Positions 1 through 64,000 of a DNA stretch of 64,000 nucleotides are shown here, piece after piece. Made by a program: the position numbers and the translations under genes. Position 1 is the stretch's first letter; each line of letters opens with the position of its first letter. A model generated the notes under the pieces. The model was not told the DNA's origin. It saw only the letters and a program-made list of their open reading frames with translations, and made no database searches. The DNA comes from Nitrososphaerota archaeon (GTDB lineage Archaea > Thermoproteota > Bathyarchaeia > Bathyarchaeales > Bathycorpusculaceae), in contig JAIRQQ010000086.1 of the NCBI GenBank assembly GCA_031256395.1, forward strand, positions 37,420 to 101,419. The letters are read 5' to 3'.

Positions 1-99
1 ATAAAACTTGTAGTTGACTCTTTTATGTAAAGTAACTCTTAAATCCGGCGTCCCTTCTAATTAAATCACTCCCAAAACTAACTAAATGCCGGGACGTCT

Positions 100-678
100 A
101 TGTCTGAAATTGGTTTAAGCCCCAAAATGTTAGTTCGCGACATCATGAGTAGCCCAGTCGTAACCATGGACGAAAACGAAACCTCCAACAAAGCCGCCGA
201 AATAATGGACCAAAACAACCTAGGCGCAGTTATTGTCCAAAACAAAACCGGTACTCCCATAGGCATCATAACCGAGCGCGACATAGTAAAACGCGTAGTT
301 GCCAAAAACCAAAAACCCGACACCAAAAAAGCCAAAGATGTTATGACCACTCCTCTTGTCACAATCGAACCTGAAGCAGTCATAAGCGACGCCGCACGAA
401 AAATGACTCGACTAGGCATCAGACGATTAGGTGTCATCTACAAAGGCAACCTAGTTGGTATTCTCTCAAGCAAAGACATCCTAGGTGTCATGCCCGAACT
501 CTTAGAAATAATGCAAGAACGCTCACGCATCGAAGGCGCCGCAGCAAGCGAAGAACCCGAAGAAACCCCCCAATCCGGATACTGCGACAACTGCGAAGCA
601 TACTCTGAGAACCTAAAAGAATACAACGGACAAAACATCTGCGACGAATGCCGCCTCGAACTCGAACAAGAAAAATAA
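100..678 (+). CDS. CBS-domain pair protein with C-terminal Cys4 zinc ribbon
   Basis: Two CBS repeats (VRDIMSSPVVT..., AKDVMTTPLVT..., GIITERDI); C-terminal CDNC...CDEC. Confidence 0.9.
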   Translation: MSEIGLSPKMLVRDIMSSPVVTMDENETSNKAAEIMDQNNLGAVIVQNKTGTPIGIITERDIVKRVVAKNQKPDTKKAKDVMTTPLVTIEPEAVISDAARKMTRLGIRRLGVIYKGNLVGILSSKDILGVMPELLEIMQERSRIEGAAASEEPEETPQSGYCDNCEAYSENLKEYNGQNICDECRLELEQEK

Positions 679-758
679 CAACCAAACATCCTTCTTTCCT
701 ATAACTACCCCATTCTTGTACCCATCTCAAATCATAGTCGGTTGCCGAAAAAATCTGT

Positions 759-1826
759 TTAGCTAATTTGTTTGCCGCATTTTTCACAAAAAGTTGCATA
801 ACCCCTGTTGGCTACACCACAAAAGACGCAGAATTTTTCTATGGATTGGCTATTTTCTGCATGTTCACCCTTATGTGTAGCGGGGTTTGATGTTTGAGGG
901 ATAGATTTGATTCTTTTTGTTTTTGTGGACAGGACTGTTACCGCCATTAATGTTGCTATGGCTACAATAATTATAACAAACAACCCCGCGTTTTCGGTAA
1001 TCAAATCAAGCGATAGCGGCAAAACCGGTTGTGCCATAGGATCTGGAATTGACGGCGGAGCGATGGTTGTTGGATTTGGGTTAAAGGTTGGAGTTGTCTG
1101 GGTGGGGCTGGGCTGAACAGTTGGGGCGGTTAGTGCTATAGCGGGGATGAATTGGTTGGTTTCATATATGGCGTAGATCTTTACTGTTTGTCCGTTAAAC
1201 TCTTGGGGCAGCTGACCGATTTTAAAATTCACTCCGGTAGTTTCACAGTAGTAATATGTTTGATTAGAATCTGGAGGATACGCCCAGTGGGTGCCCCTCA
1301 AGTTATCGCCCAAGATGCCCACCGCATAATGATTTGGCGGATTGATATAGACCACCCCATAACCCATAATCCGCGTCAAAGTGGCAAACAGTATAGCTGT
1401 ATCCTCACAATCTCCGCCCTCATCAACTAGTGTTTCGATAGGAAACCTCGGATACTCATCATAACCCGTTGTAACTAAGTCTGAGGTATAGCGTAAATTC
1501 TGCACAAATGCCAACACAAAACTAACCTTATCGTAGTCATTATACCCCATCTGAGTTGTGATGTCCATGAGTTTTTGTGCTAATGACTTTATGTAATAAT
1601 CTTGGGTGGTTGTGAGATATCCATATCCTGCAGGGCCATTTCTTGTTCTAACAGACACCGAAACATCCCGATACGCATCATAGAGAGCAGTGGGGATACT
1701 TAGATTCCAAGTCCAATGCTGTCCATTATAGTCCCATGCAAACGATTTCTCATAGGTTTGTTCACTAGTTTGAGCGCTTGCTCTGGGGGGAGCTGTAATC
1801 ATTGATAGAGCTATTATGAGTATCAA
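759..1826 (-). CDS. Secreted, membrane-anchored transglutaminase-like cysteine protease-fold protein with C-terminal zinc ribbon
   Basis: Signal peptide; GDCEDTAIL (Cys), NHYAVGI (His), YYCETT; Pro/Thr linker, TM helix, CVFC...CEKC. Confidence 0.75.
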   Translation of the reverse strand: MILIIALSMITAPPRASAQTSEQTYEKSFAWDYNGQHWTWNLSIPTALYDAYRDVSVSVRTRNGPAGYGYLTTTQDYYIKSLAQKLMDITTQMGYNDYDKVSFVLAFVQNLRYTSDLVTTGYDEYPRFPIETLVDEGGDCEDTAILFATLTRIMGYGVVYINPPNHYAVGILGDNLRGTHWAYPPDSNQTYYYCETTGVNFKIGQLPQEFNGQTVKIYAIYETNQFIPAIALTAPTVQPSPTQTTPTFNPNPTTIAPPSIPDPMAQPVLPLSLDLITENAGLFVIIIVAIATLMAVTVLSTKTKRIKSIPQTSNPATHKGEHAENSQSIEKFCVFCGVANRGYATFCEKCGKQIS

Positions 1827-1929
1827 TGAAAGGGTGGTTAAGAACCGGACTGGTTTAAAACTTGGATAATTTATTTACATCCTGTCCTAACAAAAAATTC
1901 GCAGGCTACTGTTTAAGTGTTTTTCCAAA

Positions 1930-2226
1930 TCACTTTTTAATTATGCCATAACTTTGTTTTTTCCATGCATCTCGGAACTTGTTGTAGTAATCCACACCTT
2001 GGAAAACAGGTGCATAGGTGAGTTCCCATTCAAGACCACATTTGCAAACCGCATAGGCTTTTTTGTTTTTGGTGTCGACAAACATTTGCAAGAATTCTTT
2101 GCGGCACTTGGGGCAGTAGTAGGGGCCATTTACCATCTGTTTGGCATCTTTGGTGAGGATCTTCATACCGCTGGCTGTGACTTTGTGTAGATCTTTGCTT
2201 TCTTTGACGGGTTTCTCTGAACTCAT
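1930..2226 (-). CDS. elf1: Elf1-like transcription elongation factor (zinc ribbon)
   Basis: CPKC...CKCG followed by VDYYNKFRD, resembling the Elf1 VDVYxxFxD motif. Confidence 0.65.
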   Translation of the reverse strand: MSSEKPVKESKDLHKVTASGMKILTKDAKQMVNGPYYCPKCRKEFLQMFVDTKNKKAYAVCKCGLEWELTYAPVFQGVDYYNKFRDAWKKQSYGIIKK

Positions 2227-2755
2227 ATATAGTGACTATATCTGCACTAAGATATACTCTTCCATTTAAAACTTGAATTTTTATCTCAAAACCCTAAAAC
2301 TGCTGACAATGGTGTTTAATTTGGGGGTGACTTTGTTTTAATATTGTTGTTTTGTTTTATTTTTGTTTGTGTTGTTGTGGTGGGGTGAATGTGTGTTGTA
2401 TTGGTTTTTATGTGCTGATTTTTATTGTTTTATTTGTCGTGTTTGGATTGATGGGAGACTTTTAACTTGTGTTGTCTTTATTGCTATATTGTTTGATTAG
2501 TAATTTTACCGGATTTTAATCTGATTTCGTCATATATTGTTTGAATTTATTGTTTTTTATTAAAAAAATTGCTTAGAGTTTATTTGATGCAATGCTTTAT
2601 TTTTTTGTATTATTGTATTATATTTAATTTACGTTGTTCGTGTTGAATTTTTTTTTATTCTTGAAATCGAAATATTACAATTTAGGAATATTCTGGTTTT
2701 TTTCATGCCGCTTTAAATCAAGACAGCGTTTGCTGTTACGTAATGGGGAAGATAT

Positions 2756-4639
2756 ATGAAAACATCCAAATCATTCAAAAAATATTTGTCACTACTCATA
2801 GTGATCTGTATAGTTGCTTTGTTGTCTGTTACCATAGTAACAGCAGAAAGCAACATCACAAACAATTTGACGTTAAGCTCTGAGGCGAGCGTAGAAATAA
2901 ACTCTCTCGCCGCTGATAACAATAGTCCTATAGTGTATTATGTAACAAATTGGACTCAATTAAAAAATGCACTAGACTACGCTACAGCTAACCCTGGCGA
3001 AGCTGTAGATATACATATCAATGGAACTGTTTCCGCTAATGACCGATTTACTGTCCCTGCAAACGTATATCTCTACATTGACAGTGGACAAACACTCAAT
3101 GTTAACGGCGGAAAAAATGGAATCGATAACTATGGCGTAATTTTCATTTACGGTACAATTAACCACTCAAATAACGTTACAAACCATCCAGACAGCGTAG
3201 TTGTTTTTGATGGTGGAAAAATTCTAGGAAATGATAAACTTCTTGTAGGTGCTATACAAATAGATTTTCGCGGTAGCTGGGTAATAACATTTGACGCTAA
3301 TGGCGGAACAATCAACGGACAAAATAGAAACACAACTTCTGTGCTAAAGACAAACCCCTACTTAGCCCCGCCTGTTGACCCAATCAGATTTGGCTTCAAG
3401 TTTGATGGTTGGTATACAGTTACCGATGGCGTAAACAAATGGAATTTTGCTAATGCATTTACTGCTGATACAACGCTGTACGCGTATTGGATACCTCTTC
3501 ACAGTATCACATATACATATGACGAACCAGTGCCGATCAATGCACCATTCCCGCATGAAACGAGATCTAATGTAGAATCTGGTACTGCCCAAACAGTACT
3601 AAGCAACCCATTCTGTACGGGTTATACATTCAGCGGATGGACAACAACTGATGTTACAGTAGATGCTAATGGTCACTTTACAATGCCCGATACAGACGTA
3701 ACCTTTACAGGTTCATGGACGCGTGATGCTTCTCAGACTAAGGTGTTGAGTTACACGGTTGATTACTATCTTGATGGTGTCTTTGAGGAAACTCAGACTG
3801 TTAGTAAGACTGTGTGGGTCAATGATGTTGATTTAGCTGTTGATGCTCTTGATTTGGGTAGATACACCGGTTACAAGTTGGATTCTACTGTTCCTGTTGC
3901 ATGGCCGACGATGACTGTTGGTGGTAGTGCGTTTGAGGCTTATTATGTTCTAGATGTCGAACAGTTGGAATTCGTCGTAGAATTCAAAAATTGGAATGGT
4001 GATCTTCTAAAGTCTGAAACTGTTCTCTATGGCAATAATGCAACTGCTCCAGCCGATCCTACCCGAGCTGGTTATCGCTTCACTGGCTGGGATACAAGTT
4101 TCATCAATGTAACATCGAACCTCATTGTTACAGCACAATATACCCAACTAACCCAAACCAATGACTCTTCAAGTTCCTCTTCGTCTAGCAGTTCCTCTTC
4201 AAGTTACTCTTCGTCTAGCAGTTCCTCTTCTAACGTCAATGTGCCAAGCGATGATATAGAATATCGTGATACTGAAACTTCCATCATATCTGATGATGCC
4301 GACGAGTCTTTGGTTATGTGGGCGTTTGTAAATCTATTGTTGAGCATTGCGGGTGTTCTGTTGGTAATTTTGGCTGTTATTGGTGTGATGTTGCAACAAA
4401 AATCAGAGAACAGCAAAACCAAGCAAAATGTTGCAGGACAAGGTAAACAGCACAGCGCAGTGTGGCTAGTTGTGATGGTTGCTTTGAGTGTTGCAGGAAT
4501 TGTAGTGTTTCTGCTCACACAAAATATGCAGGGCAGTATGGTGATGACAGACAATTGGACAATCGTAAACGCGATTATCTTTGCAATAGAACTCATCCCC
4601 ATAGCACTCATATTCAAAAGCAAAAAAGCACCGAACTAA
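2756..4639 (+). CDS. Cell-surface protein with InlB B-repeat (Listeria-Bacteroides) domains, Ser-rich linker and 3-TM C-terminal anchor
   Basis: Signal peptide; ITFDANGG...P.RFGFKFDGWY, GYTFSGW and P.RAGYRFTGW repeats; poly-Ser; three hydrophobic C-terminal segments. Confidence 0.85.
   Translation: MKTSKSFKKYLSLLIVICIVALLSVTIVTAESNITNNLTLSSEASVEINSLAADNNSPIVYYVTNWTQLKNALDYATANPGEAVDIHINGTVSANDRFTVPANVYLYIDSGQTLNVNGGKNGIDNYGVIFIYGTINHSNNVTNHPDSVVVFDGGKILGNDKLLVGAIQIDFRGSWVITFDANGGTINGQNRNTTSVLKTNPYLAPPVDPIRFGFKFDGWYTVTDGVNKWNFANAFTADTTLYAYWIPLHSITYTYDEPVPINAPFPHETRSNVESGTAQTVLSNPFCTGYTFSGWTTTDVTVDANGHFTMPDTDVTFTGSWTRDASQTKVLSYTVDYYLDGVFEETQTVSKTVWVNDVDLAVDALDLGRYTGYKLDSTVPVAWPTMTVGGSAFEAYYVLDVEQLEFVVEFKNWNGDLLKSETVLYGNNATAPADPTRAGYRFTGWDTSFINVTSNLIVTAQYTQLTQTNDSSSSSSSSSSSSSYSSSSSSSSNVNVPSDDIEYRDTETSIISDDADESLVMWAFVNLLLSIAGVLLVILAVIGVMLQQKSENSKTKQNVAGQGKQHSAVWLVVMVALSVAGIVVFLLTQNMQGSMVMTDNWTIVNAIIFAIELIPIALIFKSKKAPN
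4165..4230 (+). repeat. 30-bp tandem duplication encoding a poly-Ser linker
   Basis: ctcttcaagttcctcttcgtctagcagttc / ctcttcaagttactcttcgtctagcagttc, then ctcttc. Confidence 0.9.
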
Positions 4640-4918
4640 AACCTGATTGCAACCTCCCAACAATCCCCTACAGGGGACTTTTCTCCTTTTTATTAACCCC
4701 CCTTATTTTTTTATTTTCGCTGTATGATTCCCTGTGAAACACCCGAACACAAAATCATCCAAAACCCGTAACTGCCCAATTATTCTTGACATCCTTACTG
4801 ATCACATTAAACAGCTTCGCTATTATGTCAACTACATTCCACTACCGCTACAATACAACACCTGCAAAAATATAATGGTCCTCATTTGATCGAACAAGAA
4901 GACTTTTAATTAGATAAC

Positions 4919-4927
4919 CTTAAATTT
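4919..4927 (+). promoter_or_regulatory. Probable TATA box of tRNA-Gly
   Basis: CTTAAATTT about 25-33 nt upstream of the tRNA 5' end. Confidence 0.4.
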
Positions 4928-4951
4928 CGCTGGGGATATGGACTATCCAGC

Positions 4952-5030
4952 GCGGCCGTCGTCTAGTCTGGTTTAGGACTTTAGCCTTCCAAGCTAATGA
5001 TCCCGGGTTCAAATCCCGGCGACCGCACCA
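4952..5030 (+). tRNA. tRNA-Gly (TCC), CCA encoded, no intron
   Basis: Cloverleaf: GCGGCCG acceptor, TTAGC-CTTCCAA-GCTAA anticodon arm, CCGGG-TTCAAAT-CCCGG T arm, ACCA end. Confidence 0.97.
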
Positions 5031-5269
5031 CACTCACATATAGCGCTATACCTAATTTTTGACTTTCAAAATTTCATGATTCTGAATGGAACCTACCATA
5101 GATAAATCTCCATCAGCAATAACGGTTTACCAGTGGTTTAACTCTGTATACACATATTTTCAATGCTATTATCTGATGTCGTTTTTTGCGTGAGGTAGTG
5201 TAAGCGGCTCTCTTTGTTCGTAAATAGAAACCTTCTTTACCCAACCATGGTGTCACCAGTATAGGAGAC

Positions 5270-6037
5270 ATGTTTATGCCTTTAGCGTTCATTATTGGAA
5301 CTGCGGGTTCAGGTAAATCTCTCTTTACGGCTGCCTTTGCTGAGTGGTTAAAGGTGAGTAAGCAGGATGTTGCTGTTGTTAATCTTGATCCGGGAGCGCT
5401 TAAGTTGCCTTATCAGCCTGATGTTGATGTCCGTAATTATGTGGATGTTGGGGATTTAATGGAAAAATATGGTTTGGGACCCAATGGGGCTCTTATTATG
5501 GCGGCGGATTTGATTGCTGATGAGATTGAGAATTTGACGCGCGATATTGAGGAGGCTCACGCAGATATTGTTTTGGTGGATACACCTGGGCAGATGGAGC
5601 TTTTTGCTTTTCGTGCAAGCGGACCCTACATTGTTAATGAATTAACTAAAGAGCCCAAGGCGCTTGTTTATCTCTTTGATGCTGTTTTTAGTGTTAATCC
5701 TCTTAACTATGTCTCTAACATGTTTCTCTCCGCTGCGGTGTATAATCGTTTCTTTCAGCCACAGTTGCATGTGCTCTCTAAAGCCGATTTGGTTCCACCG
5801 AAGGATGTGCAAGCGGTTGCGTCTTGGTCCGCTAATCCTCTGGCGCTCGAAGATGCCATTGAGGCAAAGCTCGATGGCACCAAGCGCCTCTTTAGCCGCA
5901 ACATGATGCAGGCAATCAACAAGTTGGGCTTAAAATTTCTCCTATCGCCGGTGTCTTCGAGAACCAACGAGGGTATGGTTAACATCAACACCGTCTTGGA
6001 GCGCATTTTAAATGACGGTGAAAAATACACCACTTAG
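5270..6037 (+). CDS. GPN-loop GTPase
   Basis: GTAGSGKS P-loop, NLDPG, LGPNG (GPN), DTPGQME. Confidence 0.95.
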   Translation: MFMPLAFIIGTAGSGKSLFTAAFAEWLKVSKQDVAVVNLDPGALKLPYQPDVDVRNYVDVGDLMEKYGLGPNGALIMAADLIADEIENLTRDIEEAHADIVLVDTPGQMELFAFRASGPYIVNELTKEPKALVYLFDAVFSVNPLNYVSNMFLSAAVYNRFFQPQLHVLSKADLVPPKDVQAVASWSANPLALEDAIEAKLDGTKRLFSRNMMQAINKLGLKFLLSPVSSRTNEGMVNINTVLERILNDGEKYTT

Positions 6038-6660
6038 CTGTTGATTAGTGACCATGTGGCGGCAAATGCACCCCGCTTAGCCTTTAGGGCTGATTCAGCG
6101 CCTGCCACAACTATTACGTCTTTGTCTTGGGGCTTTAGCCCTTCAAGGAGCTGGCTGGCCGCGCTTGGAAACTGTTTCTCTATATTGTCGCTCACCGATT
6201 CAATTCCTAGCTGGCCGTTTTTGTATACTATAACTAGGGCTTGACGTGCACCTGCGATGATAGCCGCGTCTCGTTGATTGATGCCGGTGCCGACTTTTTC
6301 TGCTCGGCCTCTCAAGAGATAGGCATGATTAAATTCTGAGGGGGTTAAATCTGATTGAGGTATGGTTGTTTGTTTGGGAAACACTGCTTCGAATTGTTGC
6401 CAGATTTCTCGACCTTTAGTGGTCAAGTTGGCGCCGCCTTTGGAGATCTCAATCAGTTCAGCATCTTTGAGCCGGCTAATTATGGTGCGCACTGCCCCAT
6501 CACCGACATGAAGTTTTTCTGCTAATTTATTTCTACCCAGTGGTCTCTCAGCTAAGAGCTCGAGTGTGTAGTATAGGTGGAATATAGTGAATGATGTGGA
6601 GGGTCCAGGCGCTTTTTTCTCCGCAATTTGTTGCATAAATTTCTTCAAAGACACCGCCAT
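6034..6660 (-). CDS. wHTH protein of the DUF4443/DUF2111 type
   Basis: N-terminal GR..LA..L.VGDGAVRTII HTH; GINQRDAAIIAGA motif. Confidence 0.75.
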   Translation of the reverse strand: MAVSLKKFMQQIAEKKAPGPSTSFTIFHLYYTLELLAERPLGRNKLAEKLHVGDGAVRTIISRLKDAELIEISKGGANLTTKGREIWQQFEAVFPKQTTIPQSDLTPSEFNHAYLLRGRAEKVGTGINQRDAAIIAGARQALVIVYKNGQLGIESVSDNIEKQFPSAASQLLEGLKPQDKDVIVVAGAESALKAKRGAFAATWSLINS

Positions 6661-6974
6661 GTTTCCGCCTCTACATACTTAACACGGCTAACTACTTATA
6701 ATTTATCTGTCCACACCGCTCTCTTTTTGCGGCTTGAGTACAACCCAACAATTGTCTGGTTGGTATTTTTGATGTTGCGTGTAGTGTGTAGAAATTTTTG
6801 TGCGCGGGTATCTATAGTTAAATTCGTCACAGATTTGTGTGTTTGGGCTTTTTTGTTTAGGTTAGTTATTGGTTGTGTTATATTGTTTATTTAAAATGGA
6901 TTTTTTTCAGCAGAAAGAAATATAAGAAAACTGGGGGGTAGTGTACGTCAAGTTGCTTAACGGAAGAGAACCCC

Positions 6975-8144
6975 ATGAAGCGAAACGGAAAATACTTGTT
7001 CACATCTGAATCTGTTGGAGAAGGTCATCCAGACAAGGTTGCCGATCAAATTTCTGACAGTGTTCTAGATGCTATTTTCACCCAAGACCCCAAAGCCCGT
7101 GTCGACTGTGAAACAATTGTTATGCAGGGCACAGTCATAATTACTGGCCAAATTACAACTCCTGTTTCTGTGGATATTCCAAAAATTGTCCGCGGAACCC
7201 TAAAAGACATAGGCTTTGACAACGCCAAAGACGGCCTAGATTGGGAAACTTGCGGTATTCTTGTCTCCTTAACCGCTCAGAGTCCTGATATTGCTATGGG
7301 CGTTAACGAGTTTAATGGTCATGAGCAGGGTGCGGGTGATCAGGGTATGGTTTTTGGTTATGCTAGCAATGAAACCAAAGAACTCATGCCATTGCCCATC
7401 ATGTTGGCTCACAAACTCGTAAAGCGTCTAGCGGAGGTGCGAAAAGACGGTACCATGCCCTATTTGCGTCCCGACTGCAAATCTCAGGTTACTGTTGAGT
7501 ATGAGGACGGGAAACCCAAATGTGTCAAAACCGTGGTTATAGCGGCTCAAAACAACGGCTCCATTGAGGATGCTGTTCTTAAAAAACAAATCATTGAGCA
7601 AGTCATAAAACACGTTATCCCAAGCGAACTAATCCCTGCTGATATCAAATATGTCATCAACGGTACTGGTCGTTTTGTTATCGGTGGAACCCTTGCCGAT
7701 TCAGGCTTAACTGGCAGAAAAATCATCGTTGATACCTATGGTGGTGTTGGCAGTCACGGCGGCGGTTGCTTTAGCGGCAAAGACCCCTCCAAAGTCGATC
7801 GTAGCGGTTGTTACATGGCACGATACATCGCAAAAAACGTCGTAGCCTCCGGCTTAGCCGATCAATGCGAAGTCCAAATCAGCTATGCCATAGGCGTCGC
7901 CCAACCCATATCTGTGCTGGTTAATACCTACGGAACCGGCAAATTAGCCGATGAGCAAATCCTTGAGCTTGTCAAAAAACACTTCGACATGCGACCCAAA
8001 GCAATCATCGACCAACTCAACCTGCTACGTCCAATCTATAGGCAAACTGCTTCGTTTGGTCACTTTGGACGCGACGAGCTCCCTTGGGAAAAAACTGATA
8101 AGGCCGACAGCCTCAAGAAAGACCTTGAGGCAACCAAAGTCTAA
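6975..8144 (+). CDS. metK: S-adenosylmethionine synthetase, bacterial/eukaryotic-type MAT
   Basis: [54 protein letters not shown]. Confidence 0.97.
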
Positions 8145-8260
8145 CTCTGCCTTCTTTTCCTTTTATCTTTATTTTAGCGCTTTTTGTTGTTTTATGTGTG
8201 CTTCTATATTGCTCAATCTGGCTGGTTCCTCTGTTTTCCAAGCAACAGCTGACCGTTAGT

Positions 8261-8752
8261 TTATCCGCCGCCTGGTGAGCCGTGAAATGGTGCGCCTTCC
8301 CAGAGCAGTTTCCACCAGTCATCCTCAGTTATAGTTTCACCCTGTACAATTATGTCTAAAACTCTCTTTAACATGGCATGATGGCGGCACTCATCCTCGA
8401 GTATGGCGTTTAGCAAAAAAACCACTTTAGCGTTCTCTATTTCGGGGATTTTTTCTTTGAGGACTTTTATAAGTTCTGCTTCCAATGCGATATGTTTCTC
8501 CACCAACGCCCGTTGTTTGTCCAGATCCTCCTGAGCTAAGGCTGTCGAGGCACTGCTGCTTAACAAGGTGAGCGCTGAGGTGTAGCGATCGGCATGTTTC
8601 ACCGAATCCAACGAAACCCCCTTTAATACACCCTTAACGGCGGGGTTTTTCATACCAACAAGTGCTGTCTCCAACGAATCCACAATCTCATTCTCAACCG
8701 TTACCTGCTTTTTAAGAAAATCCCCTAAACTGCTACTTTGTTTATCCTCCAT
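8261..8752 (-). CDS. Ferritin-like four-helix protein
   Basis: Paired E/D-xx-H motifs (DSVKH, EDECRHH) in a helical bundle. Confidence 0.7.
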   Translation of the reverse strand: MEDKQSSSLGDFLKKQVTVENEIVDSLETALVGMKNPAVKGVLKGVSLDSVKHADRYTSALTLLSSSASTALAQEDLDKQRALVEKHIALEAELIKVLKEKIPEIENAKVVFLLNAILEDECRHHAMLKRVLDIIVQGETITEDDWWKLLWEGAPFHGSPGGG

Positions 8753-8810
8753 TATAACAAACCTCGATAAATTTTTATTAAAATATTAACCGTTAACTTT
8801 TTGGATTGTT

Positions 8811-9098
8811 TTATTCTATTTTTCCTATTTCTTTTGTTACGTCAATGGGTGAGTTGTAGGTTTTGTCTGGAAGTTTGGCAATCAAGTTCATGACATCTTG
8901 GGGTGCTGTTTTGCTTTGGGCGCTGTCTATCAAGTTTTTTTTATTTGCCGGGTAGTGCATACCTTTGAGATACTTTACAAGGATGACTGGGCTGACGTGA
9001 CCTGCCTTTTCACTTCGATTTGTATGTTGCATTCTTGAGCCTTGTTTTTGTACAATTTCTCTATGCTGAGTTGTTGCTGTTGTTGTTTGTTCTCTCAT
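8811..9098 (-). CDS. DUF2795-like small protein
   Basis: YLKGMHYPANKKNLI...LPDKTYNSPIDV; GGAGG SD upstream. Confidence 0.8.
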   Translation of the reverse strand: MREQTTTATTQHREIVQKQGSRMQHTNRSEKAGHVSPVILVKYLKGMHYPANKKNLIDSAQSKTAPQDVMNLIAKLPDKTYNSPIDVTKEIGKIE

Positions 9099-9152
9099 GT
9101 TGGTTCCACCTCCAAACCTGATAGTTAAAAAATAAAAGGAGCGGACTCATCG

Positions 9153-9320
9153 TTATTTTTCAAGTTCTTTGCCTTCTTCGATGAGTCTTTTTACTTTTTG
9201 ACCGCCTTTATGGCCGATTTCGCTGTAGAATTCGGGGCCGTGGGTTTCTGCTGTTTTTTCTCCTCCGAGGCGGCCTGCTTCTTCAACGGTCATCTTTCCT
9301 CTTTTTCTCTCAGACAACAC
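9153..9320 (-). CDS. KGG-repeat general stress protein (GsiB/Em-like), copy 5; absent from ORF track (55 aa)
   Basis: Manual translation (V)LSERKRGKMTVEEAGRLGGEKTAETHGPEFYSEIGHKGGQKVKRLIEEGKELEK*; GGAGGTGA SD. Confidence 0.85.
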   Translation of the reverse strand: MLSERKRGKMTVEEAGRLGGEKTAETHGPEFYSEIGHKGGQKVKRLIEEGKELEK

Positions 9321-9829
9321 TTCACCTCCTCTTTCTTCTTCTTAATTTGGTTAATTTGTAAAAAACTGATTATCTGGTCTCCTGTGCTTTGCCTTCCTTG
9401 ATGAGCATTCGGACTTTTTGTCCACCTTTGTGTCCTATGGCTTCATAGAATTCTCTGCCGTGGGTTTCTGCGGTTCTTCGTCCACCTTTCTGTCCGCCTA
9501 AACGTCCCGCTTCTTGGACGCTCATCGTTCCTTTTTTTGGGTAATCAGTCAACAAATTCACCTCCACCTAAAAATCCCATCGTTGATGGGTGTGTGTTTA
9601 GCTGTTATTGTTCTTCGTAGGTTTTGCCTTCCTCGACTAGTTTTCTGACTCGTTGTCCGCCTTTATGTCCGGCTTCTTCGAGACTGGTTTTGCCCTCCGC
9701 GGCACGGGTGCCTTCGTGTTGTTTGGCTCTCTGGGCGCCGCCTTTGCTGCCGATTTCGCTGTAGAATTCGGGGCCGTGGGTTTCTGCTGTTTTTTCTCCT
9801 CCGAGGCGGCCTGCTTCTTCAACGGTCAT
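9213..9829. repeat. Identical 81-bp segment shared by two KGG genes (9213-9293 and 9749-9829)
   Basis: gccgatttcgctgtagaattcggggccg...cttcttcaacggtcat is identical at both positions. Confidence 0.9.
9370..9555 (-). CDS. KGG-repeat general stress protein, copy 4
   Basis: MSVQEAGRLGG...HGREFYEAIGHKGG; GGAGGTGA SD then TTG start. Confidence 0.85.
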   Translation of the reverse strand: MLTDYPKKGTMSVQEAGRLGGQKGGRRTAETHGREFYEAIGHKGGQKVRMLIKEGKAQETR

Positions 9830-9856
9830 TTTGCCTCTCCTTTTGTCTTCGCTCAA
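9605..9856 (-). CDS. KGG-repeat general stress protein, copy 3
   Basis: MTVEEAGRLGG...EFYSEIGSKGG...EEAGHKGG; GGAGGTGA SD plus TTG. Confidence 0.88.
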   Translation of the reverse strand: MSEDKRRGKMTVEEAGRLGGEKTAETHGPEFYSEIGSKGGAQRAKQHEGTRAAEGKTSLEEAGHKGGQRVRKLVEEGKTYEEQ

Positions 9857-10052
9857 AAATATTCACCTCCAAAAAATTAAACGGTGCTTTGCTTTTCTTC
9901 CAGTGACTAGCCCCAAACATTATTCATAAACATATGTGACTATATACAAACAGCAGCAACAAACCCCTAAATAAATTCAAAAATTTATAAAAATAGAAAA
10001 ATAAACAAATAATTGGATAGTTAAAAAACAAACAAATAGGTGATGCGGCCAT

Positions 10053-10241
10053 CTATTTGTTTTCGTATTTTTTGCCTTCTTCGATAAGTGTACGGACACG
10101 CTGGCCTCCTTTGGGTCCGCCAATTCTTCCGCCTTTGCGTCCAATTTCACTGTAGAATTCTTCACCGTGGGTCTCAGCGGTTTTTAGCCCGCCTTTGCGT
10201 CCGGCTTCTTCTACAGTCATTTTTCCTTTTCTTTCTTCCAA
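10053..10241 (-). CDS. KGG-repeat general stress protein, copy 2
   Basis: MTVEEAGRKGG...EFYSEIGRKGG; start reassigned to the TTG after the GGAGGTGA SD. Confidence 0.85.
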   Translation of the reverse strand: MEERKGKMTVEEAGRKGGLKTAETHGEEFYSEIGRKGGRIGGPKGGQRVRTLIEEGKKYENK

Positions 10242-10317
10242 AAAAACTTCACCTCCATCATCATCACCATCTAAAAATAAACTACAAAAATGGGAACCTG
10301 TCACACTAAATTGTTGA

Positions 10318-10638
10318 TCAGCGGGTTTCTCGTTCCTTTCCGGCTTGAATTAGGCGTCGAACCCTCTGTCCGCCGCGGTGTCCGGCTTCTTCGAGACTGG
10401 TTTTGCCCTCAGCTTCTTTTGTGCCTTCATGTTGCTTAGCCCGCTCTGAGCCGCCTTTGCTGCCGATTTCGCTGTAGAACTCAGGTCCGCGTTCAGCTGA
10501 AACTTTTTCTCCACCCTTACGACCAATGGCCTCGTAGAATTCTCGCCCATGAGTCGAAGCGGTCTTCTGCCCGCCTTTTCTTCCGGCCTCAGCAACAGTC
10601 ATTTTACCCTTTCTTGGTTCTTCAGTTCGTGTACTCAA
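10318..10638 (-). CDS. KGG-repeat general stress protein, copy 1 (longest)
   Basis: Four EAGRKGG/EIGxKGG-type units; start reassigned to the TTG at 10638 after the GGAGGTGA SD. Confidence 0.88.
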   Translation of the reverse strand: MSTRTEEPRKGKMTVAEAGRKGGQKTASTHGREFYEAIGRKGGEKVSAERGPEFYSEIGSKGGSERAKQHEGTKEAEGKTSLEEAGHRGGQRVRRLIQAGKERETR

Positions 10639-10819
10639 AAAATTCACCTCCCAATATACTACGGAAAAGTAAACAACAATAGAGCCGGATAACCGCTCAT
10701 AAACATATGTTGTTGTACGACACCAATAACACGACCACCACAAAACACACACAAACACCCTAACAATTCAAAAGCGCCTGTGCGTGATGTTAAGCTATAT
10801 TTGGGAGTCTGGCTAATGG

Positions 10820-12313
10820 TTGGGTATGCCGATAAAGATTCTCTTGATTAATCCGCCTCAGACGTTTTATCCCGGCTCAGAGCTTCCGGCAGGTAACTTG
10901 CCCTTGGGTTTGATGTCTATAGCTGCAGTGCTTCAGCGTGCCGGTTATGAGGTGGAATTATTGGATGCTTTCTTTATGGGTGATGGGTCAAAGGCTGATG
11001 GTGAAACCGTTACTCTTGGGATGTCTTTTGCACAGATAGTGCAGCAAATTCAAACCCGTAAACCCGATATTGTGGGTATTTCGGGGCCCTTCACTAGCCA
11101 AATTGGTAACACAATCCAAACTAGTCAAGCAGTCAAAGAAGCAGATCCCAAAATTCTAACCGTTGTGGGCGGTCCACACGTAACATTGGTGCCCAAAGAG
11201 TTTCTCGAACAAACCCCAACCGTTGATATTGTTGTTTGTGGGGAGGGAGAGTACACTATGCTCGAGATTGCCCAATACCATCAGGGTAAAAAAGCACTTG
11301 GCGAAATCAAAGGGATTGCTTATCGCCAAACAAACGGAGTCAATCTAAATGCGTCGGCTCCGTTTGTGGGTGATCTTGATGGGTTACCTTATCCGGCTTA
11401 TAACTTGGTTGATATGGAGCAGTACCTAAACTCCAAACACATTGGGTATCGGAGTTTTCAAAAACGTGCCATATCGATGGTGACCAGCCGAGGCTGTCCG
11501 TTTAATTGCTGTTTTTGTGCAGTACATCTCCACATGGGCCGCTGTTTTCGCGCCCACTCCGCCAAATACGTCCTAGATCACATCCAATATGTTGTGGACA
11601 AATTTGGTGTGAAAAACATCTTTTTTGAAGATGACAACCTCACCTTGGATCTCAAGCGCTTTGAAGCTATATGTGATGGTTTAATTGAGCGGAAAATAAA
11701 AATCGGCTGGGAAACCCCCAATGGTGTTCGCGCTGACTGTCTCAACTTGGCGTTGCTCAAAAAGATGAAGCGCTCGGGTGCTAAGAGTGTTTTTGTGGGT
11801 GTGGAATCCGGTGATCAGCAAATCCTTGATCAGGTGATCTGTAAGAGTCTTGATCTTGAGGCGGTGGTAGAGTTTGCCAAAAACGCTAAAGCCATCGGAT
11901 TAAAGACTGGGGCTTTTTACATTATTGGTTTTCCGGGGGAGACTAAGCAGAATATGCAGCGCACTGTTGATTTTGCGCTGGGGTTGAAGCGTAAATATGA
12001 TGTGGGCATGCATTTGTTTATGGCTACGCCTTCCTATGGGACGCCTCTCTATGAGCTCTGCAAAACCAAGGGTTATATTGCGGCTGATTTGTCATGGGAT
12101 GCGTTTGCGGCGGCGCGTCAGCCCAGTGGTATGCCCCTTATTACGACCGAGGAGTTTGTTCCTGAGGATGTTAAGGCGATCGCGTTTGCGGCGCTTGCTC
12201 AGTATAGGCGGCTCTCGTTGGTAAATCATCTTAAGCATCCTAGGAAGGCTTTGGGGACGGCTTTGGCTCAGCCGCAGCTTATTATAAAGTATATCAAGAG
12301 TCTGACTAAATAG
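10820..12313 (+). CDS. B12-binding (class B) radical SAM protein
   Basis: N-terminal cobalamin-binding domain (LINPP...PLGL...VGG.H), TSRGCPFNCCFC, EDDN, GVESG, IIGFPGET. Confidence 0.92.
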   Translation: MGMPIKILLINPPQTFYPGSELPAGNLPLGLMSIAAVLQRAGYEVELLDAFFMGDGSKADGETVTLGMSFAQIVQQIQTRKPDIVGISGPFTSQIGNTIQTSQAVKEADPKILTVVGGPHVTLVPKEFLEQTPTVDIVVCGEGEYTMLEIAQYHQGKKALGEIKGIAYRQTNGVNLNASAPFVGDLDGLPYPAYNLVDMEQYLNSKHIGYRSFQKRAISMVTSRGCPFNCCFCAVHLHMGRCFRAHSAKYVLDHIQYVVDKFGVKNIFFEDDNLTLDLKRFEAICDGLIERKIKIGWETPNGVRADCLNLALLKKMKRSGAKSVFVGVESGDQQILDQVICKSLDLEAVVEFAKNAKAIGLKTGAFYIIGFPGETKQNMQRTVDFALGLKRKYDVGMHLFMATPSYGTPLYELCKTKGYIAADLSWDAFAAARQPSGMPLITTEEFVPEDVKAIAFAALAQYRRLSLVNHLKHPRKALGTALAQPQLIIKYIKSLTK

Positions 12314-12423
12314 TTGCTTTTGATTATTTGATTGCATGGCTCCTGTAGAAAATCATATTAAGAATTACTGTGGATGTATAGAAATGACAACATTTATATT
12401 GAAACGCGTGACAAGTTAGTTTA

Positions 12424-12693
12424 GTGACTTGCAAAATGAAGCGAGATGAAGCAGTTGCGTGTCTAAAAGACATAAACAATTGTTGCCGACAAATGTGCCC
12501 TGACGCTATCACCCTCATAAATTCTCCAGCCAACGACCCCCTCTCCATCGGCTACCAAGTCCACATCCAAACAATTCTAGACAACGAAACAAAAACCCAA
12601 ATCCAAACCATAACCAAAGAACACCACCTAGCCGTCAAAGAAGAATCCAACAAATTCGTCATCTACGAACCCAAACCCCAAACAAAAACCTAA
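12424..12693 (+). CDS. Small hypothetical protein (likely start ATG 12436)
   Basis: Isolated ORF with consistent codon usage; no recognisable motif. Confidence 0.6.
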   Translation: MTCKMKRDEAVACLKDINNCCRQMCPDAITLINSPANDPLSIGYQVHIQTILDNETKTQIQTITKEHHLAVKEESNKFVIYEPKPQTKT

Positions 12694-12895
12694 ACACCAA
12701 CAATAGTAGCAACAACAACTAATTCTCTTATAGACAACGCAACCCCAAAACAGCACAACTACTTTTACTCAACAAACACCCAGAACACCCCCTAAACGAC
12801 CTTCTTTGGCTTCTGCTTTTTGACTAAACCTGAACTGCTGAACAGATGATGAGCCTAAGTTGCTAAGTGCCAATTCTGCTGGCCATTTGAGTTTG

Positions 12896-13321
12896 TTAGA
12901 ATATGCCGGCTTGGTGGAAGTAATAGTTCTCCTCTTTTTTAGAACCAAAACTCCGCACGCCATCTCTTCGAAGCTGACTCCGCAACTCCTCAGCGTATTC
13001 TTGGGTAATTTCACCTTTTTGCTGCAGATACGAAATAATTTCCTCCGCCTGCTCCACCGTATCGCATCGACGCAAAAAATCCACCGCCTCTGGATTAAAC
13101 GCACGTAATTTATCTGGCACCAGAGTCCGCTGTGGTGACTTCTCTATCTCCTGATGATGATGCTGGTGGGTTTCGCCGCATTCACAAGCTTCCCGCTCTG
13201 CCGCTTCTGCAGCTTCACAAACTCCCTCAATGGGTACCTGATTTTCTCCCCCTTCCAGCTCACGATAGAGATTAGGAAACATTTTCCTAAGATCCTTCTT
13301 ACTCACAGCCATAACAATCAA
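12896..13321 (-). CDS. DUF2095-like protein with Cys/His-rich insert
   Basis: P.AVDFLRRCDT.EQA.EII.YL...GEI...YA..LR..L...GVRSFGSKKE..YY. Confidence 0.8.
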   Translation of the reverse strand: MIVMAVSKKDLRKMFPNLYRELEGGENQVPIEGVCEAAEAAEREACECGETHQHHHQEIEKSPQRTLVPDKLRAFNPEAVDFLRRCDTVEQAEEIISYLQQKGEITQEYAEELRSQLRRDGVRSFGSKKEENYYFHQAGIF

Positions 13322-13437
13322 TCACACAAAAAACCCAGCGAGCTTTATGTGCTTTTTTGCCAACAACTCCACAACCACAAGAAAATACCCTGCCATAAAG
13401 ACCTGTAAATGCAAGGGCATTATCTACTACGGTTAGG

Positions 13438-14703
13438 TTAGCGTTTGGTGATGGTTTGGTAGAGTTCCACAGTTTTTTCTGCAATTTTGTTCCACGTAAA
13501 CTCTGCTAAGACGCGTTTTCGGCCGTTTTTACCTAGTTTGGTGGCCCAGTTATTTGTCTCAAGCGCGCTGGTTACGCCCCAGGCAATATCACTTGGATTA
13601 AAGGGATCAATGTGGTAGCCGCACTGCTCTGGCCCACAACAAATAACAATCTCTCGCATCCCACTCACCCCTGAGGCACCCACAACCACAGGTTTTTCCA
13701 TACTCATAGCCTCCAGCGCAACAATACCAAAGGGCTCATAAAAACTAGGAAACACGGCAATATCACAGGCAGCATAGTGAAGAATGCGTTCTTCTTCGGG
13801 GATAAAATCAAAACAAAACTTGACATACTCCCCCATCTTGGTCATCGCCGTAAGATTGGTGAGATATTCTTGCAGATCACCCACACCCACAATAACCAAC
13901 TTGGCTTGAGGCATTTTCGATAGAATGTGCGGCATAGCCAAAATCAGTTTATCCACCCCCTTCACCCCGACTAGGCGGCCTATGAAGAGCAACATGTGGT
14001 CATCGGGTTTTATGTCATATTTAGCACGCAGGCGCGCGATGTCTTCTTTGGATACGTTTGCGGGATTGTACTTCTCAGGATCCACCCCGTTGTAGCTGAC
14101 CTGAATCTTTTCCCTTGGAAAACCCAACCCGATAAGCTCATCTTTCATAGCATAAGAAACTGTAACCACCATATCAGCCATCTTGGCAGTACGCAACTCA
14201 ATGTTACTAACCACACCTGAACCCGTACCCATGGTTCGCCCCTTCTCAGTTGAGTGCACATGAAACGCAAACGGCAACCCCGTCTCGCGCTTAACTGTGG
14301 TGCCTCCCATAGCTGAGAGCCAATCATGCGCCACCACCACATCATAGTGCATCCCCTCTTGGCGAATTAACTCATTAATCAACTTGGCCGCCGAGAGATA
14401 ATTATAAACCATCAACTTACCAAACAAACGCTGCCCCCGACCCCACTTCCTAATATCCTCAGAAATAACATCAGGCAACGAATCAGAAATATCAATATGG
14501 AGCGGCCGATGAACCTCAATACCCCGCCAAATCTCACGAACCGGCATCGACCCCCCATCATCATTCATCGTAAAAACTGTAACATCATGATCATTTAAAA
14601 CAAACCGACGAGTAATCTCCGCACCATAAGTACCCAACCCACCAACAATCTTGGGAGGAAACTCGTAGATAAAAACCGCAAGTTTCAAACAAGCCACCAC
14701 CAA
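13438..14703 (-). CDS. GT4 family glycosyltransferase (glycogen-synthase-like)
   Basis: EFPP..VGGLG, HDWL, HSTE.GR, FPSFYEPFGIVALEAM. Confidence 0.92.
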   Translation of the reverse strand: MVVACLKLAVFIYEFPPKIVGGLGTYGAEITRRFVLNDHDVTVFTMNDDGGSMPVREIWRGIEVHRPLHIDISDSLPDVISEDIRKWGRGQRLFGKLMVYNYLSAAKLINELIRQEGMHYDVVVAHDWLSAMGGTTVKRETGLPFAFHVHSTEKGRTMGTGSGVVSNIELRTAKMADMVVTVSYAMKDELIGLGFPREKIQVSYNGVDPEKYNPANVSKEDIARLRAKYDIKPDDHMLLFIGRLVGVKGVDKLILAMPHILSKMPQAKLVIVGVGDLQEYLTNLTAMTKMGEYVKFCFDFIPEEERILHYAACDIAVFPSFYEPFGIVALEAMSMEKPVVVGASGVSGMREIVICCGPEQCGYHIDPFNPSDIAWGVTSALETNNWATKLGKNGRKRVLAEFTWNKIAEKTVELYQTITKR

Positions 14704-14804
14704 ACAAAAAGAAACCTCACTACAAAAACCTTACCCCACCCCACCCACCCCCACGCCAACCCCACAGGCACAGAAAAGTTTGATTAACTCCCACAACCCT
14801 ATAA

Positions 14805-15413
14805 TTGGTAGGTTCTGCTATGAGTCTCTCCCCTATCAAACAAGAAATCCTCTCCTCCATGCTACTAAATCTTCACCCCCAAACAGCCCAAGATATAGCC
14901 CAAGATATCCAAAAAGAACTCCAACCCGTCACCATAAACCTCCTAGGCCTCCAAAACATGGGCTATGTAGATCTGCATGAAAAAGACCACTACACCCTAA
15001 CAAAAAGCGGCAAACAAATCCTGGGCATACCTGAGATTACCAAAGAGAAAGCAGAAACCATTCTCGCATACGCACCCCACGATAAAGCCTTCAACTTTTA
15101 TACAGCAGACAACCAACCCCTCCACATTCATGCTCATAATCTGCGGGATTTCACCACCAAACTCGAAAAAGTCGACCTCACCTCAATTGAATTTCACCTA
15201 ACCCGTGGTGACTTTGAAACTTGGTTTAGTCACCTAGGCGATGAGGAACTCGTCAAAAAAACAATCCTGCTCAAACAAAAAAACCTCCCAAGCAACGAAC
15301 TACGCAACCAACTCCAAACCATAACAAAACAACGCTACATCGAACTCGCCAAACTCGCAGACATACCCCTCCTCCCAACCGAACACGACCACTCTCACCA
15401 CCATCACCACTAA
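14805..15413 (+). CDS. wHTH plus DUF5752-like protein with C-terminal poly-His
   Basis: AFNFYT..., SIEFHL.RGDFETW...LGD.EL; ends HDHSHHHHH. Confidence 0.75.
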   Translation: MVGSAMSLSPIKQEILSSMLLNLHPQTAQDIAQDIQKELQPVTINLLGLQNMGYVDLHEKDHYTLTKSGKQILGIPEITKEKAETILAYAPHDKAFNFYTADNQPLHIHAHNLRDFTTKLEKVDLTSIEFHLTRGDFETWFSHLGDEELVKKTILLKQKNLPSNELRNQLQTITKQRYIELAKLADIPLLPTEHDHSHHHHH

Positions 15414-15521
15414 CGCGCTACCCTACCCTATTTTATTGGTTACCCAGACCTCTATGTTGGTCTGATTTCTATGGCAACAATTAAAAAGAGCTGAAAAGAA
15501 AGAAGAAGATAAAAAGAAAAG

Positions 15522-16505
15522 TTAGGTTATGTGGCTGTAGACGGGGTGGCCTTTGAATTTGAGGTTGGTTTCTGACCACTCGACGCTTCCGCTTGGGAGT
15601 CTTGTGCACATCGATTTGACGATGGCTCCGGTGGGTGTGAATCTGACGCCGTCGAGCATTTCGCCTTTGGTGACGCCTGATGCTGCAAAGATCATTTCAT
15701 TGCCTTTTGCTAATTCGTCTTCGGTGTAGGTTTTGTTTACGTCGACTCCTGCGGCTTCTAGTCGGGTTAGTCGGTTGGCGTCGTCTTTTCTGTCGCGCCA
15801 GACTTTGACTAGCATGGTGCCGCCTAGACATTTGACTGCGGTGGCTGCGATGGTGGCCTCAGCTCCTGCGCCTGCGCCTATTAGCAAGTCGATGCCAGAA
15901 TTGGGTAGGCAGGTGACTATGGAGCCTGCGATGTCGCCATCGGTTATCAAGATGAGGCGCACGCCCATTTTTCTTAGGCGTTCAAGCAGGCCTAGGTGGC
16001 GTTCTCGTTCGAGCATGATTACAGTAAAGTTGGATAGGTCTAAGCCTTTGTTTTTTGCGACGGTCTGCACAATTTCTTCAAAGGTCATATCAGCCGATAG
16101 TTTGCCCCTGGATTGGCCATCGGTGGCAATTTTAAAGTAGTATCCATCATCGGGTAGTACTTGGAGACATCCCGCGGGTGCACAGGCTAATGCTGATATG
16201 GCGTCTTTTTTGCCCTTGGAGGTGGCGGTGGTGCCATCGACTTGGTCGATGACAAACTCGACTTTGGGGCCATTGCCGGTGCCGACTTTTTCTTTGTAAC
16301 TAAAGGCCGGCGCATTGTCTTTGGGGCCTTCACAGCAGATGACCTCGCCGTCTACCTCGGTTTGGTTGAGAACCGCTCGAGAGAAGTCCAGCGCGGTTTG
16401 GTCTACTTTATCAGAGTCACCTTTGCCTATGTGAAGTGCTGCTCCCACGGCTCCAGCTATGGTTATACGCGTTAGAGATGGAGATAATGATCTAAGAGAT
16501 GTCAT
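15522..16505 (-). CDS. glpX: Class II fructose-1,6-bisphosphatase (GlpX), divergent
   Basis: G.GD...VD, EG..D.AP, D.VDGT, LERERH, TDGDI, FAASGVT.G.MLDGVRF. Confidence 0.88.
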   Translation of the reverse strand: MTSLRSLSPSLTRITIAGAVGAALHIGKGDSDKVDQTALDFSRAVLNQTEVDGEVICCEGPKDNAPAFSYKEKVGTGNGPKVEFVIDQVDGTTATSKGKKDAISALACAPAGCLQVLPDDGYYFKIATDGQSRGKLSADMTFEEIVQTVAKNKGLDLSNFTVIMLERERHLGLLERLRKMGVRLILITDGDIAGSIVTCLPNSGIDLLIGAGAGAEATIAATAVKCLGGTMLVKVWRDRKDDANRLTRLEAAGVDVNKTYTEDELAKGNEMIFAASGVTKGEMLDGVRFTPTGAIVKSMCTRLPSGSVEWSETNLKFKGHPVYSHIT

Positions 16506-16506
16506 G

Positions 16507-17421
16507 TTAGTTCTTCCTCTGAGTTTGCCATAAATCTACAAATTCAATATAATTCTGAGCAATCTTTTCAATCGCTTGAGACCTATCTAGTTTGTTGGCT
16601 CTAAATTCGACTAGGGGATCCCAAAATATGGTTCGTCCAACTGCAAACCCAATAATACCGGGTATGCTGGCGCCTACTTTGAGCCACTCCTGAACTTTTT
16701 CTTTAGACTCGCCGCGCCCTAGGGTGATGACGCCTGCTTTGCGCCCATTGCTCTGCGCTTGTGCAACAACTGCTTTGGCCGCCTCAGCCTTATCGACCCC
16801 TTCGAGTTTCCAAATCGCCGGCTCAACTCCACTGTCTTGGATTTGTTTTATACTCTCAACCATCAGTTGCGGCCGCAACTCGATATCATATTTTTCTTTT
16901 GATCCGCCCAACTTGGCTAGTTGCTCAGAGGTAGCGGGCACGATAAGCTCAAAGAGAAACGGTCGATTGGTCGCTATAAGATAATCACTGAGTTTTTTAA
17001 GGCGCTGTAACTGACGCATATTGAGTGTGGCTTCACTCTCAGGATTGTAGCGCACCAACACCTTTAGAAAAGTCGGCTCAAACGCCTCAATATGATTGCT
17101 GAATTGATCACCGTATTCAAAGTCAAACTCGTCCTGACCAGATTTTTCTGCCGGCATAGCAAATTGGAACCCTTGTTGTTTGGCTTCCCGAAGAATATTT
17201 GATCCAAACTCTTCATCAACCAACAACCCCGCAATTTCTTTAGGAACCTTTTTTTGAAGCGCCAACTTGAAGCCTTCAAAAATTATTTGTTTGGCTTCTT
17301 GGATGCTTTGTTTCTCCTCAGCCGTTGGAGGCCGACCCTTGATTCCAAATAATTTCTCGATAAACGATGCCCTGTGATCAAAGGCTAAAATCAATAAGTC
17401 ACTCTTCGACCAATCCGTCAT
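16507..17421 (-). CDS. DUF2090 / IolC C-terminal-like class I aldolase (LacD-like TIM barrel)
   Basis: ILAFDHR, KVLVRYNP, LFELIVP, IWKLEG (Schiff-base Lys), LGRG, GFAVGRTIFW. Confidence 0.85.
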   Translation of the reverse strand: MTDWSKSDLLILAFDHRASFIEKLFGIKGRPPTAEEKQSIQEAKQIIFEGFKLALQKKVPKEIAGLLVDEEFGSNILREAKQQGFQFAMPAEKSGQDEFDFEYGDQFSNHIEAFEPTFLKVLVRYNPESEATLNMRQLQRLKKLSDYLIATNRPFLFELIVPATSEQLAKLGGSKEKYDIELRPQLMVESIKQIQDSGVEPAIWKLEGVDKAEAAKAVVAQAQSNGRKAGVITLGRGESKEKVQEWLKVGASIPGIIGFAVGRTIFWDPLVEFRANKLDRSQAIEKIAQNYIEFVDLWQTQRKN

Positions 17422-17546
17422 GTGTTTTTACCGTACTTTTATCTGTTTTTCTATAATAAATGCCTTGTTGCTATCTTTCAAGTTCCCACAAACAATTTTG
17501 GGGAAAATAAAATAATAACGCAACACATAACACTAAAGAATCAAAC

Positions 17547-18047
17547 ATGCCCGAATTACGCGTTGTCACCGTCAAATTAGCTGAGGAAATCTACCAAGAA
17601 CTCGCCCTACGTATCCCCGAAGGTGACCGTAGCACCTTTATCCGCGACGCCATAGCAGAAAAACTCCAAACCACCCCCAAACCCGACAAACTCTTAGCCC
17701 TCCAACAACGCCTAACCCAACTAGAAGAACAATTCGGTCAAATCCAAAAATACCTAAACGATCTTGACATCCTCACATTCCAACACGGCAAAATCAACCC
17801 CTACCAATACGCCCAAGACGAAGTCGACCGCCAAATCATTGAGTACCTTCTAAATTACAAATCCGCCACCACCCCCGAAATAGCTGACTACCTAAAAACC
17901 AATCGCTGGCTGGTTCTAAACCGTCTGCAAAGAATCGAGAAAACCAGCCAAAAACAAGCCGGTAAATCCATCATCGAATACTATGCAGGCGAACGCTCAG
18001 GCAAGAAAAAAGCTTGGTGGCTAAACGAAACCCTAATCCAAGAGTAA
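17547..18047 (+). CDS. Putative regulator: ribbon-helix-helix, coiled coil and wHTH
   Basis: RVVTVKL...DRSTFIRDAI; ATTPEIADYLKTNRWLVLNRL. Confidence 0.65.
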   Translation: MPELRVVTVKLAEEIYQELALRIPEGDRSTFIRDAIAEKLQTTPKPDKLLALQQRLTQLEEQFGQIQKYLNDLDILTFQHGKINPYQYAQDEVDRQIIEYLLNYKSATTPEIADYLKTNRWLVLNRLQRIEKTSQKQAGKSIIEYYAGERSGKKKAWWLNETLIQE

Positions 18048-18075
18048 TCAAACTATCACTTAGGGTTGGCTATGA

Positions 18076-19224
18076 ATGAATAAACATGTCTCATTTGTGT
18101 TGATTTTTCTTTTCATAAGTGGAACCTTTGTAACCACATTTAGTCCTGTTTCAGTATCAGCGGCTGTTGATGATTCTTGGACTACGCTGGCTCCTATGAA
18201 TCAAGCTAGATCTGATTTGGGAGTTGTGGCGGTGGATGACAAAATTTATGCTATTGGCGGAAATCTCGCATTTGGTGTTGCTACTAATAGTGAGAATAAT
18301 TATGTGGGTACTAATGAGGGCTATGATTCAAAGTCCAATACCTGGACTACTTTGGCCTCTATGCCTACTCCACGCCAAGGTTTTGCTATCGCCGCTTGTG
18401 ACGGCAAAATTTACTGCATAGGCGGATATGGCTACAATAAAGCGAGCAGTTTGCTGGATAATCTTGTGGTAAATGAGGTCTATGATATAGCTTCTAATAG
18501 TTGGAGTACTAAAACACCCCTAACCATTAGCGGACCGAACTTGCAGGCCCATGTTGTGGATGAAAAAATTTTCGTCATAGTCTCTAGTCTTCTGTATGTG
18601 TATGATCCAGTTACTGATTCTTGGTCTCAAAAAACTTCTCTACCCAAAGCCTCTGACTCTGATCCAGATAGTTATTCAGCTGTGATAGACAATCAGATAA
18701 TAGTTATTACTTATTTTGACGAAGCGCTCAGAGTCCTGAGCTATGATCAAAAAACAGATAAGTGGAGCGAAGTAAAACAGGACCGAAACAACAATAATAG
18801 TTCATTTGGCCGCGCTGTTGCGGTAGCAACATTGGGCCATTTTGCTCCTCAAAAAATCTATGTCCTAAGTGGTGGTAGCACTATATTTTTTAATCCAATA
18901 AGTTATATAGCGGCTTATGACCCATCAAGTGGGGTGTGGGAACAGGTCAAAGAAGATCCAACACCTCGACTAAATTTTGGCGTAGCTGTTCTTGATGACG
19001 TTTTATATGTAATCGGAGGAGCACTCCTAGGAACCGACGGCCAAATAGCGTCTTCAGCTGTAAATGCGCAATATGTACCCATTGGCTATAACGGTCCTGC
19101 ATTATCTGATTCTGACTCTCCTGCAGATAATATGGTTCTTGTTAGTGCATTAGTTGGAACAACTGCAGGCGTTGTTGTGGCAGGGGTATTATTGTTCATT
19201 TTTAAAAATAAAGAGAAGCAATAA
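18076..19224 (+). CDS. Secreted Kelch-repeat protein with C-terminal TM anchor
   Basis: Signal peptide; repeated KIY.IGG...YD....W motifs; TM plus KNKEKQ. Confidence 0.9.
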   Translation: MNKHVSFVLIFLFISGTFVTTFSPVSVSAAVDDSWTTLAPMNQARSDLGVVAVDDKIYAIGGNLAFGVATNSENNYVGTNEGYDSKSNTWTTLASMPTPRQGFAIAACDGKIYCIGGYGYNKASSLLDNLVVNEVYDIASNSWSTKTPLTISGPNLQAHVVDEKIFVIVSSLLYVYDPVTDSWSQKTSLPKASDSDPDSYSAVIDNQIIVITYFDEALRVLSYDQKTDKWSEVKQDRNNNNSSFGRAVAVATLGHFAPQKIYVLSGGSTIFFNPISYIAAYDPSSGVWEQVKEDPTPRLNFGVAVLDDVLYVIGGALLGTDGQIASSAVNAQYVPIGYNGPALSDSDSPADNMVLVSALVGTTAGVVVAGVLLFIFKNKEKQ

Positions 19225-19435
19225 AAACAAATCTACCGTCCTCTCTTTTTTGTATTCGCGTTAATTTAGCTCTGTGTCATTGATGCAACAATTCTTCTCA
19301 TGTGTATTGCCTGCTTTGCTTGTTATTTAAGAATAAAGGCTTCGATTGCATGGAAAAAATGATGTTGTTTTTAATTATCGACTACACAAAACAGCAACAA
19401 TATAATCTCAATTCAACCCATCCGGAAAAGACTTA

Positions 19436-20878
19436 CTATCTACGTTTCCGCAAAAACAACAACAAACCCCCACAAACAACAACAGCAACAACAACAGTAA
19501 CTACAACAGCACCCATAAAAAACATCGAGAGAGGCCCATTAACAACAGAGAAAGTTATGGTTTCAGAAGCACCAATGTTTCCATATTTGTCTTCCGCAAA
19601 CACCACCACACTATGCCGCCCATAGGATAACCCCGACAAAGTAACATTACCCTCAATTGTCACGTTAGCTTGGCCATCAAGACTATAGCCCATCCACACC
19701 ACCGGATGCTTTAAACCAAACTCAAGGGGCACATTCTCAAAATCATACACACCCCCCTCCTCCAAAGACAAAACACAAACCTCAGGCGCAACCCGCCCAT
19801 AACCCAACGGAGTATACCGCTCAACCAAAGTCAACACAAGCGGAATAGGATGCAAGCTATAACCATCAAAATAAGGCAAATCAGGCCTATAACCACCAAC
19901 AATATACACTAAATCATCCACAACAACCAAAGCAAAACCCGTACGCATCACAGACAAACCAGCAACAGGCTCCCAACGCTTAGTCTCCAAATCAAAAGCC
20001 ATATTCTCATAAATAGTCCCACTAAAAATATAGCCACCTATATCACTCCACTGTGAATAGGACAGACAATAGATTTTTGGCGGAGCATAAACCCCTGAGG
20101 TGGATATGACAAAAAGCCCCTCAAGACAATAAGGACCCCCCGTTGCAGCCACAGCCCATGCATCTTTTTCAGGATCATACACTTGGACTAGGGTTGTTAC
20201 CTCACTTGTAAGATTAAAATCAGCACCATCCCAGTAGTATGGATAAACATAAGCACCAACAACATAGATTTTATCCTTATAAACAGTGGAAGCTCCTCTA
20301 AAGCCCTTAGGCATCGAGGCCCCCTGAGTCCAACTATCATTTAGGGGATCATAGATCCAATTCAGAGAACCATTCCTAGAGCCACCAAGCAAAAATATTT
20401 TCCCACCCACAACATTTGCCTGCGCCCTCTCCTGAGAAAAGGGCATAGCAGTTCTATTCTCCCAAGTGTCCAAGACAGGATTATAAACCCAATTAAACGC
20501 ACTTGACCCATCACCGCCTATGCAGTAGATTTGGTCTTCAAAAACAGCAACTGCAAAATTATTGCTAGGAGCCGGCAGTGGTGTTTTGTAGATCCAGCTG
20601 TTAGTTTCTGGATCATACATTTCATTTGTATCCATCACTTCGCGCTCAGTATGAAAAAAATGTGGACGAGTTACCACAGTACCGCCCATAGCATAGATTT
20701 TACCCTCCACCACTGCGGCACCCAACTCGCATCGCTCCTGTTGCATCGGCGCAAGCTTAACCCAAACATCCTCCTCCGGCAAAGACACAGACTCCCCCAA
20801 AACAGAAACCTCAACAAACAAACCACAAACCAACAAAAACACAAACACCACACCCAACACCAAACACACATTTCGCAT
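19436..20878 (-). CDS. Secreted Kelch-repeat protein with Ig-like domain and TM anchor
   Basis: Kelch GG/YDP/W repeats; YSLDGQ.NVTI.GN.TL.GL..G.H.VVV.A.D..GN Ig-like module; TM plus RKRR. Confidence 0.9.
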   Translation of the reverse strand: MRNVCLVLGVVFVFLLVCGLFVEVSVLGESVSLPEEDVWVKLAPMQQERCELGAAVVEGKIYAMGGTVVTRPHFFHTEREVMDTNEMYDPETNSWIYKTPLPAPSNNFAVAVFEDQIYCIGGDGSSAFNWVYNPVLDTWENRTAMPFSQERAQANVVGGKIFLLGGSRNGSLNWIYDPLNDSWTQGASMPKGFRGASTVYKDKIYVVGAYVYPYYWDGADFNLTSEVTTLVQVYDPEKDAWAVAATGGPYCLEGLFVISTSGVYAPPKIYCLSYSQWSDIGGYIFSGTIYENMAFDLETKRWEPVAGLSVMRTGFALVVVDDLVYIVGGYRPDLPYFDGYSLHPIPLVLTLVERYTPLGYGRVAPEVCVLSLEEGGVYDFENVPLEFGLKHPVVWMGYSLDGQANVTIEGNVTLSGLSYGRHSVVVFAEDKYGNIGASETITFSVVNGPLSMFFMGAVVVTVVVAVVVCGGLLLFLRKRR

Positions 20879-21325
20879 ACTACATCAACACTCCCACTTT
20901 TCGTCTCTTCTGTTGTAACCTCACCACAAACACCACTAAACCCCACACATAGCTCAACATAAAACAACCTCCACTACCACCATTTCAAAACCATCCGCCA
21001 AAAAACAGGCGTTAAATACGCTTGATTTGTTGGAACGGCGCCTTGGGGTTTTAAAGCAAACATGCATCCGTCTTCAACCTAATTCCTGTAGTGTAAGTTA
21101 TATCTTTTGTTAACGGAACATTTTTGCTTCTATCAAGTTATAACTGATATTTTTGTTGTGGGATGTTTCAAACTTTAGGAAGCAAATATGCTTTTGAACA
21201 CAACCAAAACTTCAAAAATTTCACAAAAAGACCAGTTAACTCTTGACTGGCTCTATATTTTAATCCCAAAAACCCATATTAGACAGAACCCAAAACTGAA
21301 GGTAGACCCTCTGTGAAAGATGGGT

Positions 21326-21404
21326 GGGCTCGTAGTCTAGCACGGATTAAGGCATCGGCCTCCGGAGCCGAGAATCCTGGGTTCAAATCCCAGCGGGCCC
21401 GCCA
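21326..21404 (+). tRNA. tRNA-Arg (CCG), CCA encoded, no intron
   Basis: GGGCTCG/CGGGCCC acceptor, TCGGC-CTCCGGA-GCCGA anticodon arm, CTGGG-TTCAAAT-CCCAG T arm, GCCA end. Confidence 0.97.
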
Positions 21405-21492
21405 ACATTCTCTGCCAATTCACATATTAGTAGTATGGTCAACAAATTTTTGTCTGTCACCCGATTTTGTCTGTTTCTATGTTAAAAGGTGA

Positions 21493-23832
21493 TTATTGTT
21501 GGATCTTAAAGATGACATATCGGTCGTTTGAGTAGATGAGTTGTAGGATTTTGCTGTTGATGATTTGGGTATCGAGTTGGTTTCGATCATAGACAATGAA
21601 GCCTATGTTGTTTTCGCGGATGTCGTCATTGTAGTCGCGGGTCACTACTGTAATTTCGGGCATTAGCTCGCTAAGCATACTCTCCAAGTTGTTGGGACTG
21701 AGTTGGGGGTAGCTATTTTTTGCGAGTGTTAAGATCTGATAGGAACATGCCACTGTTTGATTAACCTCGACATTGCTAAATGAATATCGGAATCGCACCG
21801 CATCGATTTGGCGGTTTGCTAAAGCCCCAATATTTCCCCACTGTGGGCGGTCGGTAAAGTTGAAGGCGTAGGCGATGTCGTTTTGGCTATCATAGAGGCC
21901 TAAATAGCCATTTTTGAGATCAGTGTTTAAAAAGCTGGCAACTGCCCAATCGGTTTGGGGATTGCCGGTTTCTTGCTTGTTTACTCTGTTGCTATCTGCA
22001 TCCCAGGGGTTAACCCAATCCATAACTTGGGGGATTTGGGCTTTATCAAAGTTGAAGCTAAGATCAAAAAACGTGCTCAAATACAGTGTAACATTAGATA
22101 CCCCGCTTATCTGAGGTGTAACTGTCCATGAGACATCTAGGGGGCAGATACTGTTTTGAGCTTGCAGGGTCTTAGTTATGGTAAAGTTTTCGTTGGAGTA
22201 AATAAAGCTGATTTTTTCATTGCCGGTTTGATTTTCAAAGGTAATTTGTTTGCTAAGGGTTGAGAGGGGCAGTTGGTGTTCATTGCCGTTTTGGGTGAAA
22301 TACAAAAAGTCCCCATTAGTTGCGCTATAAGACGCTCGGTGCCAAACGTGATCTAGAGAGACATAGCCTTCATCGGTGGTGTCTCCTTTTGCTCCATAGG
22401 CTTTTAACAAAGTTTGGGGATGCTCTATCTCATAGGAGAGCGTTAGAACGGATTCTGTGATTAGGTTTCTTTGGATAACGGGGTTGGTTTGGGCAATCAC
22501 GGGTTTATCTGAGAATTGTTGGAACCAAAATCCTGGAATCTCGGTAACTACTACGGTTTGGTTTCCGGGATAGTGGTCTCTTAGCCAGATGCCTGCTTCG
22601 TAGGCTTTTATGTCGGTGGTGGCATAGAATGTGCCGGCTTCCATTATTTTCCCATACACAACATCTGAACGAACCCCCACCGCCAAACACGTTACCACAA
22701 TCAAACCTGTGGTGGCTACTTTAACCCAGGTTTTGCGGAATTGGGCTCGATGGTTGGCATAAAAGCGTGGTATTTTTTGTGCGGCATAGGCAACTGTGAC
22801 TGCTGCAAAAATGGCCATAAACGGTGTGAGGTAGTAGATAAACCACTGGAAGGGTAGATAGAGGCCAAAGAGGTGTGATTGGGCCAGTATAAAGGGCACA
22901 ATTAGTGCAAAGAGCAGACCTATGAAATATACTGTGCGTTTGGGAGTTTTGAGTTGTTTGTAGGCAAAATATACCCCTGCGATGGTTAGAAGCGTTATAA
23001 ATCCAAAGTTGACTATAAACGCGTTTAGAGTGGTGGCGCCTATTTGGTAGGCGTAGGCTTTTTGGCTAAAAAATACATGTTCTAGCATTACGCCTAGATA
23101 GCCTATCATGGCGCCAAAATAGTAGAGGAAAAAGACTATGCCTCCTCCAAGGACCAGTGCGGCTATGACTTTTAGGTAGGCGCCTCGGGTTTTGCCTTTG
23201 GATTTTTTGAGCATATAGAGTAGCACTGGGATTAACACCAGTACGGCTACAAAGGTTGCGAGTTGGTGGGCCATCATGACTGAGAATGCAGCAAAGAAGG
23301 TGACCATGAGGTAGCCGAATTTTTCAATTGCTAGGGGCAAATAGATTAGCAGTAGCATCAAAAATGCTATGCCCAAGGCGGTTGTGCTGCCGCCCCATTG
23401 GTTGAGTTCAAAGACTGGAAAACAGAATAACAATAAAATTGCGGCGATGGCGCCGGTTTTTTTGCTAAAGACTCGAGAGGTGAGCAGATAGACTGACATG
23501 ATCATAAGCCAGTCAACAATAACTGCTAGGATCTTGACTAGAAAGATGAGTTGTCCGATGTCGCTTGCACCGCTTAGCGATATGAACATAGCCAAAACAA
23601 TTTGATAGAGCGGGGGAGTCCAGCCTAGGTTGCCTAAGGGGATTTGTCCGGTGTTTAGAAATATGCGTGCTTTCTCAAGATGTACTGATGGATCATTACC
23701 CAAAATTACTCCATTCATCGATAGGATGGAGTAGAAGAGAATTATAATAACCGCTGAGAAAACTGTTATGAATGCCAGTTCAAGTTTCTTTTTATCGTTT
23801 AGCAGGGTTTGTATTGCGGCGGTTGGGTTCAA
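21493..23832 (-). CDS. Polytopic GT-C/STT3-like membrane protein, subtype A copy 1
   Basis: About 12 TM then a soluble domain; GNDPSVH, WTPPLY, WGG, AHQL, EAGIWLRDHYP...VVV...GFWF. Confidence 0.75.
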   Translation of the reverse strand: MNPTAAIQTLLNDKKKLELAFITVFSAVIIILFYSILSMNGVILGNDPSVHLEKARIFLNTGQIPLGNLGWTPPLYQIVLAMFISLSGASDIGQLIFLVKILAVIVDWLMIMSVYLLTSRVFSKKTGAIAAILLLFCFPVFELNQWGGSTTALGIAFLMLLLIYLPLAIEKFGYLMVTFFAAFSVMMAHQLATFVAVLVLIPVLLYMLKKSKGKTRGAYLKVIAALVLGGGIVFFLYYFGAMIGYLGVMLEHVFFSQKAYAYQIGATTLNAFIVNFGFITLLTIAGVYFAYKQLKTPKRTVYFIGLLFALIVPFILAQSHLFGLYLPFQWFIYYLTPFMAIFAAVTVAYAAQKIPRFYANHRAQFRKTWVKVATTGLIVVTCLAVGVRSDVVYGKIMEAGTFYATTDIKAYEAGIWLRDHYPGNQTVVVTEIPGFWFQQFSDKPVIAQTNPVIQRNLITESVLTLSYEIEHPQTLLKAYGAKGDTTDEGYVSLDHVWHRASYSATNGDFLYFTQNGNEHQLPLSTLSKQITFENQTGNEKISFIYSNENFTITKTLQAQNSICPLDVSWTVTPQISGVSNVTLYLSTFFDLSFNFDKAQIPQVMDWVNPWDADSNRVNKQETGNPQTDWAVASFLNTDLKNGYLGLYDSQNDIAYAFNFTDRPQWGNIGALANRQIDAVRFRYSFSNVEVNQTVACSYQILTLAKNSYPQLSPNNLESMLSELMPEITVVTRDYNDDIRENNIGFIVYDRNQLDTQIINSKILQLIYSNDRYVIFKIQQ

Positions 23833-26144
23833 TCTTGGTTTGGATCCCCGTTTATTCTAAAGATTGCAACTTCTTTGTTAATAAACACAAGGCTAAAGGT
23901 TGGATCAAGACGAAACTTGGGTGTGATTTTGGCTTCTGTTGGATCACTTAGACGACAGATAACATAGGAGACGCTTCTGGCTTGCAGCTCAAAACGATAA
24001 TCAAAGATGGACAAGGCTTGGTCTTTTTCCATAGGCTCTAATGCCGTAACTAGATTATCGGTTACTATTTGGCTAAATGCTTTGTTTATGGTTGTGGGGT
24101 TGGTGTATAGGTCTGGCTTATTAGATGCCGAGTAGGCGCCTGAGAGTATTTGGATTTCTCCTTGGGGTTGATCACCCAAACAATAGCTCAGCTCTATAAC
24201 TTTCACAACCTCTGAGTCACCTATTGTGATAAGATCCACATCTTCAGGGGGGGTGGTAAAAATTAGCTGTCCAAAGGCTTTGGTACCGGTCTCCACTAGA
24301 GCAATGGTGGCTTTGTTGTTGTGGGGTACTTGAAAGCCTGTGGTTTCAACATCGATATGCACTCGATTAAAGACCACCTCTGGATGGAGGCTGGTTAGTG
24401 TTGAGGTTAAATTAGCAAATCGTGTGTTGCGATAAAGTGTTGTTGAGAGCGTATAGTCAAAGTCGGTGTTGCCGCGTACTACTGTTATTTTTGCTTGGGT
24501 TTCATCGCTTTGTATGGTCATGTCTTTTACGGGAAGTTCTGAGAGTCTAAGGGCTGGTTGAGTTTTGCCGTTGAGTTGGTATTCGATTTTTGTGTTTTCA
24601 CTATTGAAAGTAAAAAATGAATAGGTATAGTAGGTCCAGTTTTGTGCGACTAGGATTTGGGGATTGTGGCGGGCTAGATATCCGCCATCATCACGGACTT
24701 GAAGATAGCCGTTATCAATTACATAGTTGGTGTCAAGAAGCGTTCGGGCAAATGTTGCGTTATCGACTTCTCGATTAACGGTTAGGTACTGCGGATCAAC
24801 CGCGCTAAGGGTGGGTCTTTGGGCAAATCCGCTAAACCACCAGCCATACCATGCATCCGCCACAAAAACGGCATTGGGGGCGGTGTTTGTTTTGGCCCAC
24901 TGAATTGCCTCCCAACCCGGCTGGGTCATGGCCTGATAGAAATCTTGGAGTGTGTGGCCCACCTCAAGGTCAGGTGTCATAAAGATGGGTAATGCTATAA
25001 AGGAGAATAGCAAAAAGAACGCTATAAACCCTGAGTAGAGCCGTTTTGTGGTCAGGGCGGCGGTTAGGCGTTTTGGGACTTGTTGCCATTTAGTTAGGTA
25101 GGTGTTTAGAGTTTTGGCAAAAAACGCTGAACCAAAATCAATTAGCACCGCTATAAACACCAATACCGGCAGGATAAGAAAATACATAAACCGATTATAA
25201 TCAACAGGAATGCCCACTAAGTAGCTCTGAGTTAGAATCAGAGGCAGAAACACCCACATAGAGAGAAAGAACGCGGGCAAGGTGAGGGTTTTTTTGTAGA
25301 ATTTCTTAGAGAATACAAAAAAAGCAATAACCGCTCCAAAGAGCGGCAACACAATATCTAACGGTAATAGCTGAGCCGAGAGGGTGGCTCCAGCAATCTC
25401 ACTTGAACCATACTCACTTAGATAGGCTGGAATTGCCTTGATCAAAAACGGCAAAACCAAAACTGCCCCCAAAACTATCGATAGTATCCAGTAAAACACA
25501 GTTTTTCTTGTGGTTTGAAACGCTTTGGGGAAGAGCAAAATAAACAATGCCACTCCCACAGTTATGCCTCCAAACATAGCGGCACTTAGCGAATGGGTCA
25601 GAAACAGGGTGGCCGTTAAAATTGAGGTGGCAATTAGAAATGGCACTTTGGAGAAGCGGTCTTTTTGGATATAGAGATAAAATGTTAAGGGAATTAGCAT
25701 AAGGGTTACGATGTTGGGGTAGCCTGCCCAAAACAGCATCTCAAGGTCAAAGCGTGAAATCACTGCTAAAAATGCAACGATAAAAGCGGCGGGGGTGGAC
25801 CAGACTTTTTTGGTTATCAAAAATGCACATACTACGGTTAGTGCTGAGAAGAGACCCACAACCACTGCGTGTGCTATGTATTCAGGCAGGCCGGTTAGTA
25901 GTATGGTGCTTGTTGTGAAAATATGATAGCCTGGAAAAGTTAGTGAGACCCCCCCGCCTATGTGATAATAGTTGTAGAGAAAATCGGTGGGTCCTGAGCC
26001 GGTGATGGAGTAGATGACACTGTTGTGTAGTCCAATGTCTGCACCCGGCGGAAATCCCGACCAGAACAGCAAAAGCATCCGATACACAAACGCGAACACA
26101 AATATGGCAAGTACCACGATATAGTTTCTGGTCGATTGTAGCAT
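23829..26144 (-). CDS. Polytopic GT-C/STT3-like membrane protein, subtype B copy 1
   Basis: GADIGLH, FPGYH, WAGYPN, THSLS, EAIQWAKTNT..NAVFVADAWYGWW...A.RPT; 4-bp overlap with A1. Confidence 0.75.
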   Translation of the reverse strand: MLQSTRNYIVVLAIFVFAFVYRMLLLFWSGFPPGADIGLHNSVIYSITGSGPTDFLYNYYHIGGGVSLTFPGYHIFTTSTILLTGLPEYIAHAVVVGLFSALTVVCAFLITKKVWSTPAAFIVAFLAVISRFDLEMLFWAGYPNIVTLMLIPLTFYLYIQKDRFSKVPFLIATSILTATLFLTHSLSAAMFGGITVGVALFILLFPKAFQTTRKTVFYWILSIVLGAVLVLPFLIKAIPAYLSEYGSSEIAGATLSAQLLPLDIVLPLFGAVIAFFVFSKKFYKKTLTLPAFFLSMWVFLPLILTQSYLVGIPVDYNRFMYFLILPVLVFIAVLIDFGSAFFAKTLNTYLTKWQQVPKRLTAALTTKRLYSGFIAFFLLFSFIALPIFMTPDLEVGHTLQDFYQAMTQPGWEAIQWAKTNTAPNAVFVADAWYGWWFSGFAQRPTLSAVDPQYLTVNREVDNATFARTLLDTNYVIDNGYLQVRDDGGYLARHNPQILVAQNWTYYTYSFFTFNSENTKIEYQLNGKTQPALRLSELPVKDMTIQSDETQAKITVVRGNTDFDYTLSTTLYRNTRFANLTSTLTSLHPEVVFNRVHIDVETTGFQVPHNNKATIALVETGTKAFGQLIFTTPPEDVDLITIGDSEVVKVIELSYCLGDQPQGEIQILSGAYSASNKPDLYTNPTTINKAFSQIVTDNLVTALEPMEKDQALSIFDYRFELQARSVSYVICRLSDPTEAKITPKFRLDPTFSLVFINKEVAIFRINGDPNQD

Positions 26145-26244
26145 TTACTTTACCGCTTGAGATACATCGTCTGATTTGTTGTTGGTAAAAGGTTAAATAT
26201 GGATTTCGAGTATAAAAAGCCCAGAGTATACAAACAGGAAAAAG

Positions 26245-26679
26245 GTGTTTAATATGTCATGGCTTAAATCTATGATGGAAAAAGAACCACCAGAACCAGA
26301 GAATCCATTAGGTATAGTAGTTATCGGCAACATCGAACCAGACATGCATGACACAGCAAAAGAAGCAGTCCGCCGCACACTAAAACGCGCAGGCTTCAAA
26401 ACCATTGACGTCGGAAAAAGCGTTGCACCCCAAGTATTTATCGACAAAGTAAAAGAAAACAATGCAAACCTAATCGCACTCTCAGTCAACACTGTCCCAG
26501 CAAAAAACAACCTAGCAAAACTTGATGAACTCTTAAAAGCAGCAGGCCTCAAAGACAAAGTCGGCATTATCATGGGCGGCGCCGCAGTCAAGAAAGAAGA
26601 TGCAGACGAATTCGGCGCATTCTTTGGCAAAAACAAAGAAGAAGCACCAGAACTCGCAAAGAAAGCAATCAAGAAATAA
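26245..26679 (+). CDS. Stand-alone corrinoid (B12-binding) protein lacking the helical cap
   Basis: VVIGNIEPDMHDTAK (DxH), AGFKTIDVG, LIALS, IMGGA; only ~140 aa. Confidence 0.85.
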   Translation: MFNMSWLKSMMEKEPPEPENPLGIVVIGNIEPDMHDTAKEAVRRTLKRAGFKTIDVGKSVAPQVFIDKVKENNANLIALSVNTVPAKNNLAKLDELLKAAGLKDKVGIIMGGAAVKKEDADEFGAFFGKNKEEAPELAKKAIKK

Positions 26680-26696
26680 TCGTAGAAGTGACCTAG

Positions 26697-27608
26697 ATGT
26701 CATTTATATTCAATACCCCACAAAAAACATACGATATTGGGAACGCCAAAATTGGCGGTCAACCAGGCGAAAACCCAACTTTTCTGATTGCTTCAATCTT
26801 CTGGCTAGGCCAAAAGATGGTAACAGATGCCAACAAAGGTATCTTTGACCAAAAAGCAGCTGAAGACGTTATCAACATAATCCAAACCCAAAGCGATATC
26901 ACCGGCGTAAAGTTTGCACTAGACATCGTCGGCACAACCGAAACTGCATTTGAAAAATACATCGACTTTATCCCCTCACACACCGACGCCCCACTCATGC
27001 TCGACGCAATGAGTCCAAAGACCCGTATGGCTGCCGCAAACTTGGCAAAAAAGATGGGTCTAACTGACAGATGCATCTACAACTCTATCTATAAAGGCGT
27101 AACCGAAGCAGAACTTGCAAACCTCAAAGAAAGCGGCATCAAAATGTCCATTGTTCTAGCAGACGATCCAAAAGACACAACCCTTGAAGGCAAAATGAAC
27201 GTTCTAGTCGAAGCACTAGCTATGGCTGATAGAGCCGGTATTACAAAACCACTCGTCGACACAGCAGTTCCCGCATTCGAACCAGACATGGGTTCATCTG
27301 TACGCGCCATACCAATCATGAAAGAAAAGTATGGTCACCCTGTAGGTCTAGGAAGCGGTAACCTTGTCACAACCATGGGCTGGGTTAAATCAAGCTTTGA
27401 AAAAGAATTCCGCAAAGGTACCGTCTGTTCAACCAACACCATCATGCAAATGGCAGGCGCCAACTGGCTCATGACCGGACCAATCGAGCAAGCACAATGG
27501 GTCTTCCCAGCAGTAGCAATCACTGACACATACCTCGCATCCATCGGCGCAGAACTAGGCACAAGACCAACCGACGAAACCCACCCGATCTACAAAGCTT
27601 TCATGTAA
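26697..27608 (+). CDS. mtrH: MtrH/MtgA-family methyl-pterin:corrinoid methyltransferase
   Basis: F...QKTYDIG..KIGGQPGENPT.L..SIF..GQK.V.D...GIFD; IYNSI; KEKYGHP.G.G. Confidence 0.9.
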   Translation: MSFIFNTPQKTYDIGNAKIGGQPGENPTFLIASIFWLGQKMVTDANKGIFDQKAAEDVINIIQTQSDITGVKFALDIVGTTETAFEKYIDFIPSHTDAPLMLDAMSPKTRMAAANLAKKMGLTDRCIYNSIYKGVTEAELANLKESGIKMSIVLADDPKDTTLEGKMNVLVEALAMADRAGITKPLVDTAVPAFEPDMGSSVRAIPIMKEKYGHPVGLGSGNLVTTMGWVKSSFEKEFRKGTVCSTNTIMQMAGANWLMTGPIEQAQWVFPAVAITDTYLASIGAELGTRPTDETHPIYKAFM

Positions 27609-27650
27609 AATTCCCTTCCTACTCTTTTTATTTTTTTTAGAGTATTTAAC

Positions 27651-28043
27651 TTGAAACCCCTCAAATGGCTCGCAATAATTCTCATCTTCACAGCCCTAAC
27701 CCTGCTTGTAACCTACCTCCTCCCAGTTCCAAACGACGTAGAATTCTCCTACAACCTCATCCCACGCTACATCTTTAGCTTCACATTCATCGCATTCATA
27801 CCCGGCTACTGCCTAGTCAACATACTATTCACCGGCAAAAACAAACTCGATTTCATCGAAGAACTCGTCCTCTCAGTCGCTCTGAGCTTTGGCTTAACAG
27901 GGTTATTGGGATTGTTCTTAGGCCTCTCCCCCATAGGCATCAACTTTACCTCCGTAACAGTTTCACTAAGCCTAATGGTGCTGGTCCTTGCAGTTATCGC
28001 CTATATTCGAAAACTACGAGAGACGGATGCGCAAAGCGCGTAA
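27651..28043 (+). CDS. DUF1616-like 4-TM membrane protein
   Basis: FIPGY.L..ILF......D.IE.LVLSVALS..L..L.GL.L. Confidence 0.75.
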   Translation: MKPLKWLAIILIFTALTLLVTYLLPVPNDVEFSYNLIPRYIFSFTFIAFIPGYCLVNILFTGKNKLDFIEELVLSVALSFGLTGLLGLFLGLSPIGINFTSVTVSLSLMVLVLAVIAYIRKLRETDAQSA

Positions 28044-29396
28044 CAAATATGCCCCCGATGTTTTCACAGCTGATCGCCCATAGGTTCCGCCCTTACGCAT
28101 CATATGTAGCACATAGCCAGGTCGCAGGTAAAACTGCTGATAGGCCTTATAGCGCAATTGCGCCAACTTTTCCATACTCATCGTAGGCGTCTCAAAGATG
28201 GGCCCTGCAGTGTCATATTTATCAAAATCCGTCACACGTAGCCAGCCATTTTTAACAACTTGATCATACATAGGTGTCCCTGGATAGGGTGTGGCTAAAT
28301 AGAAACCCACATCCTCTGGATTTAGTTGTTGCACAAAACGAATTGTTTGCTTAGCCGTCTGCTCAGTCTCTCCTGGAAAACCCAAAACCACATTAGCAAT
28401 AGTCATCAACCCCACATCATGAGCAGTTTTGTAGGCTTGACGGGTTTGTTCTAATTTTATACTCTTATTCATAGCACTCAAAACTGCCTCAGAACCCGAC
28501 TCCACACCCATCCAAACAGCGATGCATCCTGCATCTTTCATGGTCTTTAACAGTTCCCGATCCACCATGTCCACGCGGGTGCCGCAGTCCCAAATCAATT
28601 TAAGATTACGACTATGAAGCTCTTTGCAGATCTGAAGCACACGCTCCCGATCCACACTAAAAGCATCATCATAGAAAGTAACTTGATCTACACCATAGGT
28701 TTGGTGCACAAACTCCATTTCATCCACAACATTTTTCGCACTACGCATACGATACCCACGGCCAAACATGCGCACCGTGCTACAAAAATCACACCAATAA
28801 ACACACCCACGACTGCTAACCAAGGGAATGAGCAGTTTGCCGTTATGTTTGAGATTATCAAGCGGCATCAAATGATGAGCTGGAAAGGGAATACTGTCAA
28901 GATCTTTAATGTAGGGCCGATCAGGGGTACGGCAAATCTTATCACCCTCACGATAAGTAATGCCCAACACACCCGATAGGTTTTGATGACTTTCTAGTTT
29001 TTCTGCCAAATCAACCAAAGTCTCCTCACCCTCGCCACGCACAATAAGATCAACCGCAGGGAATTCTCTTAGGGTATTTTCATCCCAAAACGTGCCATGG
29101 CTCCCCCCGACTGCAGTGATGGCACTTGGCTGGGCCTCTTTGGCGATGGTTAGAATCTGCATGGCTGATTTGTAGAGCAGGGTAGTGGCAGTTGCACCGA
29201 TAAAATCAGAGGGCGTTTGTAAAATCCGATCCCGAAAAGTGTCATAGCTGAGCTTTTCGGCTTGACAGTCAATAATTTTGACTTGGTGACCTGCTCTCTC
29301 AGCAACAGCGGCTAGATATCCAAGACCCAACGGTATAAACGGCGGATGAGAATGCACACTGGGCGGATATGGCGGATTGACTAAGGTTATCTTCAT
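28014..29396 (-). CDS. B12-binding radical SAM protein (paralog 1)
   Basis: LVNPPYP...PLGLGYL, GGSH.T, SSRGCVYWCDFC, YDDAF, GVESG, GFPGET. Confidence 0.93.
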   Translation of the reverse strand: MKITLVNPPYPPSVHSHPPFIPLGLGYLAAVAERAGHQVKIIDCQAEKLSYDTFRDRILQTPSDFIGATATTLLYKSAMQILTIAKEAQPSAITAVGGSHGTFWDENTLREFPAVDLIVRGEGEETLVDLAEKLESHQNLSGVLGITYREGDKICRTPDRPYIKDLDSIPFPAHHLMPLDNLKHNGKLLIPLVSSRGCVYWCDFCSTVRMFGRGYRMRSAKNVVDEMEFVHQTYGVDQVTFYDDAFSVDRERVLQICKELHSRNLKLIWDCGTRVDMVDRELLKTMKDAGCIAVWMGVESGSEAVLSAMNKSIKLEQTRQAYKTAHDVGLMTIANVVLGFPGETEQTAKQTIRFVQQLNPEDVGFYLATPYPGTPMYDQVVKNGWLRVTDFDKYDTAGPIFETPTMSMEKLAQLRYKAYQQFYLRPGYVLHMMRKGGTYGRSAVKTSGAYLLRALRIRLS

Positions 29397-29706
29397 GAGG
29401 ATTGCCTGAGGGGACTTCTAAATAATAGAAACATATAATGCTTTCTTAACCAGCCAGCACACGTAATTCACTTAGTTGATGATTTAGGGACTCACTTGAT
29501 TAAATCCACTAACAACACAATAATACAACAACAAAATTCACATATCAACCCACAAAATGTTTGAAACCGAAGAAAAAAATTGAAAATAGAAAAACAACTA
29601 CACCCCTAGCAATCTACTACTAATGCTAATATGTTCTAACTTTTTGATAGTTTGCATTTTATGATACTGTTTGTTTGGTGTTAAACGTATAGCCTTAAGC
29701 GGGTTG

Positions 29707-32019
29707 TTAGGGAGATAAGCTGGATTGGCGGACTTGGAAAATTGCGGTTCTTTGGTTGTAAAATACTAACTGAAATGTCGGGTCACTTCTAAAGCGTTGA
29801 ATTTGTGTGTAATCGCGCAAAACAACATAGCCCACATTTAGCTCAATGAGGGCCTGCTTATAATCAAAGCTCTCTATTGGGTCTTCTGAGATTTTGTCTG
29901 TATAACTCTTTGTGTTGTTTAGAAAAAGTTGTTCAAGTTCTGTTTTAGTTGTTAGATCTGAGTCATAGCGGAGGTACTCAAAAACTGACACATAAAAATT
30001 GATTTCTACTTGTGATTGAGTGGTTAGATTAAAGCACAGCTTGAAAGCGTTATTTGTTATTTGGGTTACTGTGGGTTGTGTGTTGGCAAAAATCAGTTGC
30101 CCCGCTATGTTTGTGTAGGGGTCTTCTATGGCTACGTATTGGTCCTTGTTTACAGTAATGGTACCTCTTGTTTGTGCCAATAGTTCCATGTTTGTGAAAC
30201 CGACTGCTAGATTGTTGCTCGATAAGGCTTGCGTTATATTGACAAACTGTATGCCCTGATAAACAGTTAGTGTTTGTGTGAAATTTACCCACTCGTTTCC
30301 CCGTATGGTGGTTAGTGTTGCAGTGGTGTCATTGGTTTTAAGTGCCATCTCTCTAATAGTAAGCTCAGAGAGCTCTGTGGTTTGTTGGTTGTTGTTTGCT
30401 GTATAGTAGCTAAACGCTGTTTGGTTATGGTTAAAGCTAAGAAATGCTGTCGGATAGTACTCATTTGTTTGTTTGACTAAAAACTCGGGGTTCCGATTAG
30501 CTCCATAGCCGTCTTCTCTTAACTGAATCAAACCGTTGTCAATTAAATAGTTAGCATCAAGGAGTCGCGTGGCTAAAAGCGCTGGTTGAAACTCGCGTGC
30601 GTTAGTTAGAAAGATGGGATCAACCGCACTCACCGTTGGTCTTTGTGCTCCACCCAACCACCACCCATACAATGCATCAGCCACAAAAACCGAATCCACT
30701 GGAGTGTTATTTCCAATCCACTGCAGGGCTTCATAACCTGATCTATCCATGACTTGAAGCTGATTACGCATTTCAAACCCCTCTGAGGGCATCATGGAAA
30801 AATGAGGAATTCCAAAAACAACCCCAAATAACAAAAGGGTAGCAAACAAGACAACTACTGTTTGCCTAGTTAGATGGGATTGTATGCTTCTTAGAAAACG
30901 GGTTTTATTGAAAACCTGCGTTAAACGCTTAGCTGATAAAAACCGATTTGTGACTTTGGCCAATTGTTGTGTAACAAGAAAAATGCCTGTTCCAACTATG
31001 ATTATTAAGGGCAGATTTGCAAAATAGAGAAACCGCTCATAATCAGTGTAGAAACCCACAACAAAAGACTGCGTAAGCGCAACAGAGATACCCAGCCAGA
31101 GAAGGATAAGCAGCGCTGGAAACCGAACCTTTCTCTGCATAAACTTAAAATAAGCAAAACCTGCAAAAAAACAAACAAAGAAGGGCAAAACAAACTCTAT
31201 TTGAACCAATCTTAGGGGCAAAAGCAACGCTTGAATATCAGGCAATCCCCCAGTGTACACCGCTGAATTCAAATCAAGATATATCGGCGCCGCTTGAATC
31301 AAAAAAGGCGACACAATCAACCCGCCAATAAACAGCACAACTCCCCACTCCAAAACATATCTTCGAGCAATCTCTAGTTTGCGCGGAAAACTAAGACCAA
31401 CAACAATTACTGCCAGACTTATCACTATAAACATTATACTGCTCAAGGAATGGGTGAGAAAAATCGTCGCTGAAAGCAACGCGGCCGCCGTTAAGCGCGG
31501 TAAGCGTGTGAACCTGTCTTTTTCTAAGAGTAAATAAAACACCAAGGGAATAAGCAGCAAAGCAATGATGTTGGGATAGCCTGACCAGAGCAGTATGAAA
31601 ATATCATAATACGAGATCCCCACTAAAAACGCAACTATTAGTGCGATGGATTCATTGAGAATTCTGCGGGTTATAAGAAACGCCGTTGCCACAAGCAGAG
31701 ACGAGAAAAGAATAACAACTATTGCCTGAGCAAAATAATCCGGTAAGCCGGTATAGAGGGCAACGCTGGAAACAAATATGTGATAACCCGGAAACGTATT
31801 GGAGTTGCCGCCGCCCATATGATAGGTGTTAAATAAGAAATTGGTGTTGCCTCCCTGAGTTATAGAATGCATAAGACTGTTATGGAGCCCAATGTCTGCT
31901 CCGGGAGGAAAACCCTCAAAGAAAACCAGTAAACTCCGATAAAGGGCTGAAAAACTGACTATAACCAACAATAACAGTGGAAATCGGTGCTTTATTTTTG
32001 GTTTATCCTCAGTTTGCAT
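29707..32019 (-). CDS. Polytopic GT-C/STT3-like membrane protein, subtype B copy 2
   Basis: GADIGLH, FPGYH, WSGYPN, THSLS, EALQWIGNNT..DSVFVADALYGWW. Confidence 0.75.
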   Translation of the reverse strand: MQTEDKPKIKHRFPLLLLVIVSFSALYRSLLVFFEGFPPGADIGLHNSLMHSITQGGNTNFLFNTYHMGGGNSNTFPGYHIFVSSVALYTGLPDYFAQAIVVILFSSLLVATAFLITRRILNESIALIVAFLVGISYYDIFILLWSGYPNIIALLLIPLVFYLLLEKDRFTRLPRLTAAALLSATIFLTHSLSSIMFIVISLAVIVVGLSFPRKLEIARRYVLEWGVVLFIGGLIVSPFLIQAAPIYLDLNSAVYTGGLPDIQALLLPLRLVQIEFVLPFFVCFFAGFAYFKFMQRKVRFPALLILLWLGISVALTQSFVVGFYTDYERFLYFANLPLIIIVGTGIFLVTQQLAKVTNRFLSAKRLTQVFNKTRFLRSIQSHLTRQTVVVLFATLLLFGVVFGIPHFSMMPSEGFEMRNQLQVMDRSGYEALQWIGNNTPVDSVFVADALYGWWLGGAQRPTVSAVDPIFLTNAREFQPALLATRLLDANYLIDNGLIQLREDGYGANRNPEFLVKQTNEYYPTAFLSFNHNQTAFSYYTANNNQQTTELSELTIREMALKTNDTTATLTTIRGNEWVNFTQTLTVYQGIQFVNITQALSSNNLAVGFTNMELLAQTRGTITVNKDQYVAIEDPYTNIAGQLIFANTQPTVTQITNNAFKLCFNLTTQSQVEINFYVSVFEYLRYDSDLTTKTELEQLFLNNTKSYTDKISEDPIESFDYKQALIELNVGYVVLRDYTQIQRFRSDPTFQLVFYNQRTAIFQVRQSSLSP

Positions 32020-32130
32020 CTTATCTCTGAATTTATCTCTTGTTGGCTAATATTGTTTTCATAGCAACGCTGTGTAGCAGGATTGTAGTTAATTTTATAA
32101 GATCTGCTACGCTAGCCTTTGTGACCTAGT

Positions 32131-32874
32131 TTGCCTCTGCCTGAATTGATTTCAAATTTTCAATGGTTACTCTCAAATCCTATAGATCTCAAGGGCCTGC
32201 AAGGAGACATCTGGGCTTGGGCCACTGTTCCAAATATAAAAAATATTTTACACGAGCTACTGGTTCTCCTTGAACGGCACAAAGTTAAGGCAACCTTTTT
32301 TGTTTCGGGGGTTTGTGCAATGCAAAACAAGGCTGAAATACTCCAAATAAGCAAAGCAGGTCACGAAATAGGCCTACATGGCTACAAACATGTTCCCTAT
32401 AATATGTCACGCACTGAGATGGCTGATGATTTGTACCACTCCGTTTCAGTGTACAAAGATCTGGGCATAGCTGTTGAGGGGTTTAGAGCCCCTTGGCTGA
32501 TTACCAATAAAGATCTCTACGATATGGCTCAGGATTTGGGCCTGAAGTATGTATCTAACATAAAGGCTGAAAAACCCCTGCAACGCATAGAGGGCTACGA
32601 TTTTGTAGAGCTACCCATCTATCTCGAAGATCAAGCCCTGCTAAAGAGCAATGCAACCGAGGTGTTGCTGGAATGTGCTGGGCCTGGGCGAGTGTTTGAG
32701 TTTCATCTGCTCTATATCCGACACAACCTCTCAGTCTTGAATGCTTTTCTAAGCAAAGGACAAACTCATGTTCTGCCTCTGGTAGATGTGGCCAAGGGCA
32801 AGCAAGGTGTTGGCTTATCTTTTGATATTGCCTATCTCAGTAGATGGGAACTGGTAAAAAAACTGGTGACCTAA
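32131..32874 (+). CDS. Polysaccharide deacetylase (CE4/NodB fold), apparently permuted
   Basis: KATFFV, HEIGLHGYKH, GFRAPW, LEDQ, FHL; an SFD motif occurs only at the C-terminus. Confidence 0.8.
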   Translation: MPLPELISNFQWLLSNPIDLKGLQGDIWAWATVPNIKNILHELLVLLERHKVKATFFVSGVCAMQNKAEILQISKAGHEIGLHGYKHVPYNMSRTEMADDLYHSVSVYKDLGIAVEGFRAPWLITNKDLYDMAQDLGLKYVSNIKAEKPLQRIEGYDFVELPIYLEDQALLKSNATEVLLECAGPGRVFEFHLLYIRHNLSVLNAFLSKGQTHVLPLVDVAKGKQGVGLSFDIAYLSRWELVKKLVT

Positions 32875-32876
32875 CT

Positions 32877-34013
32877 TTGAGCGAGCATTTCCTTGATAGC
32901 AAAAACATGAGCCTTTGGTATAAAGCAAAAGCATTTGCAGGCATACTAACCACCCAAACCTTTGTAGGTCCCTATTTTGCAACAGTGGGTGATAGATATC
33001 AGTGTAATTACCGCTGTGTTTTCTGCGAGTGGTTTTCTCCGCTTGTAAAAAAGAAACGCCCCCAAGTGAGCGGTTTAGATTATTTGAGTGTGGATGTTTA
33101 CCAAAAACTGGTAAGCCAACTAAGCGCCTTGGGCACAAAGGTAATCTTGATTGGCAATATCGAAGAGCCCTTCCTAGATACAACCCTAATAGAGAAAATA
33201 CGCTACACAAAAGCCAACAATTTACAATGTTTTGTAATAACCAACGGTTCACTGTTAACCCCAAAAAACACTGAACAATTAGTTGATTTAGGGCTTGATT
33301 ATCTAAATATTAGCCTAAATGCAGGCTGCCCTCAAACCTATCCCAAAATACATACAACCGAAACTGAAGCTACATACCACCAAATAGTAGCCATGGTTAC
33401 CCACATCGAGGCCCTAAAAGCCGCAAAACATACACCATTTCCCCGTATAAGACTCTCCATGGTGGTTTGCAACCGAAACTATCAAGACATTCTCCAATTC
33501 ATAGAAATAGCGCATAGAACTGGTGTCAAAAACGTTCAGATTAAGCGCTTTATTTCGGTCACAAAAGAAATCCTTGACGAATTAGAACTGACCCCCCAAC
33601 AAGAAGAAGAAACCAAACAGTACATACAACAAGCCCTAACAATCGCAAAAAAACACAACATCCACCTAGACATGGAGTGGTCTGAGTGGACAGGCGCACA
33701 AAAAACCCCCACCGAAGCGCATATGCCTTGTTATTTTGGCTGGCTCTTTTGTGTAATAGATGCCGATGGTAACCTCTACCCCTGCTGTTTCCAAGAGCGT
33801 ACCCCCAACGCTCTTATTGGCAACATTGCAGAAACTAATTTCAAAACCCTCTGGAAATCAGAAAAATATCAAACTTTTAGAAAACAATCCAAAAACATAG
33901 CTGCCAGACGCCAACTAGGGTATCTGTGCAACCAACCCTCATGTTTCTATAACAACAAACAAGTTCACGATACCATACACAACCTCCATCTGCGCCTATC
34001 CAAACGCAAATAA
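32877..34013 (+). CDS. Radical SAM protein with twitch/SPASM domain
   Basis: CNYRCVFC; CYFGW...IDADGNLYPCC...IGNI...LW.S...C; start set at the TTG after the GGTGA SD (ORF track starts at 32844). Confidence 0.88.
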   Translation: MSEHFLDSKNMSLWYKAKAFAGILTTQTFVGPYFATVGDRYQCNYRCVFCEWFSPLVKKKRPQVSGLDYLSVDVYQKLVSQLSALGTKVILIGNIEEPFLDTTLIEKIRYTKANNLQCFVITNGSLLTPKNTEQLVDLGLDYLNISLNAGCPQTYPKIHTTETEATYHQIVAMVTHIEALKAAKHTPFPRIRLSMVVCNRNYQDILQFIEIAHRTGVKNVQIKRFISVTKEILDELELTPQQEEETKQYIQQALTIAKKHNIHLDMEWSEWTGAQKTPTEAHMPCYFGWLFCVIDADGNLYPCCFQERTPNALIGNIAETNFKTLWKSEKYQTFRKQSKNIAARRQLGYLCNQPSCFYNNKQVHDTIHNLHLRLSKRK

Positions 34014-34031
34014 CTCTTTGTGTCCTTTGTG

Positions 34032-36368
34032 CTATTTCCAAATATGTGTTTGATTGTAGCTGTCTAAGATTTTGAAAATATCGTATTTGCTGTTTGAGTA
34101 AACCAACTCTAAAAATTCACACTGGGCAAGGTCGGGTAAAAATATCTCACTTAGTGCTGAGGAAGTTTGTAGGTTGAATTGGGTTTTATCATAAACAATC
34201 AAGCTGATGTTGTTTTCAGCAATGTATTCTTGGTAATTGTGGACTGAGGGGGTGAATTGATCAACTTTGAGGGTAAACAAATTTGCTAACTCGTTTGGTT
34301 GAAGGGCTGGATAGCTGTCTTTTGTAACTGCTAAAACTTGATATTGACACTGCACCGTTTGGTTGACTCCGATTTCTTTAAAATTATATTGGTAGCTTAT
34401 GGCATTGATTTGGCGATTAGCTAATGCATCAATACTACCCAAATCAGGCACATCAATAAAGTTGAGCGCAAAGGCGGTTTGTTTGGTTTGATCATAGAAC
34501 CCAATGTAGTGATCGCTTAGTTCTGAGCTTGAAAAGTTGACACTTACCCAGCCTTTGTTAGGTGTCGTTTTTGTGGGCATATCCCAGGGGTTAGTCCATT
34601 CCATGAATTGCGGTATTTGGGCTTTATCGAAATAGAATTCAAGATCAAAATCAGTGCTTAGCACCAATTGCGCATTGGTTATCTCTCCGTTTAGAGGTGT
34701 GATAGACCATGAGACATTGAGGGGATAGGCGTCTTTTTGGAAAAGTATTGTCTGAGTTAGAACTACTTGGTTGTTATAGTAGGTGAACTCTACTGATTTT
34801 TCCTCAAAAGAGTTGTTTAGAGTTACAGTTTTGGTCAGTTCGCAGAGTGCCACGGTATGGTTTACTGCGTTTTGGGTAAATGATAAGGTGTCTTTGGATA
34901 GTGACAAATAGGCTACTCTGTTCCATAGCTGATTTATGTAGACATAGTTTTCGCTTGTGACATTGCCGTTTTGCTCATAGGTTCTTAGCATGGTTTGGGG
35001 TCCTTGAATTTCATAGTGTAGATTTAGAACTGCATCAGCAACTGGGTTTGCACCATACCAATGGTAGGTCTGAGCAATAACTGGGTTGTCTGAGAAAACT
35101 GCAAACCACTCACCGGGATTTAACGTAACAACGATGATCTCACTGGGATAGTTTTGCTTAACCCAAGTTGCGGCTTCATAGGTGCGCATATCCGCTCTAT
35201 TGTTAAACGCACCCGCTACCATTACTTGGCTGTAGGTGTTGTAGACTTGCAAACCAAATATTGGACACACCACTACCACAATTAAGCCCACAGCAACGAC
35301 TTTGTGTTTTTTATCTGCCTTTTTGAGCATTGCAAAAATTTTTTGTCCAATAAAGACCATGCAAACAGCACCAAAAATCGCTATAGGTGGAGCCAAATAG
35401 TACGTGAACCACTCAAAGGGTAAATAGAAACCCAACAGGTAGGACTTGGCAAAAAACAACGGCACACAAAAACTCAACAACAAAATAACAAACCCTATCC
35501 GCTTGTTTTGTTTTTTATGTTGACTATAGCTGATGGCTATGCCGGCTAGGGCGAGAAATTGTATAGCACCAAAGTAGAGCAGAAACGCCTCAAAACTCGT
35601 ATATGGAATATCAACCGCATAGGCTTTGTTACCAAAAAATATGTGATAAATAACCACATCCAGATGGCTTGCGATGGCTGGATAGTAAAACATAAAGAAC
35701 GCAAGCATACCCCCCAAAGCAGTCAAGAGAAATGCTTTGAGATAGGCGCCTCTAAATTTTATCATCAACAAAAGCATAGCCGGCAGCATAATTACCGCGG
35801 CAAGAAACGCGCTGAGCTGATGGGCAAGAAAAACACTAAACGCAACAAAAAACATAACCACGACATAGCTGACTTGTTTGACTGCTAAATACGACACATA
35901 AAACAGTAGAAGCAAAAAAGACATACCAAGCGCAGTCGTGTAGCCGCCCCAGGTGTTGAGAAAATAAATCAGATAGCATAATGATATGAAAATAGCTGAG
36001 AGCGCACCTACTTTTTTGTTAAAAAATTTACTACCAACCAAATAAACCGAGAGAAATAACAACCAATTTGCCATCACTGCTAAAACTTTCTCAACAACCA
36101 ATATCTGCACTGCGTTTAGCGTCCCACCAAATAGGCTGCATATGGCTATTAGAATTTCAAAAAGCGGCGGCACCCAGCCTGAGTTATCTAATGGAATCTG
36201 ACCTGTCTCTAAAAATATTTGCGCTTTTAGAAGATGAACCGCGGGGTCTAGTCCCAAAACTAACCCATTCATTGATATGAGCAAATAACAAAGAACCACC
36301 ACAACCAAAGAAAAGCCGCTGACAAATGCGACCTCTAATTTTTTCTCCCTTGTCAGTTTATCTAGCAA
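34032..36368 (-). CDS. Polytopic GT-C/STT3-like membrane protein, subtype A copy 2
   Basis: GLDPAVH, WVPPLF, WGGYTT, AHQL, EAATWVKQNYP..IVV...GEWF. Confidence 0.75.
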   Translation of the reverse strand: MLDKLTREKKLEVAFVSGFSLVVVVLCYLLISMNGLVLGLDPAVHLLKAQIFLETGQIPLDNSGWVPPLFEILIAICSLFGGTLNAVQILVVEKVLAVMANWLLFLSVYLVGSKFFNKKVGALSAIFISLCYLIYFLNTWGGYTTALGMSFLLLLFYVSYLAVKQVSYVVVMFFVAFSVFLAHQLSAFLAAVIMLPAMLLLMIKFRGAYLKAFLLTALGGMLAFFMFYYPAIASHLDVVIYHIFFGNKAYAVDIPYTSFEAFLLYFGAIQFLALAGIAISYSQHKKQNKRIGFVILLLSFCVPLFFAKSYLLGFYLPFEWFTYYLAPPIAIFGAVCMVFIGQKIFAMLKKADKKHKVVAVGLIVVVVCPIFGLQVYNTYSQVMVAGAFNNRADMRTYEAATWVKQNYPSEIIVVTLNPGEWFAVFSDNPVIAQTYHWYGANPVADAVLNLHYEIQGPQTMLRTYEQNGNVTSENYVYINQLWNRVAYLSLSKDTLSFTQNAVNHTVALCELTKTVTLNNSFEEKSVEFTYYNNQVVLTQTILFQKDAYPLNVSWSITPLNGEITNAQLVLSTDFDLEFYFDKAQIPQFMEWTNPWDMPTKTTPNKGWVSVNFSSSELSDHYIGFYDQTKQTAFALNFIDVPDLGSIDALANRQINAISYQYNFKEIGVNQTVQCQYQVLAVTKDSYPALQPNELANLFTLKVDQFTPSVHNYQEYIAENNISLIVYDKTQFNLQTSSALSEIFLPDLAQCEFLELVYSNSKYDIFKILDSYNQTHIWK

Positions 36369-36380
36369 TGTGGCCTATCC

Positions 36381-38684
36381 TTAATTGTGAGTGTTTGTTT
36401 CAACCTTAAAGATGGCCACTTTATTGTTTATAAATACAGAACTAAATACTGGGTCATTGGCATATTTGGGATTTAATTCAAAATTGCGGTTCACAACATA
36501 TGAGACATTGTATTGTTGCAGAGCAACTCTGTAATCAAAAATAGTCATAGCTAACTCGGGAACACCCGCGGGGGTCTGTAGATTGGTTCTAAGAATCTGC
36601 TCAAGACTCTCCATGCCTGTCAGATTTTGCAGATCAATATTTGCTGCAGAAAACATACCCACCAGAATCTGAACCTCAACCCCTGACATATCTTGCATAG
36701 CATAGGATAGCTGAGTGGTACCGCGATCTTGTAAGTACCGGCTGGTTACTGTTGGGGTGGAGTGTGCAAAAATTAGCTGTCCACATATGTTTGCCTCTAA
36801 ATCTAAAACTGCTACTGTTTCATTGGTTGTTTGTTGGAGCAATGTGCCTGGAGAATCAACTACCAACTCTAGTCGATCTAGGGTTATGTTGGGGTTGAGG
36901 CTCTGAGCCGATAGGGTCAGGTTTGCAAATTGACTTACGGGGGTGAGTGTTACAATTTCTAAAAAGCTAACCTCACTGTTTGCTCGATTAACAACTATCG
37001 CTGGACTGCTATCTGGGTCTGCATAAGCAAGTCCCATATCAACAACCGGCAAATCTGACACATTGACTACTTGGGTCCCCTTTTCGTTGTGCTCATAGTG
37101 CAGAGTAATTTGGCTACTGTTAAACGCAAAAAACTCGTATGGTTCAATGGTTTCTTTTAGGTTTACCAAAAATAGTGGGTTGTGTCTGCCCAAATAGCCT
37201 CCATCTTCTCGAACCTGAACATACCCATTGTCCAGCACATAATTGGTATTTAGGAGATAGGATACATTTCTTGCCATATTCACCTCACCCATAATCGATA
37301 TGGCCTGCAAATCAATACTGCTAATAGTCGGACGCTGACCAAACCCCGCCATCCACCACCCATAGGACATATCTGAAACAAACACCGCATCTGCCGAAGT
37401 GTTCTGCTTAGCCCACCTGATTGCCTGATAACCCTCCGCATCCATAACCTGATAAAACTCTTGATGTCTAACATCCCACGGAAAACGCAGGATAAACGCG
37501 CCAAACATTAAACCCAGCAAAATCAAAATCAAAAAAACCGAGCACCCCTTCCTACGTTGTTCTGTATTCAACGGTATTTTCCGATCTAACTTGCAAAACA
37601 GCCATTTTTTCTTATTTCTACAAATATTACAAATATTGACTCTAAAGGGGTATTTTGAGATCGAATCAATGATTAGTGCAAATAGAATCAGAACTGGATG
37701 AATAAAAAAATAGGGAAACCGAAGCCCATCTAAATACAATCCCGTCCGATAACTCTGAGTTAGCAATAAAGGCACCAAAAGCCACATAGCAAGCAAAAAT
37801 ACCGAAAAAACAAAGAACCGGTGCTTAATTTTCTTTGAAAACCAAAAATATGCTCCCACACCAACAAAAAGCGTCAACACAGCCCAAATGGGAATGGTAC
37901 GCTCCAAAATCAATACCTGAGCAATATCTATAGAACCCACCAACACAGTGCTCTCACTCAAATAAACCGGTATGGCACTCACCAAAAAAGGCGACACCAA
38001 AACCAACCCAACAACAAGCGGCAATGCCAAGCTAAGACTAAACTTTCTTGATCTATCAAACAACCTTGGAAAAACAAGAACACACCCCAGAGCAAGTATG
38101 ACTATACCACTAAATACCGCCGCACTCAAAGAATGCGTCAAAAATATAGCTGCGGCCACAAGAGATGCCGAAACATAAAATGCCCCCCGAGAAAGCTTAT
38201 CACGTCTAAGAAACAAATAAAACATCACCGGCATCAAAAACAATACAACAGCATTGGGATAACCCCCCCAACAAAGAATCTCAACATCCAACGATGAAAA
38301 CGTAACAAGCAAAGCAACAATAAACGCTGTTTGCGCACTCCACACAACCCGCGTAACCAAAAAAACAGCCAAAACAATAAACGCCGAAAACAAAGCTGCA
38401 ACCAAAGCCTGCGCCACATAACTAGACAACCCCGTAAAAAGTATCACCTGAGCCGCAACAATATGAAACCCCGGAAACGCAAGCCCCAACTCACCCCCCA
38501 TCTGATAAAAATTCTGAAGAAAATTAGTATGCCCCCCTTGCGTAATCGAGTTAATAACACTAGCATGACAGCCAATATCTGCCCCCGGAGGAAAAGTCTG
38601 CCCAAGCAACATCACTAACCGATAAACAAACGCAAAAACAAAGATACCCACCAAAAGAACCTGCTTCTTAGAGCAACTAACCAA
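36381..38684 (-). CDS. Polytopic GT-C/STT3-like membrane protein, subtype B copy 3
   Basis: GADIGCH, FPGFH, WGGYPN, THSLS, QAIRWAKQNT..DAVFVSDMSYGWW. Confidence 0.75.
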   Translation of the reverse strand: MVSCSKKQVLLVGIFVFAFVYRLVMLLGQTFPPGADIGCHASVINSITQGGHTNFLQNFYQMGGELGLAFPGFHIVAAQVILFTGLSSYVAQALVAALFSAFIVLAVFLVTRVVWSAQTAFIVALLVTFSSLDVEILCWGGYPNAVVLFLMPVMFYLFLRRDKLSRGAFYVSASLVAAAIFLTHSLSAAVFSGIVILALGCVLVFPRLFDRSRKFSLSLALPLVVGLVLVSPFLVSAIPVYLSESTVLVGSIDIAQVLILERTIPIWAVLTLFVGVGAYFWFSKKIKHRFFVFSVFLLAMWLLVPLLLTQSYRTGLYLDGLRFPYFFIHPVLILFALIIDSISKYPFRVNICNICRNKKKWLFCKLDRKIPLNTEQRRKGCSVFLILILLGLMFGAFILRFPWDVRHQEFYQVMDAEGYQAIRWAKQNTSADAVFVSDMSYGWWMAGFGQRPTISSIDLQAISIMGEVNMARNVSYLLNTNYVLDNGYVQVREDGGYLGRHNPLFLVNLKETIEPYEFFAFNSSQITLHYEHNEKGTQVVNVSDLPVVDMGLAYADPDSSPAIVVNRANSEVSFLEIVTLTPVSQFANLTLSAQSLNPNITLDRLELVVDSPGTLLQQTTNETVAVLDLEANICGQLIFAHSTPTVTSRYLQDRGTTQLSYAMQDMSGVEVQILVGMFSAANIDLQNLTGMESLEQILRTNLQTPAGVPELAMTIFDYRVALQQYNVSYVVNRNFELNPKYANDPVFSSVFINNKVAIFKVETNTHN

Positions 38685-38806
38685 TCCGATACCTCACACA
38701 TCTGCAAAACCACCCTGAATGGCGTTCCCCACAAGTTAGCGTATAACACCTAAAAAACAGGCACCTAAAAAACAAAAACCCCGCAACCCAACCAAAGCGG
38801 CAATGT

Positions 38807-39901
38807 TTACTCATTTGACTTTGCACTCGCCATTACAACATCTAACAATTCCCGTGCAGTAACATCCCATGAGAAATTACGCGAATACTCTAACGCATTT
38901 CTTGAAAATCGCTCCCTTAATTCTCCATCTCTTAGTAATGCCATGATCTTATCTGCCATAGCTTCAATATCCCCGCTCTCCACCAAAAAACCCGTCACAT
39001 TGTCTTGAACAGAATCTCTTAAACCAGGTGCCGCATAAGCCACCGTAGGTACACCCAAGGCATTTGCCTCAATAACATTAAGACCCCACCCCTCACGAAC
39101 CCCCGGATTTACCAACACCCAACTTTGCTCAATTAATTTTCGCCGCTCAACATTGCCCAACGACCCATAAAATCGTACTCCCCGACAAAACACCTTCTCT
39201 AAATCACGCCTAATTGGGCCATCCCCAATAATCCATAACTCTGCCTCGGGAAATTCTGCCTTAACTTTCTCAAATGCCCTCAAAGCATGGCTTGGCCTCT
39301 TAGCCTTCTTTAACCGCCCACAATAGACAATAACCGGCTGGCTACTTTTGGGAGAAACCTGAGACAGGGGTTCAAAGTTCACTCCCTCTGGAATAATAAA
39401 TAAGCGCTTCAAACCCAGAGCCGCTAAATCCCTATAGGTACTATCTGACACCGTAACAGTCGGTATGGTTACATATTTTTGTAGCCACCTATCCTCCAAG
39501 TAATGCCCTATGTGGTTTAGGGGAAACCTTGTTTCATAAAACCAGTATTCTCTTGCCAGCTGATGAATCAAAGCAACAACCACCTCATCATTTTTGGCAA
39601 AAGTATGAGCAAAGAAAGGCCTGGTGTTTATTTCATCAATTATCAAATCAAAATGCTCCCCTCTAAAACGATTGAGATAGAATTTTTTTGCCGCAGAAAA
39701 AACCGAAAAACGCCCGCCTGATCGAATAATCTTGATACCGTCAATAATTTCTTCTCGTATACATCTTGGAAATGCGGCAGTAAACAATGTTACTTCATGC
39801 CCTGCCTTAACCCACCGCATGGCGACTTCATGGGTAAAAATCTCTGCCCCACCCATCTCCGGATTACACCAGCACCGCCAGTTGTAAACAAGAATCTTCA
39901 T
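38807..39901 (-). CDS. GT4 family glycosyltransferase
   Basis: GGAE, GRLKKAK, REGWGLNVIEANALGVP. Confidence 0.92.
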   Translation of the reverse strand: MKILVYNWRCWCNPEMGGAEIFTHEVAMRWVKAGHEVTLFTAAFPRCIREEIIDGIKIIRSGGRFSVFSAAKKFYLNRFRGEHFDLIIDEINTRPFFAHTFAKNDEVVVALIHQLAREYWFYETRFPLNHIGHYLEDRWLQKYVTIPTVTVSDSTYRDLAALGLKRLFIIPEGVNFEPLSQVSPKSSQPVIVYCGRLKKAKRPSHALRAFEKVKAEFPEAELWIIGDGPIRRDLEKVFCRGVRFYGSLGNVERRKLIEQSWVLVNPGVREGWGLNVIEANALGVPTVAYAAPGLRDSVQDNVTGFLVESGDIEAMADKIMALLRDGELRERFSRNALEYSRNFSWDVTARELLDVVMASAKSNE

Positions 39902-40116
39902 CGACCAACCAACCTCTTTACTCTGGTATGGGTTACTGCGGCTCCATAGGGGTATGCTCTAACGCTATAGGGGTCTCTCTGAAAATTAAGAAACGACTCC
40001 AAAGACCGAACAGAATCAAGAACTCTGTTGGTGTGCCTTGCGGTTGCAATAGAGTTTTTCTCGTTAAACCCTACAACCACAGCGAAGAGTTCTAGATACC
40101 CCCTTTCCTCAGTCAT
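39898..40116 (-). pseudogene. 72-aa ORF, possible internally deleted GT2 remnant
   Basis: LELFAVVVGFNEKNSI resembles the GT2 N-terminal LSVVVPAFNE motif; no DxD core; 4-bp overlap with the GT4 start. Confidence 0.35.
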
Positions 40117-40233
40117 GTTTTAACTGACAAGTGGGGTAGTGATAAAAAGTGTTCTGGTCTACATTTCTTGACTAAGTGTAGTCTAGACTTCTTGACTGTT
40201 GACTATGTCAACTTAGTTTACCTGAAAAAGAGG

Positions 40234-41619
40234 TTAGGAGAGTTTTATGTGCATGGCTCGTAGTGCATATGCAGCTGAGGTTTTTAGACCAGATCTGCCA
40301 TAGGTTCCGCCTCGGCGCATCATCTTAAAGATGTAACCTGGGCGAAGGTAGAATTTTTGGTGAGCTTTGTATTTGATTTCGCGGATTTTCTCCATACTTA
40401 GCTCAGGGGTCTCAAAGGTTGGGGTGGCGGTGTCGTATTTGTTAAAGTCAGTGACGCGTAACCAGCCATTTTTGATAACTTCTTCATACATGGGGGTTCC
40501 TGGATAGGGGGTTGCGATGTAGCAGCCGATGTCATCGGGGTTGAGTGAGTTGATAAAGTTGACTGTTTCCCATGCTGTTTCTTCGGTTTCACCTGGGAAG
40601 CCGATGACTGAGCTTGCAATGGTCATCATTCCGGCTTTTTGTGCGAGTTTGAAGGCGTCGCGTACTTGGTCGCGATTAATTTTTTTGTGCATTTTACCCA
40701 AGATTTTTTCTGAACCCGATTCTACGCCAAACCATACTGTTATACAACCTGCATCATGCATTTTTTCAAGTAGTTCTTTGTCAACTGCGTCTACACGGGT
40801 TTCACAGTCCCATTCGACATCGAGTTTCTTTGCTTTGATATCTGCGCACATTGTTAGGGTGTGTTGTCGGTTGATGGTGAAGGCGTCATCGTAGAAGGTA
40901 AATTGGCTCTCGCCGTATTTGTTTTGGAGCATTTCCATCTCGTTTACGACTGTGTGGGGGTTGCGGGTGCGGTATCCGCGGCCAAACATGCGTACTGTGC
41001 TGCAGAAGTCACACCACTGAACACATCCTCGGCTGGTGACTAGGGGGAAGATGGTTTTGCCCATGCGATGAAACGCGTCTATGGGTAACAAGTGATAAGC
41101 GGGGGTGGGCAATGAATCTAGGTCAACAAGGAAGGGTCGGTCTTCGTTACGGGTAATTTTTCCTTCTGTGTTGCGATAAGTTATTCCCAAAACACCTGCA
41201 AAACTCTGTTTGTCTTGTAGGCGTTGAAGTAATTCCATAAATGTGATTTCGCCTTCTCGGCGTACAATCACATCAATCGCGGAACATTCGTTTAGGGCGT
41301 TTTCATCCCAAAACGTAACGTGGCTTCCACCCATCATGGTGATGGCTGTTGGGTGTTCTTCTTTGGCAACTGTTAGAACATCTTTGGCTGAATTGTAGAG
41401 CAACGTTGTTGCAGTTATACCAATAACATCTGGTTTTTCTTTACTGATGCGGTGTTTGAATGTCTCCACAGTTAAACGTTCAGCCTGACAGTCGATAACG
41501 TTAACTTCATGACCTGCTTTCTCAGCCACAGCTCCCAAATATGCAATGCCTAATGGAATAAACGGAGGATGAGCATGTGCATTTGGAGGATAGGGCGGGT
41601 TAATGAGTGTAACCTTCAC
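40234..41619 (-). CDS. B12-binding radical SAM protein (paralog 2)
   Basis: Aligns end to end with 28014..29396; TSRGCVQWCDFC. Confidence 0.93.
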   Translation of the reverse strand: MKVTLINPPYPPNAHAHPPFIPLGIAYLGAVAEKAGHEVNVIDCQAERLTVETFKHRISKEKPDVIGITATTLLYNSAKDVLTVAKEEHPTAITMMGGSHVTFWDENALNECSAIDVIVRREGEITFMELLQRLQDKQSFAGVLGITYRNTEGKITRNEDRPFLVDLDSLPTPAYHLLPIDAFHRMGKTIFPLVTSRGCVQWCDFCSTVRMFGRGYRTRNPHTVVNEMEMLQNKYGESQFTFYDDAFTINRQHTLTMCADIKAKKLDVEWDCETRVDAVDKELLEKMHDAGCITVWFGVESGSEKILGKMHKKINRDQVRDAFKLAQKAGMMTIASSVIGFPGETEETAWETVNFINSLNPDDIGCYIATPYPGTPMYEEVIKNGWLRVTDFNKYDTATPTFETPELSMEKIREIKYKAHQKFYLRPGYIFKMMRRGGTYGRSGLKTSAAYALRAMHIKLS

Positions 41620-42108
41620 GTCTATTACCTTGTAGTAGGTGGATAAACGGCTAAACGAAATATAACGTTTACGTAAACTTGGATTGTATGAGTGTTAGGC
41701 GTATAAGTCGCAGGGATTTTTGGTCTTTCGTTTTGCAGGGTTTGGTCAGTTTATTGACTGATAATGTGCTGGCGGATTAAGTTTGGTTGAATTTTGAGCG
41801 GTTTGTTTGAAGTGCCTGTTAGTTCTATTATGTCTGCAAAGTATGTGCTTGACTTGTGAGAGGTGACAAAGTTAGTCCTACCAACCCAACTGCCGAACGT
41901 GCATCATAGGTTTGTATCTCTGGATTTTAGTATCTTCTTACTTGTTTTATGGTAATCAGGTTACTGTAGTGTCTGTCTTTTTGGGTGTTGCTTTTTTTGC
42001 ACAGATGGTGCGTGTTTTTTCCAAAATTTGTTAGCGATGGGGATGGTTTCTGCGAAGACTTAATAAGGCTGCAAAGTCATGTTTTGGTAAAATTAATGGT
42101 GTATAGAC

Positions 42109-43011
42109 TTGAAATTTGGCGTGTTTCTCTATCAACCTGAGCCTGTTGAAGGCGTCGACTATAACTTTTACCGTCAAAAGTCCGAATCTGGGATTGTCGG
42201 TAAAGTAAACCCACAAATGTACACAAACATCGCGGTATTCGGCGACAACAACATGGCCGCACAGCGTCCTGACTGGGTGTCTGTTAGTAGCTGTGGTCCT
42301 GCATTGCGCACAAACCCACGCTTTAATCTGCGCTGGGACGTTGTTTGCATGACTAACCCTGAAGCCCGTGAATATAACCTCAAAATCATCAAAGAATCTG
42401 CTAAACTCAGTCCCGGTATAAGCATCAGCAGCCAGCACTTTGCAGATCAAGGTTTCTGTACCTGCCCCCGATGCATTGCCGCACAAGCCAAAAGTGGTTT
42501 GAGCTGGGTTGAGTGGCGCGCAAAAACCGTCACTGACTTCCTTGCTGAAGTCAAAGAGATCGTCTCTGGCAAACCCCTCTTTGTCAACTGTTTACCTGAC
42601 CCTATGCTGGGCAAAGAACGCTTTGGTTATGACTTTGAAGCAATGGCCCAATACGCCGACTACTTTGTCATCCCAATGTTTAGCAAAGGCTACCCCACAC
42701 CTTGGTACTGGGAAACCATCGCAAGAGGCTTCAAGAGTGTCCTCAAAAAACCCGTCTTCGTTAACTTTTATGTCCGCGGACCCAACGAAACTTGGGAAAC
42801 TGTCGCACCAACAAACCAAATCATGACAGTTGCCACCCGCGTTGCCCGCCAGGGTGTAGATGGTATCATTTTCCTAGCTGAGAAAGCAGAATACATACAA
42901 AAGTTCCAAAAAGAAGCTGCCGCAGACAAAGAAACACGTGAAGCCCTAAAAGGCCACGGCGGCGACGACGTCTTGGAACTATTTGCCCGCTGGGAAAAAC
43001 TCTACAAATAA
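42109..43011 (+). CDS. Cytoplasmic GH42/GHL-like TIM-barrel protein with a Cys4 site (paralog 1)
   Basis: VCMTNP, HFADQGFCTCPRC, WR...VT.FL, ERFGYDF; no signal peptide. Confidence 0.6.
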   Translation: MKFGVFLYQPEPVEGVDYNFYRQKSESGIVGKVNPQMYTNIAVFGDNNMAAQRPDWVSVSSCGPALRTNPRFNLRWDVVCMTNPEAREYNLKIIKESAKLSPGISISSQHFADQGFCTCPRCIAAQAKSGLSWVEWRAKTVTDFLAEVKEIVSGKPLFVNCLPDPMLGKERFGYDFEAMAQYADYFVIPMFSKGYPTPWYWETIARGFKSVLKKPVFVNFYVRGPNETWETVAPTNQIMTVATRVARQGVDGIIFLAEKAEYIQKFQKEAAADKETREALKGHGGDDVLELFARWEKLYK

Positions 43012-43370
43012 TCCCACCCCTTTCTTCTTTATTCTTTTTTGTTTTAACTTCATTTATTCTGTTTATAGCTGAAAAACTCGCTTTATGTGCAGAACCCTGT
43101 CTGGGGTGCTGTAGGTGTTGTTTGAGTGTTGGACTGAACCTGTTTGTGTATTTAGATTATGGGTCAACTTCGAATTAGTTGAATCAATCGCTAAGTAGGT
43201 AGCCTATATATGTGGGTATTATGTGTTTTTTGGCGCTATATGTTGTGATTTTGATATATTCTATTTAGTGTAATATTTCGGAACTTGGGTTATTCTCTGT
43301 GTTGAAATGTCCTTTAAATGTTATCAAAACTCTGGGAGAATTAGCAATTTATGATAAAACATAAAGTTGC

Positions 43371-45146
43371 TTGGTGAATATAATGAAAGTAAAAACAAAC
43401 CGTTTTATATCAATTGTGTTAGCGCTGTTTCTTGTTGTCGGTTGTTTTGCAGCCCTGTTGCAGACAACAAACGCAGCAGACAATAGTGTCTACACACTCA
43501 CCGCATGGGTAGATGACACTAGATCAACAAACACTATCTATCGCAACGGCGCCTCAGCCCCTGCAATATCCACTCTTATGAAACTAGTCAACGATAACGA
43601 TGGCACCGTAATCTATGCCATGTGCGTAAACCAAACAATCACAACCGACCTCAATATAAAATATCAACTAGTTGATCTAAACAACTATCCCAACCTCACC
43701 CCAACTCAAAAAACCCAAATCTTAACCCTGCTCAACTATATCTCCATCAACTACGGACTTGATACCAAAGAAGGCACAGCACTAGCACAAACCGTCATAT
43801 GGCGCATAATCCACCCCGACATCGACTACATAATTCCCCAGCAAGGCGTCGGCATCACAAAAGAAGACATTGACAACGTATATGCACACATCAACGACCT
43901 ACCCCTAAACTATAACTTCAATGTAGCCATAGAAGGCACAGCCAACAAACCAACCCACAAAGACACCAACTACAGCTACTATGGCCCCTTTAGCGTTACA
44001 TATAACCCCGACCTATCTGACATGGACCACCGATTGTCTGATATGAACTTCGACTTAACTTTCACTCCCACAAAAACCGAGTCAATTTTTACAGATAAAA
44101 CCTACACCGAAATAAACCAAGTAAAACAAGGCATGGACTTTTATGTAGGCGTACCCAACGACACAACCGAAACAACCCTAAGCTTCAACGTAGCAGCCTC
44201 AACCGGTGTCAACCTAATAACGGGCATAAACTTTCTAGTCAGTACCAGCGGCACCAACCAACCCCTAGTCGTCTACCAACCCCTCGTCCAACCCCTTGTC
44301 AACCACGAAACTACCCTCTACCACTACTCCTGCAACGCCAGCTTCACCCTAGCTCCACAAGTACTCAATGGCACACTAACCATCAACACAGAAACTGGCA
44401 CCAAAGTCAACATCAAAGACTCCATAACCGGCGGCTACACCAAAGAAGCCATACCCGATGCAAAAGGCAAATACGACCACGCCACATACAAACACAACCT
44501 CGAAACAGCCCTAGGTAGCAAAGGTAACTGGTTCCAATACAACGAGTTTACCACCGGCACCAGCCAACATTTCGATCTCGTACAAGGTGATAAACTAAAT
44601 CTAGTCGGCGGTTACACAATCACCTATAATCCCGCAACCAACGAATTTACCCTAACCCTAGACGATGCCCTCATAGCAAGCGGTGCACAACTCTCAATTT
44701 CTAACACCATCCAAGCGGCAAAAAACAAAAACGACAAAACCTATAACGTAAACAACATCTGGACCTCCGCCCCCGGCCAGCAACAATTCTCATTCAACGG
44801 TCACTCCTACACCTTTAAAGCAAACTGGGTCAACCCCTCAAAACCCGTCTATATCTACCTACACCTCGACGGCCTCACAGGCTATACAAACACCAACGGC
44901 ACAAACATCGGAGACACATACACAATCAATGTCATCGATAAAGACACCAATACTATCATAGCTTCCAAAACCCTGACAATAACCAGCGGCACAACATCTC
45001 TTCTTGGCTCAGTCACATTTGACAACCTCAAACCAAGCCAATACACAATCGAAGTAGCAGGATCCAAAGGTACCAAACTCTACACGACCGACACCGAAAT
45101 CAAACCAAACGAAACTACAACAATCAAACTCGGTAATCTACAATAA
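43371..45146 (+). CDS. Secreted thioester-domain (class II TED-like) surface protein
   Basis: Signal peptide; YAMCVNQ (C85), AQTVIW (TQxxxW-like), YYGPFSV insert, NQPLV; C-terminal SpaA/CnaB-like beta domain. Confidence 0.7.
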   Translation: MVNIMKVKTNRFISIVLALFLVVGCFAALLQTTNAADNSVYTLTAWVDDTRSTNTIYRNGASAPAISTLMKLVNDNDGTVIYAMCVNQTITTDLNIKYQLVDLNNYPNLTPTQKTQILTLLNYISINYGLDTKEGTALAQTVIWRIIHPDIDYIIPQQGVGITKEDIDNVYAHINDLPLNYNFNVAIEGTANKPTHKDTNYSYYGPFSVTYNPDLSDMDHRLSDMNFDLTFTPTKTESIFTDKTYTEINQVKQGMDFYVGVPNDTTETTLSFNVAASTGVNLITGINFLVSTSGTNQPLVVYQPLVQPLVNHETTLYHYSCNASFTLAPQVLNGTLTINTETGTKVNIKDSITGGYTKEAIPDAKGKYDHATYKHNLETALGSKGNWFQYNEFTTGTSQHFDLVQGDKLNLVGGYTITYNPATNEFTLTLDDALIASGAQLSISNTIQAAKNKNDKTYNVNNIWTSAPGQQQFSFNGHSYTFKANWVNPSKPVYIYLHLDGLTGYTNTNGTNIGDTYTINVIDKDTNTIIASKTLTITSGTTSLLGSVTFDNLKPSQYTIEVAGSKGTKLYTTDTEIKPNETTTIKLGNLQ

Positions 45147-45154
45147 TATCCATC

Positions 45155-45180
45155 GAGGACAAATCGTCCTCTTATTTTTT
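45155..45180 (+). terminator. Hairpin plus T tract after the TED gene
   Basis: gaggac-aaatc-gtcctc followed by ttatttttt. Confidence 0.55.
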
Positions 45181-45259
45181 CTGATTTAAACTATGTAACT
45201 GCTGTTTGCAGCGTTAGCAATCAGTTGCTGATAACACAAAAGAACCAATCACTTGCACA

Positions 45260-46261
45260 CTAGTTGCCTTTGATGATTTGGATTAGTGCCGCTTTTATGA
45301 AGGGCGGCAAATTAATGGAATCATATTTTGGGTTATTGTTGAGTTGTTGGGTTGCAGTGGTCCAATCCTTAAAATCGGTGGGGAGCAAGTTTTTGTTATA
45401 ATCATCATCCATTTTTGCAGCGGCTAAAAGCGCGGCTAGTGCTTGGGGATTGTGCTTTAGCATCTGAGTGAATTTTTCAGTGGTCGTCACCAGATCCTCT
45501 GCTTGAGATATCTCAGAAACTAGTTTTTCAATAGAGAGGCGGCGTTCTTTTAATCTATCGAGCACCGTTCGGTTTGCCCAGATGGGTTCCTGTTTTAGCA
45601 AAGCTTCAGTAACGGCTTTTCGAGTACAATACCCAACGAGTTTACCCAGATTGGACGCAGGACCTCCTAACACTATTTCTTTACCGCTGCTTGTTGAGAC
45701 CACCGTGACCGCATCAGTTATAGAACCAGTGGCTGAGTCACCTGTGTAGTAGCTACGCACATCAAAATCGCGAAGTGCCGCAGATTTGGCCTCCGTTGCA
45801 GTTATAAGCGCAGCAACCATACAACTCTCACTTGGATTGCCATCGATAAAGACTACAATGTTTATAGTCCCCATGATTTCCTCCACAGCCATCTCCTCAC
45901 CGCTGGATTCACCATGTGAACAGCCCGCTGTAGCGGCAACATAAACCGAGTAATCATCTGTTTTTCTACAAACCAAACTATAATTTTGAATCTTGGCTGC
46001 TGTGACCATCGCCAAATAATCCTGAGTAATACCCACCTTTGCGGCTGAAGAAGTTATGAGCTGCATTGGATCCATATGAAGCGAGCGATCACTATACCCT
46101 TCAGGCACTCCTATGTTTAGAACGGCTTTGACTTGTTTGCTCCCGCCATTAAAAATCGCTGAACCAATCGTTTTTAGAGGGGTATTACAAATTACTGCCA
46201 AAACATTTTCTTTAATGAGAAGCCGGGTATCTTTGGCGAGGATGAACTCTTCCACTGACAT
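45260..46261 (-). CDS. cbiZ: Adenosylcobinamide amidohydrolase with degenerate C-terminal CobZ-like region
   Basis: MVTAA, GTINI, ITATEAKSAAL, ATGSITDAV. Confidence 0.85.
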   Translation of the reverse strand: MSVEEFILAKDTRLLIKENVLAVICNTPLKTIGSAIFNGGSKQVKAVLNIGVPEGYSDRSLHMDPMQLITSSAAKVGITQDYLAMVTAAKIQNYSLVCRKTDDYSVYVAATAGCSHGESSGEEMAVEEIMGTINIVVFIDGNPSESCMVAALITATEAKSAALRDFDVRSYYTGDSATGSITDAVTVVSTSSGKEIVLGGPASNLGKLVGYCTRKAVTEALLKQEPIWANRTVLDRLKERRLSIEKLVSEISQAEDLVTTTEKFTQMLKHNPQALAALLAAAKMDDDYNKNLLPTDFKDWTTATQQLNNNPKYDSINLPPFIKAALIQIIKGN

Positions 46262-46271
46262 CCCCTACAGT

Positions 46272-46499
46272 TTAGGGTTTGGTTGAATTTAGGGTAATGG
46301 CTTTGTTTGGGCATAAATTCACACAAACCCCACACTGAGTACATTGCACTACTGTGATAACTTGGGGTTTGCGGTTCTTGCCTTCTTCTAATGCACCCTG
46401 TGGACAGACGCCTATGCAGATTTGCCCCGTACAAGGCGTACACTTGGCCAAATCAATGGTTAGAGGTGAGGTTTGTTGTTTGCCCATGCGAATCAACAA
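46272..46499 (-). CDS. 2x[4Fe-4S] ferredoxin
   Basis: CTPCTGQICIGVCP and CTQCGVCVNLCP. Confidence 0.88.
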   Translation of the reverse strand: MLIRMGKQQTSPLTIDLAKCTPCTGQICIGVCPQGALEEGKNRKPQVITVVQCTQCGVCVNLCPNKAITLNSTKP

Positions 46500-46527
46500 T
46501 TAAATAAGCGCCAAGAATATATCTGTT

Positions 46528-47430
46528 GTGAGCAAGGTATTGGCCATGCAAATAGGGCTAGTTACATACAAACCTGAGCATGTTGAAGGTTACGATCTTC
46601 ATGTTTACTATTCCAAATGGGCTGATGGACAAGCGTTTCCAGCTGCCATAGGGATGCAAAACGATGTCACCGTCTTTTGTGATGCCAAAGCCATACGCGA
46701 GGATCCCTCAATTGTCCAAACCTCCCCAAATGGTGAGGCACTAAGACGCAACCGACGCAACAATTTACCCTTTGACTACATATGCCCCACCCATCCCGGC
46801 TATCGCGCCAAAGTCTATCAATACCTCGACAGCCTCTCCCAACAAGACATATCCGGCGTAACACTCAATCTCTACCACTTTGCCGACCAAGATTTCTGCA
46901 CCTGCCCAAGATGCACCGAGCAGCACCAAAAAAGCGGCCTAGACAAAACTACCTGGCGAGCCCAAACAATAACCAACTTTTTAGCTGAAGCTAAAACCCA
47001 CACCAAGGGCACCTTTGCAGTGGAAATGTTTCCCGATCCAGTGCTAGCCAAGGAACGCTTTGGTATCGATTTTGATGCCATAGCCAAGTTGGTGGATTAC
47101 TTCCATGTTCCGCTTTCCTCACGAGACTACTTTACTAACTACTGGGTCGACACCATTGTACGAGACTTTACAGCCACCCTCAAAAAACCCGTAGTAGTTG
47201 AACTCAGCGCAGAAATGCCCACCGATGAAAAACTCGAAGCCCTCCTAAAAACAGTCGCCTACATCTCCCGCCACAACCTAACCGCAACACTGCTCTTGGT
47301 CCATGACTCTGAAAACGCACGCCAAATCGCACGCTTCGCCGTCCACAACACCAGCTTCCGAGAATGGATAGACAACTACAAATTCACAAAAATGCAAAAA
47401 ATCATAGACAACTGGGCAAAAATCTACTAA
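46528..47430 (+). CDS. Cytoplasmic GH42/GHL-like TIM-barrel protein with a Cys4 site (paralog 2)
   Basis: YICPTHP, HFADQDFCTCPRC, WRAQTITNFL, KERFGIDF; homologous to 42109..43011. Confidence 0.6.
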   Translation: MSKVLAMQIGLVTYKPEHVEGYDLHVYYSKWADGQAFPAAIGMQNDVTVFCDAKAIREDPSIVQTSPNGEALRRNRRNNLPFDYICPTHPGYRAKVYQYLDSLSQQDISGVTLNLYHFADQDFCTCPRCTEQHQKSGLDKTTWRAQTITNFLAEAKTHTKGTFAVEMFPDPVLAKERFGIDFDAIAKLVDYFHVPLSSRDYFTNYWVDTIVRDFTATLKKPVVVELSAEMPTDEKLEALLKTVAYISRHNLTATLLLVHDSENARQIARFAVHNTSFREWIDNYKFTKMQKIIDNWAKIY

Positions 47431-47791
47431 CAACTAAATATTTTCTTCCACAGAAACTAGACAAAAACCTCGTTGTTAGCTGGTTTGTTTATATTTTTCC
47501 TCTCTTAGAGGGTTGCTCGTATATGTTGCTTATTCTGTATGTGAGTGCCTTCTGATGGTTGTTTGTATTGTTCTGCTCTGAGTGATTAAACTGGATTTGT
47601 TGACTGCTGATGGAGTTTATCAGATTTTGTTTTTGGGTGCTATTTTTGTATTGCATCTGATTATTTTAGTATAATCTGTTGCTGAAAATCTGAACAAGAT
47701 ACTGATAGTTTTCAGAATAAAGTTAGCTTTATAAGTGATAGTGCTTAAAAGGTGTTGAAAGCAACTGGAATTTATAGTTGGGGGTAAATAA

Positions 47792-49096
47792 ATGAATAAA
47801 ATATCATAAAAACTTCTCGCTATAATTCTCCTTAGTGTTCTTATATGTTCTTTTTTTGGTTGTGCATTTATGGTCCCTGGTACATATGCGACTGAATTAA
47901 CTGCCACTCAAAAAAGCCTAAATATCTTACATGAAGTATTTGGCATCAACTTGGAAGAATATACAATCACAACCCATGAAACCAATCCCGAGTTCCCTTG
48001 GCTTGGAGATAATATTGAGGATGTATCCTGTCTTCTCATATCTGGGGAAAGAAAACTTTTCATAAACTTTTTCTTTACAAACGGCAATCTACAAAACCTG
48101 TACGTGTTTGAAAATAACGGTGTGTCTGAGTTAAAACTAGCTGCAAACAATATCGCAAGTGCCCACGCTTTCCTCGAGACATATGAGCAATACTCCTCAA
48201 AGCCTCTCTTTGGCGAATTGAGCGTCTCCCTAAACAATATAGTTGCAAACAAAAATGAAACAATACAACTCGACGATAAAATACTTGAAGTAACAGTGTA
48301 TGGTAATGACGAACTTGTGTTGCGCTGGTGCTATTCTGTATATGGTGCAACATCATACTATAACAAGGTTGTAGCGCTAAGTTTCACAAATGGCACTTTG
48401 ATGACTTTCACCAATAAATGGGATCTCTACCCCATCGGTAGCACAGAAGTTAATCTTACTAAAGAGCAGGCAATAGAGATAGCTCTGGAAGCCGTTAAAA
48501 ATAACAACTGGACCATGACACTAAACGATGACGTTTTTGATCCCGCACGATTTAATGCCCTGCGAAGTATTTCTTGGGTATCCATAGGTTTTGTCGACTC
48601 ACGAGAAGCAGATAACCCCCGACCCGGTAATGAGTTAACACTTTATCCTGTCTGGCAAATCGGCGTTGTTTTTAACGAGTTCTTTGGATATCTCTATGGC
48701 GCAGAAGTAGACATCTGGGCAGACACCCAAGAAATCAGAAGCATAAAAGAAGAACACAGCTATTTCGCCGCTTGGCTCAAAGACAACCCACCAAATCCCG
48801 ATCCCAGCCCAACTCCAAGTCCCACTTCTAGTAGTTCTGTTTCTAGTGGTTCTAGTAGTTCTGTTTCTAGTGGTTCGCGTTCTGAGAGTGGTGGTGTTAA
48901 GCCCGATGTGCTTGAGGCAGAGCCTGTTTTGGATGGTGAACTGGTTGGTGTGGAGAGTTATGATGCGGAGGATACTGACGGTGCTGGTGTCGAGGTGCCC
49001 TTAGTTGCTATAGGTTTTGCAGTTCTGACCGTAGTTATTGTTTTGGTTGTCTGTCTGTTTTTTGTTTCAAAAAGAGGTAGTGCTGTTAAAAACTGA
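47792..49096 (+). pseudogene. Secreted, TM-anchored hypothetical protein with an in-frame TAA in its signal peptide
   Basis: ATG 47792 reads MNKIS*KLLAIILLSVLICS... in frame with the 47870 ORF; paralog of 61259..62242. Confidence 0.55.
48826..48873 (+). repeat. 24-bp tandem duplication encoding a Ser/Gly linker
   Basis: ttctagtagttctgtttctagtgg x2. Confidence 0.9.
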
Positions 49097-49312
49097 CTAC
49101 AAGTTGTATCCCATGTTTTGGAGGTTGATGTTGACGTCAGGGCTTGAACTTAACCACCTGCCTAACTGGTTCATAGTGGAGACTGTTGAGTATTTGTAGC
49201 TCAAAAAATTCAGAGATCTGAATTCAAATTAGTCGTTCTCCCGGATTATGATGTTTTATTTTTGGACGAATTATATATACTGCTCTAAGCACTATTGAGT
49301 GGTGAAGCATCA

Positions 49313-50291
49313 ATGAAAATTAACACGAAAGTAACTTCTTTCATTATGCTTGTTATACTACTTGGGCTTAACAGTTATCATGCCGGTATTTGTGGTCAGC
49401 GCAAAAACAAACGCTGTCCCAATTGTAACAAACTCACCTGACGCACAAAAAGGCGACTTGTTGCAAAACTTTTTAGAAAACTTTTTGAGAAAAAACGCAG
49501 AACACGCCTCAACCCAAACCCCACTAGGGTCTAGTGCTAATATAACCTATGCTTATGTTGATCTAAGCTATGTCGGCGGGAACGACACAGTTTCTTGGGC
49601 TGGCGCCAAGATTCACGTAATGGCAAATATTACTTTAACTTCTGAGGTTAATCTCAAGTATGCAGATGCCAAAGTGGAATTCTATGGGTTTCGTCTCTAC
49701 TCTGAACAAGGCTCAATTGCCAACCTAACTTACAACCTATCCGTCGAGAAATCGCTTCCATGGGTTCCTGGATCTAAGAATCCAAGTCCTCCAATCAGCG
49801 GATATGGTGGAAACTTTGCTAGCTTTTCAGACGGAACCATAATTGATGTCAACGAAATAATCGGTGACATTATCGGTGGTGGCGGACATGGCTTCAACTG
49901 TTACAGCTACCCAAATAGATCCCATATTGTGATAGGTGCAGGCTCCATAATTGGTTTTGAAGAAAACCATGCTCAAATGCTTGCGGATTTTAGAAGTGCT
50001 CAAACACTCTACATCGATGTAACCCGAATACTTGGTATAACCTGCCAAGAAAACGCTGATCCAATGGTTATACCTACTTTGTTTGATGACGAAGTACTGT
50101 GTCATGTAGAACTGACCAAAGTAGGTGATAGATTTGGGTATGGCGCCTACACAGGCGACGAATATAACTATCCAATGGCCGAAGTTCCATTACCTGATGT
50201 CTCTTCACCGTACTCATTTCAAAGCGATATGAGTTATGTATATGTGCTTGCTGTTATTTTGTTGTTGGTGTGTTTATTTTTATTTCTTTAA
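49313..50291 (+). pseudogene. Secreted, TM-anchored hypothetical protein with a probable 1-nt insertion in its signal peptide
   Basis: GGTGA SD plus ATG 49313 (MKINTKVTSFIMLVILLG) is out of frame with the 49350 ORF; removing one G of ggg 49364-66 restores a continuous signal peptide. Confidence 0.5.
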
Positions 50292-50320
50292 CTCTTAAAG
50301 ACTAATAATGGTTGGTTGCA

Positions 50321-51079
50321 TTAGGGTTGTTTGAGTTTGTGGCGGTAGATTTTTAGTTGTTCCATATCTAATTCGACTGTTAGGATGCTGTCTTGGGGTG
50401 CGTCGGTGACTTCGCCTAGAATGCCCCAGGGTGCGATGATGGCGCTTCGGCCGCCGCGCATGTTGGAGCTGACGTTACCTATTTTTAGGATAAACATGCC
50501 GTATTGTTTTGCAATGGCTTCTGTTAGGGGGTGGCCTTTGACAACGGGGTGGTTGCCCATGGCCGCTACGGGCAGGGTGACGATTTCTGCACCTAACTCG
50601 GCGACTTTTCTAACAAGTTCGGGGTCAAAGCTGTCTGCACAGACAATCATGCCAAATCTGCCTATCTGTGTGTCTAAAACAAGCGGAGTGTTGCCTTTAG
50701 ATACGCCTGCGTCGAGTTCGATTTGTATGGGGTTGATTTTTTTGTACTTGGCTATTAGGGTGCCGTTTTGCCAAAGGGTGCTTGTGTTGTAGTATTTGCC
50801 GTTGTCTTCTTGTAGAACTGAGCCGCCTAAGAGGTAGGTGTTGCCGATTTCTTGGGAGATTTTTTGGAGAAAGTCCAGTGTTGCATTGCAGGTTTCTTTG
50901 CTGATTTTTGGGGCATCGGCAAATTCTGCCATACAACAAGGAACGGTAAAGTATTCGGGGAGCGCGATAAGAACGGGGTTGTCTTTGGCGGCTTTTTGTA
51001 CTGCTGTTTGGGCCGCTGTTAGGTTATCTTGGAGGTTACTGCGAATTTCCATGTGCAGGATGCTGACTTTCATGTTCAA
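50321..51079 (-). CDS. Carbon-nitrogen hydrolase (nitrilase superfamily)
   Basis: LPEYF (Glu), YKKINP (Lys), IVCAD (Cys) triad. Confidence 0.92.
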   Translation of the reverse strand: MNMKVSILHMEIRSNLQDNLTAAQTAVQKAAKDNPVLIALPEYFTVPCCMAEFADAPKISKETCNATLDFLQKISQEIGNTYLLGGSVLQEDNGKYYNTSTLWQNGTLIAKYKKINPIQIELDAGVSKGNTPLVLDTQIGRFGMIVCADSFDPELVRKVAELGAEIVTLPVAAMGNHPVVKGHPLTEAIAKQYGMFILKIGNVSSNMRGGRSAIIAPWGILGEVTDAPQDSILTVELDMEQLKIYRHKLKQP

Positions 51080-51303
51080 ACCTTTGATAGTTGTGCTGGT
51101 TTGGGGTTTTTAAGTTTACTGTCGGATACTTTGTTTGGTTTGTCTGGTTTGCGGAGTTAAAATATTTTGAGTATATAGTTGTGAGTGCAGTTTGTTTTTT
51201 TTGATTGATTTTTAACTTCTATATTGGTATTTTTTGTGCCTTTTATCTGATTAGTTAACTTTAAGTTAACTTTATATGTACGACAGATGACAAAACCTGT
51301 TAC

Positions 51304-52302
51304 TTGAGTGGTAAAAAGATGAGTTTCAATGAGTCTGAAGTTAACAAACTTCTATCCGAAGCAAGAACCCTTGTAAACAAAGTCGTCAAACAAAACCTCG
51401 CTGAGGGTTTTCTTTTCTCCGCTGGAACAGACACCCAAATAATTGCTTATGAAGCAATCAAATACAACCCCGACATCCCCTGTCTTACCCTAGCCTTCAA
51501 AGATGGTCAACCCAAAGACGCTGAGTACGTCAAAAAAATGGTTGAACTCTTTAACCTAAATCATGAAACCTACCAATTCGACAGAGCAGACGTCTTTAAA
51601 TTCTACCCCCAAGGCGTCGAAGCCCTCAAAAAATTTGATCCCATGGAAGTTCGAAACAGCCTCCCCGTCTATATCGGTTTAACCCTGCTCAAAGCCAAAG
51701 GTATCAAAACCGTCTACACCGGTGATGCCCTTGATGAGTTGTTTGGTTACCCCTGGCAATTCCACCTAACCGAGGAACAATTTGCCGTCAAACAAAAAGA
51801 GATGTGGGCTGAGATGGGTTTTGCATCATTTCCGATGGCGGCATCGCTTGGTATGGAAATCAAAGCACCCTACCAAGATCCCGAATTCATGGATTGGGCA
51901 AAGCAACTCCCAATTAAGTACAAGATTAATTTCAACAACGGCATCAAATACGGCAAATGGATCCTGCGCAAAGCATACGAAGACGTTTTCCCCCAAGACA
52001 TCATCTGGAGACCCAAAGCACCTCTCGAAGCAGGCACCGGAACTGAAATTCTGCGTACCTACTTCAACGATATCATCGATCCTAAAGAATTCGCCGAAAA
52101 GAAAGTCTCCATAAAAGACGAAGACGACGTAGAAATCCAAGATCAAGAACAACTCCTCTACTACGAGGTCTTCCGCAAGAAATTTGGCAAACCCAAAGAA
52201 GTCTACCCCAAAATCGACGGCGCCATTGAATGCCCCAAATGCCACAGCCACCTCAAAACTAAAATCCAGTTCTGCAAAATCTGCGGAGCCTACCCCATCT
52301 AA
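51304..52302 (+). CDS. Asparagine-synthase C-terminal-domain-only protein with zinc ribbon
   Basis: FSAGTDT PP-loop variant, TGDALDELFGY, KWILRKA, WRPKAP; CPKC...CKIC. Confidence 0.82.
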   Translation: MSGKKMSFNESEVNKLLSEARTLVNKVVKQNLAEGFLFSAGTDTQIIAYEAIKYNPDIPCLTLAFKDGQPKDAEYVKKMVELFNLNHETYQFDRADVFKFYPQGVEALKKFDPMEVRNSLPVYIGLTLLKAKGIKTVYTGDALDELFGYPWQFHLTEEQFAVKQKEMWAEMGFASFPMAASLGMEIKAPYQDPEFMDWAKQLPIKYKINFNNGIKYGKWILRKAYEDVFPQDIIWRPKAPLEAGTGTEILRTYFNDIIDPKEFAEKKVSIKDEDDVEIQDQEQLLYYEVFRKKFGKPKEVYPKIDGAIECPKCHSHLKTKIQFCKICGAYPI

Positions 52303-52403
52303 CCCTTTCTTTCTTTATTTATTTTCAACTTTCTTTTTGTTTGTTTTTGGGAAAAGACTTATTTTCTTTAGCCCGTTAATTCCAAACTTATTGAGGAGTA
52401 TCT

Positions 52404-53459
52404 TTGGCTAATCTGTCCCAGCTCAAAGTTGCAATGGCAACATCAATCTTTCTCTCAGCCTTTATCTTTGGGCTCTTACTAATTGGTATCATATACTTTG
52501 TAGGGTTTGATCTGTTTATGGGTCTGCTTATCGCCATAGCCGGTTCAGCCCTCTTTATTCTGTTTCAATACGCTGTTGGTCCTATGATTGTGGTTGCAAC
52601 CACACGCCTGCATTATCTAAAACCCGGCGAAAACCCCTGGCTGGAAAAAACAGTCAAGGAGCTAGCTGACAAAACAGGCATACCCATGCCCAAACTAGCA
52701 ACCGTACCCAGCAGCACCCCTAACGCTTTCACATTTGGCCGAAGCACCGCAGGCGCAACCCTAGCGGTCCATGAAGGCTTACTAAAACAACTAAACGAAG
52801 GCGAAGTCCGAGGTGTCATAGCCCATGAACTGGGCCATATCAAACACAAAGACTACATCGTTATGACCGTTCTCTCAGCTCTGCCTCTAATCACCTACTA
52901 CATCGCACAAGTAACCCTGTTTGCAGGTGTTCTAAGCGGCGGATCACGACGCAGAAGCAACAACAAAGACAACTCAGGTGCAATTCTGCTGGTAATAGGC
53001 GTCGTCTCATATATCGTCTACATAATCACCTTCCTTATCGTCATGCGCCTGAGCCGCCTACGCGAACACTACGCCGATGCCTTTGCGGCCTATCTAACCG
53101 AATCACCCCGAAACATGCAAAGCGCCCTATCAAAAATCACCTACGGCCTATCCATAGCCCCACCAAAATCTCCCGAGAGCGCCCGGGCCTTCTACATCGA
53201 AGACCCCGACATGGCAAAACAATCCTACGCCTACATCATGAACAAAAAAAGCCAATACGACCTCAACAACGACGGCGTACTAGATGAGCGCGAACTAGAA
53301 CTAGCCATGGAAAAAGAAGCCAAAACCGCGGCCTCACACATGAACAATCTCTTCTCAACCCACCCCACAACATTCAAACGCATCTTACTGCTCCGAGAAA
53401 TCGAACAAGAAATGAACACCGGTCAGTACAGCGACGACAAAATGTACAACCACGTCTAA
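52404..53459 (+). CDS. htpX: HtpX-family M48 zinc metalloprotease
   Basis: PNAFTFG, VIAHELGHIK, SRLREHYAD, FSTHP. Confidence 0.93.
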   Translation: MANLSQLKVAMATSIFLSAFIFGLLLIGIIYFVGFDLFMGLLIAIAGSALFILFQYAVGPMIVVATTRLHYLKPGENPWLEKTVKELADKTGIPMPKLATVPSSTPNAFTFGRSTAGATLAVHEGLLKQLNEGEVRGVIAHELGHIKHKDYIVMTVLSALPLITYYIAQVTLFAGVLSGGSRRRSNNKDNSGAILLVIGVVSYIVYIITFLIVMRLSRLREHYADAFAAYLTESPRNMQSALSKITYGLSIAPPKSPESARAFYIEDPDMAKQSYAYIMNKKSQYDLNNDGVLDERELELAMEKEAKTAASHMNNLFSTHPTTFKRILLLREIEQEMNTGQYSDDKMYNHV

Positions 53460-53576
53460 CCCCAATAATTTCTTTCTTCAATTTTATTTCCTTTTATGGC
53501 AAAAATTTTTACGTGATATGCGAAGACTAATATTTTCCGACTGCTGATTACTACAAACTGAGAGGGACATCAAAAA

Positions 53577-53783
53577 ATGGTTAATTATTGTCCTGAATGC
53601 GGCGGAGAAATGCACTACATCTCTCTGACTAAACACTATGTCTGCAAAAGTTGCGGTTTATCCTGTACCGGACAAGAACTAAACGACCTCCATGATAAAA
53701 ACCGCCCCGATTATGAAACCGACGACGAAGTCAAGCAAGCCCGCCGCAAAGAATACCTAAAATGGTACCTTAGCAAAAAATAA
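53577..53783 (+). CDS. Small zinc-ribbon protein
   Basis: CPECGG...CKSCG. Confidence 0.75.
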   Translation: MVNYCPECGGEMHYISLTKHYVCKSCGLSCTGQELNDLHDKNRPDYETDDEVKQARRKEYLKWYLSKK

Positions 53784-53877
53784 ACTCGCCAAAAAGCGCA
53801 GTCAACTCTTAGCTTTGGCTATGTAAAACAACCTCCTGCTTCACCAAAGCCTTAATCCCCTCAACTAACTACTAACC

Positions 53878-54696
53878 TTGGGTATTGCTGTGATTGTTGA
53901 TATCGAATTTATCTGCATAGGTAACGAATTACTCATCGGCAAAGTGGAGAACACAAACGCCCACTGGTTAGCTACACAGGCTACCGCGTTGGGCGCCACC
54001 GTGCGCCGAGTCACTGTTATCCAAGATATAGTTGAAGAAATCGCGCTTTGCCTCCAAGAAGCCTCAGCACGCAACCCCCACTTTATAATAACCACCGGCG
54101 GATTGGGACCGACCTTTGATGATAAAACCTTCCAAGGCATCGCCAAAGCCCTAAACCAACCCCTCAAAATAAACCCCCAGGCACTTGAGATGGTGAGAAC
54201 AAAATGCACCGAATACGCTCAAAGACGTGGACTCACCCAAGAAATAGAAATGACTCCCCCAAGAACAAAGATGGCCATTCTACCCGAAAATGCCCAACCC
54301 CTATCCAACCCTGTTGGTACCGCACCTGCCCTAAAGGTCCAAATCGGCTCCTCAATTCTGTTTGCTCTGCCCGGAGTCCCATATGAAATGATGACCATCT
54401 TTACTCAAACCATAGCTCCTCTAATCAAACAAACCGTAGGCTCAGGTGTTTTTTGTCAGCAAAGCCTTTTTGTGAGAGGTATTGCTGAGGCCCAATTAGC
54501 GCCCCTGATTGATAAGGTAATGTCTGACAACACTGGGGTCTATGTAAAATCCCACCCCATAGCTCTGCCTTCCGATAATGTGCCCCACATAGAGCTCCAT
54601 CTAACCCTAACAATTGCACAAGAGTACCACCCCGACAAGATGCTTCAAAAAGCCATAGAACAACTGATTCAGCTAATAGAGCAAACCAAAAAATAA
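53878..54696 (+). CDS. CinA-like / molybdopterin-binding-domain protein
   Basis: IGNELLIGK..NTNA.WL, TTGGLGPT.DD.T, GTAP, LPGVP.EM. Confidence 0.9.
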   Translation: MGIAVIVDIEFICIGNELLIGKVENTNAHWLATQATALGATVRRVTVIQDIVEEIALCLQEASARNPHFIITTGGLGPTFDDKTFQGIAKALNQPLKINPQALEMVRTKCTEYAQRRGLTQEIEMTPPRTKMAILPENAQPLSNPVGTAPALKVQIGSSILFALPGVPYEMMTIFTQTIAPLIKQTVGSGVFCQQSLFVRGIAEAQLAPLIDKVMSDNTGVYVKSHPIALPSDNVPHIELHLTLTIAQEYHPDKMLQKAIEQLIQLIEQTKK

Positions 54697-54772
54697 CCAA
54701 CACATAATAACGGTAAAATTTGGGCATAAGCATTTAAGATATAGCGCCACTGGAAAAGACTGGTTCCTATCT

Positions 54773-56059
54773 ATGAAGAATTCAGTGTTTAGACTAGTTT
54801 GCTTGCTGATAGTGTTGGCGGCTGTTTTATCACTGATACCTTCTAACAGTGTAGCGGGACAAACTGTGGAAGATCACAGGGTATCTTTTCTGATATTTAA
54901 TCATCCTAACGGTGACAAAACCTACGAGCTCACCCTAACCATACCCCAAACCCTCTATCAGTACTATACCCAAAAGAGTCATTATGTATTCTCCAGCAGA
55001 GATTTCTCCAAATTTGTCACACCCCAGACATTTCAACAAGTAGCTGACACACTTTGGCAGCTATATGATAACCCCGAAGACTTTACCAATGCCGTCTTAA
55101 CTATGGTTCACCAAATAACCTATGAAGAAACAATTCCCAGTTTCTACCCCGTAGAAACATTGGTCAGAGGCAAAGGTGACTGTGACCTCTTTGTTTACAT
55201 AGCGTCCTCAATTCTTGAGGCAGGCGGCATCAATACAGTTCTGCTATTCTATGAAACACAAGCACATATGCAACTAGGTGTGGACATAGGCTATCTGCCT
55301 GTTGATGCGCGAAGCGAGGCAGTTTATGTTACCTATCAAAATGTTCCCTACTACATTGCAGAATGCACCGGTAGTGCATGGCGAACCGGTTGGCGTGTTG
55401 GCGAATGCTCCACCATTTACCAAAATGCTTCTGTTCAAGTGACACCGCTTATCGGTATGGAAAAAACCTCCATCGGGCAAATATCGACAAATATTCGAGA
55501 ACTGGACTCCAGCACAATTACCCTGCAGATTTCACCCTCAATTATGCTAGAAAACACCGAGCTAGCAATAAGCGGCCAGATTCTACCCCTAACCCCAAAC
55601 GAGAACGTCACTATACGCGCACAAATCCCCAATCAAGGCTGGGTAACAGTTGCTATCATACCCACCCAACAAGATGGCCGCTTTAACTGTACCTGGACCC
55701 CTTTGTCGGTTGGCCCAATCGAGTTACAAGCAAGCTGGATAGGTAACAACCAATACAACGGGGCAACAAGTAGCTCCTATAACATAGTTATTTTACCCCT
55801 CTATTTTATTGCCTTACTGATTGTCGCAGTGATTATAGCACTCATGTTTGTGGTGGTGATTATCAAACTAAGACACCGAAAATCTCAGCTACCACCTGAA
55901 GTTAATGAACCTAAATCCCAAATTATACCAACTCCAGAGATCCCCCAAGAAACACATGACACTATTAATACATCGCTTGAAAATACAACAAACTTTTGCG
56001 ATACTGAAGAAACACCCGCTGAAAATTTTTTGGATAACGAAGAAGCACCCAATCAATAG
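54773..56059 (+). CDS. Secreted, TM-anchored transglutaminase-like protein with Ig-like domain
   Basis: YPVETLV..KGDCD, HMQLGV, YYIAECT; paralog of 759..1826. Confidence 0.75.
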   Translation: MKNSVFRLVCLLIVLAAVLSLIPSNSVAGQTVEDHRVSFLIFNHPNGDKTYELTLTIPQTLYQYYTQKSHYVFSSRDFSKFVTPQTFQQVADTLWQLYDNPEDFTNAVLTMVHQITYEETIPSFYPVETLVRGKGDCDLFVYIASSILEAGGINTVLLFYETQAHMQLGVDIGYLPVDARSEAVYVTYQNVPYYIAECTGSAWRTGWRVGECSTIYQNASVQVTPLIGMEKTSIGQISTNIRELDSSTITLQISPSIMLENTELAISGQILPLTPNENVTIRAQIPNQGWVTVAIIPTQQDGRFNCTWTPLSVGPIELQASWIGNNQYNGATSSSYNIVILPLYFIALLIVAVIIALMFVVVIIKLRHRKSQLPPEVNEPKSQIIPTPEIPQETHDTINTSLENTTNFCDTEETPAENFLDNEEAPNQ

Positions 56060-56246
56060 TAAACATACGTGACACACATTTGGTGTAGCTGTTTTTAGTT
56101 GGGTAGTATTCTAACCAACTCACCCGTCTTTTTTATTTTTGTTATTTCTGTTGATTGTGCGTGATTGATGTGGTTGTGGGTTAATTGAGCAGATAAATTT
56201 TGTAGATTAAAAAATAAATAAGATGAACAAAGAAAAGTAAGATATG

Positions 56247-56408
56247 TTACTTTACGATTTCTCGTTTCTTCCAGCGCAGGTTTTTGCCCTTGCATTTTCT
56301 GCATTTGAGTGCAGTTTCCGCGTTGCGGGCGCCGCAGTCTCGACAGATTTTCATGTAGAGCCGATGCTTCTGCGCAATGGTTTTCTTAACTGGGTCTAAT
56401 ATCGGCAT
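56247..56408 (-). CDS. rpl40e: 50S ribosomal protein eL40 (53 aa; absent from ORF track)
   Basis: MPILDPVKKTIAQKHRLYMKICRDCGARNAETALKCRKCKGKNLRWKKREIVK. Confidence 0.95.
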   Translation of the reverse strand: MPILDPVKKTIAQKHRLYMKICRDCGARNAETALKCRKCKGKNLRWKKREIVK

Positions 56409-56486
56409 TTTACTGTTAACCTTCTGTTTTGGGTAACTCTTTGATGGTCACGCCTCAAATATACCTTTTGGGCGTTCTTTATGTTG

Positions 56487-56954
56487 CTACTTGATTACTT
56501 CGATGGTGACATATGAGCGGGTGTCTTCTATGCCATCTATACTGTAGAGTTTCTTTAGGACTTCGTCGAGTTTTTCATGTTCTGCGATGATTACGCTGTC
56601 AATTTCGCCTGCGACTCGAAATGCTCGGGAAACTTGGAGTTCTCGGAGTTTTTCGTAGACGTGGATGCGTTTTAGTGGTGAAACTTTGATTAGTATGAAT
56701 GCGGGGGTGGTGGTTATTCCTAGTCCGTTGATGCCTTTTTCTGTGACGTCTATGAAGCCTCTTCCTGTGCGGATGTAGCCGTGGGTTTTGAGTTTGCGGA
56801 GGTGTATGTTTAGGGCTTGGCGGCTTACGCCTAGTTGGGTTGCGAGTTCGTCTTGTTTGATTCTTAGGGTGTAGGTGTTTGTGGCTTTTCCTTTTTCGTA
56901 GAGTGTTTTTAAGAGTTGAATTGAGCGTTTAGTTAATGGCTCCAAACTGGTCAC
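56487..56954 (-). CDS. Lrp/AsnC-family transcriptional regulator
   Basis: QDELATQLGVSRQALN.HL HTH; RAM domain VAGEID...DGIEDTRSY. Confidence 0.85.
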   Translation of the reverse strand: MTSLEPLTKRSIQLLKTLYEKGKATNTYTLRIKQDELATQLGVSRQALNIHLRKLKTHGYIRTGRGFIDVTEKGINGLGITTTPAFILIKVSPLKRIHVYEKLRELQVSRAFRVAGEIDSVIIAEHEKLDEVLKKLYSIDGIEDTRSYVTIEVIK

Positions 56955-57182
56955 TTGTGTATGTTTGTTAAGTTAAAACTTTACAATAGTGAGGGTCGCT
57001 TAAGTATTTGGTGTTTTCTACTTAGGGGCTGGTCCTATATTTCTCAATATTTTTTATGCATATTTGGTTGCTGGTGAGCTGCTTGAGATTGCCGCAAGAT
57101 CTTGGCACATTTACCACAACGTATTTATGTCAAAAAAATGCTACTGAACCCACTTAAAAGTAAACTAGGAGTGAAGCGGAAC

Positions 57183-57479
57183 GTGACGGAAAACATCAGT
57201 GCGGTCTTGATCGGAAAAAAGCCAACAATGAATTATGTTCTTGCATGCATTACCTTTTTCCATGGCGGCGCAAAAGAAGTCAGCATTAAAGCACGCGGCA
57301 GAAGCATAAGCAGAGCCATTGATGTTGCTGAAGTGGTACGGCACAGGTTTCTGCCCGATGTTAGAATCAAACGAATCGGCATCGGTACAGATCAGTTCCA
57401 GCCCCATGACCAAGATGAAGGGTTCCAGGGCGGCGCCACCACAAATGTGAGCACCATTGAGATAACGTTGATGCGTTAA
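57183..57479 (+). CDS. albA: Chromatin protein Alba
   Basis: [34 protein letters not shown]; start set at GTG 57183. Confidence 0.95.
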
Positions 57480-57505
57480 GTCACGATTTAAGCAGAATTC
57501 CTTCT

Positions 57506-58036
57506 TTGCAGGAAACCGACTCGCAAATGAAAACCGAACTATGCAGTTTCTGCCTAAAAAGCGGCATACTATGCCAGAAATGTTCATCTAAAGTTAAGGC
57601 TGGCGAAATAAGTGATCTAGATCTAAAAATCACTCGCTTGCTTCTCAACCTAGAAGAAAAGTATCCCTCCCTGCAAAACGTCTGCTTCCACAAAGCAATC
57701 GACGTTGAAAAAACGTTAGCCATTCTCGTAGGACACGGCGATGTCCCCAAACTTTTAGGTTACGGCGGTAAAATCGTCAAAGCCATAAGCGACGAAACCG
57801 GCAAAAACATCCGGGTACTCGAATACGGCGTTGATGACCGTAAATTCCTCGAAGACCTCTTTGTGCCCTTTAGCATATTGACTATAAACACAATTTGGCT
57901 CCCCGACGGAACCACCGAAACCCGAGTTATTCTACGACGTAAACGTGGGCAACAACTGCCTATGGACCTCAAAGCCCTCAAGGAAATCGCCAACAAAACA
58001 CGAAAAATGTCTCTGCGTGTAGAAATCGCAGATTAG
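57506..58036 (+). CDS. nusA: NusA-like KH-domain protein with N-terminal Cys motif
   Basis: CSFCLKSGILCQKC; GYGGKIVK. Confidence 0.75.
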   Translation: MQETDSQMKTELCSFCLKSGILCQKCSSKVKAGEISDLDLKITRLLLNLEEKYPSLQNVCFHKAIDVEKTLAILVGHGDVPKLLGYGGKIVKAISDETGKNIRVLEYGVDDRKFLEDLFVPFSILTINTIWLPDGTTETRVILRRKRGQQLPMDLKALKEIANKTRKMSLRVEIAD

Positions 58037-58048
58037 GCTGGTTGCAGT

Positions 58049-59368
58049 ATGGACTTGGACTCCATGGGAGACTGGGTTAGGACCCAGTATACCTCACAGG
58101 TAACCCCTGACCTAGATGGGCAAGAAGTAACCCTCTTTGGATGGGTCCAAGAAGTACGAGATCTAGGCGGCCTTCGCTTTCTAATACTTCAAGACCGCGA
58201 AGGAACAGTCCAAATAACCATACCCAAAAAACGCATCCCCCCCGAAGTTTTAGCAAAATCCGACTCACTCCAAAAACGCTACAGCTTCGCCATAAAAGGC
58301 ACCGTTAAAAAAACCAACATGACCAAACGCGGCGTCGAAGTCATCCCAACCGATATCAAAATTTTCAGCACCGCCACCGAACAACTACCCATAGACATAA
58401 CCGGAAAAACCCCCGCCAACATCGAAGTCCGCCTCGACGCCCGACCCTTGGACCTCACACTAGAAACAAGTCTAGCCGCCTTTAAAATCCAACACACAGC
58501 CCTCCAAGCAATCCGCACTTTTCTATTCAACCAAGACTTCATGGAAGCCCACAGCCCACGCATCATCGCATCTGCAACCGAAGGCGGCGCAGAATTATTC
58601 TGCATCGACTACTTTGGTCAAAAAGCCTACCTAGCACAGAGCCCCCAACTATACAAAGAAGAACTCACCCTGAGCTTTGAAAAAGTCTTCGAAGTCGGAC
58701 CCTTTTTCCGCGCTGAAGAATCCCACACCAGACGCCACCTAAGCGAATTCACCTCCGTTGATGTCGAAATGGCATTTGCAAACGCCGAAACAGTCATGAT
58801 CCTGCTTGAACAAGTAATCCACCACACCGTTGGCGTAGTCAAAGAAAAATGCCAAACCGAACTCAACCTTCTAAACCACAACCTTGAAGTGCCCTCCCTG
58901 CCCTTCAAACGCCTAACCTACACCCAAGTCCTAGAAGACCTAAAAACCCAAGGCGTAGACATCCCCTGGGGCGAGGACATTACAACTGATGCTCTGCGAG
59001 TCTTGGGCAAAATATACCCTGACTTTTACTTCATAACCGAGTGGCCCACACACACCAAAGCCTTCTACATCAAACCCCAAACAGACAACCCCAAAATCAG
59101 CGAAGGCTTTGACTTGATGTATGGCTACATCGAACTAACCTCCGGCGGTACACGCATCTGCGACAAAACCCAACTCATTGAGCGCCTAAAAGAAAAAGGC
59201 CTAAACCCCGACTCATTCAAGATGCACCTCCAAGCCTTCGACTATGGCATGCCACCCCACGCAGGCTGGGCCATCGGCCTAGAACGCCTAACCATGATTC
59301 TAACAGGCATAAAAAACATACGTGAAGTCACCCTCTACCCCCGAGACCGCGTAAGACTAACACCTTAA
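58049..59368 (+). CDS. aspS: Aspartyl-tRNA synthetase, archaeal type
   Basis: GWV.EVRDLGG, YLAQSPQLYKE, FRAE.S.T.RH..EF, GMPPHAGW..GLER. Confidence 0.97.
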   Translation: MDLDSMGDWVRTQYTSQVTPDLDGQEVTLFGWVQEVRDLGGLRFLILQDREGTVQITIPKKRIPPEVLAKSDSLQKRYSFAIKGTVKKTNMTKRGVEVIPTDIKIFSTATEQLPIDITGKTPANIEVRLDARPLDLTLETSLAAFKIQHTALQAIRTFLFNQDFMEAHSPRIIASATEGGAELFCIDYFGQKAYLAQSPQLYKEELTLSFEKVFEVGPFFRAEESHTRRHLSEFTSVDVEMAFANAETVMILLEQVIHHTVGVVKEKCQTELNLLNHNLEVPSLPFKRLTYTQVLEDLKTQGVDIPWGEDITTDALRVLGKIYPDFYFITEWPTHTKAFYIKPQTDNPKISEGFDLMYGYIELTSGGTRICDKTQLIERLKEKGLNPDSFKMHLQAFDYGMPPHAGWAIGLERLTMILTGIKNIREVTLYPRDRVRLTP

Positions 59369-59411
59369 TTTTAGTCTGTTAAAAATAGGGCGGCAGAAGA
59401 TTTCTTCTGCG

Positions 59412-60869
59412 CTATATGCATCGGTTCTTTGACCGCAAAAACAGCTCGGTTATGTATTGATCAACGGGTTTTTCGCTATTTTTAGCAATACGTTTCACGG
59501 CATCATTAATACCTGTGGAGTACTGTACTGCCTTTTTGGGTTTATCTGCAATGATCGCGGGTAAACCGAGATTTTGGGCGGCTCTGCGCAAAACCAGTTT
59601 ACGCAAGGTGTCTTCGTTTGGTTCGAGTTTACATTCAAGCGGTAAGCCTAACGCAAACTCGGCTATGGCATATGAAGCAAAGGGGCACCGCAACTCTACA
59701 TCATAGAAACCCATGAGCTTTCGATCCCGCTCCAGATTATTCTCATGCATACTGACAACATCTTGATACATAGTTTTGCGGGTACTCTCCGTGCCGTCTT
59801 TACAGGCTTGGTTGACATAGCGCTGATAGCCGCCAAACAATTCGTCTGCTCCCTGTCCTGCTAGCACCACTTTAAACTTGGACTGTACTGCCTGTTCTGC
59901 AACCCAGTAAAAAGACACTCCGATGGCTGCTTTTATAGGATCAGGCTCCTCAATAAGCGTCACAACACTGGGCAGGGCCGCTTCAACATCGGTGTCTTTG
60001 AAGAGCTCTATTTGCATAGGCAAATCCAGTGCCTGAGCAGCATCAATGGCTTCCTCTGTTTCCGGTTGGTTTTCCAAACTAACATGGAGCAAACTAACCC
60101 GCTTGCCCTCTTTGGCAGCTAAATAGGCCAAAAGACTACTATCCAAACCCCCCGAGAACGCAACCGCTACCTCTTTTTCTAAATCTGCAACTCGACGCCG
60201 AACAGATTCCACTAAAAGCGTTTGGAGGGTTTGGGCCGCCTCTTCAAGGGTTATCTGCTTAGGTTCCACATAACTTGGAATTTTAATTGGTCTAAAGCTA
60301 AACCCAGTTTTATCTGCAAATCCCAGTGTTCCTGGCGCAAAAGACTTGGGCTCTTCAATACCCAGCTTCCAAAGTGCCGCTCGGCTGGTAGCATAGGCCA
60401 CGATGTCACGATTCTCACCAAAATAGAGCGGCTGTATACCCATGACATCTCTGCCAGCCATTATTGTACCCTCTTTTAGCATCCAAAATGCATAATCCCC
60501 CTCCGCTTCCCCCAGCAGTGTCTGCAAAGAGGCCTCACCCTGCTTAGCACTCTGCCCAATTTGTGTAAGATAGCCTGCCTTGGGTATTGGAGCATAGATT
60601 TGTCCCTCAAACAGCACCGATGCATCCCCTAAGGGTAGAAAATCATATCCTGCTGCTGTTTTGGATTGTGTGGTAGCAAACCCTGCCGCTACAGCGGTGT
60701 CAGTGCTCTGTTTGCTGAGCAGTGCAAGATTTTTGTCAAAATTTCCCTTCTTTGATGTCATGAGCCCAAAATTCAATGGCTGTCCAACATCCACACTTTT
60801 AAGAACATCTAACACCGGTTCGATAACACTCTTGCCTTCCTTACTCAAAACAGCAACAGTAACCTTCAC
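59412..60869 (-). CDS. Asparagine synthetase B-like protein with degenerate glutaminase domain
   Basis: RDVMGIQPLY, VAFSGGLDSS, GQGADELFGGY, KKAVQYSTG; no N-terminal Cys. Confidence 0.85.
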   Translation of the reverse strand: MKVTVAVLSKEGKSVIEPVLDVLKSVDVGQPLNFGLMTSKKGNFDKNLALLSKQSTDTAVAAGFATTQSKTAAGYDFLPLGDASVLFEGQIYAPIPKAGYLTQIGQSAKQGEASLQTLLGEAEGDYAFWMLKEGTIMAGRDVMGIQPLYFGENRDIVAYATSRAALWKLGIEEPKSFAPGTLGFADKTGFSFRPIKIPSYVEPKQITLEEAAQTLQTLLVESVRRRVADLEKEVAVAFSGGLDSSLLAYLAAKEGKRVSLLHVSLENQPETEEAIDAAQALDLPMQIELFKDTDVEAALPSVVTLIEEPDPIKAAIGVSFYWVAEQAVQSKFKVVLAGQGADELFGGYQRYVNQACKDGTESTRKTMYQDVVSMHENNLERDRKLMGFYDVELRCPFASYAIAEFALGLPLECKLEPNEDTLRKLVLRRAAQNLGLPAIIADKPKKAVQYSTGINDAVKRIAKNSEKPVDQYITELFLRSKNRCI

Positions 60870-61258
60870 ATCAACAACTCCATACCAGTGCTAATACATG
60901 CTAAAACATTAACCTTGAGCAGCAACTATCACAAGACAAAATCACAACTAACCCAAAACCCATAGAAGTCGTATTTAGCCTAAGAAGCAAAGATGAGTTC
61001 TCGTGTGACTAAATATCTGATAAGCGCCTGCTGTACCCTTTTTTGTTTGATGGAGGTTATTTTCGATAAACTGAAACATAGATTAACTGTCGGTTTTTAT
61101 TTTATTTTTGGTGTATTTCGTCTTTGTGTGTTTATCTCAAGTTTTGATATACTATGTGCTTAAAATGTGTTAATCATTAACAAAAAGAAAATTTTATAAG
61201 TTGAATCTGCTAATCTAATACACACTGTGTGTCATTTTCTAGATTGGCGGAAACGTAT

Positions 61259-62242
61259 ATGGTTAAAAAAATCCAAAAATGTCTAATAATTCTTCTTCTT
61301 AGTATCCTTCTATGTTCTGCGGCTTGCTCGGCTATGTTACAAAGTACCTCTGCTCAAGATTTGACTCCTACTATAAAAGGCCTAAACATATTACACGACG
61401 TACTTGGCCTTGACTTAGAAAAATACACCATCGCAATCACCACAGACAGTTGGACTATCCCCTTAACGGTTCCACGTGACTATTGGACTACCGATACTGT
61501 AATCTACACCCTCACCTCTGCTGAGAGCCAGCTAAAAATAAAGGTCTCCTTTGGAAACGGCTATTTCCGATTCGTAGAAGTGCTTGAAAATCAAGGCGCA
61601 TCGGAACTAAAACTAATCGATAACGACACAGCAAACATCCAACCGTTCTTTGAGGCTTATCAGAAATACTTTGTAGCTACCTACAAATACCAAGCAAGAC
61701 CCATCCTTGGAGAACTAAGCCCCTGCCTAAATGATGTAGACATAACCAATAACTATACCAAAACAGTTGGCGATAGACAATTTGACGTATTTGTATATGA
61801 TGATACCAACCGAACCGAATTTAGGTGGATCTATCTCACAACTCTGTACTTTGATTATGGCCCTGATAGTTCGGCATCTTTCATTTATGACCAGGAAAGT
61901 TTTGTAGCATTAAAGTTCACTGATGGCTTTTTAACTGAATTTGCAGACATCTACCCTGTTCCCGGTCCTCCTGACTCTATCCTCAGTCCCAGCCCCGAAC
62001 CAAGTTCAAGTCCCACTAGTTCTATCTCAGGAACGGATGTTAAGTCAAATATGACTGCACCCCAGCCTAGTACGATTAGCAAAGTTGGCGTAGAAAATCC
62101 GGATGCCGCTTTGGCTTCTAGTGTGGGTATTGGTGTATCTTTAGAGGGTGGAGTTTTAGCAGTTCTAATAACGGCTGTTGTTTTGGTTGGCATTTCTTTT
62201 TTTATCACAAAAAGAAAAAAAGCCCCAATTAAAGAATTCTAA
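61259..62242 (+). CDS. Secreted, TM-anchored hypothetical protein
   Basis: Signal peptide, Pro/Ser linker, TM plus KRKK; homologous to 47792..49096. Confidence 0.75.
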   Translation: MVKKIQKCLIILLLSILLCSAACSAMLQSTSAQDLTPTIKGLNILHDVLGLDLEKYTIAITTDSWTIPLTVPRDYWTTDTVIYTLTSAESQLKIKVSFGNGYFRFVEVLENQGASELKLIDNDTANIQPFFEAYQKYFVATYKYQARPILGELSPCLNDVDITNNYTKTVGDRQFDVFVYDDTNRTEFRWIYLTTLYFDYGPDSSASFIYDQESFVALKFTDGFLTEFADIYPVPGPPDSILSPSPEPSSSPTSSISGTDVKSNMTAPQPSTISKVGVENPDAALASSVGIGVSLEGGVLAVLITAVVLVGISFFITKRKKAPIKEF

Positions 62243-62510
62243 ATACCCCACCCAACGATTTTACCCTCTAACCGCATATTTATGACAAAACAAAATCTGC
62301 CAAAACAAAATTGATGCTAAACTTTGACAAGTTGCTCTGCTGGTAGTGTTTTGTTGTTTGGTGGGTAACTATTTCTAATAATCGTTAGTAGTGTGTGTTG
62401 TGGAAATTTATCTTCTATTGGCTTTTCAGGTATTGCTATGTTTTGTTGCAAGATTTTGCTGATATTTTGCTGGCAATTAATGTGTAAATAGTAAACTTCG
62501 AAGTGAGTTG

Positions 62511-64000
62511 TTAGAAATCAAATAGTCCTTTCTGCTGGGTTTCTTGGGGTGCCTTAGTTGTGGCTGGGAGGTCTTCCCACTCAGTTTTTTTGTCATAGCC
62601 GCCGACTTGTTCTTTGATTTTTTTAGCTAAGCGTGGACCCACTGATGGTAGAGCTGTGAGTTCTTCAATGGAGGCCTGTTTGAGGTCTTCCATGGTTTGA
62701 AAACCGGCATTAAAGATTATGCGCCCGCGAACTCTACCCACTCCCTCCAAGGCAACAATGGGCATCAATTCGCGCTTTATACCCATAGACACCCGCTCAA
62801 CTAGTTCATTGCTCAGCTCAGTTACCTCTTTGTTTTTGTTTGTAATTATTGGTGAGAGTCTCTCAACGGCATGGAGTAGCCACTTTGCGCTCTCAATGGT
62901 ACGATAGAGATCTCCCGGCTGGACATTAAAGCGCTCCAAGAGCTTATCCTCAGAGGTTTCCTCTATCCAAGCATTAAGCACCATTGCCATTTTAACCTCT
63001 CCTAAAAAGTCCGCGTAGCCGATGTAGTCTCGTTGACTGGGTGTTTCTACTAACATCTCCTGTTGGTGTTCCTCAAGGGTGTCTGCAAGTTTTTCCATTT
63101 CCCGCTGATAGGGCCTCATAATCGGTCCCATATCGGGAGTATGCGCAATAAGTTGCAGTAAACTAAACTCGGTGAGCACTGGTGGTTTGGTTTGTAGTGC
63201 ATCTCGGATAATTATGCCGCTAAGTGGATCGATGTAGAGCTCACTTATCCGCTTACCCAACTTGGTTGCGTTTATATCTTTACCCACTACGTATATCATT
63301 TCTTCATCATGAAGGAACCGAAGAATTTTGGCGATGACATTTTGAATCGCTTTAACATCATATTGGTAGGCATAGAAGGTTTTGCGGAAAAACTCATAGA
63401 TCTCCTCTTCGGTATGCGCATAGTCACTGGCAATGGTTGAGAGAACATGGGTGCGAAGGATTTTCTCAACTGCGAGGCGTGACCAAATGCGTTCGGGTTT
63501 GGCTAGGACATAGTTTTCCATAACAAAATCGGCTTCATCGGCGGTTTTAGCCACAATAACTGATTCGCCAAATTTGTCGTATTTTGGTCTGCCTGCGCGG
63601 CCTGCCATTTGTTTGTAATCCAAAACGGGTATGGGATAGTTGCCTAAGCCTGCTTCGAAGCGACGGTAGTCTTGGATGATAACTGTGCGTGCGGGTAGGT
63701 TGACTCCCCAAGCAAGCGTTGGGGTTGCAGTTAGTACTTTGATTTTGCGGTCTTTAAATCCCTGCTCGATGATGCTTCGCTGGGCTCCGGATAATCCTGC
63801 GTGGTGATAGGCTACTCCGTTGCGTACCAAGTCTGCGAGTTCTTCTCCTATCTGGGTGTGTTCGCCTGATTCTAAGATTTTGTGTGCTTCTTTTTCAAGG
63901 GCGCTTTTGGTTTGTTCTTCGAGGCTTTTTTTGACTATTTTTGAGCCGGTTTTGGGTATGAGGATTTTGTCCATGTGGCTGGCAACTTGTTTTGCTGCCG
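62511..64000 (-). CDS. hel308: Hel308/Ski2-like SF2 helicase (5' part outside window)
   Basis: YHHAGL, ATPTLAWGVNLPA, QMAGRAGRP, C-terminal HhH GVGRVRGR. Confidence 0.93.
   Translation of the reverse strand, partial: AAKQVASHMDKILIPKTGSKIVKKSLEEQTKSALEKEAHKILESGEHTQIGEELADLVRNGVAYHHAGLSGAQRSIIEQGFKDRKIKVLTATPTLAWGVNLPARTVIIQDYRRFEAGLGNYPIPVLDYKQMAGRAGRPKYDKFGESVIVAKTADEADFVMENYVLAKPERIWSRLAVEKILRTHVLSTIASDYAHTEEEIYEFFRKTFYAYQYDVKAIQNVIAKILRFLHDEEMIYVVGKDINATKLGKRISELYIDPLSGIIIRDALQTKPPVLTEFSLLQLIAHTPDMGPIMRPYQREMEKLADTLEEHQQEMLVETPSQRDYIGYADFLGEVKMAMVLNAWIEETSEDKLLERFNVQPGDLYRTIESAKWLLHAVERLSPIITNKNKEVTELSNELVERVSMGIKRELMPIVALEGVGRVRGRIIFNAGFQTMEDLKQASIEELTALPSVGPRLAKKIKEQVGGYDKKTEWEDLPATTKAPQETQQKGLFDF

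Follow-up and report, generated by a model that had tools for sequence, protein, structure and literature searches.

Layout of the locus

The window, by which we mean the whole 64,000-nucleotide stretch of DNA analysed here, carries on its reverse strand two adjacent genes that encode a stand-alone DUF2090 protein and a protein of the class II fructose-1,6-bisphosphatase (FBPase) family, GlpX. They lie in a genomic slot between a divergently transcribed regulator-like gene (REG) and a DUF5752-like gene. In relatives, REG flanks the gene for the archaeal bifunctional fructose-1,6-bisphosphate (FBP) aldolase/phosphatase (FBPA/P). The features of the locus are, by position:

13438..14703, reverse strand: GT4 glycosyltransferase (PF00534/PF13439), a synteny anchor beyond the slot
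14805..15413, forward strand: DUF5752-like gene (PF19027, 23.9 bits), the right-hand border of the slot and a synteny anchor
15522..16505, reverse strand: glpX, class II fructose-1,6-bisphosphatase family, 327 amino acids, downstream of the DUF2090 gene and translationally coupled to it
16507..17421, reverse strand: stand-alone DUF2090 gene, 304 amino acids, predicted class I (Schiff-base) fructose-1,6-bisphosphate aldolase
17422..17546, no strand: divergent intergenic region of 125 bp from the DUF2090 gene to REG, with A/T-rich TATA-like boxes on both sides
17547..18047, forward strand: REG, conserved regulator-like protein of 166 amino acids, orthologue of the gene flanking FBPA/P in relatives

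The open reading frames and the junction sequence (...AAC TAA c ATG...) confirm the spacing described in the sequence-only reading, with a single base between the DUF2090 stop codon and the glpX start codon, and an SD-like GAGGA motif is located just 5' of the glpX start. In every one of the 18 Bathyarchaeial loci inspected, the DUF2090 gene has glpX after it. The best NCBIfam match of the GT4 gene is the glycogen synthase family glgA_Coryne (171 bits, under its cutoff).

Family, fold and catalytic residues of the two proteins

The DUF2090 protein matches PF09863 with 138.2 bits (Pfam cutoff 27), and the AFDHR and WKLEG motifs that had been read from the sequence were located at residues 13-17 and 204-208. 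Its AF2 model is a (beta/alpha)8 TIM barrel with a pLDDT of 97.8. A Foldseek search with this model returned LacD tagatose-1,6-bisphosphate aldolases as the top matches (TM 0.75, E = 2e-14), and the LacD proteins of Streptococcus and Staphylococcus (3MHF, 5F2L, 3KAO), which are also TIM barrels, are the best structural match (TM ~0.75). In a profile alignment, K120, E158 and K205 of DUF2090 fall on the LacD motifs VKFLLYY, FLEVL and DVLKV, and these candidate catalytic residues are conserved in 55/55, 54/55 and 49/55 sequences, respectively, of the DUF2090 alignment. LacD uses DHAP-forming Schiff-base chemistry, and a LacD complex with FBP is present in the PDB (5F2G). However, DUF2090 is only 16-18% identical to LacD, its context is gluconeogenesis or the pentose-phosphate pathway (PPP) rather than the lac/tagatose pathway, and it scores 35.7 bits against the LacD family HMM NF009498 (cutoff 184) and is therefore not a LacD orthologue. 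On the basis of the model and the alignment, DUF2090 is predicted to be a LacD-like class I aldolase barrel that retains the Lys/Glu/Lys triad. A more distant likeness was found to the YihT sulfofructose-phosphate aldolases and to a sulfohexulose-1-phosphate aldolase from Paracoccus strain Merri (8TNF, whose PDB title is "DUF2090 domain-containing protein"). They share the fold, and their reaction releases DHAP from a ketohexose-1-phosphate that bears an anionic group at C6, but their profile match to DUF2090 is partial (55 bits) and their context is sulfosugar catabolism (PMC12421959).

A literature search found DUF2090/PF09863 only in papers on GapMind and in a single preprint on a Pseudomonas transcriptome, and nothing for COG3892. 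The best-known form of the domain is the fusion IolC-DUF2090, a bifunctional 5-dehydro-2-deoxygluconokinase/5-dehydro-2-deoxyphosphogluconate (DKGP) aldolase (NF047869), for which genetics tie the fusions to inositol use (Price et al. 2022, PMC9007349). Fusion and stand-alone proteins share PF09863 and both are predicted to be DHAP-releasing class I aldolases, and homologues of the stand-alone protein carry the NCBI/JGI names "IolC" or "DKGP aldolase domain-containing". On these names, the protein would be a DKGP aldolase working in the breakdown of myo-inositol and left without the IolC kinase it was once joined to; we consider this reading highly improbable. The window protein has no kinase domain and scores 68 bits against NF047869 (cutoff 600), whereas a genuine fusion (P0324) scores 913 bits, is only 27% identical to stand-alone DUF2090 and lies in a separate clade at the end of a very long branch. 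No iol genes were found in the roughly 100 archaeal and bacterial loci inspected, including about 45 pentose-phosphate operon loci. The partners of the stand-alone form are FBP and PPP enzymes, here an FBPase. The inositol pathway reading was rejected on the absence of iol genes, the low identity to the IolC fusion and the separate clade.

GlpX is a full-length match to PF03320 (285 bits, residues 6-312 of 327). The equivalog model TIGR00330, scored on the window's GlpX alone, gave 234.1 bits, under its cutoff of 259.3. Since PF03320 scores across Bathyarchaeial GlpX proteins are similar (251-325 bits), this shortfall looks like lineage divergence. Full-length homology extends to the GlpX proteins of M. 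tuberculosis and E. coli (6AYY, 3D1R), and the top hit in the PDB is FBPase II of M. tuberculosis (220 bits). The catalytic residues of that enzyme are D27, E51, D79, D82, T84, Y114, R159, R161, D183 and E208 (PMC5892879), and all ten are identical in the window protein (D35, E59, D87, D90, T92, Y123, R167, R169, D191 and E216). The departures that set it apart from the M. tuberculosis and E. coli proteins, besides the TIGR00330 score, are the CEGPKD and DQVDGT motifs. The sequence-only reading had called GlpX divergent on the strength of CEGPKDNAP and DQVDGT. Both are present, but the divergence is not unusual, as CEGPKD is common to all 21 Bathyarchaeia GlpX proteins compared, paired or unpaired; the P-to-Q change in DQVDGT is confined to GlpX of the DUF2090-paired clade. 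An unusually divergent GlpX with an altered metal site was thus ruled out, CEGPKD being lineage-wide and the catalytic residues intact. From its sequence, GlpX is predicted to act as an FBPase.

The FBPA/P slot and its regulator-like neighbour

To place the locus in its evolutionary context, we compared it with other loci and genomes of the Bathyarchaeial genus and family. REG orthologues (62-88% identity) are present in 55 of 61 genus genomes and in 36 of 41 family genomes. REG divergently adjoins FBPA/P or its remnants in 13/13 genus genomes with an FBPA/P match, and it divergently adjoins FBPA/P in 29-30 of the 31 genomes from other genera of the family that have such a match. FBPA/P is thus the ancestral occupant of the slot. 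Among 18 genus loci compared, REG lies beside the slot in all, and the full order REG, slot, DUF5752-like, GT4, NTase-like, DUF2095 is found in 14. The DUF5752-like gene sits next to FBPA/P, its remnants, an empty slot or GlpX in 17/18, and GT4 is likewise kept in 17/18 (the exception is L121). The contents of the slot vary across the genus: an intact FBPA/P (NF041126, 523 bits), the remains of an FBPA/P gene interrupted by stop codons, no gene at all, or the DUF2090-glpX pair. DUF2090-glpX therefore occupies the exact slot of the relatives' FBPA/P, with the same regulator alongside. The archaeal FBPA/P (PF01950, NF041126) shares with the pair its slot, its regulator and, as we infer, the net reaction from triose phosphates to fructose-6-phosphate (F6P). 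It has an unrelated fold and combines both activities in one polypeptide, whereas here one activity would belong to a class I aldolase and the other to a GlpX phosphatase.

The proposal of a divergent RHH-wHTH regulator holds as far as a divergent gene of 166 amino acids is concerned, but its fold was not confirmed: REG scores 19 bits against a Pfam wHTH family (under cutoff), its AF2 model is poor (pLDDT 58), and a profile search against the PDB gave no match. An alignment of the divergent intergenic regions from 11 loci revealed conserved blocks close to each gene start; a search of this alignment for an operator found these promoter-proximal blocks only and no clear palindrome.

Distribution and partners of stand-alone DUF2090

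DUF2090 is present in 35 of the 61 genus genomes. None of these 35 has PF01950 (any trace of FBPA/P) or PF01116 (class II FBP aldolase, FBA). A class II FBA-family gene is found in 23 of the 26 genus genomes that lack DUF2090; PF01116 scores for 14 of these genes are 177-349 bits, and both of the two tested against NCBIfam are above the class II FBA equivalog cutoff. The three genomes with neither DUF2090 nor a class II FBA are just 66-85% complete. This is the distribution of an enzyme that fills the FBA role where genus genomes encode no other FBA. In our trees DUF2090 forms a single clade within Bathyarchaeia, and so does the paired GlpX; this complementarity therefore counts as one evolutionary event rather than 35 and probably reflects a single acquisition.

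The source genome (90% complete) encodes a PFK homologue and a single copy of GlpX, and neither FBPA/P, class II FBA nor an archaeal class IA FBA equivalog was found in it; whether the bifunctional enzyme is missing had been posed as a check, and it is absent, as is the class II enzyme. The genome also encodes two DhnA-family paralogues, an ADH synthase and an LsrF-like protein. FBA side activity occurs in methanogen relatives of these proteins, and an FBA other than DUF2090 is therefore conceivable.

Stand-alone DUF2090 proteins fall into more than 2,000 clusters when grouped at 50% identity, and the family spans Acidobacteriota, Planctomycetota, Actinomycetota, Proteobacteria, CPR, DPANN and Bathyarchaeia. 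Fusions to PFK were identified in nine clusters (one, P0289, exceeds the TIGR02483 cutoff), and there are fusions to a 1-phosphofructokinase-type (FruK-type) PfkB (P0275) and to a GlpX above the TIGR00330 cutoff (P0133). Further fusion partners of stand-alone-type DUF2090 are PGI, Pgl, ROK, Gnd and Rpe. Some of the metagenomic "fusions" may be gene-calling read-throughs. PFK lies directly 3' of DUF2090 in two MAGs, one of Micrarchaeota and one of Solirubrobacterales. In another DPANN MAG the order of the pair is reversed, GlpX preceding DUF2090, and the GlpX is an unrelated one (41% identity).

These data bear on the idea that DUF2090 lies beside glpX by chance, that the adjacency is metabolically meaningless and that its function is unrelated or none. 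The single origin of the pairing within Bathyarchaeia is compatible with this. However, the link to GlpX arose independently elsewhere, as a fusion and, with a GlpX of another lineage, in the opposite gene order, the two genes are joined by a one-nucleotide spacer with an SD-like motif, the catalytic residues of DUF2090 are conserved, and its distribution is complementary to that of other FBAs. We give this idea almost no credence; the pairing of DUF2090 and GlpX is not due to chance.

In about 45 bacterial loci DUF2090 (X) is located within tal-pgi-X-gnd-tkt-zwf-pgl operons, in which the stop of one gene often overlaps the start of the next; eight of the bacterial operons include a His_Phos_1 phosphatase. 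Some of these bacteria have a bona fide FBA as well, as in Dongia soli (DhnA-type) and a Planctomycetota MAG (class II and FbaB-type). That DUF2090 is the only FBA of the bacteria that carry it was rejected as a general statement: class II FBA is absent from 4/5 genomes, but DhnA-type or LacD-like aldolases co-occur. One cultured bacterium with the gene, Edaphobacter aggregans (locus L093), appears to have neither a class II nor a DhnA-type FBA. In bacteria with a bona fide FBA, DUF2090 may have a specialised role, for example on sedoheptulose-1,7-bisphosphate (SBP).

The same observations raise the alternative, already named in the sequence-only reading, that the true substrate is another DHAP-derived ketose bisphosphate (sedoheptulose-1,7-bisphosphate or tagatose-1,6-bisphosphate) and that GlpX is the matching bisphosphatase, for example in a transaldolase-independent pentose-phosphate pathway or riboneogenesis. 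The pentose-phosphate operons of bacterial homologues, some in genomes that already have an FBA, and the His_Phos_1 phosphatase in eight of them point in this direction, as do the cyanobacterial GlpX homologues in the PDB, which are dual FBP/SBPases, and the nearest solved folds, which are tagatose-bisphosphate aldolases. Against it, those operons already encode a transaldolase, the fusion partners PFK and FruK-type kinases produce FBP, and it is FBPA/P itself that the cassette replaced in situ. Furthermore, a tblastn search of the source genome with eight bacterial pathway queries detected no bacterial-type tal, tkt, rpe, rpiB, pgi, zwf, gnd or pgl. With bacterial-type transketolase, transaldolase, Rpe, RpiB and PGI all missing from the search results, nothing in this genome would carry an SBP route further, and an SBP/transketolase route in the archaeon is unsupported. 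The absence of transketolase and transaldolase disfavours the alternative, and we regard it as unlikely.

Proposed displacement of FBPA/P by a predicted aldolase-phosphatase pair

Our preferred reading, to which we assign a probability of about 0.78, is that DUF2090 is a class I (lysine Schiff-base) FBP aldolase that, together with GlpX, replaced FBPA/P in its slot. What is observed is the order of the genes and their synteny, the phyletic pattern, the fusions, the fold and the conserved residues; from these we infer the substrate, the direction of flux and the regulation. DUF2090, of a LacD-like TIM-barrel lineage, would condense DHAP and glyceraldehyde-3-phosphate to FBP, and the co-translated GlpX would irreversibly hydrolyse FBP to fructose-6-phosphate, so that the two proteins jointly would do the job of the single archaeal FBPA/P. 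In one subclade of the Bathyarchaeial genus the DUF2090-glpX cassette, which probably came as one unit, would have taken the slot of FBPA/P beside the divergently transcribed REG, after which the resident stand-alone glpX and class II FBA would no longer have been retained. The sequence-only reading had proposed an aldolase and bisphosphatase pair as a route of gluconeogenesis, and this now draws strong comparative support from the missing FBPA/P and class II FBA, the slot, the mutual exclusivity and the fusions and adjacency. Its further suggestion, a function for stand-alone DUF2090, gains comparative support from the PFK, GlpX and PGI fusions and neighbours and from the mutual exclusivity with FBA.

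FBP aldolase is core to the glycolysis, gluconeogenesis, Calvin and pentose-phosphate networks, metabolic reconstructions of uncultured microbes often list it as missing, and the bifunctional aldolase/phosphatase is often viewed as the ancestral gluconeogenic enzyme. We think it likely that stand-alone DUF2090 is an unrecognised FBA family and the "missing" FBA of many genomes, that the Bathyarchaeial cassette displaced FBPA/P in situ, and that REG is the first candidate gluconeogenesis regulator of its class. If so, an FBA family has been hidden under the labels "DUF2090 / IolC", and recognising it would correct the annotation of thousands of genomes, in which stand-alone DUF2090 proteins now carry a wrong name, inositol kinase or DKGP aldolase. 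The Bathyarchaeial locus offers a clear natural experiment in which FBPA/P is intact, decaying, deleted or swapped for a split pair of predicted aldolase and phosphatase; because all of these states lie beside one regulator, the displacement of the enzyme and its regulation are directly testable.

The DUF2090-glpX gene pair and its proteins

The pair lies on the minus strand, next to a gene for a regulator-like protein (REG):

15522-16505, minus strand: GlpX, 327 aa (PF03320, 285 bits)
16507-17421, minus strand: DUF2090 protein, 304 aa (PF09863, 138 bits)
17547-18047, plus strand: REG, 166 aa, divergent from DUF2090 across 125 bp

A single base separates the DUF2090 stop codon (TAA) from the glpX ATG, with a GAGGA motif just upstream. 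ORFs and Pfam matches confirmed the co-oriented pair with a divergent gene upstream described in the sequence-only reading, and every motif it named in the two proteins was found in the sequence. Near-identical proteins carry source names that fit a termite-gut Bathyarchaeon, Ca. Bathycorpusculum.

An AlphaFold model of the DUF2090 protein, built from an alignment of 55 homologues, is a (beta/alpha)8 barrel with a pLDDT of 97.8. Its top structural matches are LacD tagatose-1,6-bisphosphate aldolases (TM ~0.75), followed by sulfohexulose-1-phosphate aldolase, YihT aldolases, ADH synthase and muscle FBA. In the family profile, K120, E158 and K205 (conserved in 55, 54 and 49 of the 55 homologues, respectively) lie opposite the LacD motifs VKFLLYY, FLEVL and DVLKV. 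As modelled, the protein has the barrel of a class I aldolase. The same LacD residues underlie the argument of Price et al. that the DUF2090 domain of IolC fusions is a 5-dehydro-2-deoxyphosphogluconate (DKGP) aldolase (PMC9007349), and our search of the searchable literature for DUF2090/PF09863 returned no other role. We rejected assignment of the window protein to the IolC-fusion type, as it scored 68 bits with the NCBIfam fusion model, whose cutoff is 600. A genuine IolC fusion (P0324, 913 bits) is 27% identical to the window protein and sits on a very long branch, apart from all stand-alone forms. No iol genes were found in any DUF2090 locus inspected.

GlpX had been read as divergent, which was not borne out. 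The CEGPKD motif is common to all 21 aligned Bathyarchaeia GlpX sequences, with or without a DUF2090 neighbour, and the Pro-to-Gln change in DQVDGT is the only motif deviation among them specific to the DUF2090-paired clade. The closest solved relative is M. tuberculosis FBPase II, whose catalytic site comprises D27, E51, D79, D82, T84, Y114, R159, R161, D183 and E208 (PMC5892879). By alignment, all ten residues are identical in the window GlpX (D35, E59, D87, D90, T92, Y123, R167, R169, D191 and E216). Judged from its sequence, it appears to be an ordinary, competent FBPase of its own lineage.

Displacement of the bifunctional enzyme beside REG

REG orthologues are present in 55 of the 61 sampled genomes of the genus. 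In all 18 genus loci compared, REG adjoins a slot, and the full order REG, [slot], DUF5752-like, GT4, nucleotidyltransferase-like, DUF2095 is kept in 14. Four states of the slot were seen: an intact bifunctional FBP aldolase/phosphatase (FBPA/P; NF041126 523 bits, above cutoff), FBPA/P fragments full of stop codons, an empty slot, or DUF2090-glpX. All 13 genus genomes with a PF01950 (FBPA/P) match have it divergent from REG at a distance of 100-250 bp. Among 41 genomes from other genera of the family, REG adjoins FBPA/P in 29-30 of the 31 with an FBPA/P match. The REG-FBPA/P arrangement is accordingly ancestral, and DUF2090-glpX is the replacement. This in-situ displacement is the key result of our analysis.

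FBPA/P is intact in five genus genomes, reduced to fragments in the conserved slot of seven (G229, G230, G242, G250, G252, G268 and G276; loci L113-L117), five of which have in-frame stops, and gone entirely in others. REG itself keeps 62-88% identity throughout the family (window 17547-18047; loci L110-L127; family genomes); no Pfam match reached the cutoff, and AF2 gave a poor model. This protein is a strong candidate for a regulator of gluconeogenesis in Bathyarchaeia that has yet to be described. About 40-60 bp upstream of REG, a block resembling GGGRAAA..ATGAAATAA (window 17470-17500 and equivalents) is kept in FBPA/P-type and DUF2090-type loci alike and may be a promoter or autoregulatory site. 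The four-gene block on the other side of the slot (window 12896-15413; L110-L127) is conserved, with the nucleotidyltransferase-like gene missing in the window; the top match of its GT4 is a Corynebacterium-type glycogen synthase, below cutoff. Through this block, F6P from gluconeogenesis could be tied to the synthesis of glucans or compatible solutes. Two Kelch-repeat proteins (18076-19224 and 19436-20878) lie directly beyond REG; in the only one translated (18076-19224), the N-terminus is signal-like and the C-terminus carries a hydrophobic anchor. Neither has a counterpart here in any of the 18 related loci.

Complementarity and origin of the cassette

Applied to the genus, the suggested check for absence of FBPA/P found no PF01950 match, and no class II FBA (PF01116) match either, in any of the 35 genomes with DUF2090. 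A PF01116-family gene is present in 23 of the 26 genus genomes without DUF2090, and the three lacking both are 66-85% complete. PF01116 scores are 177-349 bits in 14 of the 23, and the two class II genes tested against NCBIfam (L129 and L130) exceed the TIGR01859 equivalog cutoff; 8-9 others carry a divergent 423-aa relative. This 423-435-aa protein (L128:1022-2293 in G257; equivalents in G240, G242, G248, G250, G252, G268 and G276) weakly matches class II ketose-bisphosphate aldolases (48-62 bits), is confined to genus members with neither DUF2090 nor a PF01116 score of at least 177 bits, and may be a third alternative aldolase.

The archaeal class IA FBA equivalog was likewise not found in the window's genome (assembly 90% complete), which has a PFK homologue and two DhnA-family genes, encoding an ADH synthase adjoining dehydroquinate synthase II and an LsrF-like protein. 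The latter (L002:1426-2238; G000:C95) passes the cutoff of the NCBIfam equivalog model for 3-hydroxy-5-phosphonooxypentane-2,4-dione thiolase, occurs in 21 of 21 sampled genus genomes, and may be an enzyme of the DKFP-synthase type. For termite-gut Bathyarchaeia, Loh et al. (2021) deduced gluconeogenesis from the presence of PEP synthetase and FBPase, with no aldolase mentioned (PMC7886697).

In the 201 class genomes searched, DUF2090 passes the cutoff only within this genus, save one borderline, partial match (24 bits) in another family; in the separate 61-genome sample of the genus, 35 have it. The pairing is conserved, with glpX immediately following DUF2090 in all 18 inspected Bathyarchaeial loci. 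GlpX is more widely distributed (above cutoff in 44 of 201 class genomes; 23 of 27 family genomes), and unpaired Bathyarchaeial glpX genes have unrelated neighbours. In the DUF2090 tree, the Bathyarchaeial clade has a DPANN (Micrarchaeota-labelled) MAG as its sister and is nested among sequences from CPR, DPANN and Bdellovibrionota. The paired GlpX, though Bathyarchaeial in type, forms a clade that branches outside every unpaired Bathyarchaeial GlpX, even those from this genus, and each carrier genome has one glpX only. The simplest reading is that DUF2090-glpX spread as a two-gene unit and the resident glpX was lost afterwards. Because DUF2090 and paired GlpX are each monophyletic in our trees, the complementarity pattern probably reflects a single acquisition and counts as one event.

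DUF2090 in other lineages and its likely function

The DUF2090 family comprises 2,234 clusters (50% identity, E < 1e-3), mostly stand-alone proteins of ~300 aa. Fusion proteins of the stand-alone type, 39-58% identical to the window protein, join DUF2090 to 6-phosphogluconolactonase (17 clusters), 6-phosphofructokinase (9), ROK glucokinase (7), PGI (6), 1-phosphofructokinase-type PfkB, GlpX, Gnd or Rpe; some of these metagenomic fusions could be read-through artefacts. PFK is the next gene downstream of DUF2090 in two MAGs, one of Micrarchaeota and one of Solirubrobacterales; in another DPANN MAG, the gene directly upstream encodes an unrelated GlpX (41% identity). In ~45 bacterial loci (Acidobacteriota, Planctomycetota, Alphaproteobacteria, Betaproteobacteria, Verrucomicrobiota and others), DUF2090 is X in tal-pgi-X-(rpe)-gnd-tkt-zwf-pgl-rpiB operons, where the stop codon of one gene often overlaps the start of the next. 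Operons at L034-L104 (e.g. L068:68-11194) hold pgm, malQ, tal, pgi, DUF2090, rpe, gnd, zwf, pgl and rpiB with overlapping junctions, in the form of a complete pentose-phosphate operon with an unannotated aldolase.

Class II FBA is absent from four of the five bacterial DUF2090 genomes checked. DhnA/FbaB-type FBAs also occur in Dongia soli and a Planctomycetota MAG carrying DUF2090, as do LacD-like aldolases in two Acidobacteriota carriers; bacterial DUF2090 may therefore be an FBP/sedoheptulose-1,7-bisphosphate (SBP) aldolase dedicated to the pentose phosphate pathway rather than the sole FBA. In the archaeon, a role in SBP metabolism is unlikely, since a search of its genome found neither transketolase nor transaldolase nor related genes.

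The proposal of an aldolase plus bisphosphatase pair in place of the bifunctional enzyme is supported by the slot displacement, the complementarity, the fusions and the operons. On this comparative evidence, DUF2090-glpX is most likely a split module of FBP aldolase and FBPase that took over the regulated locus from the bifunctional archaeal enzyme. The pair points to a widespread, unrecognised FBA family, currently mis-annotated in databases.

Follow-up and report, generated by a model that had tools for sequence, protein, structure and literature searches.

The 20 kb between positions 21493 and 41619 of the window (the whole stretch of DNA analysed, 64,000 nucleotides) is a composite of two modules, a conserved core and an inserted cassette, and in the core a new variant of the STT3 family stands beside a corrinoid methyl-transfer module, a link that is real. 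The source is a termite-gut Bathyarchaeon of the Bathyarchaeia subgroup Bathy-6 (Ca. Bathycorpusculum). All the genes that the first-pass annotation listed for this segment were found where it had placed them, but the single pathway that it drew across the 20 kb does not hold, as a cassette that can be set apart contains the CE4 deacetylase, the SPASM radical SAM protein, the GT4, the GT2 remnant and three of the STT3-like proteins (G, J and K). The extra STT3-like copies beside a B12/methyl-pterin operon tie cell-surface sugar chemistry to one-carbon metabolism, so far without explanation. The preferred reading, to which about even chances are given, is that the core is one envelope-modifying system around a Bathyarchaeia-specific offshoot of STT3/AglB/PglB, with the cassette as a separate unit. 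The core consists of the corrinoid protein-MtrH-DUF1616 operon, divergent from the pair B-A, with F and M usually alongside:

21493–23832, minus strand: A, STT3-like GT-C protein of subfamily 1, degenerate partner of the core pair (TIGR04154, 3.4e-8)
23829–26144, minus strand: B, STT3-like GT-C protein of subfamily 2, catalytic-looking, core pair (AF2 and Foldseek)
26145–26244, no strand: divergent promoter region separating B from the corrinoid operon
26245–26679, plus strand: corrinoid protein without cap, consisting of the Rossmann B12 domain alone (Pfam B12-binding, 1.2e-13)
26697–27608, plus strand: MtrH-family methyl-pterin:corrinoid methyltransferase (Pfam MtrH, 2.7e-78)
27651–28043, plus strand: DUF1616 protein, small four-helix membrane protein, third gene of the operon (Pfam DUF1616, 1.2e-17)
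28014–29396, minus strand: F, class B (B12-domain) radical SAM protein, BchE/HpnJ-like (Pfam and NCBIfam)
40234–41619, minus strand: M, class B radical SAM protein, old paralogue of F and directly beside it in cassette-free relatives

The papers searched contain no description of a GT-C pair combined with corrinoid/MtrH proteins and B12 radical SAM enzymes, in agreement with the earlier statement that no characterised locus with these parts was known; Loh et al. (2021, PMC7886697) describe the CoP-MtrH couple only.

Fold and catalytic motifs of the STT3-like proteins

Proteins A, B, G, J and K are paralogous membrane proteins of 767–779 amino acids, all encoded on the minus strand, and they are unannotated, a Pfam search of the five having given no family match. 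The GT-C fold first proposed for them was recovered in the AF2 model of B (pLDDT 91.5), whose top 18 PDB matches in Foldseek are all STT3, AglB or PglB (E 5e-9 to 2e-6), the best including STT3B, Stt3, AglB and PglB. Hydropathy profiles gave 11–14 segments in the first ~400 residues of all five proteins. Like AglB, STT3 and PglB (GT66), they have about 11–13 N-terminal transmembrane helices followed by an external C-terminal domain of ~370 amino acids, but the latter contains a beta-sandwich resembling the N-terminal domains of GH65/GH94. A further difference is their arrangement in tandem pairs (subfamily 2/subfamily 1), additional to one canonical AglB per genome. The canonical AglB with the WWDYG motif is placed elsewhere in the genome as a single copy distinct from the five, and one per genome was seen in 39 of 41 relatives. 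Alignment of subfamily 1 with 28 canonical AglBs by hhalign gave a probability of 92.7% over 466 columns; that of subfamily 2 with canonical AglB was weak (31%), and at this probability its F-D-x-E is aligned to the F-F-D-x-E of AglB.

A survey of 93 sequences (62 of subfamily 2 and 31 of subfamily 1, residues in B numbering) revealed the state of the catalytic positions. The EL1 Asp (D36) is invariant in all 93 and, as in AglB, kept in both subfamilies, where hhalign places it against the Asp of E-F-D-P in the canonical enzyme. A putative counterpart of the EL2 D-x-E is kept in subfamily 2, in which D36, D133 and R318 are found in 62/62 sequences and E135 in 61/62; their persistence at an overall identity of 44–60% speaks for retained catalysis. 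In subfamily 1 the D133 position is never occupied by Asp (0/31) and is hydrophobic in at least 30 sequences, the Glu of the EL2 motif is present in 30/31, the R318 position is Trp in 25/31, and an Ala lies opposite the Glu of the AglB S-V-A-E motif in EL5 (hhalign, subfamily 1 only). The alignment of the paralogues shows I-x-F in J at the site of the D-x-E of B. In GT66 enzymes the WWDYG motif recognises the sequon N-x-S/T by binding its Ser/Thr at +2. The stretch around it is homologous to that of AglB, but unlike in AglB, STT3 and PglB the motif itself is replaced in the divergent proteins (0/93), the aligned position reading D-A-[L/W]-Y-G in subfamily 2 (DAWYG in B) and T-E-[V/I]-P-G in subfamily 1; WWDYG is present in 29/29 canonical AglBs from these genomes.

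Within the pairs the gene of subfamily 2 precedes that of subfamily 1; the distance between them has a median of 8 nt and does not exceed 30 nt in 51/54 loci. PMT1/PMT2 and EmbA/EmbB are heteromeric GT-C enzymes whose paralogous partners likewise act, or are encoded, side by side; unlike in these, the heteromer here is only predicted and one partner lacks catalytic residues. In the envelope-modifying system, subfamily 2 (B, G, K), with the metal- and donor-binding residues of OST kept and the sequon-reading WWD replaced, would pair with subfamily 1 (A, J), whose second catalytic motif is without its initial acidic residue and whose members mostly lack the conserved Arg as well. Such a catalytic/non-catalytic heteromer might move a lipid-linked glycan to a non-sequon acceptor at the outer membrane face, and ordinary N-glycosylation would be left to the single canonical AglB.

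The corrinoid-MtrH-DUF1616 operon and its linkage to the pair

The operon is present at 26245–28043 as initially claimed. Its corrinoid protein aligns to residues 84–214 of MttC only, and in TIGR02370 it covers model positions 68–187 of 197 with 78.6 bits (cut-off 215). Assignment to the standard MtbC/MttC/MtaC type (TIGR02370) was rejected because the N-terminal helical cap is missing and the score is below the cut-off; the proteins of canonical methyl-corrinoid systems are capped and ~210 amino acids long. The motif D-M-H-D-T-A keeps the D-x-H of the family motif (D-x-H-x-x-G), and identity across the genus is 86–99%. The MtrH protein reaches 271 bits in the NCBIfam MtrH family, slightly below the 287-bit cut-off, and was rejected as a subunit of the Mtr complex (TIGR01114; 261.7 bits, cut-off 271.4), being without mtr partners; no other Mtr subunit family was seen among the Pfam matches of the ORFs scanned in the window. 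The DUF1616 protein corresponds to the N-terminal region of DUF1616, with about four transmembrane segments by hydropathy, and its interpretation as a fragment was discarded, as this small gene is conserved in nearly all of ~100 related loci compared. The Gtr system is a three-component glycan modification formed by GtrA (a small four-helix flippase), GtrB (GT2) and GtrC (GT-C). Here too a small four-helix membrane protein is encoded beside GT-C transferases, by analogy only; no GtrA Pfam match was obtained for the DUF1616 protein and, unlike in Gtr, the GT2 position is held by the corrinoid protein and MtrH.

The trio is divergent from the pair in nearly all of the ~100 loci, and the region between them contains a promoter core of ~45 bp (TTACTCT-GGGCTTTTTATACTCGAAAT-CATATTTAA), at least 90% conserved in 76 loci, with two back-to-back TATA-like boxes. 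In a class sample of 251 genomes, the pair, the trio and a radical SAM protein of the F/M clade occupy an identical set of 32 genomes in six genera; a control neighbour gene, DUF2090, was found in only 7 genomes, with a different phyletic pattern. The six genera perhaps share ancestry, so this complete overlap may go back to a small number of evolutionary events. In the home family, 26/26 genomes have pair and trio next to each other. In a second family (g16) the trio remains with the TIM barrels and CbiZ listed below, and the pair adjoins the trio or lies within 3 kb of it in two genomes; in one genome the distance is 11 kb, and three have the pair on a separate contig, although one of these three assemblies has just 7 contigs. 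The radical SAM genes are not beside the core in ~15 loci, and in the genera g23, g26 and g28 the best F/M homologue is distant from the core or on another contig in most sampled genomes. Neighbourhood comparison extends the association first noticed in this DNA to six genera, in which GT-C pair, operon and F/M proteins co-occur and are mostly co-localised. Three conserved genes follow downstream:

42109–43011, plus strand: cytoplasmic GH42-like Cys4 TIM barrel, weak DUF4015 match (AF2 pLDDT 94.8), syntenic in most loci
45260–46261, minus strand: CbiZ adenosylcobinamide amidohydrolase (Pfam CbiZ, 6.6e-46), syntenic
46528–47430, plus strand: second Cys4 TIM-barrel paralogue, 34% identity to the first, syntenic

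The model of the first TIM barrel matched Cwp19, GH156 and GH42 in Foldseek. A role of the neighbouring barrels as MtaB-like MT1 was rejected, as the 50 Foldseek matches listed are all of glycoside-hydrolase type (including Cwp19, GH156, GH42, GH29, GH20 and GH164) and none is a methyltransferase.

A possible but less probable explanation is that the operon is a one-carbon metabolic module, working between a methylated substrate or acceptor and H4MPT and functionally independent of the GT-C pair, and that its adjacency to the GT-C genes is inherited gene order in a clade-specific island. The CoP-MtrH couple is found in all Bathy-6 genomes, with MtrH as the sole Mtr subunit, and precisely such methyl transfer, in methylotrophic acetogenesis or anabolism, has been proposed for it (Loh et al. 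2021, PMC7886697). The present operon compares with that couple and with MtgA/MtoA-type methyl-corrinoid:pterin methyltransferases, having the same genes, a corrinoid protein adjoining an isolated mtrH, without MT1 or other mtr subunits; the DUF1616 third gene, the missing corrinoid cap and the conserved divergent GT-C pair are absent from the main text of that paper (PMC7886697). The corrinoid and MtrH proteins, 70–99% conserved, change far less than the GT-C proteins (86–99% against 44–60% identity), which is what one would expect of a central metabolic enzyme encoded next to surface proteins. The g16 genomes with the pair 11 kb off or on another contig, and the CoP-MtrH couples of other archaea without such GT-C genes, point the same way. 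Against this, only pair-bearing genomes contain MtrH of this subtype (at least 49% identity), the corrinoid protein without cap and the small protein with DUF1616, and the uninterrupted adjacency in the home family, the compact bidirectional promoter and the distinct pattern of the control gene are better accommodated by a functional link. Moreover, a membrane protein is the product of the operon's own last gene, a substrate-specific MT1 is missing and the Cys4 TIM barrels resemble glycoside hydrolases rather than MtaB-type enzymes. Under the envelope-modifying reading, pair, trio and both B12 radical SAM proteins would be inherited and lost as a set, and a membrane-tethered methyl-H4MPT:corrinoid couple would feed or withdraw methyl groups.

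The B12 radical SAM proteins and the inserted cassette

Both F and M are B12-binding radical SAM proteins, as the first-pass annotation had it, but they are not near-twins: they share 61% identity and each has its own orthologues in other genomes (identity 75–98%), which makes them old paralogues. Orthologues of F at 72–98% identity adjoin the operon in most loci. Each protein has an N-terminal B12-binding domain and a CxxxCxxC radical SAM core, and the best family scores (BchE 245–256 bits, HpnJ 230–238 bits, ApyD 235–246 bits) fall well short of the curated cut-offs (481, 578, 750). Among solved homologues of F the best is AprD4, a diol dehydratase. Scores were also below the cut-off for HpnR, PhpK, TIGR04014 (the Mcr glutamine C-methyltransferase) and the TsrM type, and the earlier designation as radical methylases is unproven, the best relatives BchE, HpnJ and AprD4 not being methylases. 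Unproven too are a lipid target (butanetriol/pentanetriol) and sugar C-methylation. BchE, HpnJ, AprD4 and archaeal lipid modifiers share the B12 domain and radical SAM core with F and M, a class within which methylation, ring contraction, dehydration and desaturation are not distinguishable by sequence.

The cassette sits between F and M:

29707–32019, minus strand: G, STT3-like GT-C protein of subfamily 2, cassette copy (53% identity to the first GT-C of the related locus L101)
32131–32874, plus strand: CE4 polysaccharide deacetylase (Pfam Polysacc_deac_1, 3.7e-17)
32844–34013, plus strand: radical SAM/SPASM protein (Pfam)
34032–36368, minus strand: J, STT3-like GT-C protein of subfamily 1, cassette pair, both EL2 acidic residues lost
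36381–38684, minus strand: K, STT3-like GT-C protein of subfamily 2, cassette pair (54% identity to the second GT-C of L101)
38807–39901, minus strand: GT4 glycosyltransferase (Pfam Glycos_transf_1, 3.6e-34; 68% identity to the GT4 of L101)
39898–40116, minus strand: GT2 remnant of 72 codons, directly upstream of the GT4

The CE4 deacetylase named at first is present and passes the Polysacc_deac_1 gathering score (62.9 bits, cut-off 23.1), and the SPASM protein is below every cut-off of the curated families. The suspected GT2 remnant is plausible, since the N-terminus of the 72-codon ORF matches the start of the GT2 at the same position in L101 (E 1e-3), a locus with the order SPASM, CE4, GTC, GT2, GT4, GTC. 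The cassette is present in 2 of 20 genomes searched and free-standing in a third; among these 20 the CE4 gene was found only in G000 and G025, and it is also present in L101. In the closest relative (L034) F and M are neighbours, and what lies between them is a piece of GT4 (131 bp) and a piece of G (259 bp). The cassette is dispensable and strain-variable, was inserted between F and M and has been mostly deleted in this relative.

It is unlikely that the radical SAM proteins instead remodel tetraether lipids or a sugar head group, through methylation, desaturation or a ring contraction of the HpnJ or calditol type, with attachment or transfer of the head-group sugar as the task of the GT-C pair. 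Many B12 radical SAM paralogues surround the locus in every genome, the HpnJ scores of F and M fit this idea, and the GT4, CE4 and B12 radical SAM genes of the window resemble the logic of the hopanoid HpnI/K/J pathway; yet F and M are part of the core, and the genes for CE4 and GT4 are part of the dispensable cassette. Characterised archaeal enzymes of the same broad class do modify lipids, among them a ring synthase, a GMGT methylase, GDGT methylases and a Bathyarchaeota tetraether desaturase (bioRxiv 10.1101/2025.10.20.683597), but neither F nor M passes the cut-off of any curated family, and AprD4 acts on an aminoglycoside sugar. In addition, the GT-C proteins have as their closest structural relatives enzymes that glycosylate protein, and the stretch examined yielded no lipid-synthesis gene (Tes, Grs). 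In the envelope-modifying system F and M would remodel the lipid-linked sugar or its carrier.

Glycan context of relatives elsewhere

Least probable, and judged very unlikely, is that the divergent STT3-like proteins are non-enzymes that serve the envelope as structural proteins, receptors or scaffolds, as the universal loss of WWDYG, the further losses in subfamily 1 and the frequent pseudogenised or fragmented copies in some genomes (G004, G016, G028) would allow, but the near-invariant D36, D133, E135 and R318 of subfamily 2 and the relatives inside GT2/GT4 operons argue against it. No MtrH or corrinoid neighbours accompany the distant GT-C relatives at the loci compared. One family member is found in the order GT4-GTC-GT2-GT4 (L115) and another near PMT, GT2, epimerases, UDP-Glc dehydrogenase and GT87 (L117), and a distant GT-C relative (L118) lies near a GT4, a PMT_2/DUF6541 protein and a radical SAM-SPASM protein with a Radical_SAM and a weak SPASM Pfam match.

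Gene content and the glycan cassette

The 20-kb stretch 21493-41619 had been read in the first-pass annotation as a single envelope glycan or lipid pathway with radical methylases and an MtrH/corrinoid module. All the genes that it named were recovered by ORF listing and Pfam/NCBIfam scans, among them five STT3-like GT-C membrane proteins of 767-779 aa (A, B, G, J and K) and two B12-domain radical SAM (rSAM) proteins, F and M, which are 61% identical.

Genes of the 20-kb stretch (window positions)
21493-23832, minus strand: membrane protein A (subfamily 1)
23829-26144, minus strand: membrane protein B (subfamily 2)
26245-26679, plus strand: corrinoid protein (Corr)
26697-27608, plus strand: MtrH (Pfam, 2.7e-78)
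27651-28043, plus strand: DUF1616 protein, 130 aa
28014-29396: F, B12-domain rSAM
29707-32019, minus strand: membrane protein G (subfamily 2)
32131-32874: CE4
32844-34013: rSAM-SPASM protein
34032-36368, minus strand: membrane protein J (subfamily 1)
36381-38684, minus strand: membrane protein K (subfamily 2)
38807-39901: GT4
39898-40116, minus strand: GT2-remnant ORF, 72 codons, overlapping the GT4 start
40234-41619: M, B12-domain rSAM

Related loci from Ca. Bathycorpusculum and other Bathyarchaeia were gathered with subfamily-2 sequences as query; the closest, from Ca. B. hydrogenotrophicum (L034), encodes proteins 86-99% identical to those of the window. A tblastn comparison of 100 related loci revealed a recurrent block formed by orf300, CbiZ, a TIM barrel with a weak DUF4015 match, optionally M, F and DUF1616-MtrH-Corr (the trio), divergent from a subfamily-2/subfamily-1 gene pair (B-A in the window). 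Among the genomes and loci searched, CE4, the SPASM rSAM and the G/J/K-type copies were seen only in the window, in Ca. B. acetigenerans (G025), which has a five-copy GT-C array like that of the window, and in locus L101, where SPASM, CE4, a 301-aa ORF, a G-type GT-C, GT2, GT4 and a K-type GT-C follow in that order and neither MtrH nor a corrinoid gene is near this cassette. In L034, M and F adjoin with a spacer of ~800 bp, and this spacer (L034 5882-6276) holds a 131-bp GT4 fragment and a 259-bp G fragment (about 80% identical). These fragments are the scar of a deleted cassette, which must therefore have existed in the ancestor of the lineage and later been lost from L034. On the tblastn comparison and this scar, the single 20-kb pathway had to give way to a conserved core (pair plus trio) and a decaying, strain-variable glycan cassette; in the best supported reading, the latter is an additional, dispensable set of genes inserted between F and M in the window's lineage.

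The suggestion of a GT2 remnant is plausible, since the 72-codon ORF starts with LELFAVVVGFNEKNSI and this start matches residues 28-46 of the intact GT2 at the equivalent position in L101. It was detected only through reading of the small ORFs upstream of GT4; an intact GT2, used as tblastn query against the window, gave no match. L101 (CAWETL010000004.1) is titled 'uncultured Gemmatimonadales bacterium', and another related locus, L089 (CAWEFA010000034.1), 'uncultured Bacteroidetes bacterium'. These bins are probably mislabelled or contaminated, as both contigs carry Bathyarchaeia-type genes with 49-95% protein identity to the window.

Fold and motifs of the STT3-like proteins

The five membrane proteins form two subfamilies: identity is 44% between A and J and 39-42% among B, G and K, and ~20% between the subfamilies. 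Hydropathy places 11-14 hydrophobic segments within the first ~400 residues, followed by a soluble domain of ~370 aa. Their assignment to the GT-C class was borne out by an AlphaFold2 model of B (mean pLDDT 91.5, 93 homologues as input), whose top 18 hits in the PDB, at E 5e-9 to 2e-6 and TM about 0.4, are human STT3A/B, yeast Stt3, Archaeoglobus AglB and Campylobacter PglB. The next matches are other GT-C enzymes (AftA, ArnT, DPY19 and ALG9), and the C-terminal β-sandwich of B also matches the N-terminal domains of GH65/GH94 phosphorylases.

When profiles were compared with those of 28 canonical AglBs from the window's own order, subfamily 1 aligned over 466 columns (probability 92.7%). For subfamily 2 the alignment was weak and N-terminal (probability 31%); it sets D36 against the Asp of E-F-D-P, and F-D-x-E against the F-F-D-x-E of AglB. 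With hhalign, three subfamily-2 sequences aligned to a single AglB in the WWDYG region alone. This stretch is unambiguously aligned, with VFVADAWYGWW of B opposite VVVMWWDYGNW of the genome's own AglB.

Column statistics for 62 subfamily-2 and 31 subfamily-1 sequences (B numbering)
D36: subfamily 2, 62/62; subfamily 1, 31/31
H40 and H184: subfamily 2, 62/62 each; subfamily 1, 31/31 each
D133: subfamily 2, 62/62; subfamily 1, hydrophobic in at least 30/31, Asp in 0/31
E135: subfamily 2, 61/62; subfamily 1, Glu in 30/31
R318: subfamily 2, 62/62; subfamily 1, Trp in 25/31
WWDYG position: subfamily 2, D-A-[L/W]-Y-G-W-W; subfamily 1, T-E-[V/I]-P-G

Exactly one canonical AglB was found in each of 39/41 related genomes, that of the window included, and WWDYG is present in 29/29 extracted copies. 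Given this single canonical enzyme and the replacement of WWDYG, the five proteins are therefore accessory members of the STT3 family, which by the WWDYG test do not qualify as N-oligosaccharyltransferases. The locus defines an unannotated clade of STT3/AglB relatives in which the sequon-reading motif was given up and the catalytic residues were kept, a combination that points to a glycosylation chemistry other than N-glycosylation. Loss of enzymatic function in the STT3-like proteins is a less probable reading. The subfamily-2 gene always precedes that of subfamily 1, with a median gap of 8 nt (at most 30 nt in 51/54 loci), and this spacing would fit a catalytic and a degenerate partner being made in stoichiometric amounts.

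Close database relatives of these proteins carry no Pfam domain and are all labelled "hypothetical protein"; in a full HMM scan only 179 clusters (50% identity) among 1.84 billion representative proteins reached E <= 1e-30. The putative role in glycosyl transfer finds its main support in the glycan-synthesis neighbourhoods of distant members.

Neighbourhoods of distant family members
L115: GT4-GTC-GT2-GT4
L116: exosortase-family gene
L117: PMT, two GT2, epimerases, UDP-glucose dehydrogenase, GT87, methyltransferase
L118: GT4, 919-aa PMT_2/DUF6541 protein, GTC, rSAM with weak SPASM match

At L118 (10333-14866) this rSAM and a BtuCDF-like ABC transporter (FecCD, Peripla_BP_2) adjoin the distant GT-C relative, another instance of glycan genes next to corrinoid- or metal-uptake genes. 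Elsewhere in the window's own genome (C36:23493-25697; L031 8885-11104) there is a sixth STT3-like copy of 739 aa, unlinked and 35% identical to G, beside genes for an InlB-repeat surface protein, a DUF354 glycosyltransferase-like protein and a SAM hydroxide adenosyltransferase. Several further home-genus genomes (e.g. G007, G025 and G005) have unlinked copies of ~740-755 aa with similar scores. STT3-like genes in many pieces with internal stops were seen in a few home-genus genomes (G004 C36/C46, G016 C8 and G028 C16/C28), which suggests that the pair may be decaying in some lineages.

Radical SAM enzymes and the methyl module

F and M combine a B12-binding domain with a CxxxCxxC core. Among curated families BchE, HpnJ and ApyD match them best, all with scores far below cut-off; among solved proteins F is closest to the diol dehydratase AprD4, and next come an unnamed radical SAM protein (9ccb), TokK and TsrM. 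No reaction type can be assigned to F and M on sequence grounds. Cyclases, methylases and a Bathyarchaeota desaturase, all acting on tetraether lipids, are among the archaeal B12-rSAMs (bioRxiv 10.1101/2025.10.20.683597). For the present system a lipid target is a less probable reading. Further B12-domain rSAM paralogues were located at 10820-12313 of the window and at C11:3178-4533, 7072-8442 and 20177-21490 of the same genome. Such paralogues form a cluster that extends no more than tens of kb from the locus, in relatives too (e.g. five at G052 C1:449-467 kb and six at G035 C1:1000-1033 kb), and the region is a B12-rSAM island.

Of the 224 residues of MttC, the corrinoid protein aligns with 84-214 alone, the Rossmann half; it is devoid of the helical cap and retains D-x-H within D-M-H-D-T-A. 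MtrH falls slightly short of the NCBIfam MtrH cut-offs, and some four hydrophobic helices are seen in the small DUF1616 protein. A CoP-MtrH couple is present in all Bathy-6 genomes, without a substrate methyltransferase and with the acceptor left open (Loh et al. 2021, PMC7886697); the main text of that paper makes no mention of a third operon gene or of the GT-C pair. In the searched literature DUF1616 was mentioned solely in a Haloferax glycoproteome entry that gave no information on function. DUF1616 homologues co-occur with distant GT-C relatives in distant Bathyarchaeia. At the two loci with neighbours scanned (L119 and L121) they are longer paralogues adjoining the genes for ribosomal protein S19e and eIF6, and no MtrH or corrinoid gene lay near them in any distant locus fetched. 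These longer paralogues are unrelated to the trio, and their co-occurrence with GT-C relatives was therefore rejected as evidence.

The Cys4 TIM barrels (42109-43011 and 46528-47430 in the window; C35:608-1522 and C43:6848-7729 in its own genome) form a cytoplasmic family of 300 aa. Each genome has three or four paralogues, and CbiZ and the corrinoid operon are always close by. C80, C117, C119 and C122 are invariant, a pattern known from the GH42 zinc site. As candidates for the missing MT1 they were rejected: a sequence search against the PDB gave no match, and the 50 Foldseek matches listed for the AlphaFold2 model (pLDDT 94.8) are glycoside-hydrolase-type barrels (among them Cwp19, GH156 and GH42) and include no methyltransferase. 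No cobalamin riboswitch or other RNA element was found at 18-48 kb of the window, one tRNA excepted.

Co-inheritance and possible coupling of pair and trio

In an order-level sample of 61 genomes the GT-C family was present in 34/36 home-genus genomes and in one other genus. MtrH (at least 49% identity), the cap-less corrinoid protein and the small DUF1616 were confined to these two genera; the others carried MtrH paralogues of 31-40% identity and longer corrinoid-protein reading frames. At class level (251 genomes, 96 genera), the pair (E <= 1e-100), the small DUF1616 (E <= 1e-17) and an F/M-clade rSAM (E <= 1e-150) fell on one identical set of 32 genomes in six genera; MtrH and Corr stood beside the small DUF1616 wherever checked. 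The set comprises 13 genomes of genus g1, 13 of g23, g26, g27 and g28 (all five in the home family) and six of g16 (a second family), and all three markers were absent from seven other home-family and two second-family genera. The control neighbour DUF2090 was seen in only seven genomes, all of the home genus. The TIM-barrel family has a near-identical distribution, and is absent from four home-genus genomes that retain pair and trio. In G236 (C4:28226-28584) stop codons split the small DUF1616 gene, either a pseudogene or an assembly error, and the pair, MtrH and Corr are intact.

By coordinates, the pair adjoins the trio in 26/26 home-family genomes. The Corr-to-subfamily-2 spacer measures 106-134 bp, and a ~45-bp core within it, at least 90% conserved across 76 loci, contains two TATA-like boxes back to back. 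The rSAM genes are less fixed: about 15 loci have none beside the core, four have a different B12-rSAM type at the F position, and in g23, g26 and g28 most sampled genomes have their best F/M homologue at a distance from the core or on another contig. Linkage was also looser in g16, where the trio always occurs with two or three TIM barrels, CbiZ and orf300. Of the six g16 genomes, two have the pair next to the trio or no more than 3 kb from it, one has it at a distance of 11 kb, and three have it on a different contig; one of these three is a 7-contig assembly.

The best supported interpretation is that the pair is a predicted accessory, sequon-blind STT3-type transferase for an envelope glycan, co-inherited in six genera with a membrane-linked methyl-pterin/corrinoid operon and BchE/HpnJ-like rSAMs. 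That the methyl module is functionally coupled to the pair has, in our estimate, slightly less than an even chance. The main rival, that the trio is a C1-metabolic module merely sharing a genomic island with the pair, sits more easily with the g16 arrangement; the shared promoter and the identical 32-genome set sit more easily with coupling. It is rather improbable that Corr, MtrH, the four-helix DUF1616 anchor, the B12 rSAMs and the sequon-blind STT3-type heteromer constitute one machine. In such a machine the methyl-H4MPT:corrinoid methyltransferase would be tethered to the membrane via the DUF1616 anchor, and the Wood-Ljungdahl C1 pool, rather than SAM, would directly supply methyl groups for lipid-linked sugars or envelope glycans, or else it would receive methyl groups removed from glycans.

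Bathyarchaeia rank with the most abundant uncultured archaea of peat, termite guts and anoxic sediments; to our knowledge, nothing is known about their envelope. The locus offers a concrete, testable genomic context: the methyl operon includes a membrane anchor, shares its promoter region with the GT-C pair and is co-inherited with B12 rSAMs. Were the coupling true, one-carbon metabolism would be tied to surface glycan or lipid modification, a link described nowhere in the searched literature; were it false, the division into core and cassette would still stand.

Two further features lie outside the 20-kb stretch. Positions 18047-21239 form a 3.2-kb segment, missing from L034, that carries one Kelch-repeat gene at 18076-19224 on the plus strand and another at 19436-20878 on the minus strand; a tRNA gene (21326-21401, Rfam 56 bits) adjoins it, and the segment looks like a recent insertion beside the tRNA. 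At 6975-8144 this archaeon encodes a bacterial-type S-adenosylmethionine synthetase (three S-AdoMet_synt domains), an orthologue of which (83-86% identical) lies ~8-10 kb upstream of the core in L073, L083 and L084.

Follow-up and report, generated by a model that had tools for sequence, protein, structure and literature searches.

A probable secreted surface protein with a divergent class II thioester domain in termite-gut Candidatus Bathycorpusculum

Thioester domains (TEDs) are still described, as of October 2026, as adhesin domains of Gram-positive bacteria (PMC13685950; PMC6194298), and our literature search turned up no report of a TED in an archaeon. In the known TEDs the Cys and the Gln are the only universally conserved residues, because they form the bond (PMC6194298). 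[quoted passage not shown] The TED fold combines a beta-barrel lobe with a helical lobe. In the class II TEDs BaTIE (6FWV), EfmTIE86-TED (6FWY) and SaTIE-TED (6FX6; Miller et al. 2018, PMC6194298) the Cys belongs to a beta strand in the head lobe, a helical subdomain carries the Q...W helper motif, and an Ig-like beta-sandwich is inserted, in a slipknot arrangement, between helix alpha-3 and the long Gln-bearing hairpin that runs back to the head; in the solved structures of this class the Cys and the Gln are 171-204 residues apart (PMC6194298). The class I TEDs SfbI-TED (5A0L), CpTIE-TED (5A0G), PnTIE-TED (5A0N) and Cpa (Walden et al. 2015, PMC4450167) share their three motifs and their proposed chemistry with the protein described below. 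A class II TED adhesin of plasmid pLS20 is needed for conjugation in Bacillus subtilis and serves contact between microbial cells and not with host tissue (PMC8092201).

In this work we analyzed a gene from Candidatus Bathycorpusculum that lies in a window of 64,000 nucleotides, by which we mean the whole stretch of archaeal DNA under analysis. We consider it probable that this gene encodes a secreted surface protein with a divergent class II TED and a candidate Cys85-Gln303 thioester, and that it was gained laterally in the termite gut. The domain would be a divergent variant of a known one, in a new host domain.

The gene, its start codon and its surroundings

The open reading frame at 43371..45146 (+) was confirmed (591 aa counted from TTG), and its translation carries the signal peptide-like N-terminus and all the motifs of the first-pass annotation at the residues given there. 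That annotation had placed the start at TTG 43371, which is disfavored: a Shine-Dalgarno-like GGTGA overlaps this codon, and for that reason ATG 43383 is argued to be the real start. A database protein that is 99% identical (P0002) has 587 aa, a length that agrees with the ATG. Translation thus probably begins at ATG 43383 (587 aa) and not at TTG 43371; residue numbers in this text follow the 591-aa numbering (from TTG), i.e. +4 relative to the likely protein. The features of the gene are the following.

43373..43377, + strand: Shine-Dalgarno-like GGTGA, 5 nt upstream of ATG 43383, read from the sequence
43383..45146, + strand: coding sequence taken as the likely one (587 aa and the stop); homologues begin MK.K
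43383..43475, + strand: signal peptide or signal anchor (residues 5-35), MKVKTNR, FISIVLALFLVVGCFAALL, QTTNA/AD; from the sequence and the AF2 model
43476..43901, + strand: predicted TED head lobe (residues 36-177), Cys85-bearing beta strands and then a helical subdomain; AF2 secondary structure and Foldseek matches 6fwv, 6fwy and 6fx6
43623..43625, + strand: codon of Cys85, candidate thioester Cys, in AMCVN ([YFL]C-Phi-zeta motif), at the end of predicted strand 80-85; invariant in 234/234 modules
43785..43802, + strand: AQTVIW (A139-W144), TQxxPhiW helper motif on helix 133-147; from Q140 and W144 conservation, motif as defined in PMC6194298
43902..44246, + strand: predicted beta-sandwich insert (about residues 178-292), a class II feature; AF2 strands
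44247..44360, + strand: residues 293-330, the tip of a long beta hairpin and the strand leading back from it, with Q297, Q303 and Q307; predicted strands
44277..44279, + strand: codon of Q303, candidate bond-forming Gln; Gln in 230/230 filled rows
44361..44900, + strand: uncatalogued beta-rich middle domain, about 180 aa (residues 331-510); alignment A3
44916..45143, + strand: putative C-terminal prealbumin-like / carboxypeptidase-regulatory-like beta-sandwich (residues 516-591); weak matches
45155..45181, + strand: terminator-like hairpin GAGGACAAATCGTCCTC (45155-45171) followed by the T-run TTATTTTTTC, 3' of the stop; consensus scan only

The neighbors of the gene are a B12-radical-SAM enzyme, cbiZ, a ferredoxin, GT4 and two paralogous 300-aa proteins; sortase, pilus or conjugation genes were not found in the gene neighborhood. 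In contrast to the pLS20 adhesin, which is plasmid-borne and conjugation-linked, the archaeal gene stands alone between housekeeping genes. An enrichment of N-glycosylation sequons was considered and rejected, with 8 observed versus 11.2 +/- 2.9 in shuffles.

Predicted fold and conserved residues

The full-length AF2 model (pLDDT 84.7) retrieved from the PDB with Foldseek, at E<=1e-3, only BaTIE 6fwv (1.9e-15) and EfmTIE86-TED 6fwy (8e-9). With a model of the TED alone (pLDDT 77.8), the top five matches were 6fwy, 6fwv and 6fx6 (prob 0.98-1.0) and the next one had E=0.16. Significant matches with both models were therefore exclusively the solved class II TEDs BaTIE, EfmTIE86 and SaTIE, with class I structures absent; the TM-scores of 0.31-0.42 and rmsd of 10-13 A indicate a poor global superposition. 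Like the class II domains, the archaeal TED is predicted to place its Cys on a strand of the head lobe and its Q...W motif in a helical subdomain, and to insert a beta-sandwich before the Gln-supplying strand, with a long hairpin back to the head; the paired strands 269-291 and 305-326 of this hairpin appear in both models. The C85-Q303 spacing is 218 residues, so that class II and archaeal domains alike have a spacing of about 170-220.

The differences are also clear. Identity to the class II TEDs is 10-17%, and the insert has about 110 aa and eight predicted strands versus about 75 aa and seven strands in class II. The archaeal protein also departs from the class II TIE (thioester-isopeptide-ester) proteins of Gram-positive bacteria, which are marked by a C-terminal LPXTG-type sortase signal and a stalk of CnaB/SpaA isopeptide or ester domains, in having Met before the Cys, no LPXTG, no Pfam-detectable CnaB isopeptide stalk, and an archaeal host. 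Most other modules of the termite-gut family (about 190 aa) are without the insert and have a compact, class I-like layout, whereas the archaeal TED has the class II insert.

At the level of sequence the relationship is more distant. A check with TED/TQXA profile models, proposed in the first-pass annotation, failed for the archaeal protein itself, in which the Pfam PF08341 and NCBIfam TQXA models found no TED even at E<=10, and succeeded for two relatives: a paralogue of the same genus (L013:817-1992), which matches residues 5-327 by BLASTP at 8e-36 and passes PF08341 with 23.4 bits, and a Clostridiales family member (P0032), which passes with 31.1 bits (cut-off 22 in both cases). The link to TEDs by PF08341 is thus supported as a transitive one only, through these two proteins; recognition by such a model bears on detection and not on structure. 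Three of 20 family modules matched the Pfam TED weakly, and phmmer against the PDB returned no match to the archaeal protein. Two family profiles each had a single, marginal PDB match: SaTIE-TED for the general one (A2, E=0.016), with the FC and TQxxIW motifs aligned, and the beta-sandwich of EfmTIE86-TED for the one built on the window type (A4, E=0.063). The class II reading made at first sight holds on the strength of the class II-only Foldseek matches, the PF08341-positive relatives and the conserved triad described next; fold, transitive homology and conservation together support residues about 36-330 as a divergent class II TED.

To score conservation we used 234 homologous modules, drawn from 169 proteins and with a redundancy of 50% or less. 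The relevant contexts in the archaeal protein are YAMCVNQT (C85), ALAQTVIW (Q140/W144), YYGPFSV (start of the beta-rich insert), GTNQPLVV (Q297), VVYQPLVQ (Q303) and PLVQPLVN (Q307). C85 is conserved in all 234 modules, and the residue before it is F (189 modules), Y (30), L (7) or M (2, of which the archaeal protein is one); Q140 is kept in 228/234 and W144 in 230/234, and the helper motif opens with T (130 modules), A (73, the archaeal residue) or S (19). The departures from the motif consensus are the Met before the Cys instead of Y/F/L and the Ala, not Thr, that opens the helper motif. No part of the family is better conserved than the triad of Cys, TQxxPhiW and Gln, and it is the conservation of C85, Q140, W144 and Q303 across the modules that takes these motifs beyond chance. 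They correspond to the three motifs by which TEDs are characterized in PMC6194298 and PMC4450167; the description of these motifs used at first reading agrees with the former paper.

The same alignment bears on the identity of the distal Gln, for which the first-pass annotation had preferred Q297. Conservation speaks against this choice, which we rejected: Gln is present in 230/230 filled rows of the Q303 column versus 12/234 modules for Q297, where it is confined to the closest subgroup; the Q307 column also has 12/234. The likely bond-forming residue is accordingly Q303, which lies within YQPLV immediately before predicted strand 305-310, at a place where the family consensus reads CQPQ(L/I)VP.

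An invariant Cys on a beta strand beside a helix is also found in Cys-dependent enzymes, and the archaeal protein has no direct HMM assignment, so that the Cys could be imagined as the nucleophile of, e.g., a transglutaminase- or papain-like hydrolase or transferase. We regard this as very improbable given that the invariant set of the family is C, Y, G, Q, W and Q (P is nearly so), with no conserved His, Asp or Asn to accompany the Cys, and that no peptidase or transglutaminase is among the significant Foldseek matches.

A more serious alternative, still an unlikely one, is a TED fold devoid of the reactive bond, acting by non-covalent binding or as a structural head, in which the Cys and the Gln would be kept for packing or some other role. 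Fold and bond are separable in principle, since the thioester adds little to stability (PMC6194298). Moreover, we infer the chemistry, standard TED HMMs miss the archaeal protein, and the hairpin tip from Q297 to Q303 is where both models are least confident, with a pLDDT <50 for loop 295-301. What speaks for the bond is that no positions of the 234 modules are conserved as strictly as Cys85 and Gln303, an invariance that is rare for packing residues, and that in known TEDs this pair is uniquely universal on account of forming the bond (PMC6194298).

Distribution of the family and origin of the gene

The family comprises 349 representative clusters. In GTDB species genomes we located 32 loci, spanning two archaeal and about seven bacterial phyla, by a scan with a narrower alignment (A5) that samples only the class-I-like branch of the family; all 32 carry isolate codes that we take to be those of termite-gut MAG series. 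Members are binned to Bacillota and Actinomycetota, the taxon assignments of many bacterial members resting on MAG binning, and 11 members end in (M/I/L)PxTG, a transmembrane segment and a basic tail. In the tree, archaeal and bacterial modules are intermixed.

Within the archaeal genus the distribution is patchy: the family is strong in only 4/12 sampled congeners, one other genus of the same taxonomic family matches weakly (E=1.3e-4), and no other genome among the 201 sampled in the class gives a match. The site is empty at the locus in 13 congeners, which indicates that the gene was gained. Acquisition from bacteria, which the first reading took to be Bacillota or Actinomycetota, is supported by the sortase signals of the 11 members, the bins of these two phyla, the patchiness and the empty sites. 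Judged from its sequences, this is a divergent TED family exchanged between the archaea and the bacteria that live in the termite gut.

It could be argued that a bacterial gene entered the archaeal bin on a mis-binned or chimeric contig, given that the family is common to many bacterial MAGs and that the module of one paralogue is sister to a module from a Bacillota bin. This explanation is hardly credible here: the window also encodes an archaeal-type AspRS and a Hel308-like helicase, the G+C at the gene resembles that of the window at large, the genes on either side share 76-93% identity with those of congeners, and the gene order A, TED, cbiZ, B is repeated in independent assemblies of another species, Ca. 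Bathycorpusculum acetigenerans.

Anchoring, downstream domains and the proposed mode of action

How the protein would be held at the cell is less evident. The archaeal protein has no C-terminal hydrophobic or transmembrane segment, no LPXTG and no archaeosortase-type tail, as the first reading had it, with the terminator-like hairpin and T-run lying 3' of the stop; no sortase signal was found in the archaeal homologues either. The N-terminus consists of MKVKTNR, a 19-residue hydrophobic stretch with the conserved 'VVGCFAA', and TNA|AD, and AF2 predicts a helix at 10-23 with low pLDDT. A (G/S)CFAA signal is common to all three TED paralogues of the genome and fits a lipobox pattern, and lipoprotein anchoring through 'VVGC' may be entertained as a weak, rather unlikely idea; it is weakened by the position of the Cys inside the hydrophobic core (followed by FAALL), by the Thr that replaces this Cys in a congener's paralogue, and by the rarity of the pattern, seen in 11/185 signal-like N-termini of the genome, several of them spurious. 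A type IV pilin-like signal was also considered and rejected, since in most homologues no (K/R)(G/A/S) cleavage motif precedes the hydrophobic stretch. With no anchor of any known type, the protein can be called a cell-bound adhesin only tentatively.

Downstream of the TED, the middle domain is modeled mostly with pLDDT >85 and includes the motifs SITGGY, KGKYDH, NWFQYN, FDLVQGDKL, SISN, IWTSAPGQQQF and YLHLDGL. It has no significant Pfam or PDB match, and a lipocalin-like identity was rejected as insignificant (E about 0.05-0.1). The C-terminal domain has a weak Pfam CarboxypepD_reg match at 526-586 (E=0.34) and a local Foldseek match to 4v4c_B (75 columns, rmsd 3.0); homologues carry SpaA PF17802.

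A genuine thioester protein could also work as a free factor, released at TNA/AD and covalently tagging or cross-linking extracellular matrix, food particles or the surface of a partner. The missing C-terminal signals, the Thr of the congener's paralogue and an AxA-like cleavage site after the hydrophobic region, better conserved there than the Cys, are in line with release. Nevertheless, we think release improbable: the hydrophobic stretch has the length that a membrane anchor needs, the lipobox-like pattern is kept in the three paralogues, and the middle domain, present in 51/170 family proteins, occurs in 0/11 of those with a sortase signal, a distribution that suits an alternative attachment module.

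In the surface-protein reading that we prefer, folding would bring Cys85, on its head-lobe strand, close to Gln303 in the tip of the hairpin that returns from the inserted beta-sandwich. The two would condense autocatalytically to a Cys-Gln thioester with loss of NH3, while Gln140 and Trp144 of the AQTVIW helix would pack against it. Attack on this thioester by a primary amine of the target, usually from a Lys side chain, would in turn give an isopeptide-bonded adduct of protein and target, and the middle domain and the prealbumin-like domain may form a stalk and/or an attachment module. The source of the transfer would be a TED family circulating among termite-gut archaea and bacteria, sortase-bearing Gram-positives included, and the insertion beside cbiZ would have been accompanied by the inversion of a neighboring gene. 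We infer the formation of the thioester and its reactivity toward amines, and likewise the adhesive role, the target and the retention at the cell. More tentatively, and with considerable doubt, the protein may be a working archaeal Cys-Gln 'harpoon' of an adhesin family that is restricted to the termite gut and mobile across domains, in which hosts free of sortase swap LPXTG for the attachment module of about 180 aa. By analogy, the pLS20 adhesin offers a plausible model for how the protein could attach to partner cells in a gut community.

With a conserved TED family on solid archaeal contigs, self-activating covalent attachment would reach a second domain of life, and the spread of the family over about nine phyla of one habitat is a clear case of habitat-driven gene sharing across domains. 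TEDs are, in addition, raw material for protein-ligation tools. If the reading is true, a shared, habitat-specific target is suggested, e.g. hindgut cuticle, food particles or partner cells, and the archaeal TED would give a handle on how uncultured Bathyarchaeia and Methanomassiliicoccales stay in place despite the flow through the gut or attach to their syntrophic partners.

Gene product and predicted thioester-domain fold

The open reading frame at 43371-45146 on the forward strand, which the first-pass annotation had put forward as a thioester-domain (TED) adhesin, is present and encodes 591 residues from a TTG codon. This TTG overlaps a Shine-Dalgarno-like GGTGA (43373-43377) that is placed 5 nt upstream of an ATG at 43383; given this position, the MK.K opening of the homologues and the length of P0002 (587 aa), a database protein with 99% identity to the window protein, ATG 43383 is the likely translation start. 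Residues are numbered here from the TTG. The N-terminus includes MKVKTNR, a 19-residue hydrophobic stretch (FISIVLALFLVVGCFAALL) and QTTNA/AD. The motifs named in that annotation are all where it had placed them: C85 in YAMCVNQT, Q140 and W144 in ALAQTVIW, YYGPFSV, and Q297, which along with Q303 and Q307 is found within NQPLVVYQPLVQPLV.

The HMM check proposed earlier, using the TED/TQXA models of Pfam and NCBIfam, gave zero matches to the window protein even at E<=10, and phmmer of this protein against PDB found no match. For the full-length AF2 model (pLDDT 84.7), Foldseek returned just four PDB matches with E<=1e-3, two chains each of BaTIE (6fwv, 1.9e-15) and EfmTIE86-TED (6fwy, 8e-9). 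With the TED-only model (residues 36-330; pLDDT 77.8), the top five matches were to 6fwy, 6fwv and 6fx6 (prob 0.98-1.0) and the following match had an E value of 0.16; class II TEDs with a solved structure are exactly these three (PMC6194298). The TM-scores (0.31-0.42) and rmsd (10-13 Å) denote local, 3Di-based matches with poor rigid superposition. The profile of 20 family modules (A2) had SaTIE-TED as its sole match in PDB (E=0.016), with FC over FC and aQivIW over tQmlIW, and the profile of ten window-type domains (A4) best matched EfmTIE86-TED (E=0.063), across the beta-sandwich insert. Pfam TED was matched weakly by 3 of the 20 family modules. A congener paralogue of 391 aa (L013:817-1992, genome G102) aligns with window residues 5-327 (BLASTP, 8e-36) along the signal, the Cys, the helper motif, the insert and the QPL repeats, and clears PF08341 (23.4 bits, cut-off 22); P0032 (MCL1848976.1), a family member from a Clostridiales MAG, scores 31.1 bits with the same model. 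The class II TED identity proposed earlier is supported by predicted fold, profiles, transitive homology and conservation, the curated HMMs being silent, and the window protein very probably has the predicted TED fold.

The usual module of this family is compact, with approximately 190 aa. In the window domain and its nearest relatives, the helical lobe and the Gln strand are separated by ~110 additional aa, predicted by AF2 as eight beta strands (residues 185-291). In both AF2 models the strands 269-291 and 305-326 form a long hairpin with Q297-Q303 at the tip, and the tip loop (295-301) shows the lowest confidence. This predicted layout is the same as that of class II TEDs, which carry a beta-sandwich insert and whose strands P and Q return to the head as an extended hairpin; the Cys-Gln spacing is 218 residues (C85-Q303), versus 195 in BaTIE, 204 in EfmTIE86 and 171 in SaTIE (PMC6194298).

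Conserved residues and class assignment

Conservation was evaluated in 234 modules aligned to the family HMM; these modules belong to 169 proteins: the top 150 representatives, taken one per 50%-identity cluster, together with a small number of cluster mates and the close homologues.

Conservation of the window residues in the family modules
C85: kept in 234/234 modules
Q140: kept in 228/234 modules
W144: kept in 230/234 modules
Q303: kept in 230/230 filled rows
P308: kept in 219/234 modules
Q297 column: Gln in 12/234 modules
Q307 column: Gln in 12/234 modules

The consensus across the family modules is (F/Y)C(A/G) … (T/A)Qxx(T/I/V)W … CQPQ(L/I)VP. In TEDs the bond is formed between the Cys and the final Gln of the signature, and only these two residues are universally conserved (PMC6194298, PMC4450167). 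Q297 had been considered before as the bond-forming Gln; the few modules with Gln in that column, compared with the filled rows of Q303, argue against it. No conserved His or Asp was found alongside Cys85 among the 234 aligned modules, which speaks against a Cys-enzyme.

Judging from its predicted fold and motifs, the window protein would act like a class II TED and is related to this class. It does not directly reach the cut-off of the curated TED HMM, and unlike the TIE (thioester-isopeptide-ester) surface proteins, which have a sortase anchor and an isopeptide stalk, it has no sortase anchor and no detectable isopeptide stalk. We place it within the TED superfamily, outside the TIE proteins, as a divergent variant from a new host domain, with a putative thioester.

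Anchoring and the middle domain

In agreement with the first-pass annotation, the protein lacks a C-terminal TM or sortase signal, since it ends in IKLGNLQ with no hydrophobic tail or sorting motif, and the terminator read after the stop codon is seen as a hairpin and a T-run on its 3' side. Three options can be considered for the N-terminus: cleavage at TNA/AD followed by release, retention of the 19-residue stretch as an uncleaved signal anchor, or attachment of a lipid to the conserved (G/S)C within VVGCFAA. The presence of (G/S)CFAA in all three TED paralogues of the genome favors lipid modification, whereas a congener's paralogue has Thr in place of the Cys, and lipobox-like signals are uncommon in the genome. 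The near-identical signal core L(V/I)(V/I)(G/S)CFAA of the genome's three TED genes (window 43440-43460, L001:34-2814 and L003:3-1739) could be either a lipobox or merely a co-inherited leader; across the family, [GAS]C is present in the hydrophobic region of 44 of 126 signal-like N-termini.

This genome does have surface proteins with conventional anchoring at the C-terminus, as indicated by the architecture of the 408-aa product of 47870-49096 (+), which has no Pfam match and in which a Pro/Ser/Thr-rich linker leads to a C-terminal transmembrane helix with a basic tail. A further bacterial-looking surface protein with its own C-terminal anchor is encoded at 2756-4639 (+); in its 627 aa, Listeria-Bacteroides-type repeats (TIGR02543) and a long Ser run are combined with a signal peptide and, at the C-terminus, a membrane module of two helices that scores 92.5 bits (cut-off 40) with NCBIfam NF052597 'FILTED domain-containing surface protein'.

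Two domains follow the TED in the window protein:
Residues 331-510 (window 44361-44900), forward strand: middle domain, beta-rich, ~180 aa (AF2, alignment A3)
Residues 516-591, forward strand: prealbumin-like sandwich (weak Pfam match, local Foldseek match)

The middle domain is well predicted by AF2, contains the motifs SITGGY, KGKYDH, NWFQYN, FDLVQGDKL, IWTSAPGQQQF and YLHLDGL, and had no significant match in Pfam or PDB. Among 170 family proteins it is present in 51, frequently at the extreme C-terminus; all 11 family members with a sortase signal lack it (chance ~2% at a 30% base rate). It is a further candidate for attachment of the window protein; a role as a substitute attachment module is an attractive but unproven idea, and the domain may represent a new module for attachment or for a stalk. 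A shorter variant of it ends in '...IYLYIHCDTIQFYQ'. Long runs of 8-residue tandem repeats (e.g. QDFYDVYA, QRDVWDIV, FERDVQQx) follow the TED in L003:3-1739 (-) of the same genome and in the family proteins P0005-P0007, P0011 and P0050, and may form a repetitive stalk.

Distribution, probable lateral gain and proposed action

The window contents include an archaeal-type non-discriminating AspRS and a Hel308-like helicase, and the genus is Ca. Bathycorpusculum, given that congener loci are identical to records of Ca. Bathycorpusculum acetigenerans, Ca. B. grumuli and Ca. Bathycorpusculum sp. The termite lineages of this genus are regarded as autochthonous gut archaea (PMC10684969). The window's genome has three TED genes. 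Among 201 genomes sampled in the class, strong family matches were obtained only in this genome and in 3 of the 11 sampled congeners, and a weak match (E=1.3e-4) in one other genus of the same taxonomic family. Pfam TED was above cut-off in 4 of 401 genomes sampled in the phylum; hence, TED-like genes are rare yet not unique in these archaea. Pfam-TED ORFs of other genera or families of this phylum (L014 in G142, L015 in G242 and L016 in G256) are unrelated to the termite-gut family profile.

Of 1.84 billion representative clusters, 349 belong to the termite-gut TED family at E<=1e-3, and 323 of these at E<=1e-10; it is a discrete family and not the tail of the canonical TEDs. Exact peptide patterns from the compact-module sub-alignment, which cover one branch of the family, identified 32 loci in 185,579 species genomes, all from the MAG series Lab288, Emb289, Nt197, Th196, Cus372, Ast373, Nl494 and Jx357, isolate codes that we take to be termite-gut bins. 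The archaeal loci are assigned to Bathycorpusculum, other Nitrososphaerota and Methanomassiliicoccaceae, and the bacterial ones to Bacillota (Clostridiales, Peptococcaceae, Oscillospiraceae), Coriobacteriia, Dehalococcoidia, Synergistaceae, Planctomycetaceae and Treponema, a list that depends on MAG bins and could be inflated by binning errors.

Archaeal modules are interspersed with bacterial ones in the maximum-likelihood tree, whose starred branches force at least three domain-label changes. In this tree, a module from a Bacillota bin is the sister (support 95/86) of one paralogue from the genome of the window. The C-termini of 11 family proteins consist of (M/I/L)PxTG, a TM and a basic tail; this feature does not depend on binning and is the mark of sortase-bearing Gram-positive hosts. 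On a contig of 21.8 kb binned to Treponema sp. (L049, WQZG01000062.1), one protein has a long module with the insert at its N-terminus, plus a compact module and the middle domain, the layout of the Bathycorpusculum two-TED proteins; its long module joins the clade of the window protein through a long branch, and the protein represents either a transfer into a spirochaete or a binning error.

Two paralogous genes flank the TED gene in the window:
42109-43011: gene A, 300 aa
46528-47430: gene B, paralogue of gene A

Thirteen congeners have fdx, cbiZ and A in this order on one strand, with A directly after cbiZ and the divergent paralogue B 1.4-2.6 kb off (order inspected in L055, G550:C5); the window and Ca. 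B. acetigenerans differ in having gene A inverted and the TED gene placed between A and cbiZ. Comparison of both orders indicates that insertion of the TED gene and inversion of gene A took place together. P0003, the B. acetigenerans orthologue, has 906 aa with an additional SpaA-like segment and a second TED, hence domain content is in flux. The bacterial acquisition (Bacillota/Actinomycetota) proposed earlier is supported by the intermixed tree, the members with sortase signals and the 13 congeners without a TED gene at this locus; together these support lateral gain of the TED gene of the window protein, with Gram-positive bacteria as the most likely ultimate source.

Regarding the mechanism, the analysis shows a secretion signal, a TED-like predicted fold and an invariant triad. 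From the TED literature, a Cys85-Gln303 thioester would be formed autocatalytically upon folding, and its attack by a target amine would yield an intermolecular isopeptide; for bacterial TEDs this reaction has been reported to be reversible and pH-tuned (PMC13685950). The habitat restriction suggests that the target may be peculiar to the termite gut, and could be host cuticle, ingested particles or partner cells; microbe-microbe targets exist, as the pLS20 TED adhesin demonstrates (PMC8092201). As a whole, a thioester harpoon is a moderately probable account of how this archaeal protein would act.
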